Shown here in pieces: positions 1 through 64,000 of a stretch of DNA of 64,000 bases; positions within the stretch are counted from its first letter, which is position 1; each line of letters starts with the position of its first letter. Under the pieces are notes generated by a model that saw only the letters and a list, made by a program, of their open reading frames with translations, did not search any database and had not been told where the DNA came from. The translations under genes and the position numbers were made by a program. Where the stretch lies: contig JBMSSC010000001.1 of NCBI GenBank assembly GCA_049424145.1, positions 16,017 through 80,016 of the forward strand, read 5' to 3'. The stretch comes from Bdellovibrionia bacterium. Its GTDB lineage: Bacteria > Bdellovibrionota > UBA1018.

Positions 1-174
1 GACCTCAGTCCCCCGCTAGCCGAGTGCCTTTGTGTCAGGTGCCTGTGGGATGTTATTTTCATAACCTCTCGGAAGTCAGGCAGTGCTACTAGGTTCCGAC
101 TTGAGCTTTGATCAGAGCGTGGGTTTTCTCTGAGCTGGGATGCAACGAAACGGATTTTGAGTTAAAACCAAAAA

Positions 175-666
175 ATGAGCCGTCCTTCGTCGTCATCCGT
201 TCAACTGAAATGGCCTGTTTGGTACCTGCCCGGGGCACCCCTGGGTTCCGCCGTACGCTACGTGGCCTCCCTCTCGGGCGCCTTTCACTGGGTGGGCATT
301 TATATCCTCCGCTCAGGCGCACTGGAGTTGGGTCCTTTTCTGGGCGCAGCCACGGAGCACACCCGAATTCCTGTGGGAAAGGGGGTCTGCGGAACGGCCG
401 TGGCTGAGAACCGAAACCTCAATATTCCCCGAGTCTCGGAGTTTGGAAACTATTTGGCCTGCAGCGTTGAGACCCGCTCTGAGCTCGTGGTGTTGATTCG
501 AGACCGAAGAGGAAAAATTCTAGGTCAAATTGACATTGATAGTCACTGCGAGGATGCTTTCGGTGAGCGTGAACAGGCGGCCGTGGAGCAGGTGGCCCAG
601 GAGTTAGGCGAGTGGGTGTCTCAGGCTGAGTTTTTAAGGGCGCTTGAGACGGGAAAAAAAAGATAA
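175..666 (+). CDS. GAF-domain protein, free methionine-(R)-sulfoxide reductase (MsrC/YebR)-like
   Basis: 163-aa ORF. The motif block LELGPFLGAATEHTRIPVGKGVCGTAVAE...ELVVLI...ILGQIDIDS closely resembles the E. coli YebR/MsrC GAF fold (IPVGRGVCGTAVA...VLDIDS). An in-frame TAA at 163-165 prevents any extension upstream. Confidence 0.6.
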   Translation: MSRPSSSSVQLKWPVWYLPGAPLGSAVRYVASLSGAFHWVGIYILRSGALELGPFLGAATEHTRIPVGKGVCGTAVAENRNLNIPRVSEFGNYLACSVETRSELVVLIRDRRGKILGQIDIDSHCEDAFGEREQAAVEQVAQELGEWVSQAEFLRALETGKKR

Positions 667-715
667 CCTTGGACTCCGGTAGGGATTTTGGGCAACCTGA
701 ATTGAAAAAAGAACG

Positions 716-1273
716 ATGAGACAGGAGATGGAAGTTAATTCTATGGAAACAGCGCAGCCCTTCAATCGATGGAAGAATAAGTACGTCATTTTAATTGGAG
801 TTTTGCTCCTGGTGATTGCCTCAGATCAATGGACCAAGCAGATGATCTTGGAAAAATTTAAGCTAGGCGAAAGTCTTCCTCTGTTTCAGGGATACTTCGA
901 CCTGACTTATGTGCAGAACAAAGGCGCAGCGTTTGGGTTACTGGCTCAAGCAGATCCTGCATTTCGGGTTCCATTTTTTATGACCGTTCCTGTGATTGCT
1001 CTGGGGGCGATTGCTTCTGTTTTTAGGAAGCTGAAAGCAAGCGATGCTCAGTCGGCCTTCGCCTTGGCGTTAATTATTTCAGGTGCGATTGGAAACTTGG
1101 TGGATCGAATCCGTCTTGGGTTTGTGGTGGATTTTCTCGATTTTCATTGGGGATGGCAGTACCACTTTCCTGCGTTTAACATTGCCGACTCAGCCATCTG
1201 CATCGGTGTGGGATGGGTGATCTTTGACTTATCCCAGAATCCTGCCCCTGAATCTCACCAAAAAGGAACCTAA
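716..1273 (+). CDS. lspA: lipoprotein signal peptidase II
   Basis: Polytopic ~185-aa protein with LspA signatures (NKGAAFGLL, GNLVDRIRLGFVVDF, FNIADSAI). It lies immediately upstream of lgt. Confidence 0.85.
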   Translation: MRQEMEVNSMETAQPFNRWKNKYVILIGVLLLVIASDQWTKQMILEKFKLGESLPLFQGYFDLTYVQNKGAAFGLLAQADPAFRVPFFMTVPVIALGAIASVFRKLKASDAQSAFALALIISGAIGNLVDRIRLGFVVDFLDFHWGWQYHFPAFNIADSAICIGVGWVIFDLSQNPAPESHQKGT

Positions 1274-1277
1274 GCTC

Positions 1278-2093
1278 ATGTACCCCCTTCTTCTTCAATT
1301 GGGCCCGATCTCGATTCACACCTATGGATTTATGATTGCCGTGGGCTTTTTGGCCTCCATTCATGTGGCCAAGCGCCTGTCCATTCGCTCCCACTTGAAT
1401 GTGGATCAGGTTCTGGATCTGGCTTTTTATAATCTCATCGTGGGCTTATTGGGAGCTCGATTATTATTTGTCATCACTCGATTCAGTTACTTTGCCAATG
1501 CTCCTTTGGATATTTTTAAGATCTGGGAAGGCGGCCTGGTTTTTCTTGGAGGACCGCTTGCTGTTTTTCCATTCATGATCTTTTATGCCAAAAAGCATCG
1601 CCTAAATATCTGGAAGGTGATGGATGCCATGGCCCCTGGCCTTGCGTTAGGTCATGCCTTTGGTCGCTTTGGATGCCTGGCTGCTGGGTGTTGTTACGGG
1701 AAACCCACGGGAACTTCCTTTGGGATTCGTTTGAACTCGGAGCTGGTGGATCGCAGTCTTCATGGAGTGTTACTGCACCCCACTCAGTTGTATGAAGCGT
1801 TTTCACTTTTTTTGTTATCCGCAGGATTAGCCTATATTTTTAAGATCAAAAAATTTGACGGTCAGGTGGCCTTCTCCTATTTGCTGACCTATCCTGTGAT
1901 TCGAAGCGTGATTGAAGTGTTCCGCGGGGATCTGATTCGGGGTTTCATCATTGACGATGTGCTCTCCACCAGTCAGTTCATCTCACTTCTTGTTTTTTTA
2001 GGAGCAGCTGCTCTTCTGGTCTTTCGTCTGGGGCAGGTGAAAAACTCCTCTCGGAGTTCAAAAAAAATCGTTCAGCCCTCTTCTCAGGCTTAA
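1278..2093 (+). CDS. lgt: prolipoprotein diacylglyceryl transferase
   Basis: Lgt-like N-terminus (MYPLLLQLGPISIHTYGFMIAVGF) and G-rich motifs (LGARLLFVI, GGLVFLGGP, GRFGCLAAGCCYGKPT). I chose the ATG at 1278, 5 nt after the lspA stop, rather than the track start at 1224, which overlaps lspA. Confidence 0.85.
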   Translation: MYPLLLQLGPISIHTYGFMIAVGFLASIHVAKRLSIRSHLNVDQVLDLAFYNLIVGLLGARLLFVITRFSYFANAPLDIFKIWEGGLVFLGGPLAVFPFMIFYAKKHRLNIWKVMDAMAPGLALGHAFGRFGCLAAGCCYGKPTGTSFGIRLNSELVDRSLHGVLLHPTQLYEAFSLFLLSAGLAYIFKIKKFDGQVAFSYLLTYPVIRSVIEVFRGDLIRGFIIDDVLSTSQFISLLVFLGAAALLVFRLGQVKNSSRSSKKIVQPSSQA

Positions 2094-2096
2094 TGG

Positions 2097-3032
2097 ATGA
2101 TGAAGCCAAAAGAGTTGGTTCAAGGCAGGGGCAGTTGGGCTCAGAGAGCCTTTTTTTGGGGAGTGTGGGCCTGGGCTGTGCTGGGCTCATCGGGCAACGC
2201 TTGGGCACGATCCATTCTTGATGTAACGGGGACTCGAGTCTCCGTTTCGGATCACCCCCAGCGAGTGGTCACGTTGATCCCCTCCTTAGGGGAGCTTGCT
2301 GCGGAGCTACTGGGATCCGACTCCTCGCGGATCGTGGGAGTCAGTGCGTTTAGTGATACACCCGCATCGATTCAGTCCACCGAGCAAGTGGGGAGTTATC
2401 AGCGTTTGAACCTGGAGAAGATCGTGGCACTGAAGCCTGATCTGATTTTAGGGAGTCTTGAGGGAAACTCCACGGATCAAATCCTTCATCTGAGGGAGTT
2501 TTCCCTGCCCGTAGTGATGGTGCGGACTTCGAATTTTCATGAAGTGGCCGAATCCATTCGTCTGGTGGCCTTGGCCCTGGGGGAGCTGAAGCGGGGCGAG
2601 ATTGCGGTTCAGAAGTTTCAAAAGGGGCTTCAGGCAGTCAAAGCCCGCACCACCTTGAGCCCACCTAAAAGAGTGCTTCTTCAAGTGGGGGATGACCCCT
2701 TGGTGGTGGTGGGTGGGAAGTCGTTTTTAAACGATGCCATTGAGGCCGTGGGTGCTCAGAATGTTTATGGTGATTTGAGCCTAGGCTATCCCCGTCCTTC
2801 GCTTGAGGATGTTCTGTTGCGCAATCCGGAGGTGATTCTGGTTGCGGCTCTGGCAAAAGATCGTGGGGCCTATGTGAGGATGGTGGAGAAGTGGAGGCGC
2901 TTGCCCACACTCCAGGCGGTGCAAAAAAAGCAGGTCCTGCTCTTTGAGTCCGACGCACTGCTGAGACCCACGCTCCGAATGATCGAGGGTTTAGAGCAAC
3001 TCCGTCGGGCGATTGAAGGGGGGCACTTTTGA
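2097..3032 (+). CDS. ABC transporter periplasmic substrate-binding protein (BtuF/FecB-like, class III)
   Basis: Signal-peptide-like N-terminus. Two-lobed PBP-2-like sequence (VVTLIPSLGELAAEL, LKPDLILGS). Followed by a FecCD permease and an ATPase. Confidence 0.75.
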   Translation: MMKPKELVQGRGSWAQRAFFWGVWAWAVLGSSGNAWARSILDVTGTRVSVSDHPQRVVTLIPSLGELAAELLGSDSSRIVGVSAFSDTPASIQSTEQVGSYQRLNLEKIVALKPDLILGSLEGNSTDQILHLREFSLPVVMVRTSNFHEVAESIRLVALALGELKRGEIAVQKFQKGLQAVKARTTLSPPKRVLLQVGDDPLVVVGGKSFLNDAIEAVGAQNVYGDLSLGYPRPSLEDVLLRNPEVILVAALAKDRGAYVRMVEKWRRLPTLQAVQKKQVLLFESDALLRPTLRMIEGLEQLRRAIEGGHF

Positions 3033-4021
3033 CTTCCCCGACCTCTCAGGCTTTCCAGACTCACCGATGGCTAATGCCCAGTCTGGCTCTGTGGTTGGCC
3101 AGTGCGGTTGTGGCTTTATGTTTAGGCTCCCTTCCGCTTGAACAGTGGGGTTTAATCGAGCAGGTTCGCCTCCCTCGTGTCATCTTGGCTTCTTCTGTTG
3201 GGATCGGACTTTCCGTGGCAGGAGCAGCACTGCAGTCCCTCTTTGCAAACCCCCTGTGTGATCCCTATACGTTGGGAATTTCCTCGGGTGCTGCGTTTGG
3301 CTGTGTACTGGGGGCAGTCTTAGGTCTTCCGCTCGGGTTCAGCGGTGTGGTGGGATCGGCTTTTGTCGGGGCCATGAGCTTTGCTTTGATTCTGGTTTTG
3401 ATTTCCCTTCGGACTGAGCTGAAAAGCTCAACGCTCCTTTTGTGTGGAGTGATGCTTGGATTTTTAGGCACAAGTCTGGTGACACTGGGAGTGGTGTACG
3501 CTGAAGCGGCTGGCTTTTCCGGGGGGAATGGATTTTCCTCCGGGTTCTCATCGCTGATGGGTTGGATCTTTGGGGATCTTTCACGAGCCAGACTCTGGGA
3601 GTCGATGGGGTGTTTCATCGGGGTTCTTCTTTTTTCTGTATTGATTGGAGTGAAGGGGCCGGATTTGGATCGGTTGCTTTTGGGGGAAGAGCAGGCTGCC
3701 ACCCTTGGAGTGAGTGTCGGACGCCTAAGAACTCAGATCATTCTTCTGAGCTCAGTCCTTGTTGCGCTCTGTGTGAGTTCGGCTGGCGTGATTGGCTTTA
3801 TCGGGCTTGTGATCCCACATTTGGCGCGCCGAAAGGTGGGGTCGTTGCACCAACGGCTTCTTCCTCTTTGTGGAGTTTGGGGTGCAATTGCCTTAACCGC
3901 ATCAGACACACTGGCTCGGATAGTGATCAAACCCTATGAGCTCCCTGTGGGCGTGGTAACTACGCTTTTGGGGGTTCCCTTCTTTTTTTGGATTCTCCTG
4001 CAGCGGGGGAGTAAAGCATGA
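3029..4021 (+). CDS. ABC transporter permease, FecCD/BtuC family
   Basis: 330-aa polytopic protein with FecCD hallmarks (LCDPYTLGISSGAAFG, LLLGEEQAATLGVSV, IGFIGLVIPHLAR). It overlaps its neighbours by 4 nt (ATGA). Confidence 0.85.
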   Translation: MTSPTSQAFQTHRWLMPSLALWLASAVVALCLGSLPLEQWGLIEQVRLPRVILASSVGIGLSVAGAALQSLFANPLCDPYTLGISSGAAFGCVLGAVLGLPLGFSGVVGSAFVGAMSFALILVLISLRTELKSSTLLLCGVMLGFLGTSLVTLGVVYAEAAGFSGGNGFSSGFSSLMGWIFGDLSRARLWESMGCFIGVLLFSVLIGVKGPDLDRLLLGEEQAATLGVSVGRLRTQIILLSSVLVALCVSSAGVIGFIGLVIPHLARRKVGSLHQRLLPLCGVWGAIALTASDTLARIVIKPYELPVGVVTTLLGVPFFFWILLQRGSKA

Positions 4022-4830
4022 AGGCTCAGTTCCAAGTGCGGCAGTTTCGCTACGCCTTTTTGTCTCAGGCTCAATCGAGCTCAGCGTTCTCAAGTGGTCT
4101 GTCATTTGAGTTGCCCTCCTGCGCCATTACGGTTTTAGTGGGCCCCAATGGATCGGGTAAATCCACGCTCATGAAAGCAGTGGCTGGCCTCTTGCCCTTG
4201 CCTCCGCCTCACTGCTCGGCTCAGGTGGAGTTTCAGGGTGAGCATTTTTTAAACTTCTCGCCAGAAAAGCGCGCGCAAGTGGTTGCCTATGTCCCCTCTG
4301 AGATTCACACGGAGTTTCCTCTGACTGCTTATGAAGTGGTCTCCATGGGTCGTCTGTGTTGGCCGGTTCAGCGATTTTGGACTCAAGGCTCCTCTGAGGC
4401 CAGTCTCATTGCCCAAGCCATGCAGCGAGCTTTTTGTTGGGAACTTCGGGATCGAGACTTTTCCAGTCTCAGCGGAGGTGAAAAGCAGCGCGTGGCCATT
4501 GCCCGTGCTCTGGCCCAGCAGTCACCGGTTCTCTTTCTCGATGAAGCGCTGTCTCAGATGGATTTAAACCACCAGATGCAAGTGGGGGGGCTTTTAAGAG
4601 AGCTGGCCCAAAATGGGGCCAGTATTCTTTGGGTTTGTCATGATTTAAACCTTGCTTTGAGTTGGGCTCAGTTTGGGATTTTCTTAAAGGAAGGACGCCT
4701 CATTGCGCAGGGTCCTTTAGAGAGCAGTCTTCAAGTGTCCGTTTTAGAAACCCTCTACCCAGGAGTGCATTTTCGCTTGGGCAGGCACCCTGAGTCAGGA
4801 GCCCTTCAGGTGTTCACTGCAGCCCGTTAA
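4018..4830 (+). CDS. ABC transporter ATP-binding protein (iron-siderophore/cobalamin importer type)
   Basis: Walker A GPNGSGKSTL, ABC signature LSGGEKQRVAIARAL, Walker B LFLDEA, and an H-loop (CHD). Confidence 0.85.
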   Translation: MKAQFQVRQFRYAFLSQAQSSSAFSSGLSFELPSCAITVLVGPNGSGKSTLMKAVAGLLPLPPPHCSAQVEFQGEHFLNFSPEKRAQVVAYVPSEIHTEFPLTAYEVVSMGRLCWPVQRFWTQGSSEASLIAQAMQRAFCWELRDRDFSSLSGGEKQRVAIARALAQQSPVLFLDEALSQMDLNHQMQVGGLLRELAQNGASILWVCHDLNLALSWAQFGIFLKEGRLIAQGPLESSLQVSVLETLYPGVHFRLGRHPESGALQVFTAAR

Positions 4831-4886
4831 TCTGCGTCTGAGGAGCGAAGAGCGTGTCTTCCATTTTCACTTTTTTTAGGATCGGG

Positions 4887-5750
4887 TTAAAAGTAGATGG
4901 TCGCTCCTAAGTTATGGGAAAACGAAGCAATAGGAGCCGTGATGCGAGAGAAGCTGTAATCCAGCGCTAGTTTAGGGGCGATCCAGCCCAGGCCCACACC
5001 AAAGCCATCGCCTTTTTGAGTTTGAAAGGGAATCGTGGAGTTTTTAAAGGTTCCACCGCGCAAGAAAAAGTCTGAGAGCATGGGGAACTCAATTCCGGCC
5101 TGATACCCAAAAGTTTGAGGGGCGAGCGCTGGAATCCAGTGGGGATCCAGATAGAGGTTGACGATATCCATGACATTGATTTTCGTGCCCAGGATGAATT
5201 CCCGATACAGGCCAAACTCCGTTGCGGTCTCAAATAAGTTATCAATAATCAGAGCGCTTTGAATCCAGGAGGTAAAAATTCCACTGAACGAGAGGGTTGA
5301 GTCGGCCAACCGTCTGCCCGAATCATCGTTCGGGAAAATGAATTTTCCACCCAGCCCCACACCGTACTTTTGAGCTAAAGCCTTGGAGGCCCCAATGTGC
5401 AGGAAGTGCGCCTCTTGTTTGCGAGTAAATCCAACGCCGGCTTGGAAAATCTGCTCGGTGGTGGCATCCAAAACGGAAACGTTGAGCTGATGCCCGTAGA
5501 GATCTGTTGGGCCTTGGGGTGTGGGGATCACTCCTCCTGCAAAAGATAAATAATTGATTGATAAACTATGGACCTGATTGAACGAGCCGTAAGAGGGGTT
5601 CATGTAAATGGCATCACTTAACTGGGGAGCCGCATGCCCTGCGCCTCCTAGGGCGTCTGTTCTTGGGGAGTGAAAGTCGGTTGCTAGAGCACAGGGAGCC
5701 ATCCAGCTCAACCATCCAACGAGGATCATTTTCCTTATCGAGTGTTTCAT
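4887..5750 (-). CDS. outer-membrane beta-barrel protein (unassigned family)
   Basis: 287 aa with an N-terminal signal peptide (MILVGWLSWMAPCALA), alternating amphipathic beta-strand pattern, and a C-terminal aromatic residue (…GATIYF) typical of BAM substrates. Confidence 0.5.
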   Translation of the reverse strand: MKHSIRKMILVGWLSWMAPCALATDFHSPRTDALGGAGHAAPQLSDAIYMNPSYGSFNQVHSLSINYLSFAGGVIPTPQGPTDLYGHQLNVSVLDATTEQIFQAGVGFTRKQEAHFLHIGASKALAQKYGVGLGGKFIFPNDDSGRRLADSTLSFSGIFTSWIQSALIIDNLFETATEFGLYREFILGTKINVMDIVNLYLDPHWIPALAPQTFGYQAGIEFPMLSDFFLRGGTFKNSTIPFQTQKGDGFGVGLGWIAPKLALDYSFSRITAPIASFSHNLGATIYF

Positions 5751-5817
5751 ACGGAGTCTTTTGCTTTCAAGCGCTCGGCGTTAAACTTCTTTACAAGTCT
5801 TTCAAATCTCGTTAAAG

Positions 5818-6204
5818 ATGTCCCCGATTATGGAATTACGCAAGGAAAAGGTAGAAAATGTGAGAAAACAGCTGCTCAGCCGAAGAGAAGCCATTGCAGC
5901 TGAACTTCGTTTAGTCACCTCGCAGCTGATTAATGATGAATCCGTCTACACGGATGCTGTGGACCAAGCGGCGGCAGAGACCGATAAAAACTTTACTTTG
6001 CAGCTCAGGAATCGGGAACGCAAAGTGCTTTGGCAGATCGATGAAGCCATTAAACGATTGGACTCCGGTACTTTCGGTCAGTGTGAGCGATGTGAAGAGT
6101 CGATTTCCGAAGGTCGGATTGAGGCGTTTCCGTTCACTACTCTTTGCATTGATTGCAAAGCCGAGCTAGAGTCCGAGGAGCATCGGTTTCCGGGAAGAGC
6201 TTAA
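5818..6204 (+). CDS. DksA/TraR-family C4 zinc-finger transcription factor
   Basis: Coiled-coil region with a DxxDxA tip (DAVDQAA). C4 finger: CERCEESISEGRIEAFPFTTLCIDC. Confidence 0.8.
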   Translation: MSPIMELRKEKVENVRKQLLSRREAIAAELRLVTSQLINDESVYTDAVDQAAAETDKNFTLQLRNRERKVLWQIDEAIKRLDSGTFGQCERCEESISEGRIEAFPFTTLCIDCKAELESEEHRFPGRA

Positions 6205-6208
6205 CAGA

Positions 6209-6243
6209 CCCTCTCCTGAGAACTGAGTTCTGAAAGGAGAGAG
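6209..6243 (+). promoter_or_regulatory. stem-loop between the DksA-like gene and galU; its 3' arm contains the galU Shine-Dalgarno (aaggagag)
   Basis: ctctcct (6211-6217) pairs with aggagag (6235-6241). A second inner stem agaac/gttct lies between them. The ATG of galU is at 6247. There is no T-run, so this is not a canonical terminator. Confidence 0.35.
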
Positions 6244-6246
6244 AGA

Positions 6247-7152
6247 ATGTCAGCGCAGATGATTCGAAAAGCAGTGATTCCGGCAGCCGGGTGGGGCACC
6301 CGTTTTCTTCCTGCCACCAAGTCGATTCCCAAAGAGATGATTCCCATCATCGATGTTCCCATGATTCAGTACATCGTGGAGGAAGCCGTCCGAGCGGGGA
6401 TTCGCGAAGTGGTTTTGGTGACTTATCGGAATAAAGAAGCCATTGAAAATCACTTTGATTACCATCATGAACTCCAAGACCATTTGGATGAAAAAGAAAA
6501 AAAAGATTTAGCTGAAGTCTCACGTTCTTTAGGGCGTTTGTGTAATCTCATTGCCATCCGTCAAAAGCAGTCCCTAGGTTTGGGCCATGCGGTTCTTTGC
6601 GCTGAACCTGTGGTGGGCAAAGAGCCTTTTGCAGTATTGTTAGGGGATGATTTAGTGGATTCCCCAGTGCCGTGTATTGGTCAACTGATCGAAGTGGCTG
6701 AGCAGCAAAGGGCCTCCGTCGTGGGGGTAATGGAAGTGGATCCTTCGGAAGTGTTCAAGTATGGCATCGTGGGCGGACGATTCTTAAATCCCAGGCTCAT
6801 GGAGGTTAATCAGCTCGTTGAAAAGCCTGCCGTGGGTCAGGCTCCCTCTTGTTTGGCGATTCCTGGGCGTTATGTGCTTTCTCCTCAAATCTTTGAGTCT
6901 TTAAGAAAAACGAAGCCTGGAAAGTTGGGGGAAATTCAGCTGACCGATGCGCTTCAGCATGGAGTGGATGCTCAAGCCACAACGGGTGAGCGTTTATTGG
7001 CCTATCAGTTTGATGGGGTGAGATATGATACAGGGGATCGTCTTGGATACCTGGATGCCACTTTAGCGTTTGCGTTAAAACGGCCCGAGCTTGCCCAGGG
7101 CGTCAAAGAGCTGATGCGAAAACACTTAGAGCAGCAAGAAAGAGGACTGTAG
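6247..7152 (+). CDS. galU: UTP--glucose-1-phosphate uridylyltransferase
   Basis: N-terminal AVIPAAGWGTRFLPATKSIPKEMIPIIDVPMIQYIVEEA is diagnostic for GalU. The gene ends with TAG. Confidence 0.9.
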   Translation: MSAQMIRKAVIPAAGWGTRFLPATKSIPKEMIPIIDVPMIQYIVEEAVRAGIREVVLVTYRNKEAIENHFDYHHELQDHLDEKEKKDLAEVSRSLGRLCNLIAIRQKQSLGLGHAVLCAEPVVGKEPFAVLLGDDLVDSPVPCIGQLIEVAEQQRASVVGVMEVDPSEVFKYGIVGGRFLNPRLMEVNQLVEKPAVGQAPSCLAIPGRYVLSPQIFESLRKTKPGKLGEIQLTDALQHGVDAQATTGERLLAYQFDGVRYDTGDRLGYLDATLAFALKRPELAQGVKELMRKHLEQQERGL

Positions 7153-7153
7153 G

Positions 7154-7987
7154 ATGCAAGCCCGCGTGAATCGTTGGACGGATTGCCTGGGAATCGGGCT
7201 CTCTTTTTTCCTTTGGGCGGGCCTCAGCTCTTCTGCTTGGGCCTATCTTCCTCCTTCTCAGTATTTGGTTAAAAACTGGGTCAAGCAACATGCGGGAGCC
7301 AAGACGATTCGTCTGAAGACAAAAATTACTGGGCTTCGTGAAGACGGTAGCCCGTCGGCGGTGCACTTTTCTGCATGGACCCTTTATAGCACTGAGTCAA
7401 AAAAGCTGAAAAGCTGGGCTGTCACCGATTCGGGCTCTGAGCTGTATGCGGTGGAGAAAGACGTCAGTCACCTGAGTTTGCCTACGGTTTTATTTTTTGA
7501 ATCCGATCTGAAGCTTGTGATGCAGGCTTTAGCCGATAAGCAGATTCCCGTTCGCTCCGAATCCACTTTGTTGGAGTTCAAAACGGAAGAGGAGCGTCAG
7601 GCAGCTGAGCAGGAGTTTTTAGCTCGTTGGAACGGAGGGTTTGCTTGGGTGATTGGAAATCAAGAGTCCCGGGAGGAGGAGTCTCCTCAGCTTTGGATTC
7701 AAAAGGATTCGTTCTTGCCCGTTCGTCTTCGCTTTGAGGATCAGGCGTTTGAGGATGTTCAAATTTCAGGGTATCAACTGGTTCGCGATTTCATCTATCC
7801 CCGCTCGTTAACGCTAAAAAGCAAGTATTCCGGAGCTTCACTCCTTGAGGAAGTTCAGGAAATCAAAGTCAACCTGGATGCAGCCGCTTTGAAAAAAAAC
7901 TTAAAGCCAGGCTTCTCGGATCTGGGTCAAGCTCAACCCGGTGAGCTGAAGAAATTGATTCAGACTTACTATCAAGTTTTGAGGTAG
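7154..7987 (+). CDS. hypothetical secreted protein
   Basis: 277-aa ORF with a signal peptide (LSFFLWAGLSSSAWA), tightly packed between galU and priA. No family recognised. It ends with TAG. Confidence 0.5.
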   Translation: MQARVNRWTDCLGIGLSFFLWAGLSSSAWAYLPPSQYLVKNWVKQHAGAKTIRLKTKITGLREDGSPSAVHFSAWTLYSTESKKLKSWAVTDSGSELYAVEKDVSHLSLPTVLFFESDLKLVMQALADKQIPVRSESTLLEFKTEEERQAAEQEFLARWNGGFAWVIGNQESREEESPQLWIQKDSFLPVRLRFEDQAFEDVQISGYQLVRDFIYPRSLTLKSKYSGASLLEEVQEIKVNLDAAALKKNLKPGFSDLGQAQPGELKKLIQTYYQVLR

Positions 7988-7988
7988 T

Positions 7989-10004
7989 GTGGAGGTCGAA
8001 GCAGACCAAGGCGTTCGGGTTGCGGTTCCGAGGCCGGTTTATCAATGCTATACGTATCAAACGCCCAGCGCTCTGATTTCCCGGGTCAAAAAAGGCGTTC
8101 GCGTCCAAGTTTCTTTTGGAAAATCAAAGACCCATGCTTTTGTGATGGACGAGCCCAAACCCTTGAGTCCAGAGCTCAAGGCGATTCCCCTGAAGGAGAT
8201 CTTGGAGGTCTTAGATGAGGATCCAGTTTTTCCTTCTGATGTTTTTGAGCTCTGTCAGTGGGCGTCGGAGTACTATGCGACGCCTTTAGGCGAAGTTTTG
8301 GAGCAAGCGTACGCTCAAGGTCATGTCTCAAAAGAGTTCAAACGACCAGCCAAAGCACCCCAGCTCAGTTATGCAAAAGTCCCCAGGCTGAGTTTAAACG
8401 ACGAGCAGAACGCCGCTGTGGAGGGGATCTGGAAACTGGGGCAGCAGCCTTCGTCTTTGAAAGTCGCGCTGCTGCATGGAGTCACTGGAAGCGGAAAAAC
8501 GGAAGTTTACCTGGAGCTGATTGAAAGGACGTTGAATCAAGGCCAGAGCGTTTTGGTGTTGGTGCCTGAGATTGCGTTGACCTCTCAGCTTCATAGGCGC
8601 TTTGAGGAGGGGCTGGGGGTTGCCGTTGGTCTTTGGCACTCGGCCGTTTCAGCCGGCAAGAGAAGAGATCAGCTACAGGCCATAAAAACAGGGGGGCTGA
8701 AAGTCATCGTGGGGGCTCGATCGGCGATTTTTACCCCACTTCCTCGCCTGGGCTTAATTGTGGTGGATGAGGAGCATGATCCGACCTACAAGCAAGAGGA
8801 TCGCTTGGGTTACCAAGCCAGAGATCTGGCCGTGGTTCGAGCCAAGCTCTGTGGGGCGATTGCAGTTTTAGGTTCAGCAACTCCGAGCTATGAAACCTTA
8901 GAGCGAGTGAGGCAAGGGCGATACTCGTCATTTCAGCTGACTCAGCGGGTGGCTCAAAGTAAGCTGCCTGAAATCCGATTGGTGGATTTAACTGAGGAGC
9001 CCCCGGTTGAAAATATTCAAGCGACTTTGGCCCAGAAGACTTTAAGTCAAATTCAGCAGACTTTGGCTCGCGGTGAGCAAGTGATTCTCTATCTGAATCG
9101 CAGGGGTTTTGCAGCGTTTCTTCTTTGTGCCGATTGTAAACACGTGGAGGAATGCACCTTCTGCTCGAGCGCCTTGACGTTTCATAAGAGGGATCGTCAA
9201 CTCAAGTGCCACACCTGTGGATTGCGTCGCCCGGTGCCTGAGAGTTGCCCCAAGTGCAGCGGCTTTGAGCTTAAGCCGATTGGAGCCGGCACAGAGAGTT
9301 TAGAAGAAGAGCTTCCCCGCTTGCTTCCGGAGGTGAAGCTACTTCGGCTGGATCGGGATCAGATTACGAGTACGGGGAGGCTTCAGGCCATTTTAGATGC
9401 CTTTCGAAAGCAAGAAGCCAATCTTCTCTTAGGAACGCAGATGATCGTCAAAGGACATGACTTCCCTCGGGTGACCTTGGTGGTGGTCTTGTTAGCGGAT
9501 GGATTATTTCGGTGGCCAGATTTTAGGGCTCATGAGCGAGCGATTCAGGTTTTAAAGCAAGTGGCGGGACGAGCGGGCAGGGGAGGCGCTTTAGGTCAAG
9601 TGTGGATTCAGACCTATGATGTGGATCATCCGGTTTTAAAGGTGATGGATGGTCGGGAGCCTGAGGCTGAGTTAATGGAGGCGGAACGGAGTCTGCGCCG
9701 GGAGTTGGGATATCCTCCGTTTGGACGTTTAGTGAGGCTCAGGGTGGAGCACGAGCAGGCCGGGGTGGCTCAAAAGCAGGCGCTTGAGGTGGCTCAGAGC
9801 TTAAGATCCTGGGCTTCACTTGGGGTTCAGATTCTGGGCCCTTGCGAGGCGTTTTTAGGCAAACTAGGTGGGATTTATCGATGGGACCTATTGATTAAGT
9901 CAAAGACAATTGAGGATCTCCAGAAACTCCTTCATGCCGGACGAGAGTTTGCCGCAGAGCGTAAGTTTCGTTTGATTGTGGATGTCGATCCGTATGGGAT
10001 CTAA
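7989..10004 (+). CDS. priA: primosomal protein N' (replication restart helicase PriA)
   Basis: Walker A GVTGSGKTEVY, DEEH box (VVDEEHD), Cys-rich zinc-binding insert (CADCKHVEECTFCSS…CHTCG…CPKCSG). GTG start. Confidence 0.9.
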   Translation: MEVEADQGVRVAVPRPVYQCYTYQTPSALISRVKKGVRVQVSFGKSKTHAFVMDEPKPLSPELKAIPLKEILEVLDEDPVFPSDVFELCQWASEYYATPLGEVLEQAYAQGHVSKEFKRPAKAPQLSYAKVPRLSLNDEQNAAVEGIWKLGQQPSSLKVALLHGVTGSGKTEVYLELIERTLNQGQSVLVLVPEIALTSQLHRRFEEGLGVAVGLWHSAVSAGKRRDQLQAIKTGGLKVIVGARSAIFTPLPRLGLIVVDEEHDPTYKQEDRLGYQARDLAVVRAKLCGAIAVLGSATPSYETLERVRQGRYSSFQLTQRVAQSKLPEIRLVDLTEEPPVENIQATLAQKTLSQIQQTLARGEQVILYLNRRGFAAFLLCADCKHVEECTFCSSALTFHKRDRQLKCHTCGLRRPVPESCPKCSGFELKPIGAGTESLEEELPRLLPEVKLLRLDRDQITSTGRLQAILDAFRKQEANLLLGTQMIVKGHDFPRVTLVVVLLADGLFRWPDFRAHERAIQVLKQVAGRAGRGGALGQVWIQTYDVDHPVLKVMDGREPEAELMEAERSLRRELGYPPFGRLVRLRVEHEQAGVAQKQALEVAQSLRSWASLGVQILGPCEAFLGKLGGIYRWDLLIKSKTIEDLQKLLHAGREFAAERKFRLIVDVDPYGI

Positions 10005-10028
10005 AGCGATCTTGGATATAATGGAAAG

Positions 10029-10808
10029 ATGGAGAGTCGAAACAAAGAATCCAAGATCCCCACTGAGCTTGAAAAAGCGCTGAATAAAAAAATCCTATCC
10101 CAGTCGGTTCGAAAACGAGTGGAAGAAGAGCAGATTCGCTTAGAGCAGGAGCGACAAAGCAAGCTTCTGGCCATGCGAATTGAGATCGCGCGCGCGGGAA
10201 TGGCTGCCTTTGAGAGGCGGGAGATGAACGATGCGGTGAAGAATTTTTTTCTTTACTTAAAGATCCTTGAGAAGACGAAAAAAATTCCAGAAGGAACTCT
10301 ATCTCCTGAGCATTTTGATAAGTCGACTGAGGCAGTGGAGATGCTCACCGTCAGTAGCATCTATTGGGACCTCGTGCGTTTGTTTGATAAGGGCACTTCG
10401 GCTGAGAAAAATAAAGAGTTTCTCAAGTTTATGGAAAAGTACCTGCTATTTTCCAAGGGGATGCCCTATGAGTCGATGTGTGCGGAAGCCGTTCGAAAGT
10501 ACTTAGAAAAAGACAAAGCCGTTCACAAAGATGCCTTTCGGAATGCCTATAAAGTCTTAGGCGGAAAGACGCGGTGCTTTGTGGTGACCTCGCTCGTGGA
10601 TGTCATTGAGTTTGAGACCTTATCCACGCTCCGGCAGTTTCGGGATCAGGTTTTACGGGAAAGCCCCCGGGGGAGGCGCTTCATCGTGTGGTACTACCAA
10701 CACGGCAAACACTTGGCCCAGCTCTTAGATCGATCCCCTCGTTTCATTCGGGTTCTGACCGCTCGTCTGCTCAATGCCCTGGCCGGGGTGATTCGCTGGT
10801 ATCAATGA
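10029..10808 (+). CDS. hypothetical protein (coiled-coil N-terminal region, conserved-looking C-terminal region)
   Basis: 259-aa ORF. Good coding periodicity. No family assigned. Confidence 0.5.
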   Translation: MESRNKESKIPTELEKALNKKILSQSVRKRVEEEQIRLEQERQSKLLAMRIEIARAGMAAFERREMNDAVKNFFLYLKILEKTKKIPEGTLSPEHFDKSTEAVEMLTVSSIYWDLVRLFDKGTSAEKNKEFLKFMEKYLLFSKGMPYESMCAEAVRKYLEKDKAVHKDAFRNAYKVLGGKTRCFVVTSLVDVIEFETLSTLRQFRDQVLRESPRGRRFIVWYYQHGKHLAQLLDRSPRFIRVLTARLLNALAGVIRWYQ

Positions 10809-11581
10809 AGGACTTTGCCAATTCGCTCGGGTCTAAAGGTGAACTCGTTCCAGCCAATGGAGTGGGAGGCCCAAATGAACAGGGCTTTTCCCTTCACGTT
10901 TTTCAGAGGTACAAAGCCCCAGAACCGGCTGTCATTGGATAAATCCCGATTGTCCCCCATCACAAAGAGGTTGTCCGGTGGAACCGTGATGGGACCAAAG
11001 GACTCACTGATGTAGTTGGTCTTATCGATAAAAATGGGGTGATCGACTCCGTCTAAGTGTTCCACGTAATAATCTAAGTTCGAGGAGTTGTAGTGGGGGT
11101 TCCCCAAGGATTGAAACAGTCGATCAATTTCAGCTCCGGTGACTTGATCCCGTGCAATGGGTTTTTGATTGATGTAGAGAACTTTGTTTTTAATCTCCAC
11201 CGTGTCTCCAGGCACGCCGATGACGCGCTTAATGAAGTAGAGGTCTTCGTCTTTGGGGAATTTAAAGACGACAATGTCCCCACGCTTGGGGGGGTCCCGC
11301 TGGATCACATAGATGGGGTGATCAGTGAGGTTATCGGAAAAAGGGATTTTCAGGCCGTAGGAGAATTTGTTGACAAAAATATGATCCCCAATAAAAAGAG
11401 TCGGAATCATGGATCCTGTGGGGATTTTAAATGCCTCGATGATGCTGGAGCGGATCATCAGAATAATAAAAAGAGAGAGTCCCAGGGAAATGACGTTCTC
11501 TAGAATCCACTTTTTTGGAGATTCTTTGGGGGAAGACGAAGCAGCAGAAGATGGCGTTGAAGAATCGAGTCCTGACATCAT
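10802..11581 (-). CDS. lepB: signal peptidase I
   Basis: S26 motifs: GSMIPTL (catalytic Ser region), RGDIVVFKFP, and GDNRDLSNDSRFWGFVP. Confidence 0.9.
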   Translation of the reverse strand: MMSGLDSSTPSSAASSSPKESPKKWILENVISLGLSLFIILMIRSSIIEAFKIPTGSMIPTLFIGDHIFVNKFSYGLKIPFSDNLTDHPIYVIQRDPPKRGDIVVFKFPKDEDLYFIKRVIGVPGDTVEIKNKVLYINQKPIARDQVTGAEIDRLFQSLGNPHYNSSNLDYYVEHLDGVDHPIFIDKTNYISESFGPITVPPDNLFVMGDNRDLSNDSRFWGFVPLKNVKGKALFIWASHSIGWNEFTFRPERIGKVLH

Positions 11582-11653
11582 ATGAAAGTGACATTAACTC
11601 GAGTTGATCCTAAGTTACACTGAAATTCACAGTTTTCTGCTCTACTTTAGGGG

Positions 11654-12754
11654 GTGAATCGCTTAATCTCAGGGTTCATGAAGACATTGGATCGGTATGT
11701 TCTTGGGATTTTCATTAAAAACCTCATGGTGGCCCTTTTGGGTCTGGGGGCCTTATTTTTTTTTCAATCCATCTTCACCGACCTTTATAATCAGAACCAT
11801 CAAGCCAAGCAGATTCTCTATTACCATGCTTTGAGTATCCCGCAGATCCTGGTTCAGATGAGCCCCCCGGCGGTTTTGATGGCCACGGTTTTAACTTTAT
11901 CTGGGCTTTCTCGAACGGGAGAGTTGGTGGCGTGTTACTCGATTGGATACGGGGTTCAAGCCTTGATGGTGAGGATTTTGGCTGCGGTTTTAGTGGTCTG
12001 CTGCTTTATTCTCGTGCTTGAGGACCGGATTTTACCTCCCTTTCACAGGAAGAAAACGAGTTACTTTTGGCGCGAAATGGAGCGACGCCCCGATTTCTTT
12101 CTCGACATCAAAAGCGACAAGGTTTGGTACCGATCGAAGAACATGATTTATAACTTACGCCTGTTTGATGCGGCCTCCAAGATGATTCACGGAATGACCC
12201 TGTACACGTTTGATGAACAATTTAACTTGCTGCAGGTGGTGGATGCTGAAAAAGCCGTTTTCGTGGGTAAAAGCTGGAAACTCCAGAACGGCATTGTCAC
12301 CTTGTTTTCAAAGGATCATTTATTCCCTCTATCTCAACGGTTTATTGAGAAAAACGTAGTGATTGCGGAGACTCCCAAAGATTTTCAGGAGATTGAAAAA
12401 GAAGTCGATGCCCTGAGATTCAAGGAGCTCAAGCAGTACATTCAGAGAATGAAGCAAGCAGGCGGTGATACGAAGTCCTTTGAAGTGAAGTACCACGCTC
12501 GCTACAGCGTTAGCTTTCTTGCTCTGGTGTTTTGTCTTTTGGCCATTCCCTTTTCTCTCTCGAGTCGAAGGCAGGAGGGGCTGGCTCGGGATTTGGTGAT
12601 TTGCCTCATTCTGACCTTTTTTTATTGGCTTTTCTTCTCAGTCAGTTTATCCCTAGGATCAAAAGGCGCGATGCCTCCCTGGTTAGCGGCATGGTTACCC
12701 AGCTTTATCTTCATGATTTTGGGGGCGACGCTCATTGCGCGCAGAGTTGAATAA
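11654..12754 (+). CDS. LptF/LptG-family (YjgP/YjgQ) LPS export permease
   Basis: 366 aa. N-terminal LDRYVLGIFIKNL, three TM segments, a periplasmic beta-jellyroll-sized insert, then three C-terminal TM segments. Confidence 0.8.
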   Translation: MNRLISGFMKTLDRYVLGIFIKNLMVALLGLGALFFFQSIFTDLYNQNHQAKQILYYHALSIPQILVQMSPPAVLMATVLTLSGLSRTGELVACYSIGYGVQALMVRILAAVLVVCCFILVLEDRILPPFHRKKTSYFWREMERRPDFFLDIKSDKVWYRSKNMIYNLRLFDAASKMIHGMTLYTFDEQFNLLQVVDAEKAVFVGKSWKLQNGIVTLFSKDHLFPLSQRFIEKNVVIAETPKDFQEIEKEVDALRFKELKQYIQRMKQAGGDTKSFEVKYHARYSVSFLALVFCLLAIPFSLSSRRQEGLARDLVICLILTFFYWLFFSVSLSLGSKGAMPPWLAAWLPSFIFMILGATLIARRVE

Positions 12755-12755
12755 A

Positions 12756-13385
12756 ATGGCAAAATTAAAGATTTACACTTTTCCAGATGATGTTTTAGCA
12801 AAAAAAGCTCAGCCGATTGCCCATGTGGATCGCTCTTATTACCGAATTGCTGATGACATGTTAGAGACGATGTACTTTGCTCCGGGAATCGGATTAGCGG
12901 CCAATCAGGTGGGGATTTTAAGCCGTATCCTGGTGATTGATGTCGATTATGATCTGGAGGAGATCGAGGAAGGGGCTCAGGCAGGTGCTGAGGTGGTGGG
13001 CAGCAGTGTAATTAAGAATAAGAAACCCCAGATCATCATCAACCCAGAGATCGTCCACCGGGAGGGAAATATCCTGTTTTCAGAGGGATGCTTGTCTGTT
13101 CCTGAGTACACCGCTGAAGTGAAGCGTGCGGAGAAGTTAAAGCTGTCTTATCAGGACGTGGATGGGGTGAGTCGGACGCTCAGTGCTGAAGGGCTTTTGG
13201 CCGTTGCCATTCAGCATGAGATGGATCATTTAGATGGAAAACTGTTTATTGATCGACTGAGTCCGTTGAAAAAAGAGATGGTAAAAAAGAAACTCAGGCA
13301 AGAGCGTTTGGAGAGAGAAAGCGACGAAGAACTGGGTTCACCCCTACTTCAGCCCCTGGCTACGAAAAAATCCAAAGGAATTTAG
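12756..13385 (+). CDS. def: peptide deformylase (with a Lys/Glu-rich C-terminal tail)
   Basis: Motifs GIGLAANQVG, EGCLSVP and QHEMDHLDG. I chose the ATG at 12756, just after the LptF/G stop. Confidence 0.9.
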   Translation: MAKLKIYTFPDDVLAKKAQPIAHVDRSYYRIADDMLETMYFAPGIGLAANQVGILSRILVIDVDYDLEEIEEGAQAGAEVVGSSVIKNKKPQIIINPEIVHREGNILFSEGCLSVPEYTAEVKRAEKLKLSYQDVDGVSRTLSAEGLLAVAIQHEMDHLDGKLFIDRLSPLKKEMVKKKLRQERLERESDEELGSPLLQPLATKKSKGI

Positions 13386-13388
13386 TTC

Positions 13389-14336
13389 ATGCTCCGAGTT
13401 GTATTGATGGGCACTCCCGAGTTTGCTGTTCCCTCCCTGGTTGAGGTGGCCAAGCGTCATCAGGTGGTTGCCGTGTACACGCAGCCCGATAAGCCCGTGG
13501 GTCGAGGTTTGGAGATGAAGTCTTCGGCCGTGAAGGTGAAGGCCTTGGAGTTGGGTATCCCGGTGTTTCAGCCTGAAAAGCTTTCTATGGAAGGAGAGTG
13601 GGAGAGGCTTGCTCAATTGAATCCGGATGTGATCGTGGTGGTGGCCTATGGGCAGATTCTGCGAAAAAACGTGCTCACGCTTCCCCGTTTGGGATGCATC
13701 AATGTGCACTCGTCGTTATTGCCTAGGTGGAGGGGGGCTGCTCCTATTCAATGGTCGATCCTAGCAGGGGATGTGCAGACGGGGGTGACCACCATGCGCT
13801 TAGTGGAAAAGTTGGATGCTGGCGATATTTTACTTCAGAAAAAAACGCCCATTACTTCTGAGGATACGGCTGAAACCCTGCATGATCGATTGGCGCTCAT
13901 GGGCGCAGAGCTGTTGATTCCTACTTTAGAAGGACTGGCCCAAGGAACGTTAAAGGGGATTGCCCAAGAGGAATCGCAAGTCACCTATGCGGCTAAGCTC
14001 ACGAAGTCCATGGAAGTCTTAGATCCCAATCAGTCGGCTGAAGAGCTGGCCCGGCGCGTGCGTGCCTTAAATCCTTGGCCGGGAACGATTTTAAACTTCC
14101 AGCCCCGAATTAAGATCAAGCAAGCTCAAGCGCATCCCGATCTCCACGGTCACGTGGGGCAGATCTATGAGAAAGCAGGAATGCTTCTTTTAGGGACTGA
14201 GCGCGGAGCCCTTCAGCTCCTGCGTTTGAGCTGGGAGGGGAAAAAAGAAGTGGATGCCAGTGGGTTTTTAAATGGACTAAAAGGACGCGGACAGAAGCTT
14301 CCCTTGAGCACTCACAAAGTGGGTCCGATCAGCTGA
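13389..14336 (+). CDS. fmt: methionyl-tRNA formyltransferase
   Basis: Sits immediately after def. Formyltransferase N-terminal domain (INVHSSLLPRWRGAAPIQ) and C-terminal domain. Confidence 0.9.
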   Translation: MLRVVLMGTPEFAVPSLVEVAKRHQVVAVYTQPDKPVGRGLEMKSSAVKVKALELGIPVFQPEKLSMEGEWERLAQLNPDVIVVVAYGQILRKNVLTLPRLGCINVHSSLLPRWRGAAPIQWSILAGDVQTGVTTMRLVEKLDAGDILLQKKTPITSEDTAETLHDRLALMGAELLIPTLEGLAQGTLKGIAQEESQVTYAAKLTKSMEVLDPNQSAEELARRVRALNPWPGTILNFQPRIKIKQAQAHPDLHGHVGQIYEKAGMLLLGTERGALQLLRLSWEGKKEVDASGFLNGLKGRGQKLPLSTHKVGPIS

Positions 14337-14364
14337 AGGTTTTTGTAAAAACCCAGCATGCCGA

Positions 14365-14721
14365 TCAGTGATTGAAGCTTTTGATGGCTCGATCCTCAGA
14401 TTCGTAGAACTGAAACTCCTTGGATTCGTCAAATGCTTGAATCACCTTTCGAAACTCACTTTTTACGTTGCAGTAGCGAGGAAGCTGAGGGGCTGAGGAG
14501 TTGAATTCTTTTAAGGTTTGGATGAATGAGGAGATTCCGCTGGATCCCACGAAATCTAGGTTTTCTAAGTTAAAAATAATCTTTTGAGGGGTCGAGTCCT
14601 GGTGCTCCTGCCCTGTGAGTCGATTCAAGTCTTCGCGTAAGGGGAGGTAAGTATCAAAGTCGAGTTTCCCTTCCATGGCCACAATAATGGTATCGCCCGA
14701 TTTTTTGATTTGAGTCTTCAT
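14365..14721 (-). CDS. STAS-domain protein (anti-sigma-factor antagonist, SpoIIAA-like)
   Basis: 118 aa. The pattern …GKLDFDTYLPLREDL…LENLDFVGSSGISSFI matches the STAS fold, including the phosphorylatable Ser region. Confidence 0.7.
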   Translation of the reverse strand: MKTQIKKSGDTIIVAMEGKLDFDTYLPLREDLNRLTGQEHQDSTPQKIIFNLENLDFVGSSGISSFIQTLKEFNSSAPQLPRYCNVKSEFRKVIQAFDESKEFQFYESEDRAIKSFNH

Positions 14722-14885
14722 GGATCTTTCTCCTTGGATTGTCTTTTATTTTAGATAAAAAACGAAGTCCTTGCCAAGAGGCAAAAACTGCCGCTTGAGG
14801 CCATGATGGCTAAGGTTTGTGAGAGACTTCGCATGAAGAAGAGAGAATCGCTTGACGTTTTTTTTAGTGATTCAATGCGTGGAAT

Positions 14886-16400
14886 TTAAAATTGAAGTAA
14901 TTCCCCCGATTGAATCAGCTCTTCAATGGGTCCATAGTCGGGGTAAAATGGCCGATCCTGAGTCAGCTGGGGCACTTTTTGTCTGATTCTCCTATGAACG
15001 CACTCCAGGCGTGAGGACGTTTTCAGGGGCCTTAACAGATCAATGCCTTGAGCTGCCCCAAGGAGCTCAAAGGTTAAGATTTTTCTGACATTCGCAATCA
15101 CGCGTGAGGCTTTTCGTGCAGCCCAGGCTCCCATGCTGACATGATCCTCTTTGTCTGCAGAGGTGGGGATGGAATCAACGCTGGCAGGGTGACAAAGGGT
15201 CTTATTCTCAGAGGCTAAGGCGGCTGAAGCAACGTGGACGATCATAAACCCACTGTTCGTTCCGCCTTCGAGCGTGAGAAAGGCAGGGAGATCAGAAAAG
15301 GTCGAGTTGACTAATTTGGCCAGCCGCTGCTCGGAGATGCTTCCCAGCTCAGAGACTGAAATGGCTAAAAGATCCATGGCAATGGCCAGGGTTTGGCCGT
15401 GAAAGTTTCCTCCACTTAAGATTTTCCCTTGTTCCGGAAAAATCAAAGGATTATCGGTCACCGAGTTGATTTCTCGCTCTAAGACTTGTTGAACGTAGGA
15501 GAGGGCATCGAGGCTGGCTCCATGAACTTGAGGCATGCAGCGCAGGCTGTAGGGATCTTGAACTTTTCCGCACCCCGAGTGGCTTTGAGAAATCTCACTC
15601 GGTCCCTCGTCACAAAGCAGCCAGGAGCGCAGTGTTTCAGCCACTTGGATTTGCCCGGGATGGGCTCGGACGGCGTGAATCTCAGGCTCAAAGGCCTGCG
15701 TGGTGCCTCGAAGGGCCTCTAAACTCATGGCGCCTGCAAGGTGGGAGACTTGAGCGAGTCTCTGGGCCTCGTGCCAATTGAGCACTCCGAGTGCTGTCAT
15801 GAATTGGGTGCCATTGATGAGAGCAATACCTTCTTTGGGTCCTAGGACGAGAGGTTTGAGTCCTGCTCTTTTTAGGGCCTCCGCTCCGCTGACCACTTGA
15901 TGTTTCACTCTGGCTTGGCCCTCTCCAATGAGAACTAGGGCCAAGTGAGCCAACGGAGCTAAGTCTCCACTGGCTCCCACGGAGCCTTGCTCCGGAATGC
16001 AGGGATGAACTCCCGCATTTAAAAGCGCTAGGATCTGCTCGACCAGGGGGACGCTGACGCCTGAGTGCCCCTGGGCCAAGTTGGCTGCACGGAGCAAGAG
16101 CATGGCTCGTACGGGGGCCTCCTCGAGCTCAGGGCCCACACCACAGGCATGAGAGCGCAGGAGGTTGAGCTGAAGTGCTCCGAGTTGTTCAGCGGGAATC
16201 TTGACCTGAGCCAGGGAGCCGAACCCCGTATTGATCCCATAGTAGGTTCCCCCTTTCTTCAGTTCATTTTGCAGAAATTGATGAGCGCTTTTTATCCTCG
16301 TTCTTGCCCCTTGGGAAAGCTCCACACGTCGGTTTTGATAGGCGACTTCCACTACATCCTGGAGCGTCAAGGGCTGATGCCCAAGTCTCAGTGAGTCCAT
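14886..16400 (-). CDS. hutH: histidine ammonia-lyase
   Basis: 504 aa. MIO-forming Ala-Ser-Gly triad inside GSVGASGDLAPLAHLA. The rest matches aromatic amino-acid lyases. Confidence 0.9.
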   Translation of the reverse strand: MDSLRLGHQPLTLQDVVEVAYQNRRVELSQGARTRIKSAHQFLQNELKKGGTYYGINTGFGSLAQVKIPAEQLGALQLNLLRSHACGVGPELEEAPVRAMLLLRAANLAQGHSGVSVPLVEQILALLNAGVHPCIPEQGSVGASGDLAPLAHLALVLIGEGQARVKHQVVSGAEALKRAGLKPLVLGPKEGIALINGTQFMTALGVLNWHEAQRLAQVSHLAGAMSLEALRGTTQAFEPEIHAVRAHPGQIQVAETLRSWLLCDEGPSEISQSHSGCGKVQDPYSLRCMPQVHGASLDALSYVQQVLEREINSVTDNPLIFPEQGKILSGGNFHGQTLAIAMDLLAISVSELGSISEQRLAKLVNSTFSDLPAFLTLEGGTNSGFMIVHVASAALASENKTLCHPASVDSIPTSADKEDHVSMGAWAARKASRVIANVRKILTFELLGAAQGIDLLRPLKTSSRLECVHRRIRQKVPQLTQDRPFYPDYGPIEELIQSGELLQF

Positions 16401-16440
16401 GTCGTACCCTCCCCCTTCCCTTTTTTATTTTAAAACAGGT

Positions 16441-17091
16441 TCAAAGCAAAGCTCTCAGTCGTGCCAGGGCCGCCGCCCGATCCGGAGCTCCAAAAATCGC
16501 TGAGCCTGCGACAAAAACGTCGGTTCCCGCTTGGCGGAGTGCGGCGATGTTTTCCAGTTGAATCCCCCCATCCACTTGAATGAAAAAGCGCCGGTGTTTT
16601 CGCATCTGCACTAAACGCTCAATTTTGGAGAGGGTGCTTGGAATGAGTTTTTGTCCCCCAAACCCTGGATTGACACTCATGAGCAGCACCAAATCCACAT
16701 CATCCAAGACCTCTTCAATGGCAGAAAGCGGTGTGGCCGGATTGAGGGACACTCCAGCCTTACAGCCTTCCTCTTTGATTTGGTAGATGAGCCGATGCAA
16801 GTGGGTTGCCGCCTCAGCATGAACCGTGATCCAGGAGGCTCCTGCTTGGGCAAACGGTCGAATCCAATCCTCGGGTCGACAAACCATGAGGTGACAATCT
16901 AAAGGGAGCTTCGTCCAAGGCTGAATCGTCTGAACGATGTCTGGACCAAAGGTCAAGTTGGGAACAAAATGACCATCCATGATATCGATGTGAAGCCAGT
17001 CAGCTCCGGCTGCGCTCACTTCTTGGACTTCCTGGGCGAGCTTGGAGAAATCAGCAGATAAAAGGGAAGGAGCAATCAGGGCACGTTTCAT
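16441..17091 (-). CDS. rpe: ribulose-phosphate 3-epimerase
   Basis: APSLLSADF, HIDIMDGHFVPN, HLMV, VDGG. Classic Rpe TIM-barrel signatures. Confidence 0.9.
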   Translation of the reverse strand: MKRALIAPSLLSADFSKLAQEVQEVSAAGADWLHIDIMDGHFVPNLTFGPDIVQTIQPWTKLPLDCHLMVCRPEDWIRPFAQAGASWITVHAEAATHLHRLIYQIKEEGCKAGVSLNPATPLSAIEEVLDDVDLVLLMSVNPGFGGQKLIPSTLSKIERLVQMRKHRRFFIQVDGGIQLENIAALRQAGTDVFVAGSAIFGAPDRAAALARLRALL

Positions 17092-17158
17092 GAGCTTCGA
17101 TCATAGCACTGTTGTTGAAAATCTTCCAAAAAACGCAAGCCCACGCTAAGATTTTCTC

Positions 17159-18388
17159 ATGATCAAAGTCCTTGTGCATGCCTCAGAAATCTTAACTGGC
17201 TCAGGAGTGCGCCTGAAAGACGGAAGAAAAGTCGGAGAAGAGGACTTAGGTCGGATCGAAGATGGTGCAGTGGTCTACAGCGTCAAACGGCGTGGAAAAA
17301 AAGAAATTCCCGACCGAATTGAGTGGGTGGGAAAAACCTCCGAGCTCCCCAAGTCGTGGGTGAAGCTTAAAAAAACCGACTTAAAAGGAGAAAGAGCAAT
17401 TGTTCCTGGCCTTGTGGATTGTCACAATCACCTGATTTTCAGTGGCAGTCGTGCCAATGAGTTTTCAGCGCGGTGCGCGGGGGCAACCTATGAGCAGATC
17501 GCACAACAAGGAGGAGGCATTCTCTCGACGGTGAGATCCACTCGCATGGCCACTGAACGCGAGTTGGAACAATTGGCCACCCAACGGCTAGCTCAACTGT
17601 TTGCCCAAGGCGTGAGAACGGTGGAAATAAAAAGTGGCTATGGGCTCTCCTCAGAGTCGGAGCTGAAGATTCTCAAGGTCATCCCGCGACTCCGCAAGAG
17701 GTTTCCTGAGATGACTCTGCGTGCAACGTTCTTAGGAGCACATGCGTTTCCCCCGGATCAAACGCGCGCCTCTTATGTCAGAGAGATCGTGGAGGTGATG
17801 CTCCCTCAAGTGAGTCAGCAAGGGCTTGCTGACTCCTGCGATGTGTTCATTGATTCAGGCTATTTTACGCTCTCAGAGGGAAGAAAGATTCTCACCAAAG
17901 CCCAAAAACTGGGCCTGAAAATCAAGGTCCATGCGGATGAACTGAGCCGCACGGATGCTTCTGTTCTCGCCGCACAGATGGGTGCGTTATCCGCAGACCA
18001 TCTGCTTCAGATCTCTCAACGAGGGATTGAAGCCTTAGCGGGCTCGCAAACCGTGGCTGTCTTATTACCTGGAACCGCGTTTTTTCTCCAGCGACCTCAG
18101 GCACCTGCCCGAAAATTGATTGACGCGGGTGCTTGTGTGGCAATTGCAACGGATTTTAACCCAGGCACCTGTTTCTGTCTTTCGTTGCCTGCGATTCTCA
18201 CGATTGCAGCCCTGCAGTTGGGGCTTTCCTCCGCTGAGCTTTTTGCTGCTGTTACCTACAATGCGGCCAAAGCTCTGGGGCTTGAGCAGTCCAAAGGAAC
18301 CATTGAGCCCGGGCGTGATGCTGATTTTTGGGTGATGCCGTTTACTTGCTTTGAAGAGGTTTACTATCGCTTGGCTTGGGCTTTTTGA
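17159..18388 (+). CDS. hutI: imidazolonepropionase
   Basis: Amidohydrolase metal ligands (GLVDCHNHL, …KVHADE…, ATDFNPG) and overall HutI-like length. Confidence 0.85.
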   Translation: MIKVLVHASEILTGSGVRLKDGRKVGEEDLGRIEDGAVVYSVKRRGKKEIPDRIEWVGKTSELPKSWVKLKKTDLKGERAIVPGLVDCHNHLIFSGSRANEFSARCAGATYEQIAQQGGGILSTVRSTRMATERELEQLATQRLAQLFAQGVRTVEIKSGYGLSSESELKILKVIPRLRKRFPEMTLRATFLGAHAFPPDQTRASYVREIVEVMLPQVSQQGLADSCDVFIDSGYFTLSEGRKILTKAQKLGLKIKVHADELSRTDASVLAAQMGALSADHLLQISQRGIEALAGSQTVAVLLPGTAFFLQRPQAPARKLIDAGACVAIATDFNPGTCFCLSLPAILTIAALQLGLSSAELFAAVTYNAAKALGLEQSKGTIEPGRDADFWVMPFTCFEEVYYRLAWAF

Positions 18389-19089
18389 CTCAGGCGCAAC
18401 CGATGTTGAGCATATTGCTCTTTGGGTAGGTAGACGAAGAATTTGTGGAAAATCCAATAAAACGCCCCTGCCAGAAGAAAGCCCGTGACCACATCAACGA
18501 GGTAGTGTTGCTTGGTTGTCAGGGTGGACAGAGCAATGAGGGTGCCCCAGAAAAAAAAGAACGGAAACTTTTTTCTTTGGTCATCTAAAAAGATAAAAGA
18601 AGAGAGGTAAACACTGCTCACATGCAGGCTCGGGCAACAATTGGCTGAAGTATCGGCTTGTCTTAAGGTATCGAAGGCAAAGTAAGTGAGCGGGTCGAGA
18701 TCCTGAGGAAGGGGGAAGAGTTCTCGCGGGTAGGTCGTGGGCCAGATCCAAAAAATCAGTACACTCACCACCTGCAGCGTCATGACTGAGTAGATGTACT
18801 TGTTGAGGTTCATGATCTCTTGACAGGTAAAATAAACGGCTCCAAAAAAAACATACTCACTTAAGTAGATCCAGACGGTATGAGGTAAAAATGGAACTCC
18901 CTGATCGAGCCAGGACATGGGCAGGAGTCTTGGGGGAGTGATGTGGTAATGATTACTTGTGACGTAGAGGAGAAGTCCCACTAACCCAAAGATGACGAAT
19001 TGAAGGTGCTTGTTTTCCTGTGTGACGACGACAGGTAAGGCAAACGCGTTGTCCATCGGTTGAATTCGAGACTCGTTTTTTTTTCTCAT
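18364..19089 (-). CDS. PAP2-superfamily membrane protein (PAP2_C-like)
   Basis: Polytopic protein. CCPSLHVS and TKQHYLVDVVTG resemble PAP2 motifs 2 and 3 (PSGH / SRxxxxxHxxxD). Confidence 0.5.
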   Translation of the reverse strand: MRKKNESRIQPMDNAFALPVVVTQENKHLQFVIFGLVGLLLYVTSNHYHITPPRLLPMSWLDQGVPFLPHTVWIYLSEYVFFGAVYFTCQEIMNLNKYIYSVMTLQVVSVLIFWIWPTTYPRELFPLPQDLDPLTYFAFDTLRQADTSANCCPSLHVSSVYLSSFIFLDDQRKKFPFFFFWGTLIALSTLTTKQHYLVDVVTGFLLAGAFYWIFHKFFVYLPKEQYAQHRLRLSQKAQAKR

Positions 19090-19797
19090 TTAGTCCTGAC
19101 CCTCTCTGAGCCACTGGGTGAGTTGTTGGTGAAAGGCGGGGCTATTCCAATTGTGTCCTCCATCGCGAGAGAGGAGGATTTTCCCGTTTCTCCTCATGAT
19201 CACAGTGAGGGGGATGGCATGAACGTTAAATCGCTCGGCGAGATCTCCATTGGGATCTTGAAAGACGGGAAAAGGCATGGAGAACTGAGAGATCACTTTT
19301 GGGGCAATGGACTCGGCCCCCTCGTCCACGTCGATGGCTAGGACTTCAAATCCTTGGTCATGAAATTGGTTTCTTAACGCCACAATGGAAGGCATCTCCT
19401 CCATACAAGCATCGCACCAGCTGGCCCAAAAATTAATGAGAAAAATTTTCCCAGGAATCCTGCTGAGCTGAACCTGGCTTCCGTCCAGTTGAGTGAGCTT
19501 GAGTTGGTCGAATGAGGGATCCTCAGCAGGGGCGGAAGGCGAGAGGCGGGCTGAGCTGGGGCCTTCGGGTGGGTAAATCAGTTGAATGATTTGGAGCCCA
19601 CCGATCACCATGAGGAGGAGGCCTAAAAGGGGGACTAAAATCGTCCAGGGAAGGGGTTTCTTCTCTTGCTCAGATTCAGAAGGGGGTCTTGCCATACGTT
19701 CCTTTAATAGCCTAGAATAAGGGGAATGCCGAAAACTTTCCACAAAAGTCTTCAGCCATCCGAGTCTGCATCCCGGAGGAGGGGGGAGCAGGGGCAA
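19090..19797 (-). CDS. TlpA/ResA-like thiol-disulfide oxidoreductase (thioredoxin fold)
   Basis: N-terminal membrane anchor. Thioredoxin active site WASWCDAC. Directly abuts the PAP2-like gene. Confidence 0.75.
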   Translation of the reverse strand: MPLLPPPPGCRLGWLKTFVESFRHSPYSRLLKERMARPPSESEQEKKPLPWTILVPLLGLLLMVIGGLQIIQLIYPPEGPSSARLSPSAPAEDPSFDQLKLTQLDGSQVQLSRIPGKIFLINFWASWCDACMEEMPSIVALRNQFHDQGFEVLAIDVDEGAESIAPKVISQFSMPFPVFQDPNGDLAERFNVHAIPLTVIMRRNGKILLSRDGGHNWNSPAFHQQLTQWLREGQD

Positions 19798-20073
19798 GCC
19801 CTAGTGGAGTACTTGCTCATGCTTTTGGTGGCTTTTTCTGTTGTGGGAAGCCTTTCGTTTGGCTTTAAGCGGATCCTTCTGCGAATTTGGGGCGTTTATC
19901 ATAAGGAAATTTCTTCGCCCTGTCCTTCCTGCCCTCCAAACAATCCTAGTTACCGATTTTAATGAACGACGCGAGGTCAATCCATCTCGTCAAAATGGCT
20001 TCCGCCTTTCGTGTTTTTTAAAAGGGGAATGGGGATTTCTCTCTTACTCCTGAAACAAGGAGTGAGCTAGTAT

Positions 20074-22164
20074 TTGCTCTCCCGGTGTGTCATCGTTTTC
20101 GATATGACAACTAGAATAGGAATTCGCCTCCAGAAGTGGTTTCCTCTTGGTTTGTGTCTGTTTGTTTTTTTACTCGGCTTTGGGCTGAGAGGGGCCCCGG
20201 CTCACCCGGATGTCCTTTTTTCTCGAGAGCAGGAACTGGGCGTTGCATTCATTTTTCTAGGGTTCTTCCTCGGTCTGCTCTATTGGGGCAAAGCCCTTTT
20301 AGAGATCCTTCAATTGAGTCAATTGGGGTGGATCTATGGTCTAGCTTTGGGAAGTGCTGGCTGGTCTTGTATCGGGCTTCTCTTGGGATCATTAGGCTGG
20401 ATTGGGTATTCTTCTTTTTCTGCGCTGCTTTGCGGACTGTTTTTAGGGCCTCTTCTTCACTCCTATTTTTGGAGCCGATCTTGCGAGAATCAAAATCCCC
20501 CTCCGCAGCCGTTATCCGGCGCTCGAGTTTTGACTCAAGGGTTTAAAGGCATTTCTCTTGTGGAGGGTGTGATCTTTGGGCTTTTAATCTTCGTATGGAT
20601 TGGGTTCTGTTTGAATGCTTCGGGGGCTCACGGCACGAGCGATCCCTTTCTCTATCATCTTTTGGGTCCTAGGCTTTGGGTGGATGCTGGGAAGATTTAT
20701 CTTCCAGGTCCGATTCCGATTACGTTTCAAGCGTCCAGTTGGGAGATGCTGCTGGTTCTCTCTCAGATTCTTCTGGGGGCACCTGAGGGTTTTGGGCTCA
20801 TTGAGGGGCATTTGTTTTCTCAGTACCTTCATGTTGTGGTGGGCTTAGGAGGGGTGCTTGCGGTACTCTTTAAGCTCAGTCCCAAGGAAAGTGGCGTTCC
20901 TCGGTTTTGGATGGGCGTCGCCCTCTTAGGCGCTCTTCTGACTCCTGATCTTCGCGAGCTTTCGTGGTTAGGAAAAAATGATTGGGGGGTGCTCTTTTGG
21001 ATTTGCGCAGGCACGGCCCTGCTGTTGCGGCCGCCCAGTTCATCGTGGCGGCAGAAGGCTCTTGCGGCATTTCTGCTGGGTCTGGGGTGTGCGGGCAAGC
21101 CCAATTCCCTTTTTTTTGTGATTCCAGTTTTGGGATGTTTTGCCTTGCGTCCGCTTGAAGCCGATTCTCTTCGGAAGAGATTTTTTGAGCTTCTGGGCGT
21201 TGCAGGGTGGATCCTTTTGGGTGCTGCACCCATCCTGATCCGAAACTGGGCTTACACGGGGGCTCCATTGTTTCCCTTTGTTCAGCTCGGCTTGAATCCT
21301 GAGCTCGGAGGCCCACTCTCTTCATTCGCTCAGCTCACTCCCAGTCGTCTCACCGGAACATTCACGTTTTTTCAAAGCCAACTTCGATGGGTTTTAGCGG
21401 AACACTGGGTCTACACCTGGATTGTACTTGGGCCTTTGCTGGGATCTTTTTTTCGCGATCCCTTACTTCGAAAACTATCATGGATTTTGCCCATTTCTTC
21501 ACTTTGGTTTTTAGTTCTTGAAATCAATCATCAGTTTGTTCGGTGGTTGGGAGCTCCCTTGGTGCTTTCGGGTTTTTTACCCGTTCTTTTGTTGTCCGAT
21601 TTGTTGAATCGTGGATCAGGGGCGTGGAGAAAGCTCGGGTTTCAATCTGGGCTAGCCTTGGTCATGGCCCTGATTTTAACATCGCAAGTGGAGGTTAAAG
21701 GATGGTGGGCTATGCTTCATCGAGGTTCCCCCACGCACGTGATTCGCAATCCTGTGGTTCACTTGGGGGGGGACTCTAAGGCTTGGTTGCGTTTGAACGC
21801 AACGTTTGAGACCCCAATTGTGACCACGGGAGATAATCAGCTTTACTACCTCAGCTACCTTCCCGTGACGCCTCTCTCCTATGGCTTGGAGTTAAAACGG
21901 AAGCTTGAGTCTTTAAGACACTCCATTCTGATCTTTTCTCAACTCTATCAATTTGGCTATCGATACGTCTTGGATGTCATGCACTGGGACGATCAGTACT
22001 GGACGGATTATGCGTTCACGCTGGATCGGGCTATCCTCAACCTTCCTGAGGCAATCGTTTTTATGGGGCCTAGGTCAAAAGTCATCGACCTAAAAGTGCT
22101 CGTTGAATCCATGAACCAAAGCTGCGTTGGGACAAAGGGAAGTTGGATGACTCCGCCTACTTGA
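20074..22164 (+). CDS. large polytopic membrane protein with a C-terminal soluble domain (GT-C-fold-like, unassigned)
   Basis: 696 aa. About 14 predicted TM helices in the first 500 aa, then a ~180-aa hydrophilic C-terminal domain. The start may be the downstream ATG at 20104. Confidence 0.5.
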   Translation: MLSRCVIVFDMTTRIGIRLQKWFPLGLCLFVFLLGFGLRGAPAHPDVLFSREQELGVAFIFLGFFLGLLYWGKALLEILQLSQLGWIYGLALGSAGWSCIGLLLGSLGWIGYSSFSALLCGLFLGPLLHSYFWSRSCENQNPPPQPLSGARVLTQGFKGISLVEGVIFGLLIFVWIGFCLNASGAHGTSDPFLYHLLGPRLWVDAGKIYLPGPIPITFQASSWEMLLVLSQILLGAPEGFGLIEGHLFSQYLHVVVGLGGVLAVLFKLSPKESGVPRFWMGVALLGALLTPDLRELSWLGKNDWGVLFWICAGTALLLRPPSSSWRQKALAAFLLGLGCAGKPNSLFFVIPVLGCFALRPLEADSLRKRFFELLGVAGWILLGAAPILIRNWAYTGAPLFPFVQLGLNPELGGPLSSFAQLTPSRLTGTFTFFQSQLRWVLAEHWVYTWIVLGPLLGSFFRDPLLRKLSWILPISSLWFLVLEINHQFVRWLGAPLVLSGFLPVLLLSDLLNRGSGAWRKLGFQSGLALVMALILTSQVEVKGWWAMLHRGSPTHVIRNPVVHLGGDSKAWLRLNATFETPIVTTGDNQLYYLSYLPVTPLSYGLELKRKLESLRHSILIFSQLYQFGYRYVLDVMHWDDQYWTDYAFTLDRAILNLPEAIVFMGPRSKVIDLKVLVESMNQSCVGTKGSWMTPPT

Positions 22165-22171
22165 TGGGGCT

Positions 22172-22840
22172 CTAGTTCTTCCGCCGCGTTGATGTCTTCG
22201 TCTTTGCGTAAGTCAGGAAGATCTCATCCCCCAAGACGGTGCATTGTCTGAGCTTGAGGTTCAAAACCTCGCTGGGTTTAAATCCTTGGCCATCGACCAA
22301 CGAGGGAGCTGTGGCGCCGCCTACGATCTTTGGGGTGAGCGTGACATGGTACTCATCGATCAAGTTTTGGCTAGCAAAGTCCCACATGACGCCCCCTCCT
22401 CCTTCGACTAAGATTCGGGTCAGGTTCTGGGCTTTTAAGTGAGTTAAAATTTGGCGAGCCACTGGGTGTTTGGGGCCCGGTTTTTTTAGGAGCACCACCT
22501 CCGAGCTTCGAGAGAAGCGCATGAGGGTGGATTTTTCAATCCCTTCGGTGACAAAGAGGATTCGGCGAATCTTGGAGCTTTTAAAAAACGGCCAGCGCGG
22601 ATCTAAGCCTGCTAATCGAGAACTGATCAGAATATTGATGGGTTGCTTGGTCTGTCCTGAGATGACGCAGGGTTTTTGATAGACTCTCATGGTGGAGGCT
22701 CCCATCACGATGGCATCACAACGCCTTCTTAAGACTTCCATCTGTTTGAGGTCCTCTGCCGTTCCTAAGGGAAAGAAGGAGCGTTCACAGGTTGCGATTT
22801 TTCCATCCAGACTCATGGCAAGGTTTGAGAAAACAAACAT
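22172..22840 (-). CDS. RibD C-terminal-domain / dihydrofolate-reductase-family protein
   Basis: MFVFSNLAMSLDGKIA…IVMGASTM…ILVEGGGGV resembles the pyrimidine reductase (RibD_C) fold. Confidence 0.75.
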   Translation of the reverse strand: MFVFSNLAMSLDGKIATCERSFFPLGTAEDLKQMEVLRRRCDAIVMGASTMRVYQKPCVISGQTKQPINILISSRLAGLDPRWPFFKSSKIRRILFVTEGIEKSTLMRFSRSSEVVLLKKPGPKHPVARQILTHLKAQNLTRILVEGGGGVMWDFASQNLIDEYHVTLTPKIVGGATAPSLVDGQGFKPSEVLNLKLRQCTVLGDEIFLTYAKTKTSTRRKN

Positions 22841-22843
22841 GGA

Positions 22844-23485
22844 TCAACTCTCCTTGGATTGGGATGATTGAGGAGTGGGGGGGGTCTTTTTGTTCCCTAA
22901 GTACTGAAGCGCAATGAAGAAGATCTCCTTGCTTTCCTTGCGGGTGCTTTTAGGTCTTAACACTTCAATTCGGGCAAACTGGGCTCTGAGTTGCTTTCTT
23001 AAGCCTTCAAATTCGTCGCTGTGAAACAGCTTGCAGATAAAGGTGCCCTTGGGTTTTAAAAACAGTTCAGCACAGCTAAACGCTTTTTGGCAAAGCTCCA
23101 GCGAGCGAGCTTGGTCGGTGACTCGAATCCCGGTGGTTTTAGGGGCCATGTCCGAGAGCACCACATCAAAGGGGGGGCTGATGGAAGTCTGCTCAAATAA
23201 CTTCTCCAAGGAGAGTTCTCTTAGGTCGCCTTGGAAAAAATAAGCATTGGGCAAAGTCAGTTCAATGGCTTGAAGATCGACGCCCAGGAGTCGTCCTTTG
23301 GGTCCAATTCTCTCAGACGCATACTGAGACCAGGAGCCGGGTGCCGCACCTAAGTCCAGCATCTTTTGAGCGGGTTTGAAAACCTTAAAGCGCTCGTCGA
23401 TCTCTTTGAGCTTAAAGATGGAGCGGGCGACATAGTTTTCCTTCTTTGCTTGGAGAAAATAATAGTCTCTTGGATCGTACGCCAC
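22844..23485 (-). CDS. rlmE: 23S rRNA (uridine2552-2'-O)-methyltransferase RlmE/FtsJ
   Basis: N-terminal YRSRSAFKL-like SIFKLKEIDERFK. SAM motif LDLGAAPGSWSQYA. DxxxxxGDL and KxxxG motifs. Confidence 0.9.
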   Translation of the reverse strand: MAYDPRDYYFLQAKKENYVARSIFKLKEIDERFKVFKPAQKMLDLGAAPGSWSQYASERIGPKGRLLGVDLQAIELTLPNAYFFQGDLRELSLEKLFEQTSISPPFDVVLSDMAPKTTGIRVTDQARSLELCQKAFSCAELFLKPKGTFICKLFHSDEFEGLRKQLRAQFARIEVLRPKSTRKESKEIFFIALQYLGNKKTPPTPQSSQSKES

Positions 23486-26469
23486 AGTTTAAAACCTCAT
23501 TCCTGTGTTATCGCTGACTTTGCCATGCTGGGGCTTTTGAAAAGTCGCGGCATGAGACGTCCGCCCTGAAGTGCGGAAGTTTCCAATTTTTTCCTCACTA
23601 TACAGGGCAAAACAAGAAACGACTATCTGAACTTGCAAGGATCACATCGTCAAGCAATTCAGCGAGGCATTTTCACTGCATTGGAAGGGCGTTGCTTTTT
23701 GGGGCTCAATTCGTGGGTCTTTAGGTCTGGGAGTCGTGCCATGAGGTGACTGGGGAAGGTTTTGAGCCCATTTGACCTCAATCAGAGGGATTGAAGGCGT
23801 CCAGGAACGGAGTGAATCATCTTTGAAAATCGCGTGTTCAGATCCAGAGATCCAGAGATCCTGTTCGTGTGCTCTGAGAGATTCCGGTTTAAGGTCTTGT
23901 TTTTAAAAGGATGGGGCATGACTAGTTGCTTCGATCCTTGATTGATTAGCTTATTTAATATATTATTAAAATGTAACTTAATGAGCAAAACTCGCTTGAG
24001 TTTGCGTGGGTTCGATTGGGCGGAATCGGCTTTGATTTCATGGGTTTTGGTTAGGGTAAGAATCCAAGGGTTGAAGGAGCGAATTTGAGAGAGTTTTTTG
24101 AAAAAAAGCGTCAAGACCAGCCCCAAAAGAGGGTTTTACCTTGGCTCGGGTTAGTCGTGATTGGGTTGATCTGTGGGTCAATTTCCTCTCAAGCATCTTT
24201 ATTTAATGTGATGTCGTTTCTCAAAACACAATGGGTGAATACTCCGTATAAGAGGATCACGGGAGGGGCTGGTGATTCTGGAGCTAATTCCCACACCTGT
24301 GGTCTCACGTTTCAGGGGCAACTCAAGTGTTGGGGTTGGAACTCCAGTGGGCAGCTTGGACTAGGAACGGTAGGAGTCGGAGTGAGTTCCCCGACGGCTA
24401 TTGGAACGCCTTCGTTCGTTTCAGTCGCAGGGGGGTATCGCCATACGTGTGGAATTACAGCTAATCGGACTCTTCGGTGCTGGGGGTCTGATTCTTACGG
24501 TCAGGTGGGAAATGGTTCGCTGACCACCGCGGATCAAGCGTCTCCCGTGGCGATTGATTCATTAACCCCTTATGGCACTGTTGCGGCGGGAGGGTATCAC
24601 ACCTGCGGAATTACTCAGGCTGGAGATCTTAAATGTTGGGGCTGGAACAGCTCGGGACAACTCGGAAATGGAAATCCTGCTTCCGATGAGGCTTCGCCTT
24701 TCGGAATTGATTCTGGGACTTCTTACATTGAGATTACTGCGGGTTATGCTCATACCTGTGGAATTACAGGGGCTGGAGTTTTAAAATGCTGGGGCCTGAA
24801 TTCCAGTGGGCAAGTGGGAAACGGGGTAGTCGGAGGATCTTCCACATCTCCTGTGGAGATTGACTCAGGGACACCCTATATCGCCGTTTCAGCGGGAGAT
24901 GCTCATACCTGTGGGATTACCGGCGCTGGAGTGTTAAAATGCTGGGGCTCGGATTCGAACGGCAAGTTAGGAAACGGAACCTTAACGTCGGCCGACCAGC
25001 CCTCACCTGTGGTGATTGATTCGGGGACAACCTATCTTGCAGTTTCTGCTGGTGTTGAGCATACGTGTGGAATTACGGGAAGTGGAGTGCTTAAATGCTG
25101 GGGAAGTGATGCGAACGGTCAGTTAGGCAATGGGTCCACCAGTGGGAATCAGTTCTCCCCAGTGGCGACTAATTCCGGGGCAAATTATGTCGGGATTTGG
25201 TCCGGACGAAATCATACGTGTGCGATCACCAGTCGGGGGGTGCTTGAGTGCTGGGGGAGTGATGCCTCAGGCCAATTAGGAAATGGTTCAACTTTGACTT
25301 CCGATGTCCTTTCCCCAGCATCCATTGATAAGGATAGGTTTCAAAAAGGCATCTATCAAAAAACGGCCACCTCGGGGGCCTTTACTTCGTGCGGGGTGAT
25401 GAATTCGGGTGTGCTCAGGTGCTGGGGGAGTGATGCATTTAGTCAGTTGGGCAACGGAGGGACAGGCAATCAGACGATTCCTCGAATCACAAACTCTGGA
25501 GAAATTTATCGACAAGTCTCTGTGGGAGGATATGAATCCAATAGCTCCCATGCTTGTGGCATAACAGGATCCAATCAACTCAAGTGTTGGGGGAGTAATA
25601 CATCTGGGCAGGTGGGGATTGGGAACACGGCGGGTCCAGTGACGACTCCTCAATTGGTCAACGATCCGGGCACCCGGTATCGAAAAGTGAGTTTGGGCTG
25701 TTCACACACTTGCGGAATCACGACTGCAGGTCAGCTCAAGTGCTGGGGATATAATGGCTTTAGGGAGTTGGGTGGTCGAACCGGAGATTTAACGTCCCCA
25801 GGGGTCGTGGATTCGGGGAGCACATATCGAGACGTAGGAATGGGGTGTGGTTTCGGCTGTGGCATTACCACTCGTGGAGAGTTGAAATGCTGGGGGCAAA
25901 ATACCTCGGGTCAAGTGGGTAATGGAACGAGTGGTAGCTCTCAGTCTACCCCTGTGGTCATTGATTCCGGGATGACCTACCGAGCGATTTCAGGGGGGTA
26001 TAATTTCGCCTGCGGGATTGCCGCGAGCGGAACTTTGAAATGTTGGGGAAGCGATAACGCTGGACAGGTTGGGAACGGGGCAACTACAGGAAACCAACTG
26101 ACGCCTCAGCCTGTTAATGACCCAGGTACTGTTTACTCGGTGATTGCTTCAGGGTTCTACTATGCTTGCGGAATTACGGGTGTGGGAGCCTTAAAATGCT
26201 GGGGAAGTGATTCTGCAGGCCAATTAGGAAACGGCGCTGCAGTGAGTCAAGACTCTCCCATGTTAAGTGATTCGGGGACCTTATACACCGAGGTTGGATC
26301 TGCCCTGGGTTCAGCTAATTGGGGTCACAGCTGTGGAATCACGGTTGGGGGAATTCTCAGGTGCTGGGGACGCAATAACTCTGGGCAACTGGGCATCGGT
26401 AACACCGCGAATCAAACTTCCCCCGTTGATGTGGTTCGTTAAGTGAGGCTGGGTGGCGTGAGCGCGCTT
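23239..26469. repeat. tandem duplication unit 1 (3,231 bp): 5' 247 bp of rlmE, the intergenic/promoter region and the RCC1-repeat gene
   Basis: Identical to 26470..29700. I checked both boundaries directly: …ccttggaaaaaa|taagcattgg at the upstream edge and gagcgcgctt|aataagcattgg at the internal junction. All ORFs recur at a constant +3231 offset with identical translations. Confidence 0.9.
24085..26442 (+). CDS. secreted or membrane-anchored RCC1-repeat protein (14 blades, probably two 7-bladed beta-propellers), copy 1
   Basis: TTG start 5 nt after aaggag. N-terminal KR-rich segment plus a hydrophobic helix (signal peptide or anchor). Fourteen ~50-aa repeats with consensus HTCGIT-G-LKCWG-N-SGQLGNG…SP--I-SG--Y. 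Confidence 0.85.
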   Translation: MREFFEKKRQDQPQKRVLPWLGLVVIGLICGSISSQASLFNVMSFLKTQWVNTPYKRITGGAGDSGANSHTCGLTFQGQLKCWGWNSSGQLGLGTVGVGVSSPTAIGTPSFVSVAGGYRHTCGITANRTLRCWGSDSYGQVGNGSLTTADQASPVAIDSLTPYGTVAAGGYHTCGITQAGDLKCWGWNSSGQLGNGNPASDEASPFGIDSGTSYIEITAGYAHTCGITGAGVLKCWGLNSSGQVGNGVVGGSSTSPVEIDSGTPYIAVSAGDAHTCGITGAGVLKCWGSDSNGKLGNGTLTSADQPSPVVIDSGTTYLAVSAGVEHTCGITGSGVLKCWGSDANGQLGNGSTSGNQFSPVATNSGANYVGIWSGRNHTCAITSRGVLECWGSDASGQLGNGSTLTSDVLSPASIDKDRFQKGIYQKTATSGAFTSCGVMNSGVLRCWGSDAFSQLGNGGTGNQTIPRITNSGEIYRQVSVGGYESNSSHACGITGSNQLKCWGSNTSGQVGIGNTAGPVTTPQLVNDPGTRYRKVSLGCSHTCGITTAGQLKCWGYNGFRELGGRTGDLTSPGVVDSGSTYRDVGMGCGFGCGITTRGELKCWGQNTSGQVGNGTSGSSQSTPVVIDSGMTYRAISGGYNFACGIAASGTLKCWGSDNAGQVGNGATTGNQLTPQPVNDPGTVYSVIASGFYYACGITGVGALKCWGSDSAGQLGNGAAVSQDSPMLSDSGTLYTEVGSALGSANWGHSCGITVGGILRCWGRNNSGQLGIGNTANQTSPVDVVR

Positions 26470-26716
26470 AATAAGCATTGGGCAAAGTCAGTTCAATGGC
26501 TTGAAGATCGACGCCCAGGAGTCGTCCTTTGGGTCCAATTCTCTCAGACGCATACTGAGACCAGGAGCCGGGTGCCGCACCTAAGTCCAGCATCTTTTGA
26601 GCGGGTTTGAAAACCTTAAAGCGCTCGTCGATCTCTTTGAGCTTAAAGATGGAGCGGGCGACATAGTTTTCCTTCTTTGCTTGGAGAAAATAATAGTCTC
26701 TTGGATCGTACGCCAC
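26468..26716 (-). pseudogene. truncated rlmE' fragment (first 82 codons) created by the tandem duplication
   Basis: Translation is identical to RlmE residues 1-82. A TAA is generated at the duplication junction. The promoter region is retained. Confidence 0.8.
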
Positions 26717-29700
26717 AGTTTAAAACCTCATTCCTGTGTTATCGCTGACTTTGCCATGCTGGGGCTTTTGAAAAGTCGCGGCATGAGACGTCCGCCCTGA
26801 AGTGCGGAAGTTTCCAATTTTTTCCTCACTATACAGGGCAAAACAAGAAACGACTATCTGAACTTGCAAGGATCACATCGTCAAGCAATTCAGCGAGGCA
26901 TTTTCACTGCATTGGAAGGGCGTTGCTTTTTGGGGCTCAATTCGTGGGTCTTTAGGTCTGGGAGTCGTGCCATGAGGTGACTGGGGAAGGTTTTGAGCCC
27001 ATTTGACCTCAATCAGAGGGATTGAAGGCGTCCAGGAACGGAGTGAATCATCTTTGAAAATCGCGTGTTCAGATCCAGAGATCCAGAGATCCTGTTCGTG
27101 TGCTCTGAGAGATTCCGGTTTAAGGTCTTGTTTTTAAAAGGATGGGGCATGACTAGTTGCTTCGATCCTTGATTGATTAGCTTATTTAATATATTATTAA
27201 AATGTAACTTAATGAGCAAAACTCGCTTGAGTTTGCGTGGGTTCGATTGGGCGGAATCGGCTTTGATTTCATGGGTTTTGGTTAGGGTAAGAATCCAAGG
27301 GTTGAAGGAGCGAATTTGAGAGAGTTTTTTGAAAAAAAGCGTCAAGACCAGCCCCAAAAGAGGGTTTTACCTTGGCTCGGGTTAGTCGTGATTGGGTTGA
27401 TCTGTGGGTCAATTTCCTCTCAAGCATCTTTATTTAATGTGATGTCGTTTCTCAAAACACAATGGGTGAATACTCCGTATAAGAGGATCACGGGAGGGGC
27501 TGGTGATTCTGGAGCTAATTCCCACACCTGTGGTCTCACGTTTCAGGGGCAACTCAAGTGTTGGGGTTGGAACTCCAGTGGGCAGCTTGGACTAGGAACG
27601 GTAGGAGTCGGAGTGAGTTCCCCGACGGCTATTGGAACGCCTTCGTTCGTTTCAGTCGCAGGGGGGTATCGCCATACGTGTGGAATTACAGCTAATCGGA
27701 CTCTTCGGTGCTGGGGGTCTGATTCTTACGGTCAGGTGGGAAATGGTTCGCTGACCACCGCGGATCAAGCGTCTCCCGTGGCGATTGATTCATTAACCCC
27801 TTATGGCACTGTTGCGGCGGGAGGGTATCACACCTGCGGAATTACTCAGGCTGGAGATCTTAAATGTTGGGGCTGGAACAGCTCGGGACAACTCGGAAAT
27901 GGAAATCCTGCTTCCGATGAGGCTTCGCCTTTCGGAATTGATTCTGGGACTTCTTACATTGAGATTACTGCGGGTTATGCTCATACCTGTGGAATTACAG
28001 GGGCTGGAGTTTTAAAATGCTGGGGCCTGAATTCCAGTGGGCAAGTGGGAAACGGGGTAGTCGGAGGATCTTCCACATCTCCTGTGGAGATTGACTCAGG
28101 GACACCCTATATCGCCGTTTCAGCGGGAGATGCTCATACCTGTGGGATTACCGGCGCTGGAGTGTTAAAATGCTGGGGCTCGGATTCGAACGGCAAGTTA
28201 GGAAACGGAACCTTAACGTCGGCCGACCAGCCCTCACCTGTGGTGATTGATTCGGGGACAACCTATCTTGCAGTTTCTGCTGGTGTTGAGCATACGTGTG
28301 GAATTACGGGAAGTGGAGTGCTTAAATGCTGGGGAAGTGATGCGAACGGTCAGTTAGGCAATGGGTCCACCAGTGGGAATCAGTTCTCCCCAGTGGCGAC
28401 TAATTCCGGGGCAAATTATGTCGGGATTTGGTCCGGACGAAATCATACGTGTGCGATCACCAGTCGGGGGGTGCTTGAGTGCTGGGGGAGTGATGCCTCA
28501 GGCCAATTAGGAAATGGTTCAACTTTGACTTCCGATGTCCTTTCCCCAGCATCCATTGATAAGGATAGGTTTCAAAAAGGCATCTATCAAAAAACGGCCA
28601 CCTCGGGGGCCTTTACTTCGTGCGGGGTGATGAATTCGGGTGTGCTCAGGTGCTGGGGGAGTGATGCATTTAGTCAGTTGGGCAACGGAGGGACAGGCAA
28701 TCAGACGATTCCTCGAATCACAAACTCTGGAGAAATTTATCGACAAGTCTCTGTGGGAGGATATGAATCCAATAGCTCCCATGCTTGTGGCATAACAGGA
28801 TCCAATCAACTCAAGTGTTGGGGGAGTAATACATCTGGGCAGGTGGGGATTGGGAACACGGCGGGTCCAGTGACGACTCCTCAATTGGTCAACGATCCGG
28901 GCACCCGGTATCGAAAAGTGAGTTTGGGCTGTTCACACACTTGCGGAATCACGACTGCAGGTCAGCTCAAGTGCTGGGGATATAATGGCTTTAGGGAGTT
29001 GGGTGGTCGAACCGGAGATTTAACGTCCCCAGGGGTCGTGGATTCGGGGAGCACATATCGAGACGTAGGAATGGGGTGTGGTTTCGGCTGTGGCATTACC
29101 ACTCGTGGAGAGTTGAAATGCTGGGGGCAAAATACCTCGGGTCAAGTGGGTAATGGAACGAGTGGTAGCTCTCAGTCTACCCCTGTGGTCATTGATTCCG
29201 GGATGACCTACCGAGCGATTTCAGGGGGGTATAATTTCGCCTGCGGGATTGCCGCGAGCGGAACTTTGAAATGTTGGGGAAGCGATAACGCTGGACAGGT
29301 TGGGAACGGGGCAACTACAGGAAACCAACTGACGCCTCAGCCTGTTAATGACCCAGGTACTGTTTACTCGGTGATTGCTTCAGGGTTCTACTATGCTTGC
29401 GGAATTACGGGTGTGGGAGCCTTAAAATGCTGGGGAAGTGATTCTGCAGGCCAATTAGGAAACGGCGCTGCAGTGAGTCAAGACTCTCCCATGTTAAGTG
29501 ATTCGGGGACCTTATACACCGAGGTTGGATCTGCCCTGGGTTCAGCTAATTGGGGTCACAGCTGTGGAATCACGGTTGGGGGAATTCTCAGGTGCTGGGG
29601 ACGCAATAACTCTGGGCAACTGGGCATCGGTAACACCGCGAATCAAACTTCCCCCGTTGATGTGGTTCGTTAAGTGAGGCTGGGTGGCGTGAGCGCGCTT
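26470..29700. repeat. tandem duplication unit 2 (3,231 bp), identical to unit 1
   Basis: It ends …gagcgcgctt, and the unique sequence resumes with taaaatcgtc at 29701. Confidence 0.9.
27316..29673 (+). CDS. RCC1-repeat protein, copy 2 (identical to copy 1)
   Basis: 785-aa translation identical to 24085..26442. Its own copy of the upstream region is included in the repeat. Confidence 0.85.
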   Translation: MREFFEKKRQDQPQKRVLPWLGLVVIGLICGSISSQASLFNVMSFLKTQWVNTPYKRITGGAGDSGANSHTCGLTFQGQLKCWGWNSSGQLGLGTVGVGVSSPTAIGTPSFVSVAGGYRHTCGITANRTLRCWGSDSYGQVGNGSLTTADQASPVAIDSLTPYGTVAAGGYHTCGITQAGDLKCWGWNSSGQLGNGNPASDEASPFGIDSGTSYIEITAGYAHTCGITGAGVLKCWGLNSSGQVGNGVVGGSSTSPVEIDSGTPYIAVSAGDAHTCGITGAGVLKCWGSDSNGKLGNGTLTSADQPSPVVIDSGTTYLAVSAGVEHTCGITGSGVLKCWGSDANGQLGNGSTSGNQFSPVATNSGANYVGIWSGRNHTCAITSRGVLECWGSDASGQLGNGSTLTSDVLSPASIDKDRFQKGIYQKTATSGAFTSCGVMNSGVLRCWGSDAFSQLGNGGTGNQTIPRITNSGEIYRQVSVGGYESNSSHACGITGSNQLKCWGSNTSGQVGIGNTAGPVTTPQLVNDPGTRYRKVSLGCSHTCGITTAGQLKCWGYNGFRELGGRTGDLTSPGVVDSGSTYRDVGMGCGFGCGITTRGELKCWGQNTSGQVGNGTSGSSQSTPVVIDSGMTYRAISGGYNFACGIAASGTLKCWGSDNAGQVGNGATTGNQLTPQPVNDPGTVYSVIASGFYYACGITGVGALKCWGSDSAGQLGNGAAVSQDSPMLSDSGTLYTEVGSALGSANWGHSCGITVGGILRCWGRNNSGQLGIGNTANQTSPVDVVR

Positions 29701-29800
29701 TAAAATCGTCTTATTTCAGGTGTGTTCCGAGAATGGGGTGATGCTGTGTCGTTGTCGTCTCTGGGTTGATTTGCCGCTTAGGCACCTGAGGCAAGGCTCC

Positions 29801-30547
29801 CTAAACAATTCGGGCAAAAAACTTTCGAGTCTCCTCAGCCACATAGGCTTCAATGAGTTTGGCGTGAGCTGGGTTGATCCCCCGAAAAACGATTCCGACT
29901 TTGATCTTCTCTTCGGTGTCTGAGGGGTGGGATTTGGGTAGTCGCCTTAAATGCAGCACTTCACCGCAAAGGGTCAGGGTCTCGGATCGGAGGGAAATAC
30001 TCATGCCCTCGATTCGTTGGCCCACGTAAAAGGGCATGCGCTCCTGGTCTTCTGTTAAAAAGGAAAGGCCTCCTGAGCTGATGTCGTAGATCTTCTTTCG
30101 GATGACGGTGGCGGAAGCTCGGGGGTCTACAAACTCAACTCGCAGGACGTAGCCTTGAAGGATGCGAAACCGCTGGTTTTTTCGTCGCTGAGCCCGAAAC
30201 AGGCGCTTGGGAAGGGAGAACTCCAAGTGGGTGAATGAAGTGGAGATGAGCTGGGCTGGAAAAAAAAGAGTGGCTCGCTCCAAGGAGACGTTAAACAAAC
30301 AGCGATCCCCTGCGGCTTGGAGCTTGGGATAGAACTCATCTCGATTGCAATCCAAAGGAGGGGTGGTGAAGATGAGTTTCTTCAATTGGCTCAGTCCCAT
30401 GAAAGAGCAGCGTTTGGGCTCGGGGTGCTCTTGAGTCCAAATGAGGGTGGCAGCGCTAATTTTTACCGCTTCATCAAAGTACTTGATGATTTCAAGCGGG
30501 TCGGTGACTTCGGTGAGTTCATTGGAGTGGCTTTGAGCCTCAGACAA
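29801..30547 (-). CDS. YcgR-like c-di-GMP-binding protein (PilZN-like N-domain + PilZ domain)
   Basis: RxxxR motif (QRRKNQRFR, residues ~121-126) and D-x-S-x-G-G motif (DISSGGLSF). The 248-aa size matches YcgR-type proteins. It overlaps the mreB stop by 8 nt. Confidence 0.7.
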
Positions 30548-31595
30548 TGGTCACCTTTCTGAGCAGGTCCATGTCTTGAAGGGCTTTTACTGAACCACGC
30601 ACCACACAGGTTAATGGATCTTCAGCTAAGGCAACCGGGAGTCCTGTTTTTTCCTTAATCAAGATGTCGAGGTTGGCTAGGAGTGCTCCTCCCCCGGCTA
30701 AGATAATCCCATTATCGACAATATCGGCCGCCAGTTCTGGAGGAGTTCTCTCTAAGGCCGTTTTAATCGTGTCCACCACGGCCGACACAGGCTCAGCAAG
30801 AGCATCTCGGATTTCCTCCGAGTTGACTTCAATGGTTTTAGGTGCCCCACTGATTAGGTCTCGTCCTTTGACTTCGTAGGTTTTCTCCTCTTCAAACGGA
30901 TAGGCGCAGCCAATGGAGAGCTTAATCTGCTCAGCCGTTCGCTCTCCGATCAGAAGTGAGTATTTTCTCTTAATGTAGTTCACGATGGCGTCATCAAACT
31001 TATCGCCTGCGACTCGAACGGATTTTGAGTAAACGATCCCGCCTAGGGAAATCACGGCCACTTCCGTGGTTCCGCCGCCGATATCCACAATCATGTTTCC
31101 GCTCGGTTCTCGAATGGGAAGTCCTGCTCCCAGCGCTGCAGCCATGGGTTCCTCAATGAGGTAGACTTCGCGGGCCCCTGCGGATTGAGCGGATTCTTTC
31201 ACCGCTCGTTTTTCCACCTGAGTGATTCCAAAGGGAATGCAGATGATGATCCTGGGACGAATAAAGGTTCTTCGTTCACTGGATTTATGGATGAAGTACT
31301 TGAGCATCGATTGGGTGACTTCAAAGTCGGCGATCACTCCATCTTTCAGAGGGCGAACGGCTTGGATGGACCCTGGGGTTCGCCCGAGCATGTCTTTGGC
31401 CTCTTTGCCAACGGCAAGTACGCGGGTTTGGCCCCGGGAGTTTCGGTGGATGGCAACCACGGAGGGCTCGTTGATGATGATGCCACGATCCCTTGCGTAA
31501 ACCAGCGTATTTGCGGTTCCTAAGTCAATTGCCAAGTCGTTTGCAAAAAAATCTAACATTTTCTTTAGCATGAATGATTCACCACTTATCACCAC
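30540..31595 (-). CDS. mreB: rod-shape-determining actin homologue MreB
   Basis: The N-terminal region [13 protein letters not shown] resembles MreB, and the protein has an actin/Hsp70-like ATPase fold. Confidence 0.9.
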
Positions 31596-32449
31596 TTATA
31601 ATGACGAATGTGCTCGCCTCGCTCACTGATCTCACTCATCGCCTTCATTCCGACTTCTAAGTGCAGATCGGTGAACTTTTGGAACACCGCTTTTGCCGAC
31701 TTCTGAGTTTTAATTCCGCCTCGTCTTAAGGGAAGGTCCGAAACGAGAAGTAAGGCTCCAATGGGAACTTTACTGGCGAACCCGGCAACAAAGAGCGTGG
31801 CTGATTCCATCTCAATGGCCAAAGCGCGTTCTTCATACAACTGAGCCTTAAATCGTTGATCGAATTCCCAAAAACGATAATCAGTAGTATGAATGACACC
31901 GGTGCGATAATCCAAGTCTTTTTCGACTAAAATCTGAGAAACGAATTTTTGAATTTTAAACGTGGGTAAGGCAGGAACCTGAGGTGGCATGAAGTGCCGG
32001 GAAGCCCCTTCATCGCGGATGGCTGCCGTGGGGATGATGAAGTCCCCGACTTTCAATGAGCGATGCAGGCCTCCACACATTCCTAAGAGCAGGACTGCTG
32101 TGGGGTCTAAGGTGGCCAAAAGCTCGATGATCAAGGCTGCTGTGGGAGAGCCCATGGAAAAGTTGACGATCGACACTCCTGCTTTCTTGCTATGCACCGC
32201 ACCCATGATGGACCCCTGGGTTCGGGACTCTCCTGAAAGTTGAGTGAATCGATTCAGATAGTAGTCAAAATTAGTGAGAATGATCTGCTTTTGAAAGCTT
32301 TCCGGTGGACTACCCGTATAACGCGCCAGCATATCCCGAGCAATTTTATGCTTGTGGGCATTGGTGTAGATTCGATTATTATTTTGAATAATGAATGGAT
32401 TAATAGAAAAATCTTCTGACTTCTTTATTTTACTTTTTTTCTGTTGCAC
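31589..32449 (-). CDS. PNP/UDP-phosphorylase-family (MTA/AMP-nucleosidase-like) protein
   Basis: PNP_UDP_1-like core (…LLGMCGGL…, [12 protein letters not shown]) with a ~70-aa N-terminal extension. It overlaps the mreB start by 7 nt. Confidence 0.6.
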
Positions 32450-32504
32450 AGCTTCAGCTTACATTTGGCGTTTCCGCTAGACAAGGGTATACTGGAGAGA
32501 AAAC

Positions 32505-33851
32505 ATGCGGAGAGTCGTGAAAACATCAGTAGTTGATAAAAAAGGTTTTTTTAGGAGCTTTTTGAGGCTCAGGAAGAGCCGGAGTGGGGCCTTGGCTCTT
32601 TTCTTCGTTTTTTTCTGCTTTTTCTCATCCGACATCCCTCCTTATGCCTTAGCTTCCATTGAGGCCCAGCGCTCTTGGAGCGCAACTTCAGGGGCAAAGT
32701 CCGCGCTTACGAAAGAAAAAGTGGCTCAGGTTTTAGAAAGCTCCGCTCTCATGGCGGAGTTTCCCCAAGAAATGGACCTGGAGGTTCAGCGCTTGGGGAA
32801 AGTCAAAGGGCGATTCCAGTATACGTTTGATCCTAAGCTTCAGCAGGCCATGGAGGGGCTCTTTGACGCCTATGGTCCCGATTATGGGGCCTTCGTCGCC
32901 ATGGATCCTAAAACAGGCCGGATCTTATCTTTGGTGAGTTATTCGCGGTCGGGAAAAATTCGAGAGAACCTAGCTCTAAGAGCAAGCTTTCCTTCGGCCT
33001 CCGTATTTAAAGTCGTCACCGCAGCCGCGGCCATTGAAAAACATCAGATTTCCTCAGAAACGGTGATTCCTACGCAGGGCCGAAATCACACGCTCTACCG
33101 AGGACAGATTTTAAAATCCCAAATCAATCGATGGACTCGCTTCATTACCTTAAAAGAAGCCTTTGCTCACTCCGTTAACTCCGTATTTGGAAAGATCGGG
33201 GCCTTCACTGTGGGCTCCACCGTGCTCAGACAGTACGCCGAACGCTTTGGTTTTAATCACAAAATCCCAGCGGATCTGCCCATTCAGGAAGGTCGAGCCT
33301 TCATTCCTGAAGACCTCTGGGGATTGGCCGAGAGTGCCTCAGGCTTCACACGGGAGAACACCATGAGCCCTCTTCAAGGAGCGCTCATTGCCTCGGCCGT
33401 GGCCAATGATGGGGTCATGATGGAGCCCTACGTGGTGGAGTCCATTGTGAAGCTTGCAGGCCATGAGAACGAGACTCAAGGACCGCCACTTTATCTGGCT
33501 GAGCCTAAGGTGTCCACCGTGGCGATGGATCCTGAGACGGCAAGCGAGATTCGGGATCTGATGAAAGAAACCGTTCTTCACGGAACATCACGCGGTTCGT
33601 TTCGAGGATTTTTCAAGAAAGACTTCTCCTTTTTGGATGTGGGAGGTAAAACCGGCTCTCTTACGGGCTTAAGTCCAAAGGGTAAGTACGATTGGTTTGT
33701 GGGCTATGCTCAATCCGGATCTCATCGGATTGCCGTCTCGGCGTTAACGATTTCAGAAAAACAATGGCGCGTGAAGTCCTCGTACTTAGCGCGTAGGGCT
33801 ATTGAGAATTATTTCCGGACCTCCGTTCATCATTCCTTGGCAGAAAGATAG
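32505..33851 (+). CDS. penicillin-binding protein, transpeptidase domain (class-B-like, short)
   Basis: N-terminal membrane anchor. SxxK (SASVFK), SxN (SVNSVF) and KTG (GGKTGS) active-site motifs. 448 aa. Confidence 0.7.
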   Translation: MRRVVKTSVVDKKGFFRSFLRLRKSRSGALALFFVFFCFFSSDIPPYALASIEAQRSWSATSGAKSALTKEKVAQVLESSALMAEFPQEMDLEVQRLGKVKGRFQYTFDPKLQQAMEGLFDAYGPDYGAFVAMDPKTGRILSLVSYSRSGKIRENLALRASFPSASVFKVVTAAAAIEKHQISSETVIPTQGRNHTLYRGQILKSQINRWTRFITLKEAFAHSVNSVFGKIGAFTVGSTVLRQYAERFGFNHKIPADLPIQEGRAFIPEDLWGLAESASGFTRENTMSPLQGALIASAVANDGVMMEPYVVESIVKLAGHENETQGPPLYLAEPKVSTVAMDPETASEIRDLMKETVLHGTSRGSFRGFFKKDFSFLDVGGKTGSLTGLSPKGKYDWFVGYAQSGSHRIAVSALTISEKQWRVKSSYLARRAIENYFRTSVHHSLAER

Positions 33852-33855
33852 TTTT

Positions 33856-34779
33856 TTGACCACGCTTCATCAACCGATTTTAGTGGAACCCATTGTTCAG
33901 GCCCTTTTGGAGCCCTTTCGGCGCTTACCTCCTGATGCTCCTCCTCATTTTATTTTGGATTGCACACTGGGAGGAGGAGGGCACAGTGCCGCTCTTTTGA
34001 ATGCGCTGGCTTGTGATCCCCAGTGCTCCCGCCATGGGCTGTTAGCCGTGGATCAGGATCAAGACGCCGTGGATCGAGCTCATCAGCGCTTTGCTGAGTG
34101 GATTGCCCAAGGAAAAATGGAGATTCGTCACGGTCGATTTGCCGATGCTTTTGATCTTTTTGCAGGCAAGCGAGTCCTAGGACTCTTGGCGGATCTGGGG
34201 TTTTCCAGCGATCAGCTGAATTTAGCAGATCGAGGGCTGAGCTTTCAGAGCAAGGGTCCGTTGGACATGAGGCTGGATCCGAGTCAGGGGGAGAGCGCCC
34301 AAGAGCTTCTCAGGCGAGTGAGCCAAAACGAACTGGAGAGGATCCTAGAGGAGTTTGGTGAAGAGCGGTTTGCCCGTCGGATTGCAGGGGCCATTGTGGA
34401 GAGAAGAAGGTTAGGAGAGCTCCCCACCACCACTCAAGCCCTCGTGGAGGTGATCGTTCGTGCCATTCCCCCGGGAGCCAGGCACGGGCGGATTCACGTT
34501 GCAACTCGAACCTTCCAAGCGCTTCGAATTGCGGTGAACCAGGAGTTAGAACAACTCGATCAGCTCTTAAGTCGAGGTCTTCCTCAGGTGGTGGTTGGAG
34601 GGCGTGCGGCCATCATCAGTTTTCACTCACTTGAGGATCGCCGGGTGAAGGTTTACTTCAAACAAGAATCTCAGTTTCAGAGCCTGACGAAAAAGCCGAT
34701 TCAGCCCGATGAGGCTGAGATTCGATCAAATTCCCGAGCTCGAAGTGCGAAGCTCAGGATCGCAGAACGAGTCGTGTGA
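33856..34779 (+). CDS. rsmH: 16S rRNA (cytosine1402-N4)-methyltransferase RsmH (MraW)
   Basis: HQPILVEPIVQAL…ILDCTLGGGGHS…FHSLEDRRVK. Probable TTG start at 33856. The track ORF from 33802 overlaps the PBP gene. Confidence 0.85.
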   Translation: MTTLHQPILVEPIVQALLEPFRRLPPDAPPHFILDCTLGGGGHSAALLNALACDPQCSRHGLLAVDQDQDAVDRAHQRFAEWIAQGKMEIRHGRFADAFDLFAGKRVLGLLADLGFSSDQLNLADRGLSFQSKGPLDMRLDPSQGESAQELLRRVSQNELERILEEFGEERFARRIAGAIVERRRLGELPTTTQALVEVIVRAIPPGARHGRIHVATRTFQALRIAVNQELEQLDQLLSRGLPQVVVGGRAAIISFHSLEDRRVKVYFKQESQFQSLTKKPIQPDEAEIRSNSRARSAKLRIAERVV

Positions 34780-34868
34780 CAAGTTTGGGCCATTGAGCGC
34801 GCCAAGAGGGGGTGTGGTTTTTTTCCCTTCGTTCCTCTTTTTTCTGCTTTAGGGACTAAGAAGGGTGG

Positions 34869-35237
34869 GTGGTTTGGGGTGGGCTCTTGCGCTTCCGTGA
34901 TGAGACGGAGATTGCGCCATTTTTGGGTTCAGATAGAATAAAACTCATGGTGAGCAGAATTCTTCCAATCTGGGTGGTCTTTGCTTTAGTGGTTTTTGCA
35001 ATTGGGAGCGTGTGGATTCGACTCCATATCATTCGAACCACCTATGCCATCAATGAGATGCATAGAAAAATGGAGCAAACCAAGCAAGATTCAGAACTGT
35101 TGCAAGTGAAGCTCTCGAGTCTGAAGTCTCCGAAGCATTTAGAAGCCTTGGCTCGGCGGAAGTTTGGTCTTCTGCAGCCGCGAATGGATCAGGTCATTCG
35201 CATGACCCAGTCGAAAGAAGCCCTTCATGGAACCTAA
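34869..35237 (+). CDS. ftsL: FtsL-like division protein (single TM + coiled coil)
   Basis: Small bitopic protein in the canonical slot between rsmH and ftsI. TM helix ILPIWVVFALVVFAIGSVWIRL followed by heptad-like sequence. The start may be the ATG at 34938. Confidence 0.5.
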   Translation: MVWGGLLRFRDETEIAPFLGSDRIKLMVSRILPIWVVFALVVFAIGSVWIRLHIIRTTYAINEMHRKMEQTKQDSELLQVKLSSLKSPKHLEALARRKFGLLQPRMDQVIRMTQSKEALHGT

Positions 35238-37353
35238 GGTGGAGGCTCAGATTTTCCCTGATGATTCGATCCGAAAACGCTTGGTGGTCACCTTAGCCAT
35301 TGGGGCGGTCTTCACCTGCTTGATCCTCGGGCGTGCTATTTTCATTCAGCTGATGAAACATCCCCGGTTAGAAGCCATGGCTTCTCGTCAGTACCATGCT
35401 CAATCCTTGGTTCAGCCCCGTCGAGGCGTCATTTTCGATCGAAACGGGGAGCGTCTTGCCGTGAGTGTGGATTCCTATAGTTTAGCAGCCAATCCTACTA
35501 AGATCCGAAAGCGCTGGATCTTAGCGCCCCTTTTAGCCAAGGCACTTCGCTCGAGCTCCTCACGATTGATGGAGAAGCTCAGTGAGCCTCGGGAGTTTGT
35601 TTGGATCAAACGGCAGTTGAGCGAGGCGGATCTCAGGGCGTTTAAAAAACTCTCACGCGTTGAATCGAATGATGATCTGCTCGAAGGCTTGTGGTTAGTC
35701 AAGGAAAGTAAGCGAGTTTACCCCCATGCCTCCCTTGCCGCGCATGTTTTAGGCGACGTAAATGTGGATTCAGATGGATTAGAAGGAGTTGAGCTTTGGC
35801 AAAATGAGCGATTGAAGGGAAAAATCCTCAGTGTTTCGGCCATTAAAGATGCCTTGGGTCGGCCAACTTTCATTGATGCAAAAGCCGCATCTCAACTCAC
35901 CGATGGCCAAAGTGTGAGTCTGACCTTGGACTCGGTTCTTCAGTATGAAATTGAGAGACTCCTCTCTGAGGCAGTTCGAAAAACGGGAGCCAAAGGGGGA
36001 TCCGTGATGGTGATGGATGCCCAATCCGGTGACCTGTTGGCTTTGGCCAATGAGCCCACGTTTGATCCCAATCAAAAGGGAATTCCCCTGGATCGTCGCC
36101 GAAACCGCGTGTTGACCGATGGCTACGAGCCGGGATCCACGATGAAACCCTTACTTCTTGCTGCGGCCCTCTCAAGTGGAATGAAGCTCAGTGATGAGTT
36201 GTGGGGAGAAAAAGGGAGTTTCATTTTACAAAAACGGAGGATTTCAGAAGCCGAGGCGCATGAAAAATTTGAGTGGATCAGCTTAAAAAAAATCATCCAA
36301 GTCTCCAGCAATGTGGGAGCTGCAAAGTTGGCCTTAAAAGTCGGAGCAGAGCGTTACTTGCAGGTTTTAAGAGCCTTTGGCTTGGGCGCAAAAACCGGAT
36401 CAGGGTTTCCGGGTGAGATTTCAGGCCGAATCCCGCCCAAAAAAGATTGGCAGCCTTTAACGCTAGCAAACATTGGCTTTGGTCAGGGCCTGCTGGTGAC
36501 CCCGATGCAGATGCTGAAGGCCTATGCCGTGTTTGCCAATGGGGGCTTTTTAGTGGAGCCCCATTTGATCCAAGCAGAGGCTCAGTCCAAGGATGAAAAA
36601 CCAGGGGCTCTTGCGCTGTCCCCTTTAAAAAAGCAGGTTCTCTCGCCTCAGGTCACTCAAGCTGTGGTGGAGGCCTTGGAGTCCGTCACTCAAAGCGGAG
36701 GCACGGCACAAAAAGCGGCAATGCCTGGCTACCGAATTGCGGGAAAGACAGGAACCGCTCAGGTGGTCGATCCTCACTCCGGGAAATACTCCCATGATCA
36801 ATACGTGTCCTCGTTCATTGGTTTTCCGGTGGGTTTGGACTCTTCGCTGGTGATCTTCACAGCCTTAAATGAGCCCAAAGGCGTCTACTATGCATCCGAA
36901 ACAGCAGTGCCCTTGTTTAAAGAGGTGCTCAGTGCGCTCATTCATCGCTACAGCTTGCCTGCGGAGCACGAGCCTGAGCTGTCGGTGAAGCCCGTGAAGT
37001 TGGCCAGTGCCTCTCTGTCTGCTCTGCGTTCATCCGGGGGGATGACCCAGGATGAACTTCATTGGACCCAAGCCTCGGTGCAGCAGGCGTCGTTGACCAA
37101 GGGGGACTCGCTGAGCTTAGGCGGATCTCTGCCTCGAGTCGTTCCCGTGCCCCAGACTGAGGACGTCAAACTGAGTCAATGGGTCATGCCCGATCTCCAA
37201 GGGCTTTCACCCAAAGAGGTGCTGGAAGTGCTTCAGGGCTATCCCTTTGCCCTGGAGATGAAGGGGATGGGGATGGTTGCTTCACAGACGCCGATGGCCG
37301 GTCAGCGGCTCTCCAAAAGAAGTCGAGTTCGACTGGTGTTTTCAGAACCTTGA
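35227..37353 (+). CDS. ftsI: peptidoglycan D,D-transpeptidase FtsI (PBP3) with a C-terminal PASTA domain
   Basis: PBP dimerisation and transpeptidase domains (SxxK STMKP, SSN, KTGTA). The last ~65 aa (VMPDLQGLSPKEVLEVLQG…) look like a PASTA domain. Confidence 0.85.
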   Translation: MEPKVEAQIFPDDSIRKRLVVTLAIGAVFTCLILGRAIFIQLMKHPRLEAMASRQYHAQSLVQPRRGVIFDRNGERLAVSVDSYSLAANPTKIRKRWILAPLLAKALRSSSSRLMEKLSEPREFVWIKRQLSEADLRAFKKLSRVESNDDLLEGLWLVKESKRVYPHASLAAHVLGDVNVDSDGLEGVELWQNERLKGKILSVSAIKDALGRPTFIDAKAASQLTDGQSVSLTLDSVLQYEIERLLSEAVRKTGAKGGSVMVMDAQSGDLLALANEPTFDPNQKGIPLDRRRNRVLTDGYEPGSTMKPLLLAAALSSGMKLSDELWGEKGSFILQKRRISEAEAHEKFEWISLKKIIQVSSNVGAAKLALKVGAERYLQVLRAFGLGAKTGSGFPGEISGRIPPKKDWQPLTLANIGFGQGLLVTPMQMLKAYAVFANGGFLVEPHLIQAEAQSKDEKPGALALSPLKKQVLSPQVTQAVVEALESVTQSGGTAQKAAMPGYRIAGKTGTAQVVDPHSGKYSHDQYVSSFIGFPVGLDSSLVIFTALNEPKGVYYASETAVPLFKEVLSALIHRYSLPAEHEPELSVKPVKLASASLSALRSSGGMTQDELHWTQASVQQASLTKGDSLSLGGSLPRVVPVPQTEDVKLSQWVMPDLQGLSPKEVLEVLQGYPFALEMKGMGMVASQTPMAGQRLSKRSRVRLVFSEP

Positions 37354-37403
37354 TGCTAGGCCTAAGAGGAGCGGTAGTCCTCTTGCCCGTCTCAAGGAGA
37401 TTT

Positions 37404-38915
37404 ATGCTGAAACCTCAATTGACTCAACTCACGTTAGTTCAACTCCTGGCGCTCTTACCGAAAGAAATCCTTTCTCCTCAAGATCCCAGCAGGCAAGCCC
37501 TTTTGCATGGCTCTGCTCAGGTCACAGGCGTGACCTCTGATTCAAGAGAAGTGAAGCCAGGCAGTGTGTTTGTGGCCATTTGTGGGGGCACTCAGGATGG
37601 ACATCAATTCATCGATTTAGCTTTAGAAAAAGGCGCCGTTTTTGTGGTCGGTGAGCAACCCATGCCCTCTTCGCAGCTCAAGGGAGTCTATCTCCAGGTT
37701 TCCGATAGTAGGGAGGCCTTAGCAGCCTTGGCCGCTCAATTTTTTCATCATCCCTCCGATGGGCTTTTGGTGCTCGGAGTCACCGGAACGAGTGGAAAAA
37801 CCACCACCACTTTTATTCTGGAGTCCATTTTAGCGGCAGCGGGGCATCGTGTGGGAATCATTGGAACCATTCACTTTCGTGTGGGCAACCAAGTCCTTCC
37901 TTCCACGCACACCACCCCGGGCGCAGCAGAGCTTCAAGGTCTTTTGGCGGAGATGAAAAACGCAGGCTGCACCGCCGTGGTGATGGAGGTGTCCTCTCAT
38001 GCTTTAAAGCAAAAACGAGTGGCATCCGTGGCTTTTGATGGCGTGGTGTTTACTAATCTCTCGCCTGAGCACTTGGATTTTCATCCTGACTTGGAGGATT
38101 ACTTTCAGTCCAAGGCCCTTTTGTTCACTGAGTGCATGAAGTTTTCTCAGTCTCGGGGGAAAAAGCCTGTCATGGCCATCAATTCAGAAGATGAACACGG
38201 CCATCGCCTCCTTCGCACTCTTGCCGCTCCCCACAGTGCGTTTTTACCTCAGCACGCTTTGCAGGTGAGCCCCAGTGGGATCTCAGGGCAGCTGGGTCCT
38301 GTGAAAGTGGAGTCGTCGTTTACGGGGCAATTTAATGGGTCCAACCTATCAGCTGCCGTGACGCTTGCTTTGGCCCTCCAAATCTCCATCCCCTGCATTG
38401 AGCGGGGAATCCGAGACCTCAAAGGGGTCCCTGGGCGTTTAGAGCGAGTCCCCAATGCTCGGGATATTCATGTTTGGGTGGATTATGCTCATAAGCCCGA
38501 TGCTTTAGAGAAGGTGCTCAAAACGTTATCTCTTTTGCGGGGGGGAAACCGCCTCATCACGGTTTTTGGGTGTGGCGGGGATCGAGACCGAAAAAAACGG
38601 CCGCTCATGGGGAGGATCGCAGCTGAAAATTCGGATTGGGTCTTTGTGACTTCGGATAACCCTCGAACCGAAGATCCTCAGGCCATTATGGATGAGATTT
38701 TGGCGGGAATGACGGGGCATTCGCATGTGAGTGTTGAGGTGGATCGAAAAACGGCCATTTTAAAAGCCGCTTGCTTGGCCCGACCCGGAGATCTAGTGGT
38801 GATTGCAGGAAAAGGCCATGAAACCTATCAAATCATGGGCACAACACGGGTGCACTTTGATGATCGAGAGGTGGCAGCCTGGGCCTTTGAGCAAAAAGAG
38901 CCAACCCAGGGCTGA
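37404..38915 (+). CDS. murE: UDP-N-acetylmuramoyl-L-alanyl-D-glutamate--2,6-diaminopimelate ligase
   Basis: Mur ligase P-loop GVTGTSGKTTT. DNPR motif (SDNPRTEDP) typical of MurE. I chose the ATG at 37404 rather than the track start at 37179, which overlaps ftsI. Confidence 0.9.
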   Translation: MLKPQLTQLTLVQLLALLPKEILSPQDPSRQALLHGSAQVTGVTSDSREVKPGSVFVAICGGTQDGHQFIDLALEKGAVFVVGEQPMPSSQLKGVYLQVSDSREALAALAAQFFHHPSDGLLVLGVTGTSGKTTTTFILESILAAAGHRVGIIGTIHFRVGNQVLPSTHTTPGAAELQGLLAEMKNAGCTAVVMEVSSHALKQKRVASVAFDGVVFTNLSPEHLDFHPDLEDYFQSKALLFTECMKFSQSRGKKPVMAINSEDEHGHRLLRTLAAPHSAFLPQHALQVSPSGISGQLGPVKVESSFTGQFNGSNLSAAVTLALALQISIPCIERGIRDLKGVPGRLERVPNARDIHVWVDYAHKPDALEKVLKTLSLLRGGNRLITVFGCGGDRDRKKRPLMGRIAAENSDWVFVTSDNPRTEDPQAIMDEILAGMTGHSHVSVEVDRKTAILKAACLARPGDLVVIAGKGHETYQIMGTTRVHFDDREVAAWAFEQKEPTQG

Positions 38916-38992
38916 GGCGTTGGGGACTTCAGCAGACCCGCACGTGTGGTAAACTCTTGACACCGGCTTTTAAAAATCTGTAGCATTCGGAG

Positions 38993-40069
38993 ATGCTCTT
39001 TCAATTTCTCTATCCGCTTCATGCGAAGTACTCAGTGCTTCATGTGTTTAAGTACATCACCTTTCGGAGTTTCGGTGCCAGCATCACGAGTCTTTTGATC
39101 TGCATGCTCATGGGCCCCTCCTTCATTCGCTTCCTTCAGAGAAAGCAAATGGGGCAGTCCATTCGGGATGACGGACCCAAAAGCCATCTCTCGAAAAAAG
39201 GTACACCCACGATGGGAGGGGGGTTAATTCTCTTTGGGATCGTTCTGCCGACTCTGCTTTGGTCGGATCTGGGAAATAAGAGCGTATGGATTGCTCTAGT
39301 GACCACGATTTTGTTTGGTCTCATTGGGTATGTTGACGATTACCGAAAAGTGATTCAAAAAAACTCCAAGGGCCTCTCCAGTCGTCAGAAGATTGTGAGT
39401 CAAACGCTGGTGGCCTTGGTGGCCGCTTACGTGATTTACGTCACTCGCGATACGCCCCCGGTTTTAAAGTTCCCGTTCTTTAAGGATTGGTCTTTTTATC
39501 TGGGTCTATTTTTTGTGCCCTTTGCTACGTTCGTGATCGTGGGTGCTTCCAATGCGGTCAACCTAACCGATGGTCTCGATGGCCTTGCTGTGGGTCCCAC
39601 CATCACCACTTCAGTCACGTTTCTCGTGCTCGCTTATTGCGCAGGGCATGTGAAGATTGCCGAGTACCTTCAAATTCCCTATGTGCCCGGGGCAGGGGAG
39701 TTAGCCGTATTCTGTGGCTCAGTTGCGGCTTCGTGCTAGGGCATTTTATGGATTAATACCTATCCTGCTCAAGTTTTTATGGGGGATGTGGGGTCGTTGG
39801 CTTTAGGTGCAGCCTTGGCTGTCGTTGCCGTGATCACAAAAAATGAAATCTTGCTTGCACTTTGTGGGGGAATTTTCGTAATTGAAGCCCTCTCGGTGAT
39901 GGCACAGGTGACGTCTTTTAAGATGACAGGGAAAAGGGTCTTAAGAATGGCGCCCATTCATCATCATTTTGAGCTAAAAGGGTGGGCTGAGCCTAAAATT
40001 ATTGTGAGATTTTGGATCATCTCGATTTTATTGGCCCTATTTACTCTCTCGACTTTGAAATTAAGGTAG
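38993..40069 (+). CDS. mraY: phospho-N-acetylmuramoyl-pentapeptide transferase MraY, interrupted by an in-frame TAG at 39737-39739 (possible pseudogene or base-call error)
   Basis: Track ORFs 38993..39739 and 39779..40069 are in the same frame. Codon-by-codon reading gives …[35 protein letters not shown]…, which is co-linear with the E. coli MraY motif …[26 protein letters not shown]…. The stop sits at the conserved Leu. Confidence 0.7.
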
Positions 40070-40084
40070 AGGAAACGTGAATTC

Positions 40085-41470
40085 ATGATGAGCAAGTATC
40101 AAGGTAAAAAAGTTTTAATTGTTGGCTTCGGCATCTCAGGGGTCGCCGTTGCCAAGTACATGTGTAAAAACGGCGCCCGAGTGCTGGTCGCCGATTCGAA
40201 GCAAAAAAATGAGCTGGCCGATTCCTTGGACGCCTGTGCCGGGCTTCCCATCGAGTATGAGCTCGGGTATCCCGCGAATAAACCGTTTCCAGTTGCCGAT
40301 CTCATTGTCCTGAGTCCAGGAGTGCCTCTGAGCATCAAAGGTTTAGAGGAAGCTCGTCAGAGGCAGACCCCGATCACCAATGAGATTGAGCTTGCGGCTT
40401 TAGAGATTCAGCAGCCAATTTTGGCTATCACGGGAACCAATGGGAAAACCACCACCACGACGCTCATCGGTGAGATGTTCAAGGCCGATGGAAAATCAGT
40501 ATTTGTGGGAGGAAACATTGGACAGCCCCTCTTGGATTACGTGACTCAGGGTCAAAAAGCCGATGTGGTGGTCGCTGAGCTGTCGAGCTTTCAACTCGAG
40601 CTCACCGAGAATTTAAAAGTCGCAGGGGCCGTTTTTACCAATCTCGAAGAGGATCACCTAGATCGCTACGGCGACCTGCACTCGTATGGAAACGCCAAGA
40701 AGCGTTTGCTTCGAGCCTGCAATTCACAGAGCTTTGTGGTGCTCAACTGGGACAACCCCAATGTGGCTCAGTTTGAAGCAGAATCGCCCGGTCAAGTGCT
40801 CTGGTTTATGAAGGGTGATCCCATGAAAGTGGGTGGCACTTTTGCGGAGAACTTTCGGGGAGCCTATTTCAACTCTCTGACGAAGAAGGTCATTTTTAGA
40901 AGCAAGGGCCAAGAATCGGTCTTTGATCTCTCCTCCTTTCGATTGTTTGGAGAGCATAATAAAGAGAATCTCATGGCCGCTATTTGCTTGGCTAAGGCTA
41001 TGGACGTGAGCGATGGAGCCATTCAATCGGTCATTCAGCAGTTCAAAGGAGTGAATCATCGCCTGGAGTTTGTGCGAAAAAAAGATGGGGTCTTTTTCTT
41101 CAATGACTCCAAAGGCACGAACGTCATGAGTGTTCAAAAGAGCTTGGCGTCGTTTTCCTCAAACCCGATCATTTTAATTGCAGGGGGGAAGGATAAGAAC
41201 GCAGATTTCACTCCTCTGGTGGACCTGGTGAAGAGGAAGTGTAAGATTTTAGTCCTCTTAGGTGAGGCGAAAGAAAAAATCAATCGAGCCATTGGTGATT
41301 ACGCTGAAACCTACCTGGTGGGTACTTTCGAGGAGGCAATTCTGCTCAGCTATCAAAAGTCCAGAAGCGGAGACATCATTCTTCTGTCCCCGGGTTGCGC
41401 AAGCTATGATATGTTTAAAAACTACGAAGAGCGGGGCAATTATTTCAAGAAACTCGTCTCCCAGCTTTAA
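40085..41470 (+). CDS. murD: UDP-N-acetylmuramoylalanine--D-glutamate ligase
   Basis: N-terminal Rossmann region (KVLIVGFGISG), P-loop GTNGKTTTT, MurD-type C-terminal domain. Confidence 0.9.
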   Translation: MMSKYQGKKVLIVGFGISGVAVAKYMCKNGARVLVADSKQKNELADSLDACAGLPIEYELGYPANKPFPVADLIVLSPGVPLSIKGLEEARQRQTPITNEIELAALEIQQPILAITGTNGKTTTTTLIGEMFKADGKSVFVGGNIGQPLLDYVTQGQKADVVVAELSSFQLELTENLKVAGAVFTNLEEDHLDRYGDLHSYGNAKKRLLRACNSQSFVVLNWDNPNVAQFEAESPGQVLWFMKGDPMKVGGTFAENFRGAYFNSLTKKVIFRSKGQESVFDLSSFRLFGEHNKENLMAAICLAKAMDVSDGAIQSVIQQFKGVNHRLEFVRKKDGVFFFNDSKGTNVMSVQKSLASFSSNPIILIAGGKDKNADFTPLVDLVKRKCKILVLLGEAKEKINRAIGDYAETYLVGTFEEAILLSYQKSRSGDIILLSPGCASYDMFKNYEERGNYFKKLVSQL

Positions 41471-41587
41471 GAGGAGAAGCGCTCAAGGGTTTGCAGGAGG
41501 AGGGACTCTCTGACCCACTTCAAACAGAGCTTTTGGCCGAATCGGAGTTGGAAAATCGACTGGAAGCTTTTTTTTCTAGTTCTAGCC

Positions 41588-42646
41588 ATGGTCGTTTTTG
41601 GACTCATCATGGTTTACAGCTCCTCGTTCATCTTAGCGCAGGAAAGAAGTGGGAACGGCTTTGCTTTGATTCGCAAGCAGCTTCTTTTTGCCATTTTAGG
41701 TTTTTTAGCCATGGCCGGTGCAATTCAGATGGACTATGGCCTCTGGAGGAAGCACGCTCCCTCCGTCTTAGCCGGTGCGGTTTTTCTTCTCTTCCTGGTG
41801 CTCTTGCCCGGCGTGGGGCATAAGGTGGGAGGAGCGCAGCGGTGGTTGAAGTTGGGTCCCGTTCGTTTTCAGCCAGCGGAGCTGGCGAAGTTTGCGATGA
41901 TCTTCTTTGGGGCCCGTTTTTTAGAGAGCCCACTGAGCTGGTCTCGCTTTTCCGATCCGAAGCGAATCGGAGAGGCCTTATTGTTTCTGCCTGCTTTTTT
42001 TCTGCTCCTCATTCAGCCTGATTTCGGAACAACGGTGATTATCGCCTTAGTTTTGTTTTTTATGGTCTTTGTTTCCGGGGTGCGTCCTCGAGCCCTGTTT
42101 GCTGTTTTTTTTCCCATCGCAGTGGGTGCGCTTCTGGTGGCCTTTGGAAGTGAGTACCGAAGGGCTCGTATCCGAACGTTTTGGGACCCTTGGCAAGATC
42201 CCGCAGGCAAGGGGTTTCAAATCCTTCAGTCCTTTGTGGGCCTCCATAATGGAGGGTTGTTTGGGGTGGGTTTAGGCAACAGTCGGGAGAAGCTCTTTTA
42301 TCTGCCTGAGGCTCACAATGATTTTATCTTCTCGGTGATTGGGGAGGAGTTGGGTTTTCTGGGGGTTTTTACCGTTGTTTTTGCTTATCTCTACTTGATG
42401 TTTAAGGGACTCAATATTGCCTGGAACTGCCAACGGAAAAAGCAAGATCGTTTTGGGATGCTTCTGGCCACAGGAATTACCCTGGCGCTGAGTTTTCAGG
42501 GGTTTGTCAATGCGGCTGTCGTGTTTGGGCTCTTACCCACCAAGGGCCTTGCCTTGCCGTTTTTAAGCTACGGGGGCTCCGCTCTGGTGGTGGATTTATT
42601 TGCGGTGGGCGTTTTACTCAGTATTGCTCGGAGTACGGAAGGATAG
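41588..42646 (+). CDS. ftsW: peptidoglycan glycosyltransferase FtsW (SEDS family)
   Basis: SEDS motifs (…IQPDFGT…, NDFIFSVIGEELGFLG, PTKGLALPFLSYGGSA). The reading frame is open back to 41471, so the true start may be a non-ATG codon upstream. Confidence 0.85.
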   Translation: MVVFGLIMVYSSSFILAQERSGNGFALIRKQLLFAILGFLAMAGAIQMDYGLWRKHAPSVLAGAVFLLFLVLLPGVGHKVGGAQRWLKLGPVRFQPAELAKFAMIFFGARFLESPLSWSRFSDPKRIGEALLFLPAFFLLLIQPDFGTTVIIALVLFFMVFVSGVRPRALFAVFFPIAVGALLVAFGSEYRRARIRTFWDPWQDPAGKGFQILQSFVGLHNGGLFGVGLGNSREKLFYLPEAHNDFIFSVIGEELGFLGVFTVVFAYLYLMFKGLNIAWNCQRKKQDRFGMLLATGITLALSFQGFVNAAVVFGLLPTKGLALPFLSYGGSALVVDLFAVGVLLSIARSTEG

Positions 42647-42655
42647 AGGGCCCAG

Positions 42656-43753
42656 ATGCAAACGCTTCAGCAAAAAAAGTTATTGGGGGCAGGCGGGGGA
42701 ACCGGAGGCCATGTTCTAGCCGGGGGGGCCATTGCAGAGGGGTGGGCTCAAAAGGCCCAAAGCTCCTCCAGTGTGCTCTTTGTGGGAGCGCGGGGGGGGA
42801 TTGAGGAAAGACTCGTGCCAAAAACCCCGTTTGCGCTCCGATTGCTTCGCGTGGGTTCTTTGAATCGCGTGAAGGTGACGCGTCAGCTGAAGACGCTGTT
42901 TGAGATCCCCTGGGCAATGGTGGTGTCGCTTCAGATTCTATTTCAGTTTCGACCCCACGCTGTGCTGGGCGTGGGAGGGTATAGCTCTGGACCGTTGGTG
43001 CTGATGGCGGCGCTTCTCAAAAAGCTGGGTCTGTTAAATTGCCAGGTGGCGATCTTGGAGCAAAACTCGGTGGTGGGCTTGACCAATCGTCTTTTAGGGC
43101 GCGTGGTGGATTCGGTTTTCACGGCTTTTCCGGGGATGGAGCCACAGTTTTTGGGTAAAAAAGTTATTTTTACGGGCAATCCCATTCGATCATCGATGAA
43201 ACAGCTGCCTTCTGCGCCGAGAGATCCCTTTACGATCTTTGTTTTTGGGGGCAGTCAGGGGGCCAGAGGAGTGAATCGTTTAGTGTTAGAGGCTCTGCCC
43301 GAACTGAAGCAAGTGAAACGTTCCATTCGTTTCATTCATCAAAGTGGGCAGGCGGATTTTGAGGAGGTTTTAAAAGCGCATCAAGCCGCAGGCATGGACT
43401 CTTGCGTGGAGAAGTTCATTGAAGACATGCCCAGTGCCTATGCTCAGGCGTCCCTTCTGGTCTGTCGTTCAGGAGCCTCCACATTGGCCGAGATTGCAGC
43501 CGTAGGACGAGCTGCGATTTTAGTTCCATTGCCGACAGCAGCCGATGATCATCAGAGTAAAAATGCCTGTGCCTATGTTCAAGCCGGTGCTGCTCAACTG
43601 ATGGATCAGAGAGTGGGCTCCGGAGCGAGTCTGGCTCAGTTGATTCAGGATCTCATGACTCGTCCGGATCAGATTGCAGCCATGGAGCGACGTGTGCTTG
43701 AATTTTATCGTCCACATGCGGCTCGGGATATTGTAGAGCATCTGTATGTTTAG
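42656..43753 (+). CDS. murG: UDP-N-acetylglucosamine--N-acetylmuramyl-(pentapeptide) pyrophosphoryl-undecaprenol GlcNAc transferase
   Basis: GT28 N-terminal G-loop (GGTGGHVLAGGAIAE) and a C-terminal domain with the sequence SGASTLAEIAAVG. Confidence 0.9.
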   Translation: MQTLQQKKLLGAGGGTGGHVLAGGAIAEGWAQKAQSSSSVLFVGARGGIEERLVPKTPFALRLLRVGSLNRVKVTRQLKTLFEIPWAMVVSLQILFQFRPHAVLGVGGYSSGPLVLMAALLKKLGLLNCQVAILEQNSVVGLTNRLLGRVVDSVFTAFPGMEPQFLGKKVIFTGNPIRSSMKQLPSAPRDPFTIFVFGGSQGARGVNRLVLEALPELKQVKRSIRFIHQSGQADFEEVLKAHQAAGMDSCVEKFIEDMPSAYAQASLLVCRSGASTLAEIAAVGRAAILVPLPTAADDHQSKNACAYVQAGAAQLMDQRVGSGASLAQLIQDLMTRPDQIAAMERRVLEFYRPHAARDIVEHLYV

Positions 43754-45152
43754 AAAAGAAGAAACCTGGCTTCATTTTGTAGGAATCGGTGGCATTGGCA
43801 TGAGTGGGATTGCCGAGGTGTTCTTAAACCAGGGATATCAAGTCAGCGGATCTGATTGGAGTGAGTCAGAAACCACCAAGCGCCTAGCCCAGTTAGGTGC
43901 GCGGGTCTTTCAAGGCCACAGTAAGGACCACGTGGGTTCAGCCAACGTGGTGGTCATTTCTTCAGCCGTGAAGCCGGATAATCCAGAGGTGGTGGAGGCC
44001 AAGGCCAGGCGGATTCCTATTATTCCTCGAGCAGAAATGTTGGGTGAGTTGATGAGAGGTAAGGTGGGTATTGCCGTGGCGGGAAGTCATGGAAAAACCA
44101 CCACCACCTCTCTTTTATCCACCGTCTTAACCTCAGCTGGGCTTGATCCGACGCTTGTGATTGGCGGCAAAGTGGACTCCTTGGGGGGCAATGCCAAGCT
44201 GGGTCGAGGGGAAATTGTGGTGGCTGAAGCCGATGAGAGCGATGGTTCGTTCCTGCATCTGCCTGCGACCATCGGAATTATTACTAATATTGACAACGAT
44301 CATTTGGATCACTTTGGGAGCCTCAGTGCTGTAGAAGACGCGTTTGTCGAGCTGGTCAGTCAGCTGCCTTTTTATGGTCTGGCTGTGATTTGTGGAGATG
44401 ATCCAGGAGTCAAGCGCTGCATGAGTCGGTGGAGTAAGCCGTATCAAACCTATGGACTCTCTGAGGAGTGTGATCTGTTTGCGCGCAAGATTGAGTACCA
44501 GGGGTTAGGCTCCACGTTTGAAGTGGTGAGGAAAGAACCGAGCGGGGCCCACCAATGCCTCGGTCAGTTCCAGCTCAAGGTGCCCGGGCAGCACAATGTT
44601 CTTAACGCTCTGGCTTGCATTTTAGTGGCCCTAAAGCTTGAGGTGGAGATCCCTAAAATTGCTCAGGGTTTAGCTGAGTTTCAAGGAGTGAAGCGCCGAT
44701 TCGACATTCGTTACTCCGATGAGCTGCGGCATCGGGCGATTGTGGATGATTACGCTCACCATCCCACTGAGCTGATGGCTACTTTAGAGGCGGCTCGGCG
44801 ATTTTGGAAAGGACGAATCATCAGTGTGTTTCAGCCGCATCGTTACAGTCGAACACTTCACTGTCATGATGGGTTTTTGTCCTCCTTCGTTCGATCGGAT
44901 GTGGTGATTTTAACGGATATCTACCCCGCAGGGGAGGAGCCCATTCCTGGAGTGAGTGCTCAGGGCTTGGCCGAGGAGATTCAACGCTTGGCTCGGGCGG
45001 ATCAAGTTGTGCTCTATGGGGGGGATTTAAAGAACACAGAAACCCTATTAAGTGGGCTTTTTAAGGATGGGGATTTAATCCTGTGTTTAGGGGCTGGATC
45101 CATAACGAAGCTTCCCGATCAGCTGACAGCCTTGCGGATGAAATCCGGATGA
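43746..45152 (+). CDS. murC: UDP-N-acetylmuramate--L-alanine ligase
   Basis: HFVGIGGIGMSGIAE N-terminus, P-loop GSHGKTTTT, Mur ligase middle and C-terminal domains. Confidence 0.9.
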   Translation: MFRKEETWLHFVGIGGIGMSGIAEVFLNQGYQVSGSDWSESETTKRLAQLGARVFQGHSKDHVGSANVVVISSAVKPDNPEVVEAKARRIPIIPRAEMLGELMRGKVGIAVAGSHGKTTTTSLLSTVLTSAGLDPTLVIGGKVDSLGGNAKLGRGEIVVAEADESDGSFLHLPATIGIITNIDNDHLDHFGSLSAVEDAFVELVSQLPFYGLAVICGDDPGVKRCMSRWSKPYQTYGLSEECDLFARKIEYQGLGSTFEVVRKEPSGAHQCLGQFQLKVPGQHNVLNALACILVALKLEVEIPKIAQGLAEFQGVKRRFDIRYSDELRHRAIVDDYAHHPTELMATLEAARRFWKGRIISVFQPHRYSRTLHCHDGFLSSFVRSDVVILTDIYPAGEEPIPGVSAQGLAEEIQRLARADQVVLYGGDLKNTETLLSGLFKDGDLILCLGAGSITKLPDQLTALRMKSG

Positions 45153-46099
45153 CTTCGTGGGATGAGAGTCGCTTTTGGAAAAATCCGGAGGGTTTTCGGG
45201 GAGAGCTCAGGTGGAATGAGCCGCTGTCCAAGCACACGTATTATCGGATTGGTGGACCGGCTCGGCTACTTGCTATACCGACTTCAGTTTCTGATCTGCA
45301 GTGGCTTGCTCAAGGGATTGAAAACTCAGGGGTTCGCTTTTTAGTCTTGGGTTTGGGCTCCAACGTTTTAGCCAGTGACGAGGGGTTTGCAGGGCTCGTT
45401 ATTCGGTTGCATCGACTGAATTTAAAAATTGAACCTCAATTCCAAAAAGACGACCCAGGCCTCGGTGCAACCGAGATTCTAACAGGAGCAAGTGTGGCCA
45501 ATTCCACGCTTTTAAGGCGAGCCGCTCAAGAGGGCTGGGGTGGGCTTGAGTTTCTCTCGGGGGTACCGGGTTCCGTAGGTGGTGCTGTGGTGATGAATGC
45601 AGGCACGCATCTGGGTGAGGCTCAAAGTCGGATTCGCAAGGTAGTGGCCTACCGTTTAGGGGAGTTTCAATCGGAGCCTGAGGTTTATGTGGGCGATCAG
45701 CTTCGCTTTGAGTATCGCTCGCATCGGTTTCTTCCGGTAGACTCCGTGGTGTACTCCGTGGTTTGGGAAGTGCAGAGGGATGAGCCAGCGCTCGTGCAGC
45801 AGCGGATCGATGAGATGCTTCGCAGACGAAAAAGCACTCAGCCCGTGGACTACCCCTCCTGCGGAAGTGTCTTTAAAAACCCAAAAGAATCTGGACTCTC
45901 GGCTTGGCAAGTGGTGGATCGTTTGGGTTTAAGAGGCCATCAAATTGGACAGGCTCAGTTTTCTCCCAAGCACAGCAATTTTATTATTAATCTCGGAGGT
46001 GCTCAAGCCAAAGATGTCCGAGCTCTCATTGAATTGGCCAAGATGCGGGCTCAGACGGAGCTTGGCATTACGCTTCAACAAGAAGTGATCTATATCTAG
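45149..46099 (+). CDS. murB: UDP-N-acetylenolpyruvoylglucosamine reductase
   Basis: FAD-binding PCMH domain (YRIGGPARLL, LGLGSNVL) and C-terminal MurB domain. The start overlaps the murC stop (ATGA at 45149-45152). Confidence 0.9.
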   Translation: MTSWDESRFWKNPEGFRGELRWNEPLSKHTYYRIGGPARLLAIPTSVSDLQWLAQGIENSGVRFLVLGLGSNVLASDEGFAGLVIRLHRLNLKIEPQFQKDDPGLGATEILTGASVANSTLLRRAAQEGWGGLEFLSGVPGSVGGAVVMNAGTHLGEAQSRIRKVVAYRLGEFQSEPEVYVGDQLRFEYRSHRFLPVDSVVYSVVWEVQRDEPALVQQRIDEMLRRRKSTQPVDYPSCGSVFKNPKESGLSAWQVVDRLGLRGHQIGQAQFSPKHSNFIINLGGAQAKDVRALIELAKMRAQTELGITLQQEVIYI

Positions 46100-46103
46100 C
46101 TTT

Positions 46104-47495
46104 TTATTCTTTTGAGAATAAAACCTCTTTCACCTCTTTGGGTTGTACGCCTGAGGCTTGAATCAAAGCGGCTCTGAGTTTTTTTGAGGTAGCAAGCACT
46201 GAGATGGCAAGTTGATCGGGTTTTAAGAAGTGGTTCAGCGCCTGATTGACCTGAGGGAGAGTGAGCTTCCTGAGTTCAGAGGCAAACGACTGCATGAAGC
46301 CTGTTGGAAGCTTGAGAGTTTTCTCCAAGATCTTATTTTCAACCCGCTTTTTAGGCGTGTTGTAGGTGAATCCCGAGCTCTGGATGAGGCTTTGCTGGGC
46401 AAACTCAAACTGCTGGGGCGTGAGTCCATGCTCTTTCAGCTGGGAAATGAGCTGAAGGGAGTGTTTGAGGGCTGCTGCTGCATCCGCTTGGGCAGGGTAC
46501 AGGTGCACGATCCATGAGCGGGGTTCTGTTCCGTGTCGAAATTGGCTGGAAACCCCATAGCTCCAGCCGCGCTTCACTCGAATCTCCTCCATTAAAGTGG
46601 AGGAAAAGGAGGGTCCGCCAAAGGCATGATTGCCCAAGTAAAGGCTGAAGAAATCAGGATCCGTCATCTTCACTCCAATTTGTCCGATGTGGATCTGGGT
46701 TTGAGTGCGATCCGGTTTATCGATGATTAAAAGTCGTCTTGTTTGTGCGTTCTCAGGGCGCCCCAGGGGAGTGGTGAGTCCTAAAGATGCTGTTGTGTTT
46801 GGGGTTTGAGGGGTAGGCGTACTGAGGAGTTTTTGCAGACTCTCGCCTAGGGTTTTTGCCCAAGCTTGGATGGGTTCCACAGGAGAGTCGCCTGAGCCGA
46901 GAATGAAAAGAGAGTCCTCTTTTAAAAGGGCCCGGTGATGAGCGAGCACTTGCTCTCTTGTCATGGATTCAATGTCTGGGGTTCTTCCCAAAACGGAGCG
47001 GCCGTAGGGGTGGTCTTGAAAGAGGAATTGAGTGAAGCTTCGTGTGGCCAAGCTGGAGTCGTGGCCTTTTTCCTCTTGGATTCCCGCGATGATTTCAGCC
47101 TTGAGTTTATCGATCTCCAGTTGTGGGAAAGAGGGCTCCGTCAGGAGTTCGCGTAGAAGGCTTAAGAAAGGGTTCAGTTGACTCGAGAGGACAGCTCCCC
47201 TGAAAATCAATGCCTCAGCTCGGGTCTCCACCTCAAGCTTGGCTCCCCATTGATCTAAAGCTTGATCGATTTGTGCTTTATTCTTCGAGCGTGTGCCCCG
47301 AAGGAGCATCTCCCCCATGAAGTTGGTGAGACCCATTTGCCCCTGGGGGTCTTTCACCGATCCATGGTTGAGCACCACATTGAGGTAGACTAGAGGTAAA
47401 TTTGAATTCTTCTCAAAGTCGACTTCAAGAGCGTGGCCTAAAGTGGCGCTCAGGAAACAGAGATATCCCAGTAGTGTCAGCACCCAGGGTTTCAT
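46104..47495 (-). CDS. M16-family peptidase, non-catalytic-type subunit (no HxxEH)
   Basis: Signal peptide (LLGYLCFLSATLGHA). Pitrilysin-like fold, but the zinc-binding inverted motif is absent (…MGLTNFMGEMLLRGT…). It overlaps the upstream M16 gene by 4 nt. Confidence 0.8.
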   Translation of the reverse strand: MKPWVLTLLGYLCFLSATLGHALEVDFEKNSNLPLVYLNVVLNHGSVKDPQGQMGLTNFMGEMLLRGTRSKNKAQIDQALDQWGAKLEVETRAEALIFRGAVLSSQLNPFLSLLRELLTEPSFPQLEIDKLKAEIIAGIQEEKGHDSSLATRSFTQFLFQDHPYGRSVLGRTPDIESMTREQVLAHHRALLKEDSLFILGSGDSPVEPIQAWAKTLGESLQKLLSTPTPQTPNTTASLGLTTPLGRPENAQTRRLLIIDKPDRTQTQIHIGQIGVKMTDPDFFSLYLGNHAFGGPSFSSTLMEEIRVKRGWSYGVSSQFRHGTEPRSWIVHLYPAQADAAAALKHSLQLISQLKEHGLTPQQFEFAQQSLIQSSGFTYNTPKKRVENKILEKTLKLPTGFMQSFASELRKLTLPQVNQALNHFLKPDQLAISVLATSKKLRAALIQASGVQPKEVKEVLFSKE

Positions 47496-48922
47496 GTTCG
47501 AGATCCTTTCTTTTTGAGACGATTCTCAAGCTTTGGGGTCCCAACGATCACGGTGCGTTCGCGGGGCTGAAAGTAGCGTTGAGCAACGCGCTGAATATCA
47601 CGAGGTTTGAGTGCGTCGACGGCTTTTTGCAGCTGAAGCCCCGCCTGAAAATCTCCGTGAAGCGTTTCATGGTGTCCTAAGAACATGGCTTTTGAGAAGT
47701 TCGAGCTCAATCCCTCGTAGAAGCTAAAGTTGAACTTGTTCTTAGCCTTTTGCAGTTCCTGGGTTGAGATGAGCGAGGTTTGAAGAACCGACAACTCATT
47801 TAAAATCACCTTCTCCGCCTGCTCAGCTCGTTTTCCTTGTTGCAGGGTGGCAGAAATCACGAATAACGATGGGTCTTTATTTCCATAGTTTCCACAATCC
47901 ACAGCGCTTGCGATGCCTGTCTCCACAAGGGCTTGATTCAGGCGGCTGCTCTTACTGCCTGCTAAGAGGTTTTGTAAGACCTCCAGAGCGGCAGTGTCCG
48001 GGCTTTGGGCTTGAGGCGAGTGGTAGCCCATTAAGATTTTCTCAAGCTCGATGTTGAGCTTGAGTTCCTTTTTTCTAAAAGCCATCTGAGGAGGTTCTTT
48101 AGGAACAAAGTGCGGAAGATCCACCTCCGCATCCACAGATCCGTAATACTTCTGAGCAAGTTTGAGCACGTCCTGGGTGTTCACGTCTCCTACGACCACT
48201 ACGGTGGCATGGGCTGGACTATAGAACCTCCGGTAAAACGCCATCGCATCGGCTGGACGCATTGCGTTTAAGTCCTTCTCATAGCCGATCACAGGCCAGT
48301 GATAGGGGTGTCGTTTAAAAGCTAGATCAAAAAGACTTTCCTCAAGTGTTCCATCCTGACTATTTTCAGTTCTCAGTCGACGCTCGTTTTGAACGACCTC
48401 TCGCTCGGTTTTAAATCCCTTTTCGTCAATCACAAGCTGGGTCATTCGATCGGACTCAAGCTTCATGACGAGCTCAAGTTGATCTTTGGGGAGTTCCTGC
48501 ACGTAGGCCGTGTAGTCATGAGAAGTAAACGCATTTTCTCCTAAAACCCCTGCCTTTTCTAAAAGACGATCAAATTCGCCTGCCTTGTAATTCTTAGTTC
48601 CTTTGAACATCATGTGTTCAAAGAAATGGGCGAGGCCCGTCTTCCCCACTTGTTCGTCTTTTGAGCCCACCTTGAACCAGGTTTGATAAGCAAAAGTGGG
48701 AGATGCGTGATCTTCCAGAACTAGGATCTTCAGTCCATTGGCCAGATGGAACGTGGTCACTTTAAAATCCCCAACCAAAGGTTTCACTCCGGCCTCAGTT
48801 GAAACTGATTTTTCCTCTACAGCCTTTAAAGGAAGCTCAGCCGCTTCAGAAAGGGAGAAGAAAAATGTGCAGCAAAGCAGTTGCAGGAAGCCTAGCCAGG
48901 TTGCGCGATCGTTTTTATTCAT
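47492..48922 (-). CDS. M16-family zinc peptidase, catalytic-type subunit (HxxEH present)
   Basis: HFFEHMMFKGT inverted zincin motif plus downstream Glu. Signal peptide if translation starts at MNKND (48922). The track start at 48997 adds 25 residues. Confidence 0.8.
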   Translation of the reverse strand: MNKNDRATWLGFLQLLCCTFFFSLSEAAELPLKAVEEKSVSTEAGVKPLVGDFKVTTFHLANGLKILVLEDHASPTFAYQTWFKVGSKDEQVGKTGLAHFFEHMMFKGTKNYKAGEFDRLLEKAGVLGENAFTSHDYTAYVQELPKDQLELVMKLESDRMTQLVIDEKGFKTEREVVQNERRLRTENSQDGTLEESLFDLAFKRHPYHWPVIGYEKDLNAMRPADAMAFYRRFYSPAHATVVVVGDVNTQDVLKLAQKYYGSVDAEVDLPHFVPKEPPQMAFRKKELKLNIELEKILMGYHSPQAQSPDTAALEVLQNLLAGSKSSRLNQALVETGIASAVDCGNYGNKDPSLFVISATLQQGKRAEQAEKVILNELSVLQTSLISTQELQKAKNKFNFSFYEGLSSNFSKAMFLGHHETLHGDFQAGLQLQKAVDALKPRDIQRVAQRYFQPRERTVIVGTPKLENRLKKKGSRT

Positions 48923-49015
48923 GATGGCCTTTTTGCACCTCTTTTGGGTCCGTTCTCTGATCTCCCTAAGATATGCTCTCGCACATCTTTTGTCCAACAG
49001 GTAGAATCAAGACCT

Positions 49016-49843
49016 ATGGTTCACTTCCATTGTAAAAAACTCATGCGTGCAGGTCTAGTGGGAAGTCTGATTCTCATGGGGCTGAGTCTGAGAGCAATTT
49101 TTCATCTCTCGATTTTTACGATTCATGCGATTGAGGTCAGAGGGATTCCTCAGGGTGCAGAGGTTTCAACTGCCTTTGTGTCTGAATCTGACCTCATTGA
49201 GCTTTCAGCCGTTCCTCTTCACGAAGTTTCTCTGTTTCAAATTGGAGTAGTCGAGTTGGAGCGTCGTCTTCAGTCGCATCCATGGGTCTCTCAAGTGAAA
49301 GTCATTCGAGGTTTTCCTCATCGCCTCATCTTGGATGTCCGTCTGAGAAAGCCCGTTGCTGTCTTCTCAGACGGTGGGCATGATTTAAGGTACATGGATG
49401 AGAGTGGAGCAACTTTTGGTCCCATACCGCTCGCTCAGCTCAAACCGTATCCTGTTTTGATGGGGTGCCTCAAAGATCCTGAAGTGGTTGCAAAAGCGCT
49501 GTTATTGATGAAGCAATGGGAGATGGCTTCGATTGGGAAACGGGCTGAGCTCACTTCCATAGATTATGATCGAGATCGAGGCTTCCGAGCAACCATGAGT
49601 TATGGCGCCTTGAAAAGTAAAATGCTGAATACAAAAAAACAAATGAGTCCCTTGCTTCCTGTAAGTGGAAGCCGTTATCGAACTCTAGTTGATTTTGGTC
49701 AAGAAATTGACGGAAAATTACTCTCACGTCTAGAGCAGCTTTCATCGGTTGTTCAATATTTATCCGACTATTCTTTACCCGTTCGTCAAATATGGGTGGA
49801 TGGAGATAAAAAGATTGTTGTCAAATCAGTTCCTCGTTCTTAG
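49016..49843 (+). CDS. ftsQ: cell division protein FtsQ (TM + POTRA + beta domain)
   Basis: TM helix GLVGSLILMGLSL followed by a POTRA-like region (IHAIEVRGIPQ…VKVIRGFPHRLILDVRLRKPVAV). ATG at 49016 chosen. Confidence 0.8.
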   Translation: MVHFHCKKLMRAGLVGSLILMGLSLRAIFHLSIFTIHAIEVRGIPQGAEVSTAFVSESDLIELSAVPLHEVSLFQIGVVELERRLQSHPWVSQVKVIRGFPHRLILDVRLRKPVAVFSDGGHDLRYMDESGATFGPIPLAQLKPYPVLMGCLKDPEVVAKALLLMKQWEMASIGKRAELTSIDYDRDRGFRATMSYGALKSKMLNTKKQMSPLLPVSGSRYRTLVDFGQEIDGKLLSRLEQLSSVVQYLSDYSLPVRQIWVDGDKKIVVKSVPRS

Positions 49844-49947
49844 AATTTAAGAGAGAGGAAATTTTTGCCTATCAATCCTGTGTAAACGAAGAAATCCTGC
49901 CGGGGAAGTGGTTTTGAAAATTCTAATACAGAAGGGTAATTTAAAAT

Positions 49948-51336
49948 ATGTTTGATATCAATCAGTTGGTTGCTCAAGGCGCAAAAATAAAAGTAGTTGG
50001 GGTCGGGGGGAGTGGTTGCAACGCAGTGAATACCATGATTCGCACGGGGCTTGAGGGCGTTGAATTTATAACGGCGAACACCGATCGGCAGGCGTTGGAT
50101 GCTTCTTTGGCTCCTGTGAAACTTGCGATCGGCCAAGAGTTGACCAAAGGGCTTGGAGCCGGAGCGAATCCCGAAGTGGGACGAAATGCTGCTTTAGAAG
50201 ATTACGCAAAAATCTCAGACCTCCTCTCGGGCTCAGACATGGTTTTCATCACTGCCGGTATGGGCGGTGGCACGGGAACAGGAGCCGCACCTGTATTTGC
50301 AAAAATTGCAAAAGAAGTGGGTGCTTTAACGGTGGGTGTGGTGACTAAACCGTTTCTTTTTGAAGGTCGTAAGAGAATGAAGCACGCTGAGCAGGGGATG
50401 AACTGCTTAAGAGAGAGTGTGGACTCGCTCATTACAATTCCAAACCAGAGACTTCTTGCGATTTCAGGCGCTACGTTGTCGATGGTGGATGCATTTAAAA
50501 AAGCTGATGAAGTTTTACTCAATGCAGTGCAGGGGATTTCTGATTTGATCAATCACACCGGTCTGATCAACAGTGACTTTGCCGACGTTAAGACGATTAT
50601 GCAGAATAAGGGCCTTGCCCTTATGGGGATCGGTTACGGGGATGGAGAGCACCGCGCGGTGGAGGCTGCGACCAACGCTATTTCCAGCCCTCTGCTTGAG
50701 GATGTCTCCATTGATGGCGCAACAGGGATCATCATTAATATTACGGGTGGAGAGACTCTGAAGATTCATGAAGTCAATGAGGCGACTACGCTGATTATGG
50801 AAGCGGCTCATGAGGATGCAGAAATCATCTTTGGTACGGTGATTGATGAAGCGTTTAAAGACCGTGTGAAAGTCACGGTGATTGCAACAGGGTTGGGCAA
50901 TAGCATTCGAGCCGCGCAGCAGCCTGAAAGAGTGAAGGAAAAAACGAGCTCCTCTGTTTTTGTTCCGCCTCAATATGCCGTGAATTCAGAGGCCTCTGCG
51001 AATTCCTCAGCTCAAGTGATGCCGCCTGCGCCTCCTGCGGCATTGAACTCCTCTCCCACAGGAGCTTCAGTTGTCGCGGAGTCTCAGCCAGGGGTATCTT
51101 TCAGTGCAGCCTCAGCGGATCCTTTGCTTCAAGCGGGCTCCGCTCATGCTCATGAGCCTCAGGGTCTTTCAGCCATCCCGCCGGTTCCTCCGACCTTGAA
51201 TCCAGGCGTGGGCGCTGAGACAGGAGAATTGGCTCGGGCTCGTTTGATTGCGCAAAAACTGGGAATCACCAACCTAACGGATGATCAGTATGTTCCGCCT
51301 GCGTATCTCAGAAGAGCTCAGGAGCCAGAAATTTAG
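49948..51336 (+). CDS. ftsZ: cell division GTPase FtsZ
   Basis: Tubulin signature GGGTGTG, T7 loop NLDFADV-like (NSDFADVKT), a long disordered linker, and a C-terminal conserved peptide [14 protein letters not shown]. Confidence 0.95.
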
Positions 51337-51397
51337 CTCACAAACCAAGCCCTGAGCGGGAAGGTTCAGGTGCTTAGCAGTCAAATGAATGGGTGAA

Positions 51398-51432
51398 ATA
51401 GCCTCTTTTGAAAAAAAGGGGCTATTTTTTTT
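51398..51432 (+). terminator. rho-independent terminator after ftsZ
   Basis: atagcctctttt / aaaaggggctat, a ~12-bp stem with GAAA loop, followed by a T8 run. Confidence 0.75.
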
Positions 51433-51618
51433 CCTTCCCTCCGGTTCTCCTGTTTTTCCTAGAAAATACCCGAGGTTTCGATCGATCGTGTGAGTGAGTG
51501 TTGTCGCTGACATTCTCGCGTCAGGGGGGCTTTTCACCTACAAGGCCTAGGATCCAAAAAGTCACCCGCGAATCGTCCGATGCTTTTCTCGATCCCATTT
51601 TTAGGGTAACGTACGGAA

Positions 51619-53061
51619 ATGTTGACGACTCACTCATCCCATAAAACAACTTGGGGCCTGATTTGGCTCAGTATCCTGCTGTTTTGGGGAGTCTCTTGGG
51701 AAGCTGAATTTGGAATGGACGCCATGACTTATGCGGGGTTGGCTCGACGGATCCTCATTCATCAAGACTGGAAAACTCTCCATTATTCTTCGCAGGGGTA
51801 TGAGAATTTCTATCAACATCCGCCTCTGGTGATGTGGCTTCTTGCGGGGGTGTTTAAAATCACGGGTGTCGCCAACGAGTGGACCGCGAAGATTCTTCCG
51901 TATCTTTTTTCCCTGGGGACTCTTCTGATGACCATTTTTTGGGGCTCTCAGGCGGCTCAGAGTTCATGGGGAGGTTTTCTTTCGGGCTTGATTCTTTTAA
52001 CTTCGACCCGTTTTATCAAGTATGCGCCGAGCCCGCTTTTAGATGGTTTTTTGGCCTTCTGGCTGATTCTGGGGGGATGGCTCTTGCTTCAATCCTTCAA
52101 TCCCAAAAGTAAGCCTTGGATTTGGGGTCCTCTGCAGGGAGTTTGTCTGGCTGGAGGGTTCTTAACCAAAGGGATGCCGACGCTGCTGCTGTTTTTTGGA
52201 CTGATGGCAAGCTGGATCACTCAGGGAGTGGTGAAGCGATCGAGGAAGGTCAATTTAGGTTTTTTTTTAGCGCTCACTGTCTTGGGTTGGATTCTATCCC
52301 TTTGGCTTTATGTGGGAGACGGACTGAATTATTTGGAGCATTATTGGATTGAGTCGGTCCAAGGGCGCCTGGGAGGGCACTCAGGATGGTTGGATTGGCT
52401 TGCTCCTATGCGTAATTTGTTTAAGGGGTACTGGCCCTGGAACTTGGTTTATTTTTATTCGATCTATGTGATTTGTGTGAAACAGACCAGGGCTAGAAAC
52501 GTCCTGTTTGAGCAAAAAATCACATCTTGGATTCCCCTTCTCGCATCTCTTGGGGTTTTAGGGGGCTTTTCGCTTTCGGGTCATTTCTTAGAACACTACT
52601 TAGTTCCCTTTTATCCCTTTGCCGCGATCGCCAGTGCCGTCTCCATTGCTCAGGTGACTGAACAGTGGAGGGAGGGAGTTACAAGGGTTTTTTTTATTCT
52701 TCTGATTTTTGTTACCCTCCTTCTGGCCACCTTTCCTATTCATACACAAGGGGTGGATTATCAAGATCCTCAGCGTAGGTTGCTGAAACGAGCGGCGAGC
52801 TCCTGTCATGGAGGGATTCGTCGGATTTATCTCTCTGCCGATGAGACGTCGTTTTGGTGGGGCTTGGCGATGGGAACTTGGTATACGCCATGGGATACGC
52901 GGGTTTTGAATCCGTCTGAGATCCCAGTAGATGAAAGGTCCGCACTTTTATTGAGCCGAAGACGAAATGACCTAGCAGGCAGCTGGGTGATGACCTCGTT
53001 GATTGAGGGGGATTTCAGGGTGTACCAGCGTCCAAATTCCCAAGCCTGTCCTGAGCTTTAA
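51619..53061 (+). CDS. GT-C-fold glycosyltransferase (ArnT/PMT family, GT83/GT39-like)
   Basis: First periplasmic loop with acidic motif (SWEAEFGMDAMTYAGLAR), KPPL-like YQHPPLVMWL, ~11 TM helices. 480 aa. Confidence 0.7.
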   Translation: MLTTHSSHKTTWGLIWLSILLFWGVSWEAEFGMDAMTYAGLARRILIHQDWKTLHYSSQGYENFYQHPPLVMWLLAGVFKITGVANEWTAKILPYLFSLGTLLMTIFWGSQAAQSSWGGFLSGLILLTSTRFIKYAPSPLLDGFLAFWLILGGWLLLQSFNPKSKPWIWGPLQGVCLAGGFLTKGMPTLLLFFGLMASWITQGVVKRSRKVNLGFFLALTVLGWILSLWLYVGDGLNYLEHYWIESVQGRLGGHSGWLDWLAPMRNLFKGYWPWNLVYFYSIYVICVKQTRARNVLFEQKITSWIPLLASLGVLGGFSLSGHFLEHYLVPFYPFAAIASAVSIAQVTEQWREGVTRVFFILLIFVTLLLATFPIHTQGVDYQDPQRRLLKRAASSCHGGIRRIYLSADETSFWWGLAMGTWYTPWDTRVLNPSEIPVDERSALLLSRRRNDLAGSWVMTSLIEGDFRVYQRPNSQACPEL

Positions 53062-53146
53062 AAAAACAAGTTCAGGCGTGCTTTTAAACAGGTGCGGTAC
53101 CCGATTCCGCCTGACTGAGAGCGAACTTTGATGTTACTTTTTAAAG

Positions 53147-53626
53147 ATGACATCTCCATCGCTTGAGTTTAAGCCTGTGAACTGGGAGAAAGACTTGGAT
53201 CATGCAGTGCGCTTTCGAGAAGATTCATTCATTTGCAGCTTCGGTGATGCAAAGCGATTTAATCCAAGTGATTATGTGGATGCCTTGATGAGAATGATTA
53301 AAGAGGATCCGGAATCTGCGGTACACATTTGGCTTTCCGAGCAGCTCGTCGGTCAAATGGAGCTAGGGCAGTTTAAGCTGGATCCGAGTGCCGGCTACAT
53401 TGACCTTTGCTACCTGATCCCTGAAATGCGAGGAAAGGGCTATTCTAATTCATTGGACGCGTACGCTATGTCTTTTTTGGGGCGGAGGGGTTTTAAAAAA
53501 GCCTATCTATCGGTGAGTCCGAGCAACAAAAGAGCGATGAGCTATTACGGTCGCATGGGCTGGACTTCCTGCGGAGTGAGACCGGACAGCCCTGAAGTCA
53601 TCCTCATGATAAAGTCAATACCATGA
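53147..53626 (+). CDS. GNAT-family N-acetyltransferase
   Basis: 159 aa. Acetyl-CoA binding motif A region (…RGKGYSNSLDAYAMSFLGRRGFKKAYLSV). Confidence 0.7.
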   Translation: MTSPSLEFKPVNWEKDLDHAVRFREDSFICSFGDAKRFNPSDYVDALMRMIKEDPESAVHIWLSEQLVGQMELGQFKLDPSAGYIDLCYLIPEMRGKGYSNSLDAYAMSFLGRRGFKKAYLSVSPSNKRAMSYYGRMGWTSCGVRPDSPEVILMIKSIP

Positions 53627-54020
53627 GGGTTTGTGAGATTTTGGATTTCGCCCCTTTCTTTTAGGTTTTGATGAAGCGAGTCCTGGATCGTGGATCGTGA
53701 GCAACGTGTCTTGGGTTAAATGAAATTAGAAAAATAAATACAAGAACTTAGCTTGTGCTGGTTCTGAATCGGCTTAGGCTTCACTTGAAGTGAGGGGTCG
53801 AAAAATCCTGTTTCTCTGAAAAGAGAGGGTGTTGAAGGGAGCTCGCAGTTTAGACTCTTTTATCCCGAAATCAAGAGGGGCGCAAAAAAATAAATTCCTG
53901 CGTCAAATTTGCAAATTATCAGTAAATAAATAAAACTAGGGGGTGGGCTGAATTGAGCGCGAACTGAGTTTTGCCTGAGTTAAGAAAGATGGAAGGCTAA
54001 ATCAAAAGGGGAAGTGAATC

Positions 54021-55439
54021 ATGCAGATACCAAGGATGGCTTTGCTTTTGAGTTTGACTCTCGGGGTCAGTCTCAGTTTTGGGCTGGGTCGTGTGAGCGC
54101 CGCTGATTTTAAACCAGGAGAGCTCATCGTGAAGTACAAAAGCGGAGCGATCCGAACGCGCGCTCAAGTGAATGCACTTTACCAAACTGTGGGAGTCAAA
54201 AGTGCCAATCACTTCTCGGGCGTGATGACTGGGTTTGATCACTGGATCTTGGATGAGGGGGTTAAGCTTCAGGACGCGATTCATGAGGTCAGTCAAAGTG
54301 AGCTCGTCGAATATGCTCAGCCCAACTACGTTCTGCATGTGCTTCCGATCGAAGACGAATCAGAGGATCCTGACTTCACCCCTGCACTTGCCGCTTTGGG
54401 GAAGTGCTGGTTTCCTGGGGTGAGTTTTCCCCCGGGTTGCGAGAAAAAAAGTGCAACTCAGCCTAAGCCAGGGGAGCTGGCTGATAGTCGGCCTGCACTT
54501 CAGGAACCACCGCTTGAGGTGATCCCTTCGTTAAAAGATCCTGATTTGAGTCGTGACTATGGCATGGCCAAGATTCGTGCCAATGAGGCCTGGGCTGTAA
54601 CTCGCGGATCCAAAGAGATCGTGGTGGCTGATATTGATACGGGAATTGACTATAATCATGAGGATTTGGCGTTCAATGTGTGGAGGAATCCTAATCCGGG
54701 AGAGAAGAACGACATCGTGGGATTTGATTTCGTCCATAATGATGGATTGCCATATGACGACAATGGACATGGCACTCACACAGCAGGAACGATTGGAGCT
54801 GTCGGAGGAAACGGGATAGGGACCTCGGGAGTGATTCAGAGGGTCTCCATCATGAGTCTTAAGTTCTTAGATGGGGACGGAAGTGGAACCACTGCCGATG
54901 CGATTCGAGCGATTGATTATGCCATTGAGCATGGCGCCAGGGTCTTGAGTAATAGTTGGGGTGGCCGTGGTGATCCAGATAATCCGGCTCTGAAAGAAGC
55001 GATTGATCGGGTTAAAGCAAAAGATGTGCTTTTTGTCGCAGCAGCCGGCAATGATGGAGTCGATAATGATGGTCCGAACGCGAGTTATCCTGCTGCATTC
55101 ACAACCGAAAACCTGATTTCAGTTGCGGCAACAGATGAGCGAGATGGTTTGGCCTCTTTCTCCAATTATGGAAAAAAGACGACCCACCTTGCAGCACCTG
55201 GAGTGAAGATCTACAGTACGGCTCCAGGGAGTCGCTATAAGAGTCTCTCGGGGACCTCCATGGCGTGTCCCCATGTGGCAGGCGCTGCAGCCTTGCTCTG
55301 GTCTATTCATCCAAACTGGGGCTATCAGAAAATTAAAGAGGTTCTTCTCGGTACCGTAGATCCGGTGTCCTCGCTTGCTCGAAAGACGATCACAGGTGGG
55401 AGGCTTAACGTGGGACGGGCCCTGAATTATTCTGAGTAG
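54021..55439 (+). CDS. secreted subtilisin-like serine protease (S8) with N-terminal propeptide
   Basis: Signal peptide. Catalytic triad motifs DTGIDYNHEDL, HGTHTAG and GTSMACPHVAGAAALL. Confidence 0.85.
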   Translation: MQIPRMALLLSLTLGVSLSFGLGRVSAADFKPGELIVKYKSGAIRTRAQVNALYQTVGVKSANHFSGVMTGFDHWILDEGVKLQDAIHEVSQSELVEYAQPNYVLHVLPIEDESEDPDFTPALAALGKCWFPGVSFPPGCEKKSATQPKPGELADSRPALQEPPLEVIPSLKDPDLSRDYGMAKIRANEAWAVTRGSKEIVVADIDTGIDYNHEDLAFNVWRNPNPGEKNDIVGFDFVHNDGLPYDDNGHGTHTAGTIGAVGGNGIGTSGVIQRVSIMSLKFLDGDGSGTTADAIRAIDYAIEHGARVLSNSWGGRGDPDNPALKEAIDRVKAKDVLFVAAAGNDGVDNDGPNASYPAAFTTENLISVAATDERDGLASFSNYGKKTTHLAAPGVKIYSTAPGSRYKSLSGTSMACPHVAGAAALLWSIHPNWGYQKIKEVLLGTVDPVSSLARKTITGGRLNVGRALNYSE

Positions 55440-55471
55440 ATTGAAAGTGATTTAGATCAAGTCTTGTTTTC

Positions 55472-55504
55472 GGGTAGATCCTTTTGGGTCTGCCCTTTCT
55501 TTTG
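55472..55504 (+). terminator. rho-independent terminator after the first S8 protease
   Basis: gggtagatcc-tttt-gggtctgccc forms a 10-bp stem (2 G·U pairs), followed by tttcttttg. Confidence 0.6.
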
Positions 55505-55577
55505 ATTGCACTCTCATTTTCTTGCAATTCTTTTGAATTCCTTTTAGTTCTTAAATGAAGACTGAAAAGGGGCGCAC

Positions 55578-57020
55578 GTGGGGACAATTCAAAAGATATT
55601 AAGATTCGGCCTAGGGTTTCTCGGGATTGGATTGCTCCATCCTGCTTGGGCCCAGCTACCCTTTGTTCAAGGCGAGGTTTTAGTGAAGTACAAGCAGGGG
55701 GTTCTGCGTGAGCGTGTGAGTATGAATGCGCTTTACGATTCCGTGGGAGCCTCTCGTGTTCATCGGTTTCACGGGGCTGTGGGGAGTTTTGAGAAACTGG
55801 TCTTAGACGATCGCCAGGGAGTGGCCGAGGTCGTTAGTCGCTTACAAAATGAAGATTCTGTGGAATGGGCGCAGCCGAACTACCTTCTTCATCTTCTGCC
55901 GGTATTTCCGGCTGCGGAACGACAAGTGCGTGAGCCGCAAATTGAGACTCTGCCGTTTGCTCCATGGGCATCGGAGTTGGCGGGGTTGAGTCCATGGGAT
56001 GATTCCGGTTCTGAGGCTGAGATCAGCCGTAGGAAGCCAAAAAAAGACCCCTCTTTCGATCGTCCCCGGATTCATCCGCTGCCTCTGCATGAACCTGAGG
56101 TCGTGGTTGATCCCGATTTAGCTCAAGCCTATGGTTTGAGTAAGATTGGGGCGCCTCAGGTCTGGCCGTTTGCTCGCGGGAGTCGCTCCATTATCGTGGC
56201 GGATATCGATACGGGAGTGGATTATAATCATCCAGACTTAGTTTTTAATATTTGGAGAAATCCCCATCCGGTGAAGAACGATTTAGTGGGATTTGATTTT
56301 GTCCACCAAGATGGATTGCCCTACGATGACAATGAACATGGGACCCATGTGGCAGGGATCATTGGGGCGGTCGGGTCCAATGGTCTGGGAGTTTCCGGGG
56401 TGAGTCAGCGGGTCTCAATCATGGTGCTGAAATTCCTCAGTGGATCGGGCTCAGGAACAACCTCCGATGCGATTGAAGCCATTGATTATGCCGTATCGCA
56501 CGGAGCAAAGGTTTTAAATAACAGTTGGGGCAGCTCTGGCGGGTCAGGCAAGGACAATCAGTTGCTGATTGAGGCGTTTCATCGGGCCCGAGATCGGGGA
56601 GTGTTATTCATTGCTGCAGCCGGCAATGAAGGAAATGATAACGACGGCGAAGAAGCGGACTATCCGGCGGCCTTTCATTTGGAAAATGAGATTGCCGTGG
56701 CGGCAAGTGATGAAAAAGATGAGCTTGCTGAGTTCTCCAACTACGGGAAAAAAACCACTCACCTTGCTGCCCCTGGGGTTAACATCTACAGCACGGTTCC
56801 AGGAGGGGGCTATCGGGCGCTTTCAGGATCTTCTATGGCTGCTCCGATGGTGTCCGGAGCAGCGGCTCTGCTTTGGTCTGCACATCCGGATTGGACGGAT
56901 CAACAAATTAAGCAGGCTCTTTTGGATTCAGTCGATGCGATCCCCTCGCTGAAGGCTAAGGTCAGTACGGGGGGAAGACTCAATGTGGCCAATGCATTTT
57001 TTAGGCGCATCGGCCATTAA
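55578..57020 (+). CDS. secreted subtilisin-like serine protease (S8), paralogue of 54021..55439
   Basis: GTG start. Signal peptide. DTGVDYNHPDL, HGTHVAG, GSSMAAPMVSGAAALL. Co-linear with the upstream paralogue. Confidence 0.85.
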   Translation: MGTIQKILRFGLGFLGIGLLHPAWAQLPFVQGEVLVKYKQGVLRERVSMNALYDSVGASRVHRFHGAVGSFEKLVLDDRQGVAEVVSRLQNEDSVEWAQPNYLLHLLPVFPAAERQVREPQIETLPFAPWASELAGLSPWDDSGSEAEISRRKPKKDPSFDRPRIHPLPLHEPEVVVDPDLAQAYGLSKIGAPQVWPFARGSRSIIVADIDTGVDYNHPDLVFNIWRNPHPVKNDLVGFDFVHQDGLPYDDNEHGTHVAGIIGAVGSNGLGVSGVSQRVSIMVLKFLSGSGSGTTSDAIEAIDYAVSHGAKVLNNSWGSSGGSGKDNQLLIEAFHRARDRGVLFIAAAGNEGNDNDGEEADYPAAFHLENEIAVAASDEKDELAEFSNYGKKTTHLAAPGVNIYSTVPGGGYRALSGSSMAAPMVSGAAALLWSAHPDWTDQQIKQALLDSVDAIPSLKAKVSTGGRLNVANAFFRRIGH

Positions 57021-57165
57021 TTGAAAAAAAACCCAAAAAAAGAAAAGATGGTCTTAAGGCGCTGAGCGCAGTTTAAGGCATCTACACTGCATTGGTCGAA
57101 AAAAACCGCTGAGCTCAGGCTTAAGTGCTCCTTGGGATCCCATCAAACGCAGCGCTTGGTTTGGG

Positions 57166-57576
57166 TTAAGCAAATTTTCTTGAAAACGTTGCTCCTAAGC
57201 TCTTATGCTCGCGACCCATGGCCGTTAAGACTTCTTTTCGTTCCTGCTCTTCTTTGCAGGAGACGCAAAGAGTCGCCGTCGGACGGGCTTCGAGTCGTCG
57301 GATCTCAATGTCCTCTTGGCACTCTTGACACTCACCAAACGTTCCGTCTTCAATTCGTTTGAGAGCTTCGTCAATTTTTTTAATGTAGAGCGTTTCGCGA
57401 TTTCTGAGTCGCATTCTCATGGCTTGTTCGATGTCAGTGGTGGCTTGATCAATTTCATCGTAGCGATCATCGGCGCAAACACTGAAGTCTTCTCGAACCA
57501 CTCGATCGTTGAATAAAATTTTCTCTCTCTGGGATTCAAAAATTCTTTTGAATTTCCTGATGATTTCCTTTTTCAT
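57166..57576 (-). CDS. DksA/TraR-family C4 zinc-finger protein
   Basis: DxxDxA tip (DEIDQAT). C4 finger CQECQEDIEIRRLEARPTATLCVSC. It overlaps the mglA stop by 4 nt. Confidence 0.8.
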   Translation of the reverse strand: MKKEIIRKFKRIFESQREKILFNDRVVREDFSVCADDRYDEIDQATTDIEQAMRMRLRNRETLYIKKIDEALKRIEDGTFGECQECQEDIEIRRLEARPTATLCVSCKEEQERKEVLTAMGREHKSLGATFSRKFA

Positions 57577-58166
57577 GGTGTTTCTGCCCCCTTAAGTTCA
57601 CGGATGATCGATTGACTGATGGATTGTAGGGTTTCCATAACGCCTTGTCCACTATTTGCAACAGCTTCGAAATAGGGGCGACGCATGGGGTTAAAGGTTG
57701 CTTCCATTTCTGAAATACTCACAACTCCAGGCATATCTCTTTTGTTGTACTGAAAAACAAGAGGTAGTTTGCTGAGATCGTATCCTTGTTTTTCAAGGCT
57801 CTTTTCAAGAGCTTCAAATGCTTCAATATTGGACTCCATTCGTTCGGATTGGCTATCGGCAACAAAGACGATTCCGTCAACGCCTTTGAGAATAAATTGC
57901 CTGGAGACTTCGTAAAACGTTTGCCCAGGAATGGTATAAAGGTGAAAGCGCGTTTTGTAGCCCTTGACCTCGCCGATGGCCAGAGGCAGAAAATCAAAAA
58001 AGAGGGTTCGTTCGTTTTCAGTGCTCAGAGTCACCAGCTTTCCTCGGTGGGCTTGCTGCGTGTGCTCATAAATGTATTGAACGTTGGTTGTTTTTCCGCT
58101 TAATCCAGGACCAAAGTAGATGACTTTGCAGTTAATCTCTTTGGTCGCATAATTGATGAAGCTCAC
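57573..58166 (-). CDS. mglA: Ras-like small GTPase MglA
   Basis: 197 aa. The first half is near-identical to Myxococcus MglA (MSFINY…REINCK…Y.GPGL.GKTTN.QYIY…TLFFDFLP…RFHLYT.PGQ.FY…ILKGVDG.VFVADSQ). Confidence 0.9.
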   Translation of the reverse strand: MSFINYATKEINCKVIYFGPGLSGKTTNVQYIYEHTQQAHRGKLVTLSTENERTLFFDFLPLAIGEVKGYKTRFHLYTIPGQTFYEVSRQFILKGVDGIVFVADSQSERMESNIEAFEALEKSLEKQGYDLSKLPLVFQYNKRDMPGVVSISEMEATFNPMRRPYFEAVANSGQGVMETLQSISQSIIRELKGAETP

Positions 58167-58787
58167 TTAATTGATCTCCATTCGGTTTTCTAATGCTTTA
58201 CTCAGGGTTTGTCGGTCAGTGTATTCCAATAAGCCGCCGACAGGAAGACCATGAGCTAATTTTGTTAATCGCATTCCCAATGGTTTTAGCAGTTGAATGA
58301 GGTACAGGCTAGTGGCTTCTCCCTCGACACTTGAGTTTGTAGCTAAAATTATTTCCCGAATGTTATTCTCTGTGGATTGAAGTCGAGTCAAAAGCTCGCG
58401 GATCTTGAGTTCCTCAGGACCAATTCCATCTAAAGGCGAGAGCGTGCCATGAAGGACATGGTAAACGCCATTGAAAGTATGCGATTGCTCCAGTGAGTAG
58501 ACATCGCTGGGCCTCTCAACAATGCAAAGGAGGCTTGTGTCTCGCTCGGTGTCCAGGCAAATGGAACAGGTTTGAGCATGAGTGAACGTCAGACAGAGGT
58601 GGCAGAGGTGAGTTTTTTTCTTTGCATTTAAAACGGCATCCGAGAGTGCCTGTGCATAGGTCTCCTCCTGCTTTAAGATGAAATAAGAAAGCCGTGCAGC
58701 CGTTTTTTGTCCGATTCCGGGGAGCTTCGAGAGCTCAAAGATCAGTTTGGCTACAGGATCTCTGTGGTCAACTGGAGGTCTTTGCAT
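58167..58787 (-). CDS. recR: recombination protein RecR
   Basis: HhH (LPGIGQKTAARL), C4 zinc finger (CHLCLTFTHAQTCSIC), Toprim domain. I chose the start at M8 (58787). The track start at 58808 overlaps dnaX further. Confidence 0.85.
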   Translation of the reverse strand: MQRPPVDHRDPVAKLIFELSKLPGIGQKTAARLSYFILKQEETYAQALSDAVLNAKKKTHLCHLCLTFTHAQTCSICLDTERDTSLLCIVERPSDVYSLEQSHTFNGVYHVLHGTLSPLDGIGPEELKIRELLTRLQSTENNIREIILATNSSVEGEATSLYLIQLLKPLGMRLTKLAHGLPVGGLLEYTDRQTLSKALENRMEIN

Positions 58788-60492
58788 GCGGGTTCTCGAT
58801 GATCTCAATTTGGCCTAGTTCTCCTCCAAAAAGAGATTTGGCCTCAAGTAAGATCGGATGATTGAGGATTTTTTCTTTAAGTAAATTGGTCTGCTCTTGT
58901 TTGGCTCGTTCTTTTTTATGGATCAAGCTTTCCCCTGAACTCTTCATTTCAATCTGAAGTCGAACCGGAGCACCGAAGTACTCCCGGCTGAGCTGAAGAA
59001 GTTGTTCCTGATAGGTACGGGTTTGCAATTGCTCGCGGAAGTAGAGATTTTCGGAGTTAAAATAAATGACCAGTTCTGCTTGGGCCTGAGGGGAGGAAGG
59101 GATACTCGAGTCACAGGCATGCTCTAAGATCGAAGCCAAAAGGGGCCTCGTTTTTCTGATGTGATCAATGAGGCCCTCCCAGCAGACTTTTCCTGGCTTT
59201 TGAGCAGAGCTCGTTTTTGAGGCTAGCGGTACCTCAGGGCGAGCTAAGTTCTGCGGCTGAGACTGCGGCTGTGGCTGAGACTGAGGAGTGGGAACGCTAG
59301 GAGGATTTCTTTCAGCGTGAGATTCAACCGGGGTGAGGCTCCGAGGCTTTTGGGCTGGCTCTTGGCTCAGGGAGTTGAGCTCAATGAATGCGTCGGCTGT
59401 GGCACACTTAATGATCAAAACGTCTAAGACGATCTTGGGCTGAAGCGACTTGGCCACCCATTCGAGTCCCGTGTGAAAGATTTGAAAGATGAACTCAAGT
59501 TCTTCCAGGGGTCTGAGTTGTGCGAGGCTCTGAAGCTCTTGGTATTCTTCTTCAGAAAAGGAGCTGAAGCTCGTCAAAGGGGCTCCAACCTGAGCTAAAA
59601 GACAGCCATGTAAGAATTCAATGAGGGTTCGAGTGAAAACGCGGAGGTCATGGCCTTCCTCATAAGCTCTTTCGATCAGAGGAAGACACTCCTTGGGGTT
59701 TCTTTTAAAGATCCCCGAGAGAATGCCTAAGATCACTTGTCCATCCATGAGTCCAATGCTCTGTCGAACAGAAGTTAAGGTGACCCGGGAGCCTGAAAAC
59801 GCAATGACTTGATCTAATAATGAAAGCGCATCGCGCATGCTGCCTTCGGCCGAGCGCGCAATGAGGGCTAAAGAAGCAGGCTCCGCTTCAATGCCCTCAG
59901 CTTGAACGATGAATTTTAAGCGCGCTTCAATTTGTGCGAGATTCACTCGTCTATAATCAAAGCGTTGGCAGCGGGATAAAATTGTGGCAGGGATTTTATG
60001 AGGCTCTGTGGTAGCAAAAATAAAGATCACATGCGCAGGGGGCTCTTCTAGGGTCTTTAATAAAGCATTGAAGGCGGCTGTTGTGAGCATGTGGACTTCA
60101 TCGATGATGTAGATTTTTCGGTCGCCCGTTAAAGGCATGTATTTGGCGTTTTCCCGAATTTCTCGAACCGCATCGACTCCATTATTGGAGGCTCCGTCGA
60201 TTTCAATCACATCCACACTGTTGCCTTGAGTGATCTCTCGACAGCTGGCGCATTGATCACAGGACTGAAGAAAGTCTCCTTCGATTTGGATCTGTTGGCA
60301 ACGAACGGCTTTTGCAAAAATACGCGCAATCGAGGTCTTCCCAACGCCTCGAGCACCCGTAAAAAGGTAGGCTTGATGAATCCTCTTGAGTTGAATGGCA
60401 TTGCTGAGAGTGCGAACAATATGGCTTTGGCCCACGATGTGTGAGAATTGCGCTGGACGCCATTTCCTGGCCAAGACTACATACGGTGCCAC
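58768..60492 (-). CDS. dnaX: DNA polymerase III subunit tau/gamma
   Basis: AAA+ clamp-loader motifs (GARGVGKTS, DEVHML, SRC). Zinc module CDQCASC. Low-complexity PQSQPQPQSQPQ linker. Confidence 0.9.
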   Translation of the reverse strand: MAPYVVLARKWRPAQFSHIVGQSHIVRTLSNAIQLKRIHQAYLFTGARGVGKTSIARIFAKAVRCQQIQIEGDFLQSCDQCASCREITQGNSVDVIEIDGASNNGVDAVREIRENAKYMPLTGDRKIYIIDEVHMLTTAAFNALLKTLEEPPAHVIFIFATTEPHKIPATILSRCQRFDYRRVNLAQIEARLKFIVQAEGIEAEPASLALIARSAEGSMRDALSLLDQVIAFSGSRVTLTSVRQSIGLMDGQVILGILSGIFKRNPKECLPLIERAYEEGHDLRVFTRTLIEFLHGCLLAQVGAPLTSFSSFSEEEYQELQSLAQLRPLEELEFIFQIFHTGLEWVAKSLQPKIVLDVLIIKCATADAFIELNSLSQEPAQKPRSLTPVESHAERNPPSVPTPQSQPQPQSQPQNLARPEVPLASKTSSAQKPGKVCWEGLIDHIRKTRPLLASILEHACDSSIPSSPQAQAELVIYFNSENLYFREQLQTRTYQEQLLQLSREYFGAPVRLQIEMKSSGESLIHKKERAKQEQTNLLKEKILNHPILLEAKSLFGGELGQIEIIENPHAKTSS

Positions 60493-60658
60493 TGCTTGAC
60501 TCTCCTCGATCTAAACGGCTTCATATCCTTTGAAGTAATGGGGGGACACTATCTTGTCTAAATCGGAGAAACAAGTCCAAATCCCATTGTCCAATCAAAA
60601 GGCATGCCGTTTCTTGAAACCTGCAGTAGGAGCCCGTGAGCGGCTTTGTTGGGGTGAG

Positions 60659-61720
60659 CTAGCGATGGAAAGGGGGGGCTAAAAGCGGGATCTGGTTTTG
60701 ATTGAAGTAAGCCAGGAGTTGCGCGTTGAGGTCCGAAGTAGCCGCTGGCAAGTGAGTGAAGTCGCTCACGCCATAGGAAATGCCAATGAGGGGGTGACCG
60801 TCTGAGAGGCTTAAAAGATTCACGGAGATGGGGTGGTTCTGGTCAATTTTTTCAATGCCTTGAGCAATTTTTAAAAACTCCGCTCGCACTTGGGAGAATT
60901 CGATGGAGCTTGGAAGTCGAACTTGGACTTGAGAGATCATCTGGCGGCTGGATAAAGAGAGGTTCACAATTCTCGTATTGACGAGTTCTGAGTTAGGGAC
61001 AATCAGAGTGTTTCCGTCAGTTGTTCGGATTTGAGTGCTCCTTAAGCCAATGACTTTGACATCGCCTGAGGCTGGACCGAGCGAGATTCGATCCCCGGGC
61101 TTGAGGTTTCGGTCCATGATCAGGATGAAGCCTGAAATCATGTTGGAGAGAGTGTCTTTCGCTGCAAGCCCGACGGCTAAGGAGCTGACTCCGAGAGCGG
61201 TAATAAAAGACATCACATCATAATTGAAGTGTTTTAGGATGACGATGCCCCCAGTGAGGGTCACAAACACGCTTAAGATATTTTGAAGGAGCGGGACAAA
61301 GCCTGAGTCAAACGTCTCATAATGGTCCGCTTTTTGGGAGGACCAGTCGATTCCGAGCAGGGCCATTCGTTTTAAGAGCAGCAGGCCAAACACCACGGTG
61401 AAAACAAAGCACACGTGATTGAGTCGGTGATAAATGCGGTCCTCTAAAGGTGCGAGTTCTAAAAAAAAGTTAAAACCCACGAGGCCAATGATTCCGGATA
61501 AAGCAGTCCACAGGGAGTCGATCACTCGCGGGTCTTTCCCTCCGCGACTCACCGATTGGAGCCAGTTTTTCTTGGCTTCAAAAGCCGATTTGGCTTGGAG
61601 GTGGATAAATAACGTCACTGGAATCATGCTCAGAGCTAAGACCCAGTCTTTGACGGCAGTTAAATGAGACGAGTAGTGAGAAAAAAAATTTTCCATGGAA
61701 CAGGATTGAGAATACCACAA
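60659..61720 (-). CDS. small-conductance mechanosensitive channel (MscS family)
   Basis: Three N-terminal TM helices. Conserved TM3/beta-domain region (…NMISGFILIMDRNLKPGDRISLGPASGDVKVIGLRSTQIRTTDGNTLIVPNS). Confidence 0.8.
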   Translation of the reverse strand: MWYSQSCSMENFFSHYSSHLTAVKDWVLALSMIPVTLFIHLQAKSAFEAKKNWLQSVSRGGKDPRVIDSLWTALSGIIGLVGFNFFLELAPLEDRIYHRLNHVCFVFTVVFGLLLLKRMALLGIDWSSQKADHYETFDSGFVPLLQNILSVFVTLTGGIVILKHFNYDVMSFITALGVSSLAVGLAAKDTLSNMISGFILIMDRNLKPGDRISLGPASGDVKVIGLRSTQIRTTDGNTLIVPNSELVNTRIVNLSLSSRQMISQVQVRLPSSIEFSQVRAEFLKIAQGIEKIDQNHPISVNLLSLSDGHPLIGISYGVSDFTHLPAATSDLNAQLLAYFNQNQIPLLAPPFHR

Positions 61721-61787
61721 ACCGATTGAAATTCCATTGAGTGAGTGACAGACTTGTTCGAAGTTTTGAAAGACGAATAAAGGGTAA

Positions 61788-62357
61788 TTGAACTTGAAAC
61801 ATTTTTATTTTCCAGTCAGTTTCGGTACGATTCTGATGAGTTGGACCTCTGAAGATTTGCTTTATCGAATCGAGTGGTCCGCCAATCGCTTGATTGCTTA
61901 TCAGAAAGTCAGCGTTCCTTCGCAGTTTGGAGAATTAATTGATTCCATTCGAGCCTACTTCTACCAAGGAGAGCCATTGATGCCGATTCCTTGGGAGTGG
62001 TTGGATCAAAGTGAGTGGAGTGAGTTTCAAAAGGACGTTTATCGGACGATCGCTCAGATTCCTCATGGACAGAGAAGGACTTATGGCTGGGTGGCAGCCA
62101 AGCTCGGCAAGGTTTCCGCTCATCGGGCTGTTGGTCAGGCATTGAAGAAAAATCCTCTGCCCATTTTAATTCCCTGTCATCGCATTCAATGCCGTCAGTC
62201 CCTGGGGGGATTTATGGGCTCTTTGGATCCTCGATGTGCCGAGATGCACCTCAAGCGCAAGCTCTTGGCTTTAGAGGAAGAGTATGAAAGCCCGTTGTTC
62301 TCCTTTTTAACTCCTGAGGCGGGGCGGAGTTTTTTTGAGTCCATGCGGACGAACTAA
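61788..62357 (+). CDS. ogt: methylated-DNA--protein-cysteine methyltransferase (Ogt/Ada C-domain type)
   Basis: Active-site IPCHRI (PCHR motif) with flanking GQRRTYGWVAAKLG…AVGQA. The start may be the downstream ATG at 61836. Confidence 0.8.
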   Translation: MNLKHFYFPVSFGTILMSWTSEDLLYRIEWSANRLIAYQKVSVPSQFGELIDSIRAYFYQGEPLMPIPWEWLDQSEWSEFQKDVYRTIAQIPHGQRRTYGWVAAKLGKVSAHRAVGQALKKNPLPILIPCHRIQCRQSLGGFMGSLDPRCAEMHLKRKLLALEEEYESPLFSFLTPEAGRSFFESMRTN

Positions 62358-62375
62358 GATGCGGAGTGACTGGGC

Positions 62376-63770
62376 GTGAAAATCAAGGGCTCTAGGCTCT
62401 GGGCAAGCAGTGGATTTTTGGTTTGCTCAGGGATTTTAGCTCTGGGGATTGCTCAGGCTTACTGGCGGGGGGCTCCGGATTTTTCGGTTTTTTACCAAGC
62501 AGGAAGGCTGGTCCTCGAAGGTCGGGGTCTTGAGATCTATCGAGTCAGCCCGGATCGTTTCTTATATGGGCCGGGATTTGCTTGGCTTTTTAGTCCAATC
62601 GCGGTTTTTCCTCGGCCGTGGGCTTTGGCTTTATGGTGTGCGGCTAAAGTGATGGTCTGTGTAGGCATGGCTTGGGGCTTAGGTCAGGCCTATCAAAGAA
62701 AAAGTCCGCTTCGGGATGGAGGAGTTTTTTGGGGTCTTTTGTTTTGGTCATGTGTTTTTATTGCTCGCCCTTTGTTGATCGATTTTTACTACGGTCAGGT
62801 CAATCTGATGGTGTTGGGGGCTTGTGTTTGGGCTTTGCTCAGGCATCATGAGGACCATGAGGGGCATCTGGGTCATCCGGGTCATCCGGGTCATGAAGAG
62901 TGGGTGATTGGGTCCGCGCGGAGTTCTTCACTAGGAGCGTTGAGTGGGGCCTCCTCCCAAATCTCGGCTCACCCAAGTTGGTCCGGGGAGTCTAAAGCGC
63001 CGTTGCAAGAATCGATCAAAGACGGCTTGAGTTTCACGCTCTTGACTTGGGCTGCGCTTTCAAAGTTATTTCCCTTGCCTTTGCTTTTGCTTCCCTGGTT
63101 GCCGTTTCAGCGGGTTTCTTCCCGCAAAAGGCGCTCGGAGCAACTCGGTATTGTCCTGGGTGTTTTCTCCCTGCTTGGGGTTTTGCAATTTTCTGTGGGT
63201 TGGGAGGGGCTCTTCAGTCTATTGATGCAGTGGAAAGAGGCACTTCTTTTGAAGGGCTTGCCTTTAGAGTCTCATAATCAGAGTTTTACCGCTCTTTTGT
63301 ATCATTATTTTAGTGGCCAACCCACGCCTGTGATTGCAGAAGGAGGGCGGCTTTTTACCTTGGGCTGGCAGAGTTTATCTCAGGCTCAGATTCAGGCGAT
63401 CAGTGGGGTTTGGACTCTGACGTGGATGGCACTCATTTTAGGTTGGCTCTGTGCTCATTCTCGAGTGGAGCACCTCAGGTGGATGGCGATCCTCATTGGG
63501 CTTCTCATTCTCCCTTCTTACTTGATTTGGAAGCCTTATTTTGTCATGACTTTACCATTAGCGATTTTTATCCTTCATTGGAGTGTTCTGAAGCGAAGCC
63601 TTGGGCTGGGGCTTGCTTGGGTAGTGTTGTTCTTTGTATTCAACTTGAGCGGGTTTGATTTTGTTGGGCATCAGGCTGCAACGTACTTGGAGTCGGCCTC
63701 GGTTTTGCTCTTAGTCCACGTAGCGTTGATGCTGATCACAGTGGCCTTGCCTCAATTGAAAACGCGCTAG
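62376..63770 (+). CDS. polytopic membrane protein, GT-C-like (DUF2029/GT87-like?) with a His-rich loop
   Basis: 464 aa, ~12 TM helices. Loop HHEDHEGHLGHPGHPGHEEW. The family assignment is tentative. Confidence 0.55.
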   Translation: MKIKGSRLWASSGFLVCSGILALGIAQAYWRGAPDFSVFYQAGRLVLEGRGLEIYRVSPDRFLYGPGFAWLFSPIAVFPRPWALALWCAAKVMVCVGMAWGLGQAYQRKSPLRDGGVFWGLLFWSCVFIARPLLIDFYYGQVNLMVLGACVWALLRHHEDHEGHLGHPGHPGHEEWVIGSARSSSLGALSGASSQISAHPSWSGESKAPLQESIKDGLSFTLLTWAALSKLFPLPLLLLPWLPFQRVSSRKRRSEQLGIVLGVFSLLGVLQFSVGWEGLFSLLMQWKEALLLKGLPLESHNQSFTALLYHYFSGQPTPVIAEGGRLFTLGWQSLSQAQIQAISGVWTLTWMALILGWLCAHSRVEHLRWMAILIGLLILPSYLIWKPYFVMTLPLAIFILHWSVLKRSLGLGLAWVVLFFVFNLSGFDFVGHQAATYLESASVLLLVHVALMLITVALPQLKTR

Positions 63771-64000
63771 TTTGCCCGGGGACTGAGAGCTCTGGGCGGG
63801 TAAAGTGGAGTTTGGAAGCTTGGATTTGAGTTGAGCCCACTGAAGAAAGACGGATGGGTTTTGACCGGTGAGGGCAGTAGCAGGGGTGAATGCCGTCAGA
63901 TTCTTGGCCCTGTTGAGGTTGTCCTGAGTTCGCTTAGGATCGGTTTGAATGGGGTGATGAGAATTAGTTTTTGTTTTTAATTTAAATAAAAAATAAATAT

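Follow-up and report, generated by a model that had tools for sequence, protein, structure and literature searches.

Background

Unequal homologous crossing-over between pre-existing repeats, together with IS elements and transposons, is given as the commonest source of bacterial duplications overall (Reams and Roth, as cited in sections of PMC9997567 and PMC11111574). A homology-free class of junctions, sharing 0-5 bp, is known from the amplification of the cat gene in Acinetobacter baylyi (Reams & Neidle 2004), for which the summary in PMC9997567 describes head-to-tail repeats, no IS or long repeats, and a duplicated segment that then serves as substrate for RecA-driven expansion or loss; the amplicons in that summary came out of laboratory selection, range over 12-290 kb and have been confirmed by PCR and PFGE. 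In the lac system of Escherichia coli all 31 sequenced amplification junctions carry 4-15 bp of microhomology (PMC1428787), and in Salmonella the verified junctions all have at least 11 bp, those of low microhomology resembling simulated chimeric reads (PMC3411829).

Here, I describe a direct tandem repeat in a contig of an uncultivated member of the Bdellovibrionia. It resembles the A. baylyi duplications, as PMC9997567 summarises them, in its head-to-tail arrangement, in a junction within the 0-5 bp range, in the lack of IS or long repeats and in providing a segment on which RecA could act, but the unit measures 3.2 kb, belongs to one metagenome bin and is known from assembled sequence alone. 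With the E. coli lac and Salmonella cases it shares a direct tandem repeat without long homology and a single novel junction, whereas that junction shows 0 nt of shared sequence and no imperfect homology nearby.

Results

Structure of the repeat

In the window (the whole stretch of 64,000 nt that was analysed), direct comparison shows two head-to-tail copies of 3231 bp with 0 mismatches, 23239-26469 being equal to 26470-29700. The features of the locus are as follows.

22172..22840, minus strand: RibD_C-family reductase gene, 3' of rlmE, conserved left flank, single copy (profile match, synteny)
22844..23485, minus strand: rlmE, intact, FtsJ-family 23S rRNA 2'-O-methyltransferase, 213 aa (Pfam FtsJ, record name, synteny)
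23239..26469, no strand: duplication unit copy 1, 3231 bp, identical to 26470-29700
23486..24084, no strand: divergent rlmE-RCC1 spacer copy 1, 599 bp, with a sigma70-like site at 23938-23966 and an AAGGAG RBS at 24074-24079
24085..26442, plus strand: RCC1-repeat gene copy 1, 785 aa, TTG start (Pfam, 14 blades, AF2 model)
26460..26480, no strand: novel junction ...GAGCGCGCTT/AATAAGCATTG... (boundary between the two), 0 nt microhomology, making the minus-strand TAA of rlmE'
26468..26716, minus strand: rlmE' fragment, 82 aa (codons 1-82 plus junction-made stop), FtsJ profile positions 1-58 of 181
26470..29700, no strand: duplication unit copy 2, 3231 bp, identity with copy 1 stopping at both edges
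26717..27315, no strand: rlmE'-RCC1 spacer copy 2, 599 bp, same sequence, promoter-like site at 27169-27197
27316..29673, plus strand: RCC1-repeat gene copy 2, 785 aa, identical to copy 1 (ORF scan, own GenBank accession)
29801..30547, minus strand: pilZ-domain gene, conserved right flank, single copy (Pfam PilZ)

The two copies abut without spacer, and the periodic region gains 0 nt leftward (A vs T) and 0 nt rightward (T vs A). The window contains no N or IUPAC letters, and an exact repeat of 3.2 kb cannot have arisen by chance. Copy 1 contains the first 247 nt of the intact rlmE, so that the left edge of the unit is the first base of codon 83 (247/3 = 82.3), while on the right it runs 27 bp beyond the stop codon of RCC1 and ends 100 bp before the pilZ stop. 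The parental flanks are in place: the left one consists of the 3' part of rlmE and ribD_C, the right one of pilZ-mreB, and four relatives have the same order of backbone genes. The product thus comprises one intact rlmE, one rlmE' stub and two full-length RCC1-repeat genes (785 aa), both preceded by a 599-bp spacer; all original genes stay intact, and the second complete RCC1 gene that is gained brings an RBS, a promoter-like site and upstream DNA of its own. An earlier note on this DNA had proposed the perfect identity, a unit running from inside rlmE (codon ~82, here placed precisely at 83) to 27 bp beyond the RCC1 stop, and the same anatomy; all three are confirmed, the last by the ORFs. 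GenBank carries the duplication too: in the deposited entry, a 96,266-bp contig of a Bdellovibrionia MAG, the RCC1 protein was given consecutive accessions, MFZ9594486.1 and MFZ9594487.1, both on that one contig.

The junction

The junction may also be written as GAGCGCGCTT followed by AATAAGCATTGG. The microhomology, previously put at 0-2 nt, is exactly 0, for identity ends at both edges; such a blunt join is expected in ~56% of random joins. Imperfect homology between the breakpoint neighbourhoods was not detected either, a local alignment of +/-40 nt scoring 7 against a random 7.9 +/- 1.6. Neither the 37-mer across the junction nor the 32-mer at the unit end has a match among JGI metagenome contigs (0 matches for each).

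The junction carries an 11-nt palindrome, GCTTA-A-TAAGC, which is worth noting but too weak a basis for a claim, given that a comparable one occurs in 1.9% of random joins and that several features were inspected. Hairpins at the breakpoints, considered as a stalling signal, were rejected, because the minimum free energies of the 40-nt segments rank at percentiles 23 and 42 among random positions of the window.

rlmE, its fragment and the upstream spacer

The intact rlmE product matches Pfam FtsJ at 183 bits over 181/181 profile positions and TIGR00438 (rrmJ) at 180 bits, under the equivalog cut-off of 300; the source record names it 'RlmE family'. The rlmE' fragment retains the start codon and upstream DNA, and its TAA stop is formed by one base of the unit and the two bases with which the preceding copy ends (...GCTTATTAA vs native ...GCTTATTTT); it is a dead stub of 82 codons. 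On the other flank, the PilZ protein is 30% identical to the PilZ of L062 at the syntenic position.

The upstream region had been described as AT-rich, which is an overstatement: the 599-bp spacer is so only mildly, with a GC content of 0.45 vs 0.50 in the window, and just one stretch of 100 bp (23886-23985) is at 0.30. No RNA element was found in the spacer, either at the Rfam gathering score or at E<=1. The promoter-like site is a consensus match alone, terminator and promoter scans yielding sites no more numerous than in shuffled sequence.

The RCC1-repeat protein

The 785-aa product is predicted from its AF2 model to be two seven-bladed RCC1 propellers in one chain. It matches PF25390 (WD40_RLD) at 347 bits (cut-off 150), PF13540 (RCC1_2) at 289 bits and PF00415 (RCC1) at 223 bits, all three scores exceeding their cut-offs by a wide margin, and has 14 CWG motifs at ~51-aa spacing, i.e. 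14 blades. The model has a pLDDT of 82.6, with a low-confidence linker at 416-425, and each half superposes on UVR8 with a TM score of 0.89-0.91 and an rmsd of 1.6-2.0 A. The N-terminus resembles a Sec signal peptide, and together with the Pfam matches and the model it supports the earlier description as a secreted beta-propeller, export being predicted.

The RCC1-like seven-bladed propeller is common to UVR8, RCC1, the HERC2 RLD, RPGR and bacterial RCC1-repeat proteins; the protein at this locus differs in having two propellers, a signal-like N-terminus and two invariant Cys per blade. Most of its relatives in Bdellovibrio (1100-1360 aa) have Ig-like C-terminal domains, which it lacks. Guanine-nucleotide exchange on a Ran-like GTPase, as by RCC1 proper and Legionella effectors, is a function that an exported Cys-rich bacterial protein gives no reason to expect.

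Relatives and genomic context

The best RCC1 match in a scan of GTDB species representatives has 42% identity; in a search of 5.8 billion proteins, the self match (100%) is followed by an RCC1 protein at 46%, the nearest RlmE being at 72%, and neither search revealed a sister genome. Look-ups of the exact proteins gave no record for RCC1, rlmE', RibD_C, the PBP-like protein and P0001. RCC1 adjoining rlmE was not found elsewhere in 59 loci. The RCC1 gene appears to be lineage-specific cargo in a variable slot of a conserved mreB-pilZ-rlmE-ribD_C backbone, since the mreB/pilZ-rlmE slot in four relatives is either empty or occupied by CoA_transf_3 or a 695-aa protein. A remnant of the CoA-transferase at the window locus was sought by tblastn and rejected (no match better than E=2.5), as was a '696-aa protein + RCC1' module shared with locus L060, for which there is no similarity, the equal length being a coincidence.

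Discussion

Genuine duplication or artefact

Assemblers normally collapse exact repeats and do not invent them, and as a rule a junction enters a contig only if reads span it. In my judgement there is an even chance that an uncultivated member of the Bdellovibrionia carries a genuine tandem duplication of very recent date in its chromosome, perhaps still segregating in the population. This account is ranked ahead of an artefact, the other possibility that the earlier note had named, although the sequence by itself cannot decide between the two. It is favoured by the exact head-to-tail repeat with intact parental flanks, by its presence in a deposited assembly where it is annotated twice, by the full ORF, AAGGAG RBS and promoter-like site of both copies, by the location of RCC1 in a variable slot, which makes it the kind of accessory gene that undergoes amplification, and by the precedent of the subtilase pair mentioned below. 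On the other hand, zero divergence and zero microhomology are exactly what a chimeric join or an assembly error gives, and the case stands on a single MAG, with no independent assembly or sister strain and with the junction absent from the JGI contigs.

The strongest competitor, somewhat short of an even chance, is that the organism is single-copy (rlmE-spacer-RCC1-pilZ) and that the second copy was falsely written, be it through chimeric read(s), a loop of the assembly graph that was wrongly traversed, or contig-merging or polishing after assembly. MEGAHIT by itself could not produce such a path; SPAdes, by traversing a loop, or a long-read assembler could. The 100% identity, the blunt join of a kind that over half of random joins would show and the breakpoint neighbourhoods without homology beyond chance all fit such an origin, as does the fact that the contig comes from a metagenome bin of which protein searches and JGI contigs gave no replicate. 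Verified enterobacterial duplications, moreover, almost always have at least 4 bp of microhomology, and junctions with little of it match simulated chimeras (PMC1428787, PMC3411829); with the latter (PMC3411829) the locus has in common that two genomic positions are joined bluntly, that microhomology is absent and that the copies are perfectly identical. However, chimeric-read junctions are normally of low coverage and kept out of the consensus, whereas this one is interior to a deposited 96-kb contig. An artefact also sits poorly with the usual collapsing of exact repeats. The repeat lies at least 23 kb from each contig end with no adjoining Ns, and its 3231-bp unit is not of k-mer length; it therefore does not bear the signature of an end overlap or of gap filling. 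The genes around the repeat are long and unbroken, and the assembly is therefore not a noisy draft. A search for literature on tandem duplications made by assemblers returned nothing usable.

Far less probable, though compatible with the same contig, is a real junction in a structure other than two fixed copies, i.e. three or more copies, a duplication confined to a subpopulation, or a chromosomal copy accompanied by a circular 3.2-kb excision product. Each of them yields the graph flank-unit-junction-unit-flank, of which an assembler would write the minimal two-copy path; the sequence does not pin down the copy number, and tandem duplications are unstable and segregate or expand, as stated in parts of PMC9997567 and PMC12607827. 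Against this, the unit has no recombinase, att-like repeat or replication function, for which reason a maintained circle is unlikely.

Formation of the join

That unequal homologous crossing-over between pre-existing repeats, or an IS or transposon, made the duplication is, judged from the sequence, already refuted, common as these routes are, because the periodic region is exactly 2 x 3231 bp long, without a partial third repeat (the R-D-R-D-R signature, with a third repeat copy at the outer boundary, is absent), no other long repeats or inverted-repeat pairs exist in the window (0), TRF found nothing, domain scans of the window proteins show no transposase in or beside the unit, and of the features that mark a mobile element (transposase, terminal inverted repeats and a target-site duplication) the first two are thus wanting.

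If the tandem duplication is real, its join would be homology-independent, illegitimate and of a documented class. With a 0-nt junction and no mobile element it falls under short-homology-independent illegitimate recombination (0-5 bp junction), in the sense in which the relevant section of PMC9997567 defines it, and lacks the shared sequence of at least ~3-4 bp, either of the unit end with the left flank or of the unit start with the right flank, that characterises a microhomology-mediated event (template switch, MMBIR-like). A DNA end situated 27 bp beyond the stop codon of RCC1 would have been joined to rlmE codon 83 on the sister chromosome, and the joining would have proceeded without base-pairing, by illegitimate recombination of the end-joining type (Ku/LigD) or of the topoisomerase type (subunit exchange by gyrase or topoisomerase); Ku and LigD were not seen among the proteins scanned in the 64-kb window. 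The earlier note had likewise set aside recombination between long pre-existing repeats, which the exact period and the lack of flanking or inverted repeats rule out, and had argued for an illegitimate join, which would hold for a real duplication in view of the lack of IS, long repeat or breakpoint homology; its replication slippage was overstated, because slippage needs homology and the junction has none.

Consequences of a genuine duplication

A genuine tandem duplication would roughly double the dosage of the predicted exported double-propeller protein, and the promoter of rlmE' would drive antisense transcription into the 3' end of the first RCC1 copy. The array would also be unstable, RecA being able to collapse or expand it, and because of this instability its presence in a consensus assembly would imply either that dosage is selected for or that the array arose very recently. 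A more ambitious joint reading, which I consider unlikely, holds that a natural amplification was caught in the act: RCC1 dosage would be under selection, the gene being newly acquired and serving e.g. prey or surface interaction in a Bdellovibrionia predator, the array would perhaps be polymorphic or of higher copy number, and the truly blunt, homology-free join would imply NHEJ-like or topoisomerase-mediated duplication in this lineage.

Real or artefact, the event is of an ordinary kind, a single tandem duplication in one MAG, and no new mechanism is opened, because tandem duplications with 0-5 bp junctions have already been described. If real, it would offer a clean natural example, in an uncultivated lineage, of the first step in gene-family expansion, and would flag the RCC1 propeller as a protein of which a larger supply benefits the organism. 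If an artefact, it would call for caution, the deposited MAG then carrying a false second RCC1 gene and a false rlmE pseudogene.

In the same window, two secreted S8 subtilases that share 54% identity form an older tandem pair. This genome therefore has a precedent for the tandem duplication of genes encoding exported proteins.

The duplicated unit

Direct comparison of 23239-26469 with 26470-29700 gives 3231 bp with 0 mismatches. The base before copy 1 is A where the last base of the unit is T, and the base after copy 2 is T where the first is A; identity thus ends exactly at both outer edges, so that the periodic region measures exactly 2 x 3231 bp and the microhomology at the junction is 0 nt. 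The earlier note described the duplication accurately (identical 3231-bp copies, one intact rlmE, one truncated rlmE', two RCC1-repeat genes) and was right that microhomology is low, but its range of 0-2 nt narrows to none. The window consists of A, C, G and T only and, the diverged repeats internal to RCC1 aside, contains neither further long repeats nor inverted ones; TRF reported nothing. The features concerned are:

22844-23485, minus strand: rlmE, intact, 213 aa (Pfam FtsJ, 183 bits)
23239: start of the unit, first base of rlmE codon 83
24085-26442 and 27316-29673, plus strand: RCC1 genes, two identical 785-aa ORFs
26468-26716, minus strand: rlmE', codons 1-82 followed by a TAA made by the junction
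26469 / 29700: end of the unit, 27 bp beyond the RCC1 stop and 100 bp before the convergent pilZ stop at 29801

In essence, the unit comprises the whole RCC1 cargo together with the initial 247 nt of rlmE. At the junction the native sequence ...GCTTATTTT changes to ...GCTTATTAA. Positions 26464-26474 also form an 11-nt palindrome (GCTTA-A-TAAGC); comparable ones form in 1.9% of cases when window sequence is joined at random, and this one is probably due to chance.

Both RCC1 ORFs start with TTG, preceded by AAGGAG at 5-nt spacing, and each has its own promoter-like site (TTGATT-17-TATTAT), of a kind that is not enriched relative to shuffled sequence. The spacer between rlmE and RCC1 is 599 bp long, in keeping with the upstream region of about 600 bp noted earlier, but calling it AT-rich was an overstatement: its GC content is 0.45 versus 0.50 for the window, and only 23886-23985 (GC 0.30) is truly AT-rich. 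It has no Rfam match, even at E<=1. A 114-aa ORF antisense to the RCC1 start region (23782-24126 and 27013-27357, minus strand) overlaps the RCC1 ribosome-binding site and start; it has no Pfam match and is probably not a gene.

The RCC1 protein

Pfam assigns to the protein WD40_RLD (347 bits, cut-off 150), 12 RCC1_2 stretches and 9 RCC1 stretches, and 14 'CWG' motifs, 49-57 aa apart, indicate 14 blades. The AlphaFold2 model, built from a 20-sequence alignment, has a mean pLDDT of 82.6; from about residue 67 onward its secondary structure is entirely beta, and a break of low confidence, at residues 416-425, separates two halves. In Foldseek, about 370 model residues superpose on the seven-bladed propeller of UVR8 (TM 0.89-0.91, normalised to target; rmsd 1.6-2.0 A), followed by RPGR, HERC2 and RCC1; sequence matches in the PDB agree. 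The N-terminus carries a charged segment, next a hydrophobic stretch at about residues 17-33, and finally SQA|S. In each of the 14 blades (residues 72-760) two cysteines are separated by 10 residues (HTC...KCWG; 28 in total), and these pairs, invariant across 20 bacterial homologues, suggest that every blade has a single disulfide and that the protein lies outside the cytoplasm. It would then be a Sec-exported, disulfide-stabilised double propeller. Most Bdellovibrio relatives are longer, at 1100-1360 aa, and contain Ig-like domains.

Gene neighbourhood

The window is housekeeping chromosome, in the order hutH, amidohydrolase, PAP2, redoxin, 696-aa membrane protein, ribD_C, rlmE, the two RCC1 genes, pilZ, mreB, AMP nucleosidase, PBP, rsmH, ftsI, mur genes and ftsZ. 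Four relatives, located via RlmE (about 67-69% identical), share this backbone. The variable slot, 23486-29800 in the window, corresponds in their loci to the coordinates listed first below, each followed by the gene order around it:

L062, 4940-8001: mreB - pilZ - 695-aa protein - CoA_transf_3 - rlmE - ribD_C - redoxin - PAP2
L063, 2696-3707: mreB - pilZ - CoA_transf_3 - rlmE
L064, 5992-6001: mreB - rlmE
L065, 5063-6001: mreB - pilZ - CoA_transf_3 - rlmE

In the relatives the slot holds CoA_transf_3, with or without the 695-aa protein, or is empty, whereas in the window it holds RCC1 on the opposite strand. Since none of the four has an RCC1 gene between pilZ/mreB and rlmE, and no CoA-transferase remnant was found in the window, RCC1 with its 599-bp upstream DNA is an opposite-strand, lineage-specific cargo of a variable slot.

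The 696-aa protein (20074-22164, plus strand) has a strong T skew (AT skew -0.35), appears to cross the membrane several times and matches nothing in Pfam or NCBIfam; relatives have only a 76-77-aa ORF between redoxin and ribD_C, and the gene looks like a further lineage-specific insertion. Directly downstream of ftsZ (49948-51336) lies a gene resembling membrane glycosyltransferases of the PMT (dolichyl-phosphate-mannose-type) family (51619-53061, plus strand); the L062 relative likewise has a PMT_2 gene near its mreB cluster. Two adjoining S8 subtilase genes (54021-55439 and 55578-57020, both plus strand) have fervidolysin-like prodomains; their proteins are 54% identical (repeat family D5, 71% nucleotide identity over 267 nt), and the pair represents an old tandem duplication in which a gene for a secreted protein was copied.

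Real duplication or assembly artefact

A protein search returned an NCBI 'MAG: RCC1 domain-containing protein [Bdellovibrionia bacterium]' of 785 aa, 100% identical, on a 96,266-bp contig, and an exact-sequence look-up showed this single sequence to hold two consecutive accessions, MFZ9594486.1 and MFZ9594487.1. The duplication is thus present in the deposited assembly, annotated as two adjacent genes, and was not created by the cutting of the window.

The two readings offered earlier, recent amplification and assembly artefact, are the right ones: the repeat is either a tandem duplication, of a kind already known, or a mistake in the assembly, and does not represent a new system. A real duplication, polymorphic or not, is given an even chance. 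Besides being deposited, it lies inside the contig (at least 23 kb from both ends), is free of Ns and does not have the length of a k-mer, all of which also tells against an artefact; the ORFs around it are long and uninterrupted, the gene it carries is accessory, and the same window holds the older subtilase pair. Exact repeats are generally collapsed by assemblers, which was counted in the same direction. An artefact nevertheless retains a substantial probability, somewhat short of even: perfect identity together with a blunt junction is the mark of a chimera, the source is a single metagenome bin, and the collections searched hold no second, independent sequence of the organism. The small remainder goes to a real junction with another copy number or topology.

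Mechanism and consequences

With no long flanking repeat, RecA-dependent unequal crossing-over is excluded, as the earlier note had argued in favouring illegitimate joining; with no IS element, so is IS-mediated duplication. Microhomology-mediated template switching fails too, for the junction lacks microhomology and the breakpoint neighbourhoods lack imperfect homology (local score 7 versus 7.9 +/- 1.6 for random pairs). Replication slippage, also proposed, would have had no homology to slip on, and neither breakpoint shows an unusual hairpin. These exclusions leave short-homology-independent illegitimate joining, by which the duplication, if real, would have formed; it is a class documented in PMC9997567. 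The 0-nt junction is unlike those of typical enterobacterial duplications: every lac amplification junction in E. coli showed microhomology, 4-15 bp long (PMC1428787), and the Salmonella junctions confirmed by experiment were limited to those with at least 11 bp, the ones with little microhomology matching simulated chimeric reads (PMC3411829).

A real duplication would provide two fully equipped RCC1 genes, at roughly double dosage, and leave rlmE-ribD_C untouched. The rlmE' stub keeps the SAM-motif region and is presumably inactive, because only 58 of the 181 FtsJ profile positions are retained. Its promoter would face the 3' end of RCC1 copy 1 in antisense orientation, and read-through from copy 1 could raise transcription of copy 2.

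Follow-up and report, generated by a model that had tools for sequence, protein, structure and literature searches.

A gene for a predicted exported protein with two RCC1-like propellers lies in a perfect 3.2-kb tandem duplication in a Bdellovibrionia genome assembly

RCC1-like repeat proteins form a superfamily that has been termed 'pangenomic' (Stevens & Paoli 2008, as cited in bioRxiv 10.1101/2023.11.21.568195). In eukaryotes, RCC1, UVR8, RPGR and the RLDs of HERC1/HERC2 each form one propeller, located in the cytoplasm or the nucleus, and partners of these proteins are known (Ran, COP1, PDE6D). Bacterial members include the Legionella and Coxiella effectors LegG1/PieG and PpgA (Swart et al. 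2020, cited in 10.1101/2023.11.21.568195), BLIP-II, a beta-lactamase inhibitor secreted by Streptomyces that belongs to the RCC1/BLIP-II lineage (PMC9218822), and RCC1-repeat proteins of Bdellovibrio that are annotated as 'RTX toxin' (PMC5941755). In our literature searches, we found no function assigned to members that combine a signal with a double propeller, whether from Bdellovibrionota, Myxococcota, Actinomycetota or other phyla.

We examined a gene of this family in a 64-kb stretch of a Bdellovibrionia contig (the window). Its 785-aa product, P0001, is an exact match to MFZ9594486.1 and MFZ9594487.1 at NCBI, both named 'RCC1 domain-containing protein' from a Bdellovibrionia MAG; the two accessions are one sequence on a single contig. 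The open reading frame with a TTG start proposed in an earlier sequence-only reading is genuine. The gene and its parts are as follows.

24085..26442, plus strand: RCC1-repeat gene copy 1, 785 aa, protein P0001
24073..24079, plus strand: Shine-Dalgarno GAAGGAG, 5 nt upstream of the TTG start
24085..24198, plus strand: predicted Sec signal peptide or signal anchor, residues 1-38, by inspection
24247..25323, plus strand: predicted propeller 1, repeats 1-7, residues 55-413, 28 strands in the AlphaFold2 model
25324..25353, plus strand: predicted inter-propeller linker, residues 414-423, with pLDDT below 50 at 416-423
25354..26430, plus strand: predicted propeller 2, repeats 8-14, residues 424-782, by strand count in the AlphaFold2 model

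The repeats of the protein number exactly 14 and lie in tandem; each is 44-57 aa long and of the HTCGIT...KCWG...GQLGNG type. Their earlier assignment to RCC1/BLIP-II-type repeats holds, both by Pfam profiles and by matches to solved structures. All three profiles scored above their curated Pfam thresholds: RCC1_2 (PF13540) in 14 stretches (2e-88, 288.6 bits versus a cut-off of 22), RCC1 (PF00415) in 10 stretches (5.5e-67, 222.6 bits versus a cut-off of 21.7) and WD40_RLD (PF25390) with 347.2 bits versus a cut-off of 150. A sequence search of the PDB matched UVR8 (4e-38), HERC2, RPGR and RCC1. Pfam and NCBIfam searches detected no domain beyond the RCC1-type repeats, and NCBIfam gave no meaningful family for the protein.

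Structure prediction suggests that the protein probably folds as two seven-bladed propellers, as had been proposed from the number of repeats. The AlphaFold2 model has a mean pLDDT of 88.5, with low values only at residues 1-51 and 416-423 (below 50), and consists of two blocks of 28 strands with a low-confidence linker between them. In both blocks the strands are grouped as 3 + 6x4 + 1, the 'velcro' closure pattern. Foldseek superposed the model on the 7-bladed propellers of UVR8, RPGR, HERC2 and RCC1 with TM-scores to the target of up to 0.90. The match to UVR8 (TM-score 0.90 to the target, rmsd 1.6-2.0 Å, 29-30% identity) spans ~376 columns, which is about half of the query; the closed seven-blade form of the second half is predicted from strand count and pLDDT. 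The protein ends three residues past propeller 2 and is therefore without a C-terminal sorting domain.

The propeller fold of the model is common to UVR8, RPGR, the HERC1/HERC2 RLDs and RCC1, but these are single propellers inside the cell, whereas the protein described here is predicted to have a tandem pair behind a Sec-type signal. Nothing suggests a GEF or photoreceptor function, and the activity of RCC1 proper as a Ran GEF is implausible given the bacterial host and the predicted export signal. LegG1/PieG and PpgA resemble P0001 in being bacterial RCC1-repeat proteins that work outside the cytoplasm of the producer. They are, however, substrates of the Icm/Dot type IV system whose target is Ran in eukaryotic hosts, whereas P0001 has a predicted Sec-type signal, comes from a Bdellovibrionia genome and has no secretion-system context in the window. 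As far as mechanism alone is concerned, BLIP-II may offer the best functional analogy, being a secreted, non-catalytic 7-bladed propeller of the same lineage from a bacterium that acts purely by tight binding. The propeller of BLIP-II stands alone and has shorter blades, whereas P0001 is predicted to have two propellers. Neither the PDB sequence matches at E <= 1e-5 nor the 50 Foldseek matches listed included a BLIP-II chain. The 'RTX toxin' proteins of Bdellovibrio have both the bacterial group and the repeat family in common with P0001. One homologue, P0023, comes from strain SKB1291214, the strain of PMC5941755; it is 42% identical to P0001 but 1,270 aa long, with an added Ig-like domain.

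Other prokaryotic RCC1-like repeat proteins have the same consensus (HTCALT..G..KCWG.N..GQLG.G), the 14-repeat module and a predicted N-terminal export signal. Of the Bdellovibrionota relatives that are 1,100-1,360 aa long, most carry Ig-like, Big or other extra domains, whereas P0001 has none. The suggestion that bacterial RCC1-repeat proteins are uncommon does not survive the homologue search, in which 7,915 of the 8,000 scored candidates reached E <= 1e-10; these matches, at least 7,915 in number, come from many bacterial and archaeal phyla. The nearest homologue found, P0002, is 46% identical to P0001. A signal followed by 14 blades in 725-810 aa is a frequent architecture, and the RCC1 spans in homologue loci cluster at ~2.1-2.5 kb. 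Diverged tandem RCC1 paralogues occur in about one-quarter of these loci, which, apart from one gene for MreB described below, have no shared synteny. P0001 is an ordinary member of a very large, recognised family of exported prokaryotic RCC1-like proteins, already annotated by NCBI, and its sole unusual feature is the perfect 3.2-kb tandem duplication of its gene. Identifying a ligand for any signal-plus-double-propeller member would be useful.

The surroundings of the gene, together with other membrane-protein genes of the window considered below, are as follows.

20074-22164: GT-C-like membrane protein, 696 aa, weak PMT_2
22844..23485, minus strand: intact rlmE/ftsJ, with the left duplication boundary (23239) inside the gene; directly follows pilZ in relatives
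23486..24084, no strand: intergenic region of 599 nt upstream of the RCC1 gene, within the lineage-specific insert
29801..30547, minus strand: PilZ-domain gene, right flank of the insertion; 26 nt from rlmE in relatives
51619-53061: GT-C-like membrane protein, PMT
62376-63770: GT-C-like membrane protein, GT87

The RCC1 gene interrupts an otherwise conserved mreB-pilZ-rlmE-ribD_C block as a lineage-specific accessory insertion, located between pilZ and rlmE. In two related loci (L062 and L063) and a third contig, mreB and pilZ are followed after 26 nt by ftsJ, with ribD_C next in L062 and L063. MreB is 99% and RlmE 70% identical between these three and the window, and neither the RCC1 gene nor the 696-aa gene was matched in any of them. 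Both flanking genes, rlmE and pilZ, belong to the housekeeping block and lie on the strand opposite to the RCC1 gene. We rejected a mobile element as the source of the insertion because no direct or inverted repeats of 9 nt or longer flank it. The 599-nt intergenic region contains a sigma-70-like TTGATT-17-TATTAT at 23938-23966 and no convincing small ORF. Rfam at gathering thresholds gave no match in the whole window, this region included, and a search around the gene ends gave no terminator-like sites. No ligand, partner or operon context indicates a specific function for the protein. In one homologue locus (L058), a gene for MreB is located ~8 kb from an RCC1 gene whose product is 34% identical.

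We next consider the N-terminus. The order noticed earlier, a basic stretch, then hydrophobic residues, then SSQA|S, is present: the n-region MREFFEKKRQDQPQKR has a net charge of +3, the h-region VLPWLGLVVIGLICGSI is 17 aa long, and S-Q-A|S in the c-region is by inspection compatible with the -3/-1 rule. An h-region of this length falls at the border between cleaved signals and membrane anchors, and by sequence a signal anchor and a signal peptidase I substrate appear equally possible. Genes for both lepB and lgt are encoded within the window. The residues G-L-I-C30 depart from the lipobox [LVI][ASTVI][GAS]C, with I at -1 and G at -3; a lipobox-like motif occurs in 33 of 120 homologues. Inspection of the N-terminus and analogy with the homologues, 95 of 120 of which have an N-terminal hydrophobic segment, suggest that the protein is probably exported.

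We favor, with a probability of roughly 0.6, a non-catalytic exported protein that consists only of a Sec-type signal and two seven-bladed RCC1-like propellers joined by a flexible linker of ~10 residues. The signal would be cleaved after SQA38 or be retained as an inner-membrane anchor. Having crossed the inner membrane, the protein would have its site of action in the periplasm, on the cell envelope or extracellularly. There it may offer a ligand, either a protein or a glycan, a rigid surface for binding, much as other RCC1-like domains bind via the faces of their propellers.

The gene amplification reported in the sequence-only reading is present in the deposited sequence, where 23239-26469 and 26470-29700 are two copies of 3,231 bp with 100% identity.

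23239..26469, no strand: duplication unit 1, 3,231 bp
26470..29700, no strand: duplication unit 2, identical to unit 1
27316..29673, plus strand: RCC1-repeat gene copy 2, 100% identical to copy 1
26468..26716, minus strand: truncated rlmE 5' fragment, 82 codons, product of the duplication

Within unit 1, the RCC1 gene is preceded by the 599-nt intergenic region and the 5' 247 nt of rlmE, and it is followed by 27 nt of 3' flank. The units are arranged head to tail with a defined junction (...GCGCGCTT|AATAAGC...) that has zero microhomology, and the junction itself supplies the TAA stop of the truncated rlmE fragment. Either the duplication is very recent or it arose as an artefact of assembly.

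Several other explanations bear on the nature of the protein. Translation from the internal ATG at 24211 would leave the hydrophobic segment unmade and the protein in the cytoplasm. TTG is a rare start codon and this ATG is in frame at codon 43, but GAAGGAG is a strong Shine-Dalgarno sequence 5 nt ahead of the TTG and none precedes the ATG, the stretch upstream of the ATG codes for a textbook n/h/c signal, the form annotated at NCBI is the one of 785 aa, and the hydrophobic leader recurs in most homologues as noted above. These observations uphold the TTG start and make a cytoplasmic protein very improbable. A second proposal was that the protein is a target of glycosylation, based on an N-x-S/T sequon in almost every blade at the same position. 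Sequons are indeed numerous, with 16 in 11 of the 14 blades, but they occupy several positions; counted from the cysteine of HTC, they lie at +14 in six blades, at +21 in five, at +26 in two and elsewhere in three cases. Shuffled sequences contain 8.8 +/- 2.6 (p ~0.007, with blades that are not independent samples). This excess is found across the phyla of the family: the observed/expected ratio in homologues has a median of 1.40 and exceeds 1 in 82%, and P0001 ranks 17th among 120. In the consensus WGxNxxGQLGxG, position N+2 is most often occupied by S, and T or S directly follows GQLGNG in 163 of 332 cases. Because the enrichment spans the family and sits at consensus positions, we read it from these alignments as a family-wide by-product of the consensus and not as a glycosylation signal. 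The features of a PglB-type N-glycoprotein are lacking as well, in that an acidic residue at -2 (D/E-x-N-x-S/T) occurs in one of the 16 sequons (ESNSS at residue 484) and a scan of the 47 window ORFs of 200 aa or more revealed no STT3/PglB. O-glycosylation of Ser/Thr by a nearby GT-C membrane glycosyltransferase has in its favor that P0001 is S/T-rich with a predicted export signal, that the window encodes three GT-C-like membrane proteins, and that the gene for the 696-aa one is a lineage-specific insertion too, 2 kb from the RCC1 gene. PMT-type enzymes act on Ser/Thr or lipids and not on Asn. The homologues of the 696-aa protein had an RCC1 neighbor in none of five contexts, for which reason we rejected a functional link between the two genes. 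In L068/L069 its homologue lies beside genes for UDP-glucose dehydrogenase, GT2 and DegT, a context that resembles Arn-type lipid or glycan modification. Glycosylation of P0001 by either route is improbable, if somewhat less so than a cytoplasmic location. The closest homologue, P0002, also has a 696-aa neighbor, which is unrelated to the 696-aa ORF of the window by BLASTP; the equal length is coincidental.

A further question is whether the locus varies, either by the number of blades or by the number of genes. Neighboring blades were said to be >80% identical in DNA and to be substrates for the gain or loss of blades. Gapped identities over whole blades are lower, at 45-74%, with blades 4/5 the most similar pair (74%). 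The two stretches given as an example, 24765-24840 and 24895-24970, do not align in register: they are offset by 130 nt where the true period is 153 nt, and identity is 28% at these coordinates and 63% at the correct offset. Identity of >=80% in 60-nt windows is confined to a single sub-blade core of blades 4/5 (~24727-24810 versus 24880-24963) that peaks at 87% and has 65 of 84 nt identical overall. Exact repeats within the gene are at most 18 nt long, or 16 nt when blades 4 and 5 are compared in register, below the minimal processing segment of roughly 23-27 bp for RecA recombination in E. coli. Tandem Repeats Finder reported no array in 20000-32000. In protein sequence, the median identity between blades is 0.49 over 91 pairs, five of which exceed 0.6, and falls short of the median above 60% that marks recently amplified ('highly repetitive') propellers (Pereira & Lupas 2022). 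Amplification from single blades is known in the RCC1/BLIP-II lineage (PMC9218822), and blades 3-6 are the most alike (median 0.62, borderline 'locally repetitive'), but the 14-blade register aligns column for column in 36 homologues from many phyla, and 14 motifs is the commonest count (34 of 120 homologues). As judged from their sequences, the blades appear too diverged to recombine efficiently with one another, and a length-variable contingency locus is highly unlikely. For the duplication of the whole gene, there is a substantial, though minority, chance of an assembly artefact, in which a de Bruijn graph loop was walked twice or contigs were mis-joined and the genome has a single copy. 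The 100% identity over 3,231 bp, the junction without microhomology and the origin of the sequence from a MAG all point this way. In the same direction, no independent assembly was found to contain it; a scan of JGI metagenome contigs with 50 nt of the 3' end of the gene gave no match. The contig is also not error-free, because essential mraY contains an in-frame TAG, which reflects at least one error or variant. Against an artefact, a novel junction must come from reads, so that some molecules in the sample probably carry it; moreover, the deposited record annotates both copies, the 64-kb window has no other long repeat, and the tandem paralogues in homologue loci indicate that such duplications occur in the family.

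If real, the duplication would be very recent, would have arisen without junction homology and would double the gene dosage, and the 3.2-kb units could expand or collapse by homologous recombination with each other; the dosage variation suggested in the sequence-only reading could come about only by this route. Our most far-reaching reading, which we consider doubtful, is of ongoing copy-number variation in a genome of a predatory lineage (Bdellovibrionia), in which RecA-mediated expansion and collapse of the unit would adjust how many copies encode an exported double-propeller binding protein, acquired recently and acting in recognition of prey or envelope; because the gene is wedged into the conserved mreB-pilZ-rlmE operon, amplification would at the same time remodel transcription of the housekeeping block. 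The locus is a clean case of an accessory gene that entered a conserved operon and was subsequently duplicated, with zero divergence between the copies. Confirmed by reads, it would show how the tandem RCC1 paralogue arrays of homologue loci originate. As for the TAG in mraY, recoding was rejected as its cause since TAG ends 14 of 42 confident genes.

The RCC1 gene and the stretch in front of it have these coordinates:
24085-26442, plus strand: RCC1-repeat open reading frame (ORF), 785 aa, TTG start, a real ORF
23486-24084 (copy at 26717-27315), no strand assigned: leader of 599 nt between rlmE and the RCC1 gene, unusually long

The TTG start is preceded by GAAGGAG at 24073-24079 with a spacer of 5 nt, and the first in-frame stop upstream lies at 24052. 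No ribosome-binding site was found before the internal in-frame ATG at 24211. This agrees with the sequence-only reading, which had placed the start at a TTG behind a Shine-Dalgarno sequence. By inspection, the N-terminus reads MREFFEKKRQDQPQKR-VLPWLGLVVIGLICGSI-SSQA followed by SLF, with a basic n-region, then 17 hydrophobic residues as the core, a small-x-small motif and no canonical lipobox; the prediction is a Sec signal peptide or, alternatively, a signal anchor. Next come 14 tandem units, each 44-57 aa long and each with HTCGIT..G.LKCWG...GQLGNG. Pfam searches matched RCC1_2 in 14 stretches (2e-88) and RCC1 in 10 (5.5e-67), confirming the fourteen RCC1-type repeats counted earlier, and the whole-domain model WD40_RLD scored 347 bits (cut-off 150). 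Searches with Pfam and other profiles returned nothing beyond RCC1-type domains.

We modelled the protein with AlphaFold2 from a 36-sequence homologue alignment (A1). The model has a mean pLDDT of 88.5 and a pTM of 0.64, and pLDDT fell below 50 only at residues 1-51 and 416-423, the latter coinciding exactly with the boundary of repeats 7 and 8. DSSP divided the rest evenly into residues 55-413 and residues 424-782, two blocks with 28 strands apiece in the order 3 + 6x4 + 1, which is expected when the C-terminal strand completes blade 1 of a closed seven-bladed propeller. In Foldseek searches against the PDB the model superposed on complete seven-bladed RCC1-type propellers, led by UVR8 (target-normalised TM-score 0.90, rmsd 1.6-2.0 Å over ~376 columns at 29-30% identity) and followed by RPGR, the RLDs of HERC1/HERC2, and RCC1. 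The query-normalised TM-score was ~0.43, so each match spans about half of the model. A PDB sequence search recovered UVR8 (4e-38), HERC2 (4e-27), RPGR (2e-26) and RCC1 (1.5e-19). Thus the two seven-bladed propellers that had been proposed are now a confident prediction, to which we assign a probability of about 0.95, with the second half inferred from strand count and pLDDT. Each of the 14 blades carries two invariant cysteines (HTC and KCWG; C72/C82 through C750/C760), a pair shared by every one of the 36 homologues in the alignment. Judged from strand register, the model places the two diagonally, not directly opposite, and they may be packing residues rather than disulfides.

The repeats had also been described as more than 80% identical in DNA between neighbours and therefore open to blade gain or loss by recombination. 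Gapped identity over whole blades was only 45-74%, with blades 4 and 5 the closest pair (74%). The pair offered as an example had been compared at an offset of 130 nt against a period of 153 nt; its identity is 28% as quoted and 63% in register. In 60-nt windows, identity reached 80% at one place only, 24727-24810 versus 24880-24963, where it peaked at 87% (65 of 84 positions across the whole 84 nt), and Tandem Repeats Finder reported no array. Efficient RecA recombination in E. coli requires roughly 23-27 bp of perfect homology. The longest exact repeat within the gene measures 18 nt, or 16 nt when blades 4/5 are compared in register, both shorter than this requirement. The 14 repeats align column by column in the 36 homologues, which come from many phyla; among the best 120 homologues, 14 motifs is the commonest count (34, with a second cluster at 20-24), and RCC1 spans at homologue loci group around 2.1-2.5 kb. 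Median protein identity between blades is 0.49, and blades 3-6 alone reach a median of 0.62; recently amplified propellers have been defined by blade identity above 60% (Pereira & Lupas, PMC9218822). The conserved register, the mode of the count and the low blade identity argue that, as judged from sequence, the 14-blade module is old and stable, not a length-variable array, and the idea of blade gain and loss is not sustained.

Nor are bacterial RCC1 proteins uncommon, as had been supposed: 7,915 of 8,000 scored candidates matched at E <= 1e-10, giving at least that many homologues. RCC1/BLIP-II is a large propeller lineage that is bacterial for the most part (PMC9218822), and a passage of 10.1101/2023.11.21.568195 cites RCC1-like repeats as pangenomic. 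The identical protein is held at NCBI under consecutive accessions, MFZ9594486.1 and MFZ9594487.1, both encoded on a single Bdellovibrionia MAG contig of 96,266 bp and named 'RCC1 domain-containing protein'. The closest homologue other than this exact protein is 1,281 aa long and only 46% identical, and hence no orthologue is at hand for comparing blade number. The protein has already been correctly recognised and is unexceptional within a known and very large family, and its 'special' features are by-products of the consensus or overstatements.

The N-x-S/T sequons are a case of this. They number 16, against 8.8 +/- 2.6 in shuffled sequences (p about 0.007). They do recur by position, as had been noted; the positions are mainly two, the N of WGxN-S-S-GQ (6 blades) and GNG-S/T (5 blades), and not one shared by almost all blades. 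Across 120 homologues the median observed/expected ratio was 1.40 and the ratio exceeded 1 in 82%, with our protein (1.86) ranking 17th; the sources of these homologues include archaea as well as Actinomycetota, Chloroflexota, Myxococcota and others. Among 881 motif instances with N at the WGxN position, the commonest residue at N+2 was S (210), and of 332 GQLGNG instances 163 ran on into T or S. Only one of the 16 sequons has the acidic residue at -2 that bacterial PglB requires, and a scan of the window's 47 ORFs of 200 aa or longer found no STT3/PglB. Enrichment is thus family-wide and sits at consensus positions, which removes the hint of glycosylation; the sequons are, on this sequence comparison, a by-product of the repeat consensus.

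A 696-aa polytopic membrane protein (20074-22164, plus strand) gave a sub-threshold match to PMT_2 (E 0.005; 17.5 bits, cut-off 26.1). Its nine homologues are mostly unannotated, and no RCC1 gene adjoins them in five contexts. On two contigs (L068 and L069) the homologue lies alongside genes for UDP-glucose dehydrogenase, GT2, methyltransferase and DegT in an Arn-like order, which suggests by analogy an ArnT-like lipid/glycan glycosyltransferase. We therefore rejected a link to the RCC1 protein. The window holds two further GT-C-type membrane glycosyltransferases, at 51619-53061 (plus strand; PMT, 40 bits) and 62376-63770 (plus strand; GT87, 53 bits), making three GT-C candidates.

We count the repeat family, blade number, predicted double propeller and accessory-insertion status as established. 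The protein, which has no catalytic or sorting domain, is quite likely exported, judging from its N-terminus. Export would be Sec-dependent, followed by cleavage after A38 or retention as an N-terminal anchor. The two rigid propellers, hinged flexibly, would go on to serve as a platform for binding in the periplasm, at the envelope or in the medium. BLIP-II offers the nearest parallel in mechanism; it is a secreted propeller of the RCC1 lineage that acts by binding alone. We put a pure binding role for the predicted double propeller at about even odds. BLIP-II gave no PDB sequence match at E <= 1e-5 and is absent from the 50 Foldseek matches listed, so we do not claim membership of its family.

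The setting is core chromosome, with lgt, lepB, priA, lptF/G, def and fmt, a dcw cluster (mraW, ftsI, murE, mraY, murD, ftsW, murG, murC and murB, with ftsQ and ftsZ further along), mreB, a PBP2-like transpeptidase, recR and dnaX. In three related contigs mreB-pilZ is followed 26 nt downstream by the next gene. In two of them (L062 and L063) this is ftsJ/rlmE, then ribD_C, and the L062 block goes on with redoxin, PAP2 and amidohydrolase; in the third the contig ends within it, and Pfam assigns it no family. With tblastn, orthology to L062 and L063 was evident for MreB (99%), RlmE (about 70%), RibD_C (60-63%) and PilZ (40-42%), and neither contig matched the RCC1 or the 696-aa protein. Since the block is intact there without it, gene order identifies the RCC1 gene with its 599-nt leader as a lineage-specific insertion, placed on the opposite strand between pilZ and rlmE. 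The same kind of comparison makes the 696-aa gene another insertion, located between ribD_C and ahpC. Repeats of 9 nt or longer that would mark a mobile element were not found at the flanks. The leader contains no convincing ORF and no Rfam match. It must now also carry the promoter for rlmE-ribD_C, two genes that in the relatives come straight after mreB-pilZ. An AT-rich stretch of it contains a sigma-70-like TTGATT-17-TATTAT (23938-23966).

The amplification noted earlier is present in the sequence as exactly two base-identical units of 3,231 bp, 23239-26469 and 26470-29700. Each starts within rlmE and ends 27 nt past the RCC1 stop. The junction joins GGCGTGAGCGCGCTT to AATAAGCATTGGGC with no microhomology; rlmE is whole with copy 1, and copy 2 holds a stub of rlmE, 82 codons long, for which the junction itself generates the TAA stop. 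Two readings compete: an illegitimate duplication that happened very recently, or an artefact of assembly. For an artefact speak the zero divergence between copies and the source, a MAG whose same contig bears an in-frame TAG in the essential mraY, though TAG is a normal stop elsewhere. Against an artefact, a novel junction would have to originate in the reads, the deposited record contains both copies, and diverged tandem RCC1 paralogues occur at about a quarter of homologue loci. On balance we hold the duplication to be probably real; it would be the sole unusual element of the locus. Should it be real, the two identical 3.2-kb units would be the one good substrate for recombination at this locus, so that dosage could vary and blade number could not.

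Diverged tandem segments on one strand were seen in a Bradymonadia MAG (L019, 10010-18784; five) and an Actinomycetes MAG (L031, 7580-13226; two, ~2.5 kb), and tandem duplication seems to be a recurrent route of expansion in the RCC1-repeat family. In mraY (38993-40069, plus strand) the TAG lies at 39737-39739, with the MraY sequence intact in the same frame on both sides. Recoding was ruled out, as TAG terminates 14 of 42 other genes; the codon probably reflects an error in sequencing, a variant in the population or a pseudogene, and bears on contig quality. The ftsI-like ORF (35227-37353) and the murE ORF (37179-38915), as listed, share 175 nt, and the true murE start is probably downstream of the first ATG. 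Two adjoining subtilases (Peptidase_S8; 54021-55439 and 55578-57020, plus strand), share a fervidolysin-like prodomain at the N-terminus and resemble the outcome of an older duplication, in tandem, of secreted protease genes.

Follow-up and report, generated by a model that had tools for sequence, protein, structure and literature searches.

In the window (the whole 64-kb stretch of DNA analyzed here), mreC and mreD are absent downstream of mreB and a gene for a PilZ protein takes their place, as an earlier note on this sequence had pointed out. The sequence comes from an NCBI MAG labelled Bdellovibrionia bacterium, an uncultured organism of predatory type. [quoted passage not shown] No paper on the operon or on a PilZ–MreB interaction came up when MreB was searched for together with PilZ, YcgR, c-di-GMP, or AMP nucleosidase, a mention in Fenton 2010 or Rotem 2016 being possible. 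The gene families themselves are known, and a separation of mreB from mreCD has already been reported for Bdellovibrionota (PMC13147790). What appears to be new is that MreB is paired, in a conserved and putatively translationally coupled arrangement, with a dedicated family of YcgR-like c-di-GMP receptors.

The three-gene block and its surroundings

The three minus-strand open reading frames of the earlier note (32449..31589, 31595..30540, and 30547..29801) are present exactly where it had placed them. The genes, motifs, and neighbors referred to below are as follows.

29801..30547, minus strand: pilZ, with a TTG start, encoding a 248-aa two-domain (YcgR-N-like plus PilZ) predicted c-di-GMP receptor
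30068..30085, minus strand: predicted c-di-GMP-binding motif DxSxxG in pilZ (DISSGG, residues 155-160), aligned with DISDGG of MrkH
30170..30187, minus strand: predicted c-di-GMP-binding motif RRxxxR in pilZ (RRKNQR, residues 121-126), aligned with RRRDPR of MrkH
30540..30557, minus strand: overlap of the mreB stop and the pilZ start, ATTGTCTGA, with AAGGTGA (30551-30557) within the last mreB codons
30540..31571, minus strand: mreB, 343 aa from ATG 31571 (the mechanical reading frame reaches GTG 31595)
31589..32449, minus strand: amn, short-form AMP nucleosidase, first gene of the operon (NF005500 and PNP_UDP_1)
32505..33851, plus strand: transpeptidase-only penicillin-binding protein (PBP) of 448 aa, divergent from amn and opening the adjoining dcw block (Pfam Transpeptidase, E 2e-43)
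33802..51336, plus strand: dcw cluster, from Pfam assignments

The product of the first gene had been taken for a PNP-family nucleosidase, and it does match Pfam PNP_UDP_1 (E 3e-27). Its score against NF005500, the NCBIfam equivalog model of the short AMP nucleosidase, exceeds the cut-off (329.9 bits vs 264), and that against TIGR01721 falls slightly short (299.3 bits, cut-off 307.2). By these models the product is a short-form AMP nucleosidase of the PNP_UDP_1 fold, its substrate being a prediction. The identity of the second gene as mreB was confirmed by PF06723 (E 3e-153, 509.9 bits) and by two MreB-specific models, NF010539 (544 bits, cut-off 293) and TIGR00904 (529 bits, cut-off 365.75).

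Both junctions of the block had been described as overlaps. The 8-nt overlap between mreB and pilZ is real, whereas the one between amn and mreB is an artefact of ORF calling, which arose because the first GTG was taken as the mreB start. The start was set at ATG 31571 because the conserved N-terminus MLKKMLDFF begins there and GGTGA lies 7 nt upstream, and a 17-nt spacer then follows the TGA of amn. At the other end of mreB, the junction reads ATTGTCTGA with the TTG start of pilZ inside it, and the overlap together with the internal AAGGTGA likely forms a translational-coupling junction. A promoter of its own for pilZ in the 3' end of mreB had been named as evidence that would speak against joint transcription; a consensus scan, which is weak evidence, found no sigma-70-like site there and no terminator-like site between the genes. 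Rfam matched no riboswitch or other RNA family anywhere in the window.

The amn-mreB-pilZ block is placed head-to-head with the dcw cell-wall and division cluster, with only 55 bp, a divergent promoter region, between amn and the PBP gene. The divergent PBP also matches pbp2_mrdA in part, and the dcw cluster contains rsmH, ftsL, ftsI, murE, mraY, murD, ftsW, murG, murC, murB, a ftsQ-like gene, and ftsZ. Against the canonical mreBCD(-pbp2-rodA) operon, the window MreB is orthologous (NF010539, 544 bits) and 65-71% identical to the mreC-linked MreBs of neighboring phyla, but here pilZ comes after mreB, an AMP nucleosidase gene comes before it, and mreC and mreD are absent from the window, with no MreC or MreD domain in any ORF of at least 150 aa across the 64 kb. 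A reading of the locus as a defense system was considered and is unlikely, the whole block being housekeeping cell-wall genes. Downstream of pilZ lies a convergent RCC1-repeat gene within a perfect 3231-bp tandem duplication, and past this gene the window continues with ftsJ/rlmE, which in relatives comes after pilZ, and with a RibD_C gene.

Conservation of the linkage and the identity of this MreB

A genome scan was performed with the window MreB, the best 80 loci were classified using HMMs, and loci from contig lookups were added. The mreB-pilZ linkage proved to extend well past the window, with pilZ directly after mreB in the window and in relatives across two Bdellovibrionota lineages. This arrangement was found in nine loci of the genome scan (L002, L005-L010, and L014 among them) and in eight contig-lookup loci (L001, L082-L086, L089-L091). 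In the former set, amn-mreB-pilZ or mreB-pilZ is present in a close Oligoflexia MAG (L002) and in seven Bacteriovoracaceae/Halobacteriovoraceae genomes (L005-L010, L014). The amn gene lies immediately 5' of mreB in the window and in 12 further loci. Two relatives, L003 and L004, keep amn-mreB without pilZ, which indicates that pilZ is dispensable there. An mreB-mreC order was seen at 55 of the loci classified, nearly all from other phyla, and PilZ and MreC never occur together downstream of mreB at the classified loci. The linkage reveals what replaced mreCD beside mreB in Bdellovibrionota.

The same picture was obtained from the PilZ side. In an exhaustive profile search, 475 PilZ-family representatives were retrieved at E ≤1e-3, and nearly all of the 150 representatives listed are about 245 aa long and matched over their full length. 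When 12 family representatives were sampled for gene context, nine were mreB-linked; the exceptions (P0050, P0120, and P0129) are the lowest-scoring and lie in other contexts. The representatives directly after mreB are P0002, P0004, P0005, P0007, P0011, P0013, P0025, and P0081, and their loci usually have amn upstream, ftsJ downstream, and divergent dcw genes. The PBP neighbor of the window is shared by L002, L090, L091, and the 10.7-kb contig carrying P0081, and is absent from the shorter L089.

The junction itself is also retained. Most loci from the lineage of the window read ATTGTCTGA there or differ from it slightly; the window-type overlap is seen in L001, L082, L083, L085, L090, and L091, and forms with TAA or GTT in L089 and L002. 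Overall, the mreB/pilZ junction ranges from -8 to about +30 nt, the Bacteriovoracaceae having a gap of 4-30 nt. The N-terminus [ML]S[ED], a tripeptide forced by the overlap, is present in 47 of the top 151 representatives. The amn-mreB-pilZ block is a conserved operon-like unit of Bdellovibrionota, and the mreB-pilZ linkage is real and more robust than the earlier reading could show from one sequence.

The genes of the block differ widely in their rates of change. Identity to the window in relatives is 94-99% for MreB, 74-83% for Amn, 51-72% for FtsJ, 54-63% for RibD_C, 51-59% for RsmH, and 31-40% for PilZ, so that within the block pilZ changes fastest and MreB is nearly frozen. A neighbor-joining tree lacking support values groups the PilZ-linked MreBs into a single clade, which is sister to the mreB clade of Bdellovibrio/Pseudobdellovibrionaceae, also without mreC. 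One Bdellovibrionota MAG (L039) retains mreB-mreC-mreD-pbp2-rodA.

The earlier note had raised the prospect of a special second MreB beside a separate mreBCD locus, and this part of it did not hold up. A 2026 genome paper, in which PilZ is unmentioned, reports a single mreB in Peredibacter, Bacteriovorax, and Micavibrio and places mreB outside the mreC operon in Bdellovibrionota (PMC13147790). The Bacteriovoracaceae loci recovered in our scan were all amn-mreB-pilZ, and no second locus from those genomes was present among the best 80. Because a single mreB is reported and only the amn-mreB-pilZ locus was recovered in Bacteriovoracaceae, the window MreB is probably the cell's main MreB and not an accessory paralogue.

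It could alternatively be a specialized second paralogue with its own c-di-GMP regulator, with a canonical mreBCD elsewhere doing the housekeeping. Three observations would suit such an arrangement: both mreB genes of Bdellovibrio bacteriovorus are essential (PMC6985089), the sister group of the PilZ-linked MreBs is the mreC-less clade just described, and one MAG of the phylum, L039, keeps the full mreB-mreC-mreD-pbp2-rodA order. The single mreB reported for Bacteriovorax and Peredibacter, the position of mreB outside the mreC operon, and the lack of a second Bacteriovoracaceae locus among the best 80 oppose it, and the 94-99% conservation of MreB fits an essential main copy. We consider a second paralogue unlikely, and it is the framing with the least support. 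The comparison with B. bacteriovorus is nevertheless close in part, as its MreB1 and MreB2 belong to the same phylum and are likewise uncoupled from mreCD (PMC6985089; PMC13147790), and the Bdellovibrio-type mreB clade is sister to that of the window. The gene neighborhood differs, a Bdellovibrio-type locus (L046) having a DAO-family FAD oxidoreductase gene upstream of mreB, neither amn nor pilZ, and sigma/anti-sigma/kinase-like genes downstream. The copy number differs as well, with two mreB genes in B. bacteriovorus compared to one reported in the Bacteriovoracia that have the pilZ-linked mreB (PMC13147790).

The PilZ protein and its predicted c-di-GMP site

The product of the third gene had been read as a PilZN domain followed by a PilZ domain. 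The PilZ domain stood (Pfam PilZ, residues 120-237, 34.9 bits vs 22.5), whereas PilZN was not recovered by sequence models, neither PF07317 (YcgR-N) nor PF12945 (PilZNR) matching the protein at E up to 0.1. The same holds across a family of 82 sequences, all of which match Pfam PilZ (PF07238) and none PF07317, with a weak match to PF12945 in one (E 0.059). The predicted structure does show a two-barrel fold with a YcgR-N-like N-domain. AlphaFold2 gave a pLDDT of 92.9 with the 82-sequence alignment (42 with an alignment of only 2 sequences), and the top Foldseek matches over the full length were MrkH, in first place, PP4397, YcgR, MotI, and VCA0042, with E-values from 1e-12 to 1e-8. MrkH was also the best sequence-profile match in the PDB, covering both domains with both motifs aligned (E 1.8e-11).

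The RxxxR and DxSxGG motifs on which c-di-GMP binding was predicted are both present in the protein, as RRKNQR and DISSGG. A failure of these motifs on closer alignment had been foreseen as a possible objection; both were found intact and in register with those of MrkH. R121, R122, R126, and G160 are invariant across the 82-sequence alignment, and D155, S157, W37, F95, F110, and P113 are at least 90% conserved. Over the top 151 representatives, [RK]RxxxR is present in 150 and D/NxSxxG in 143. In Bacteriovoracaceae, the proteins align to the profile in both of its halves and keep [RK]RxxxR and DxSxxG, with an insertion of 25-40 residues between them. The family is basic, with a median pI of 9.1 and a C-domain pI of 10.3. 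A conserved family with a confident fold rules out a reading of pilZ as a chance ORF or a pseudogene. On the basis of the motif invariance, the AlphaFold2 and Foldseek matches, and the profile match to MrkH, the protein is of YcgR-type architecture in its modeled structure, with a predicted c-di-GMP site that is intact, and it lies outside the curated YcgR sequence families.

Candidate targets of the PilZ protein

We offer, tentatively and as an account that may well need replacing, the explanation that amn-mreB-pilZ is a coupled operon whose PilZ product, when bound to c-di-GMP, acts on the main MreB or on an MreB-dependent machine. The three genes would be cotranscribed and pilZ translationally coupled to mreB, so that the PilZ sensor would be made alongside MreB. 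The protein would bind c-di-GMP and, in the bound form, would dock on filaments of MreB or on a machine that depends on it, such as the elongasome encoded next door or the gliding apparatus. The c-di-GMP level, set by nongrowing attack phase versus growth or by surface contact, would in this way be coupled to MreB-dependent activity. The life cycle of the phylum alternates nongrowing hunting with filamentous growth. In Bdellovibrio, c-di-GMP gates life-cycle switches (PMC3271064).

Direct c-di-GMP control of MreB is a plausible hypothesis. The narrower claim, that the PilZ protein binds MreB under the control of c-di-GMP and switches the sole MreB between states, is possible but open to considerable doubt; such a switch would, for example, separate elongasome-engaged growth from a nongrowing or gliding attack phase. 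If true, the protein would be to the actin cytoskeleton what YcgR is to the flagellar motor, and the first receptor through which a second messenger acts directly on MreB. The fast divergence of PilZ beside a near-frozen MreB argues against a tight conserved interface, and the absence of pilZ from L003 and L004 argues against direct contact. A PilZ-contact patch on MreB was sought and rejected. The MreBs of L003 and L004, where pilZ is missing, carry conservative substitutions that do not cluster, and only D28, I290, and K308 mark the PilZ-linked MreBs; these three positions are a weak lead and do not outline a clear interface, which counts against direct contact as well. Moreover, amn and ftsJ also belong to the block although neither has an evident functional link to MreB, and synteny alone can therefore mislead.

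The YcgR-like architecture has unrelated outputs, serving as a flagellar brake in YcgR and MotI and as a transcription activator in MrkH. The PilZ protein could therefore be a genuine c-di-GMP effector of another motor, acting on a flagellar stator or rotor, a type IV pilus, or a gliding motor in the manner of YcgR, FlgZ, or MotI, in which case its gene would follow mreB because the gene order was inherited and co-expression is convenient, with no functional contact between the two proteins. YcgR of E. coli, the FlgZ-type PP4397 of Pseudomonas, and MotI/DgrA of B. subtilis, c-di-GMP-gated flagellar brakes or clutches that are 11-18% identical to the PilZ protein, are among the closest structures, and the homologue P0002 was named YcgR by its JGI source. 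The loss of pilZ in L003 and L004 while amn-mreB stayed, the distant family members in unrelated contexts, and an evolution of PilZ far faster than that of MreB are also as expected for a target other than MreB. However, flagellar, pilus, and gliding genes are missing from the neighborhood both in the window and in relatives, and the gene is joined to mreB beside the dcw cluster and not to flagellar genes. The overlap junction has been retained over deep divergence, and the N-domain goes unrecognized by the YcgR-N models PF07317 and PF12945. Weighing these points, we regard action on another motor as possible, though doubtful.

The likeness to MrkH, the c-di-GMP-dependent transcription activator of Klebsiella pneumoniae, suggests a further output, namely c-di-GMP-dependent transcriptional regulation of the protein's own operon, of the divergent dcw/PBP genes, or of both. 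MrkH was the leading match in both the PDB profile search and Foldseek; it has the YcgR-like fold, and both it and the PilZ protein are basic, as the pI values of the family illustrate. The pilZ gene also belongs to a block beside the 55-bp divergent promoter region. MrkH, however, adjoins its fimbrial target operon and its likeness to the PilZ protein is one of sequence and fold only, at about 16-17% identity, basic charge is common to PilZ domains generally, and a transcription factor is rarely translationally coupled to a very abundant structural protein. Transcriptional control of this kind is decidedly unlikely. Returning to action on MreB or an MreB-dependent machine, the position of the locus beside the PBP and dcw genes favors a cell-wall or morphogenesis output for the PilZ protein. 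A motility output would be possible as well, because MreB is known to act in gliding in related bacteria.

MreB residues and relatives lacking pilZ

Three MreB residues, D28, I290 and K308, are present in all PilZ-linked MreB proteins (13/13). Almost all MreBs of the mreC-linked type and of the Bdellovibrio type have G, V and E/R at these positions, with K308 representing a charge reversal compared to the canonical E. The corresponding codons in the window are as follows.

about 31488-31490, minus strand: MreB residue 28
about 30702-30704, minus strand: MreB residue 290
about 30648-30650, minus strand: MreB residue 308

The pilZ gene is absent and amn-mreB is retained in two relatives, L003 (5986-7661) and L004 (5989-7477), with mreB followed directly by ftsJ in the former and by a convergent EVE-domain gene in the latter. 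The MreB of these two loci is only 89% identical to the window MreB and their Amn 75%, whereas at that same Amn identity, the MreB of PilZ-linked relatives holds 95-97% identity to the window protein. The gene of P0050, a more distantly related PilZ-family protein, does not adjoin mreB (L087, 4168-5753; L088, 2689-4274). It overlaps the end of an unannotated gene of 283 aa, upstream of which lie UPRTase, phosphoribosyltransferase and GHMP-kinase genes.

Genes flanking the amn-mreB-pilZ unit

Downstream of pilZ, the window carries a perfect tandem duplication of 3231 bp (23239-26469 and 26470-29700, 100% identical), each copy of which contains one RCC1-repeat gene and the first 247 nt of ftsJ/rlmE.

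22844-23485, minus strand: ftsJ/rlmE, full gene
24085-26442, plus strand: RCC1-repeat protein gene, copy 1 (785 aa)
26468-26716: ftsJ/rlmE fragment
27316-29673, plus strand: RCC1-repeat protein gene, copy 2 (785 aa)

Because pilZ is followed by ftsJ within ~35 nt in several relatives (L001, L082, L084-L086 and L089), the RCC1 gene represents an insertion specific to the window genome. Either the duplication itself arose very recently or it is an artefact of assembly.

A transpeptidase-only PBP that measures ~420-450 aa and partially matches PBP2 is also kept beside amn-mreB-pilZ, in the neighbourhoods below.

window 32505-33851
L090 5756-7986
L091 5626-7985

In the latter two relatives, a separate GT51 (Transgly) gene adjoins it, and together the two resemble a class A PBP that has been split.

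The dcw block and other window genes

Two M16 peptidase genes on the minus strand (46104-48997) break up the divergent dcw block, in which an ftsQ-like gene (POTRA_1) directly precedes ftsZ with ftsA absent between them (48944-51336). The murE gene is directly followed by mraY without murF in the window (37179-40085), L090 and L091. As the window mraY ORF (38993-39739) is shorter, at 248 aa, than the 358-aa mraY called in both relatives, it may reflect a frameshift or assembly error.

Elsewhere in the window, a gene adjoining recR and dnaX (57573-58166, minus strand) encodes a small, 197-aa Ras/Arf-like GTPase that may be MglA-like, and two tandem S8 subtilase paralogues each carry a fervidolysin-like prodomain (54021-57020).

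Follow-up and report, generated by a model that had tools for sequence, protein, structure and literature searches.

The cell-wall and cell-division cluster described here lies in a stretch of 64,000 nucleotides (the window). Judging from its sequence it would be a working cluster with ordinary function, and its layout is not a one-off rearrangement but is already standard for a clade well represented in public data. We put at roughly 85% the probability of the whole reading: a functional, clade-typical cluster with an ancestral removal of murF, ddl and mraZ, a fixed pair of M16 peptidase genes, a deletion of ftsA in a sub-lineage, and a TAG codon in mraY that does not reflect decay. The loss of ftsA is a sub-lineage event and the sole feature special to the window organism and its sister lineage, while the remaining four differences are clade-wide. 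By similarity to named relatives, the organism appears to be an uncultured relative of Bdellovibrio; it carries the NCBI label Bdellovibrionia, and its relatives include members of the GTDB class UBA1018 ('Bdellonasia').

Gene order and parts of the cluster

The order in the window is short PBP–rsmH–ftsL–ftsI(PASTA)–murE–mraY–murD–ftsW–murG–murC–murB–[M16 x2, opposite strand]–ftsQ–ftsZ. An earlier note had proposed this order and these gene identities, and every call is backed by Pfam and NCBIfam. The features are as follows.

29801-30547, minus strand: PilZ-domain protein (Pfam; neighbouring module)
30540-31595, minus strand: MreB (Pfam; neighbouring module)
31589-32449, minus strand: PNP_UDP_1 phosphorylase-family protein (Pfam; neighbouring module)
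29801..32449, minus strand: the PilZ–MreB–PNP module as a whole, divergent from the short PBP
32505..33851, plus strand: short PbpA-like class-B-type transpeptidase (PF00905 alone; SxxK, SxN, KTG)
33856..34779, plus strand: rsmH (mraW), 16S rRNA methyltransferase (PF01795, 287 bits)
34947..35237, plus strand: ftsL-like small bitopic protein (position, size, alignment to relatives' ftsL)
35227..37353, plus strand: ftsI, class B PBP with one C-terminal PASTA (Pfam)
37353..38915, plus strand: murE, meso-DAP type (NCBIfam NF001126, 508.6 bits against a cut-off of 373)
38993..40069, plus strand: mraY with in-frame TAG (comparison with relatives)
40085..41470, plus strand: murD (TIGR01087, 420.8 bits against a cut-off of 212)
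41534..42646, plus strand: ftsW, SEDS (PF01098, 352 bits; tblastn)
42656..43753, plus strand: murG (Pfam)
43746..45152, plus strand: murC (TIGR01082, 526 bits; equivalog above cut-off)
45149..46099, plus strand: murB (NF010480, 289 bits)
46104..47495, minus strand: M16 peptidase subunit without zinc motif (Pfam, translation)
47492..48922, minus strand: M16 peptidase subunit with HFFEH (Pfam, translation; MFZ9594502.1)
49016..49843, plus strand: ftsQ, POTRA (PF08478, POTRA_1, 31 bits)
49844..49947, plus strand: ftsQ-ftsZ spacer of 104 bp (position of ftsA in relatives)
49948..51336, plus strand: ftsZ (Pfam)
51395..51428, plus strand: terminator-like hairpin closing the cluster (15-bp stem, then a T run; consensus scan only)

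Some gene starts have more than one candidate. For rsmH these are TTG 33856, 4 bp past the PBP stop, and TTG 33802, and the alignment of relatives' RsmH begins at 33856. The ftsQ start is probably ATG 49016, in an ORF open from TTG 48944 to which relatives align from about 49076. The ftsL ORF is open from GTG 34869, and its matches to DivIC/FtsL profiles are weak, all falling under the curated cut-offs. MurE could begin at ATG 37353, which overlaps the stop codon of ftsI as TGATG, or at ATG 37404, which has AAGGAG upstream; a 578-aa ORF from 37179 was rejected as an over-extension. Its length is 503-520 aa according to the start, and MurE is therefore not a fusion; the 77 bp between its stop and the mraY start hold no murF, both as the earlier note had stated. 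The ATGA overlaps that it cited as a mark of tight packing are real at murC/murB and between the two M16 genes.

FtsI is made up of PBP_dimer, Transpeptidase and PASTA domains, the last (residues 654-706, about nt 37186-37344) scoring 29.5 bits against a cut-off of 23.2, so that the C-terminal PASTA reported previously stands. PASTA was also found on FtsI in L001, L008 and L015; the linker between transpeptidase and PASTA is about 35 aa longer in the window than in aligned relatives.

Taken together, MurB would provide UDP-MurNAc, MurC, MurD and MurE the UDP-MurNAc tripeptide, and MraY and MurG lipid I and lipid II, while the same cluster would supply FtsW and FtsI as the septal synthase pair, along with FtsL, FtsQ and FtsZ.

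The short PBP upstream of rsmH carries the motifs SASVFK, SVN and KTGS in its translation and consists of a transpeptidase domain preceded by just about 127 aa, with no PBP_dimer; the NCBI model (MFZ9594491.1) starts at 32592 and has 419 aa. The top ones among its 1916 homologues come from Bdellovibrionota, and the nearest solved structures are 4mnr and the M. tuberculosis PbpA structures 3un7/3lo7. The earlier note had described a short class-B-like PBP in the position of mraZ. The PBP, its motifs and the missing mraZ all hold. The MreB-PNP block adjoins the PBP in L008/L009, L015 and L016 as well, and in L016 the MreB-PNP|(Transgly)-PBP module is present without rsmH behind it; membership of this neighbouring module is a better reading of the gene than a substitution for mraZ. 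In the window the PBP immediately precedes rsmH, with which co-transcription is predicted.

Distribution among relatives

About 30 independent public loci share this backbone: L001, L008/L010 (on a 1.68-Mb contig), L011/L015, L013, L014, L017 and 24 metagenome loci. L011 and L015 both belong to the magnetotactic Bdellovibrionota MAG FG-1, of the GTDB class UBA1018 (PMC13200544). In L001, for example, the order is Transgly-PBP-dtd-rsmH-ftsL-ftsI(PASTA)-murE-mraY-murD-ftsW-murG-murC-murB-[protease, M16, M16]-ftsQ-ftsA. Across the clade murE abuts mraY, no ddl precedes ftsQ, the M16 pair and ftsQ diverge, FtsI bears PASTA, mraZ is missing and a short PBP lies upstream. The synteny comparison that the earlier note had called for thus shows a backbone without murF, ddl and mraZ recurring in independent assemblies, and the recurrence of this backbone, the M16 pair, the PASTA domain and the short PBP supports its suggestion that the rearrangements are genuine and might mark out a lineage.

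Could the layout nevertheless be an assembly or binning artefact, a chimeric contig or one with genes dropped at collapsed repeats? The source is a MAG, and a perfect 3,231-bp tandem duplication within the window, the stop in mraY and the odd 5′ end of ftsW indicate that the consensus is not flawless. However, the murE|mraY, murB|M16, M16|ftsQ and PBP|rsmH junctions recur in independent NCBI, ENA and JGI assemblies, the ftsQ|ftsZ junction without ftsA recurs in L013 and L018 from two different metagenomes, and the flanking synteny is shared (PilZ-MreB-PNP upstream, S8/DksA/Arf-like/RecR/DnaX downstream). Mis-assembly, which the earlier note had named among the outcomes that would undo its reading, is therefore excluded for practical purposes, and we give an artefact hardly any credence.

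A Pfam scan found no mraZ, murF, ddl or ftsA among the ORFs of the whole 64 kb. MurF, Ddl and MraZ probes matched nothing in the window, bearing out their reported lack, nor in any clade locus, while outgroup loci, which served as positive control, were matched, with murF at its canonical place in L073 and L082 and ddl in L070. An ancestor of the clade would have removed the three genes from the cluster. We infer that murF and ddl are encoded elsewhere in the genome, since MraY and two D,D-transpeptidases need a precursor ending in D-Ala-D-Ala. The two are missing from the cluster in many relatives whose clusters are intact, so this absence is old and can go together with a functional wall.

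Two antisense M16 genes had been reported in the position of ddl, and Pfam and the translations agree. Each encodes Peptidase_M16 and M16_C domains; the upstream one has HFFEH (NCBI MFZ9594502.1, 476 aa, 100% match), the downstream one NFMGE in place of HxxEH. Both proteins start with a hydrophobic signal-like segment, and a periplasmic location is therefore predicted. A gap of 4 bp separates the subunit lacking the zinc motif from murB, with which it is convergent; the HFFEH subunit overlaps its partner subunit by ATGA and is divergent from ftsQ. When we checked the pair in relatives, as had been suggested, it adjoined ftsQ in about 30 loci (24 of them metagenome loci fetched with FtsZ), holding its place despite insertions that split off murB (L011, L014) or inversion of the block (L026-L028). 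A two-subunit periplasmic M16B peptidase operon, catalytic plus non-catalytic, would thus have become fixed back-to-back with ftsQ.

This persistence, along with a divergent spacer of just 49-114 bp in most relatives, could suggest that the pair is a putative functional part of the division machinery, co-regulated with ftsQ(A)Z through a divergent control region, and not a passenger. We consider this unlikely: inertia within the clade can preserve adjacency, conservation of the spacer sequence is limited to the window and L013, no M16 gene was found upstream of ftsQ in two clade loci (L031 and L042) or in the outgroup loci, and M16B pairs are widespread general periplasmic peptidases.

The ftsA site, mraY and ftsW

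The absence of ftsA had also been reported before, and in addition to the Pfam scan, tblastn of the window with FtsA of three relatives matched MreB only. Of 30 loci from relatives, 28 carry the gene; L013 and L018 lack it, as does the window. In an NJ tree the window groups with L013 at 99% bootstrap, inside a set of relatives that bear ftsA, and the ftsQ-ftsZ spacers of the two can be aligned. The tree indicates that the absence at this site would be a single event, in which ftsA would have been deleted between ftsQ and ftsZ in an ancestor common to L013/L018 and the window organism. A promoter-like TTGTCA-17-TAGAAT lies in this region at 49818-49846.

An in-frame TAG at 39737-39739 splits mraY where relatives have a conserved Leu codon (TTG or TTA). 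The sequence downstream of it is fully conserved and is the best conserved part of the protein. TAG terminates 16 of the 56 ORFs of the window, in which no tRNA genes were found. In the NCBI accession numbering 1 of 13 genes lacks a protein, a gap that would fit a pseudogene call for mraY. Judged from these comparisons, the likeliest origin of the TAG is an error in the consensus, a variant carried by a minority or a mutation that arose very recently; neither recoding nor decay is indicated.

In ftsW, tblastn and three-frame inspection found no ATG, GTG or TTG start upstream of the first membrane helix. Homology to relatives starts at about 41534, and the earliest canonical start is ATG 41588, already within TM1. 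A possible start is a CTG at about 41509 with AGGAGG before it; the other option is a frameshift from ATG at 41406. Neither the mraY TAG nor the ftsW 5′ end figured in the earlier note.

Together with the loss of ftsA, these two anomalies in one essential cluster could hint at relaxed selection. More radically, the cluster might be decaying, with canonical wall synthesis and division being lost and murF and ddl truly absent. The C-terminal peptide of FtsZ, kept but altered in comparison with the DDEYDIPxYMRR aligned in relatives, would fit such a scenario. However, every other gene of the cluster is intact and, the ftsL-like gene aside, scores over its family cut-off; MraY shares 83% identity with its FG-1 counterpart and is best conserved after the TAG; and in L013, likewise without ftsA, both mraY and ftsW are intact. 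The absence of murF and ddl is old and common to relatives with intact clusters, and the window outside the cluster is densely coding, with gaps of more than 250 bp at four places only, the last being the window end. Decay is thus very improbable, and we retain the reading of a functional cluster.

Comparison with known systems

The short PBP resembles M. tuberculosis PbpA (3un7, 3lo7) and the short class B PBPs 4mnr and 4jbf, which likewise have about 420-490 aa and a reduced N-terminal domain. Its transpeptidase domain aligns with these PbpA-type structures at E values of 1e-17 to 1e-22, at low similarity, and in place of rodA-pknAB it has MreB/PNP as genomic partner, joined in some relatives by a GT51 transglycosylase. 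The M16 genes recall heterodimeric M16B peptidases, namely the alpha/beta type of the mitochondrial processing peptidase and bacterial two-gene pairs, in being adjacent, translationally coupled and with HxxEH in only one; what sets them apart is the signal-like N-terminus on both and the fixed place back-to-back with ftsQ in the clade.

The genes shared with the E. coli-type cluster (mraZ-rsmH-ftsL-ftsI-murE-murF-mraY-murD-ftsW-murG-murC-ddlB-ftsQ-ftsA-ftsZ) have the same relative order and lie tightly packed on one strand from rsmH to ftsZ, ending in a terminator-like hairpin. The window differs in lacking mraZ, murF, ddl and ftsA, in including murB, in the antisense M16 operon between murB and ftsQ, in the PASTA on FtsI and in the extra short PBP upstream.

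In the B. subtilis-type cluster mraY directly follows murE, a separate operon elsewhere holds murF and ddl, and murB immediately precedes divIB/ftsQ; the Bacillus FtsI homologues PBP2B and SpoVD bear PASTA domains. The window shares the succession of murE and mraY and the PASTA on FtsI, whose top NCBIfam match is the SpoVD family. Bacillus, however, has mraZ and ftsA, no murC in the cluster and no M16 pair, whereas the window lacks the first two and has murC and the M16 pair, and its organism, a relative of Bdellovibrio, is diderm, with LptF/G encoded in the window.

B. bacteriovorus HD100, of the same phylum, has Ddl outside the cluster at Bd0585, and the order murE...mraY-murD...murG-murC...ftsZ is common to both. 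Its dcw region (Bd3189-Bd3205) retains murF (Bd3204, adjoining murE, Bd3205) and ftsA (Bd3190), unlike the window. Bd3192 is a chemotaxis protein, Bd3193 a universal stress protein and Bd3195 a hydroxypyruvate reductase, and there is therefore no M16 pair between Bd3191 and Bd3196 (PMC12546842 supplement).

The paper on FG-1 holds no discussion of division or wall genes (PMC13200544). Its assembly (GCA_051382295.1) differs from the window in having ftsA, a monofunctional transglycosylase before the PBP and about 10 kb of other genes beside the M16 pair, on the window's murB side. It reads MreB-PNP|Transgly-PBP-rsmH-ftsL-ftsI(PASTA)-murE-mraY-murD-ftsW-murG-murC ... [M16 x2]-ftsQ, likewise without murF and mraZ, with protein identities to the window of 83% for MraY, 70% for MurD and about 78% for FtsZ.

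Gene content and order of the division/cell-wall cluster

Few gene arrangements are as conserved among bacteria as the division/cell-wall (dcw) cluster, and clade-specific departures from it are therefore useful as phylogenetic markers and as hints on the organisation of division. In the window, the genes for the Mur ligases, for MraY and MurG and for FtsL, FtsI, FtsW, FtsQ and FtsZ are co-oriented, contiguous and in their conserved relative order. ORF listing with Pfam and NCBIfam matches reproduced the order read in an earlier note, namely short PBP-rsmH-ftsL-ftsI-murE-mraY-murD-ftsW-murG-murC-murB-[M16 x2, opposite strand]-ftsQ-ftsZ, in which the product of ftsL is a small protein of FtsL-like type. 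The cluster encodes MurB, MurC, MurD, MurE, MraY, MurG, the SEDS-bPBP pair FtsW-FtsI, FtsL, FtsQ and FtsZ, with all domains intact except for a stop codon in mraY and the 5′ end of ftsW.

32505-33851, plus strand: short PBP, an ORF of 448 aa with a transpeptidase domain only (Pfam)
38993-40069, plus strand: mraY
39737-39739, plus strand: in-frame TAG within mraY

The finer points of the earlier note were largely confirmed. The motifs expected of the short PBP (SASVFK, SVN and KTGS) are present in its translation, and the FtsI gene, located between ftsL and murE, encodes PBP_dimer (PF03717, 56.9 bits) and PF00905 (233.5 bits) domains; the NCBIfam FtsI and SpoVD models both match it with scores under their equivalog cut-offs. 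As claimed, FtsI carries one carboxy-terminal PASTA domain (residues 654-706), scoring 29.5 bits with PF03793 against a Pfam gathering cut-off of 23.2, and this domain is also kept in three related loci (L001, L008 and L015). MurE is of the meso-DAP type, over the equivalog cut-off of NCBIfam, and is 503-520 aa long once its over-extended ORF is trimmed to the ATG at 37353 or 37404. The fusion of MurE with MurF that the note had discounted is ruled out by this length and by the absence of any cluster ligase scoring as MurF: TIGR01143 matches are partial and under cut-off, and the three ligases score above cut-off as MurE, MurD and MurC. The tight packing with ATGA overlaps was found again at murC/murB and between the two M16 genes, with TGATG at ftsI/murE, and the gaps at murE-mraY and ftsQ-ftsZ measure 77 and 104 bp respectively. 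Expression would be from one long operon that begins ahead of either the PBP or rsmH; as only 4 bp separate the PBP stop from a putative start of rsmH, transcription would likely read through from the PBP into the cluster. Consensus matches would allow further promoters inside the cluster, between murE and mraY and ahead of ftsZ, and a terminator behind ftsZ; the candidate between murE and mraY is TTGACA-18-TAGCAT at 38957-38986. Since the counts of the promoter and terminator scan were near shuffled expectation, we use only the post-ftsZ hairpin and two 10/12 promoter-like sites, and those descriptively.

The TAG in mraY aligns to an invariant leucine, whose codon in related loci is TTG (L001, L013) or TTA (L008), and is explained by a single base change. 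The 110 codons that follow it are as conserved as the remainder of the gene. The 13 genes have 12 consecutive NCBI accessions, which fits a pseudogene call for mraY by NCBI. We take the TAG to be a mutation of recent date, a variant or an error in the consensus. Reassignment or recoding of TAG, or a suppressor tRNA, is ruled out, given that TAG is the ordinary terminator of 16 of the 56 ORFs of the window, that a single one occurs in frame and that no tRNA gene was found in the window. In ftsW, no ATG, GTG or TTG occurs between the murD stop at 41470 and an ATG at 41588, itself midway through the first membrane helix; in that frame the relatives are homologous from about 41534 on, and murD and ftsW share one frame with a single TAA between them. 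It is possible that translation starts at a CTG at about 41509 preceded by AGGAGG, or that a frameshift joins ftsW to the ATG at 41406 of another frame.

The full canonical set of dcw genes is not present in the window. No MraZ, MurF, Ddl or FtsA was found with Pfam among the ORFs of the 64 kb, including small gap-filling ones, and tblastn and probe searches likewise bear out the reported absence. The MurF probes came from clostridial loci, and the DdlB and MraZ probes were E. coli sequences that served as probes only. The MurF, Ddl and MraZ probes matched neither the window nor any of the clade's loci; these negatives have positive controls, as the same probes detected murF (L073, L082), ddl (L070) and mraZ (L004, L006) in outgroup loci. 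The absence of mraZ, murF and ddl from the cluster is common to the relatives, ftsA being the exception. MurF and Ddl would be supplied from other sites of the genome, because MraY and the two D,D-transpeptidases depend on a precursor with a pentapeptide and because ddl is also unlinked in Bdellovibrio bacteriovorus HD100.

A layout shared by related genomes

The synteny comparison with relatives that the earlier note had proposed recovered the same backbone in independent assemblies, with the M16 pair adjoining ftsQ. L012 was left out because its assembly is apparently error-rich, with fragmented genes.

Gene order in relatives of the window
L001, Bdellovibrionales MAG: Transgly-PBP-dtd-rsmH-ftsL-ftsI(PASTA)-murE-mraY-murD-ftsW-murG-murC-murB-[trypsin-like, M16, M16]-ftsQ-ftsA
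L008/L010, single 1.68-Mb contig: PilZ-MreB-PNP / PBP-rsmH-(Fic, RES)-ftsL-ftsI(PASTA)-murE-mraY-murD-ftsW-murG-murC-murB-(toxin-antitoxin, HD)-[M16 x2]-ftsQ-ftsA-ftsZ
L015/L011, magnetotactic MAG FG-1: MreB-PNP / Transgly-PBP-rsmH-ftsL-ftsI(PASTA)-murE-mraY-murD-ftsW-murG-murC; about 10 kb off, [M16 x2]-ftsQ-ftsA-ftsZ
L014, NCBI 'Oligoflexia' MAG: matching pattern, small insertions
L017, JGI metagenome contig: matching pattern, small insertions

This recurrence indicates that the rearrangements are genuine, as had been proposed. The further suggestion that they could define a lineage holds in that the layout marks a clade, but it is the norm of a well-sampled clade and not a one-off, so that the window's layout is no striking anomaly. 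In an FtsZ-based scan of metagenome loci with cluster genes mapped, the M16 pair adjoined ftsQ in 24 of 80, and in these murB and the second M16 gene often converge; the M16 pair is missing from more distant loci, some of which have murF ahead of mraY or ddl ahead of ftsQ. M16 and FtsA homologues could be inferred to lie on one contig in 26 cases (mostly >10 kb, one or two short ones possibly being coincidence), which agrees with the synteny. Fic, RES and RelB/YafQ genes are found inside the dcw cluster at L008 12857-15576 and L010 13908-14481, at the rsmH/ftsL and murB/M16 joints, and the presence of such toxin-antitoxin-type genes shows that the cluster tolerates insertions there. In the metagenome loci L026-L028, the murC-murB and M16 block is inverted relative to ftsQ, so that the M16 genes share the strand of ftsQ, and murB-murC lie on the other.

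As the earlier note read, one of the two M16 products has the zinc motif HxxEH and the other does not, and together they have the characters of an M16B pair. Both subunits contain M16 and M16_C domains and a hydrophobic, signal-like amino-terminal segment, and the upstream subunit has HFFEH where the downstream one has NFMGE. By analogy with M16B enzymes, they are probably the two halves of a heterodimer in the periplasm that has a single active site. The persistent back-to-back placement of the M16 genes and ftsQ suggests shared regulation. A shared M16/ftsQ regulatory motif was not upheld, the alignment being conserved only between the window and L013, its sister lineage.

The short PBP has the characters of PbpA-like proteins: SxxK, SxN and KTG motifs, a short amino-terminal region without PBP_dimer and no glycosyltransferase domain. 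Its closest solved structures are short class B PBPs, 4mnr and M. tuberculosis PbpA (3un7, 3lo7). The earlier note placed this gene in the mraZ position; a transpeptidase gene does lie upstream of rsmH where no mraZ is found, but it is not a replacement of mraZ. In relatives it belongs to a conserved block with MreB-PNP on one strand and PBP, in some preceded by a monofunctional GT51 transglycosylase, on the other. In L016, another related locus, unrelated genes, and not rsmH, come after the MreB-PNP/transglycosylase-PBP block, and thus the PBP is part of an adjacent module, one that in most cases borders on the dcw cluster. The GT51 gene directly precedes the PBP at L001 15-2284, L015 9031-11320 and L016 9162-11293; L008 and the window lack it there, and no Transgly homologue was found in the window. 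In the relatives, the transglycosylase and the short PBP together look like the two parts of a class A PBP, each encoded by its own gene.

Loss of ftsA from the locus

Of greatest interest is that the sub-lineage of the window has cleanly lost ftsA from this locus, in what the phylogeny indicates was one event. As the earlier note stated, no ftsA lies in the 104-bp spacer between ftsQ and ftsZ, and tblastn with the FtsA of three relatives matched only MreB (30540-31595) in the window. The gene is present in 28 of the 28 other clade loci reaching that far, and the FtsA of the relatives, encoded between ftsQ and ftsZ, is highly conserved, with 73-78% identity among four of them. Among relatives with context, L013 is the closest (M16 61% identical), and it lacks ftsA too, as does L018, a second assembly of the same population (ftsQ 98% identical). 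A neighbour-joining tree of the two M16 proteins and FtsZ (1239 columns, 25 taxa) joined the window and L013 at 99% bootstrap within ftsA-bearing relatives, and their ftsQ-ftsZ spacers are alignable, which together point to a single deletion of ftsA from the locus in their common ancestor. A candidate third ftsA-less genome (P0123) is on a contig that ends 83 codons past ftsQ. The distant bioreactor-metagenome locus L096 (FtsZ 60% identical), outside the window's clade, has ftsQ directly followed by ftsZ with no ftsA (6379-8216).

The best 120 matches of a search with an FtsA profile built from four relatives were filled by other Bdellovibrionota, none being on the window's 96,266-bp contig; the one homologue checked among them (P0303) has the accession of another MAG and not of the MFZ9594xxx series. 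The carboxy-terminal peptide of FtsZ is retained in the window, slightly altered ([12 protein letters not shown]), and is canonical in L013. One could imagine that the window organism and L013/L018 have lost FtsA from the genome altogether, that FtsZ is tethered via another partner of its carboxy-terminal peptide and that the M16B pair is a clade-specific divisome accessory; we consider this rather unlikely, at about one chance in four. The single deletion from the locus would in any case be a naturally occurring one, in a diderm that has a canonical FtsZ, and, if ftsA is truly gone from the genome, would point to another membrane anchor.

Surroundings of the cluster and comparison with known systems

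Upstream of the cluster, 23239-26469 and 26470-29700 form a perfect abutting tandem duplication of 3,231 bp (100% identical). Within it are the 5′ end of an FtsJ-like gene, an ORF of 114 aa and the gene for an RCC1-repeat protein of 785 aa (24085-26442 = 27316-29673). The duplication either arose very recently or is an artefact of assembly. Downstream of ftsZ, 54021-55439 and 55578-57020 encode tandem paralogous S8 subtilases with a fervidolysin-type amino-terminal prodomain, against a single S8 gene at the corresponding place in L011 and L017. PMT-like and GT87-like membrane glycosyltransferase-like proteins (51619-53061 and 62376-63770) flank this downstream region; the gene at 51619-53061, directly after the ftsZ terminator, was not seen there in L010, L011 and L017. 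A small Ras/Arf-like GTPase at 57573-58166 (minus strand), beside recR and dnaX, may be an MglA-like regulator, and the order DksA-GTPase-RecR-DnaX is kept in the same three loci.

Two proteins of the window, the short PBP and the catalytic subunit of the M16 pair, match MFZ9594491.1 and MFZ9594502.1, respectively, with 100% identity; both accessions belong to a 'Bdellovibrionia bacterium' MAG. FG-1 and FG-2 are magnetotactic Bdellovibrionota that fall in UBA1018 at the GTDB ranks of class, order and family, and Bdellonasia has been proposed as the name of the class (PMC13200544), in a paper where cell division and peptidoglycan go unmentioned. No paper on the dcw layout of Bdellovibrionota, or on PASTA in Bdellovibrio, was found in the literature searched, and general dcw surveys do not mention Bdellovibrionota. 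Not having been previously described, the layout is a modestly new variant with an ordinary function. Modest leads are the periplasmic M16B pair locked to ftsQ clade-wide, the PASTA-bearing FtsI in a diderm lineage and the PbpA-like transpeptidase beside MreB and, in relatives, beside a monofunctional transglycosylase; none of them alters what the cluster does.

For B. bacteriovorus HD100, a proteome supplement (PMC12546842) lists FtsZ (Bd3189), FtsA (Bd3190), a chemotaxis protein (Bd3192), a universal stress protein (Bd3193), hydroxypyruvate reductase (Bd3195), MurC (Bd3196), MurG (Bd3197), MurD (Bd3200), MraY (Bd3201), a CBS protein (Bd3203), MurF (Bd3204) and MurE (Bd3205), with Ddl at Bd0585. 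As in the window, ddl is thus outside the cluster; in contrast, these locus-tag products show that in Bdellovibrio proper murF and ftsA have stayed in the cluster and ftsQ has no M16 pair as its neighbour. The window's layout marks another branch of Bdellovibrionota, large and mostly uncultured, which includes the recently described magnetotactic forms and which this variant sets apart from Bdellovibrio proper.
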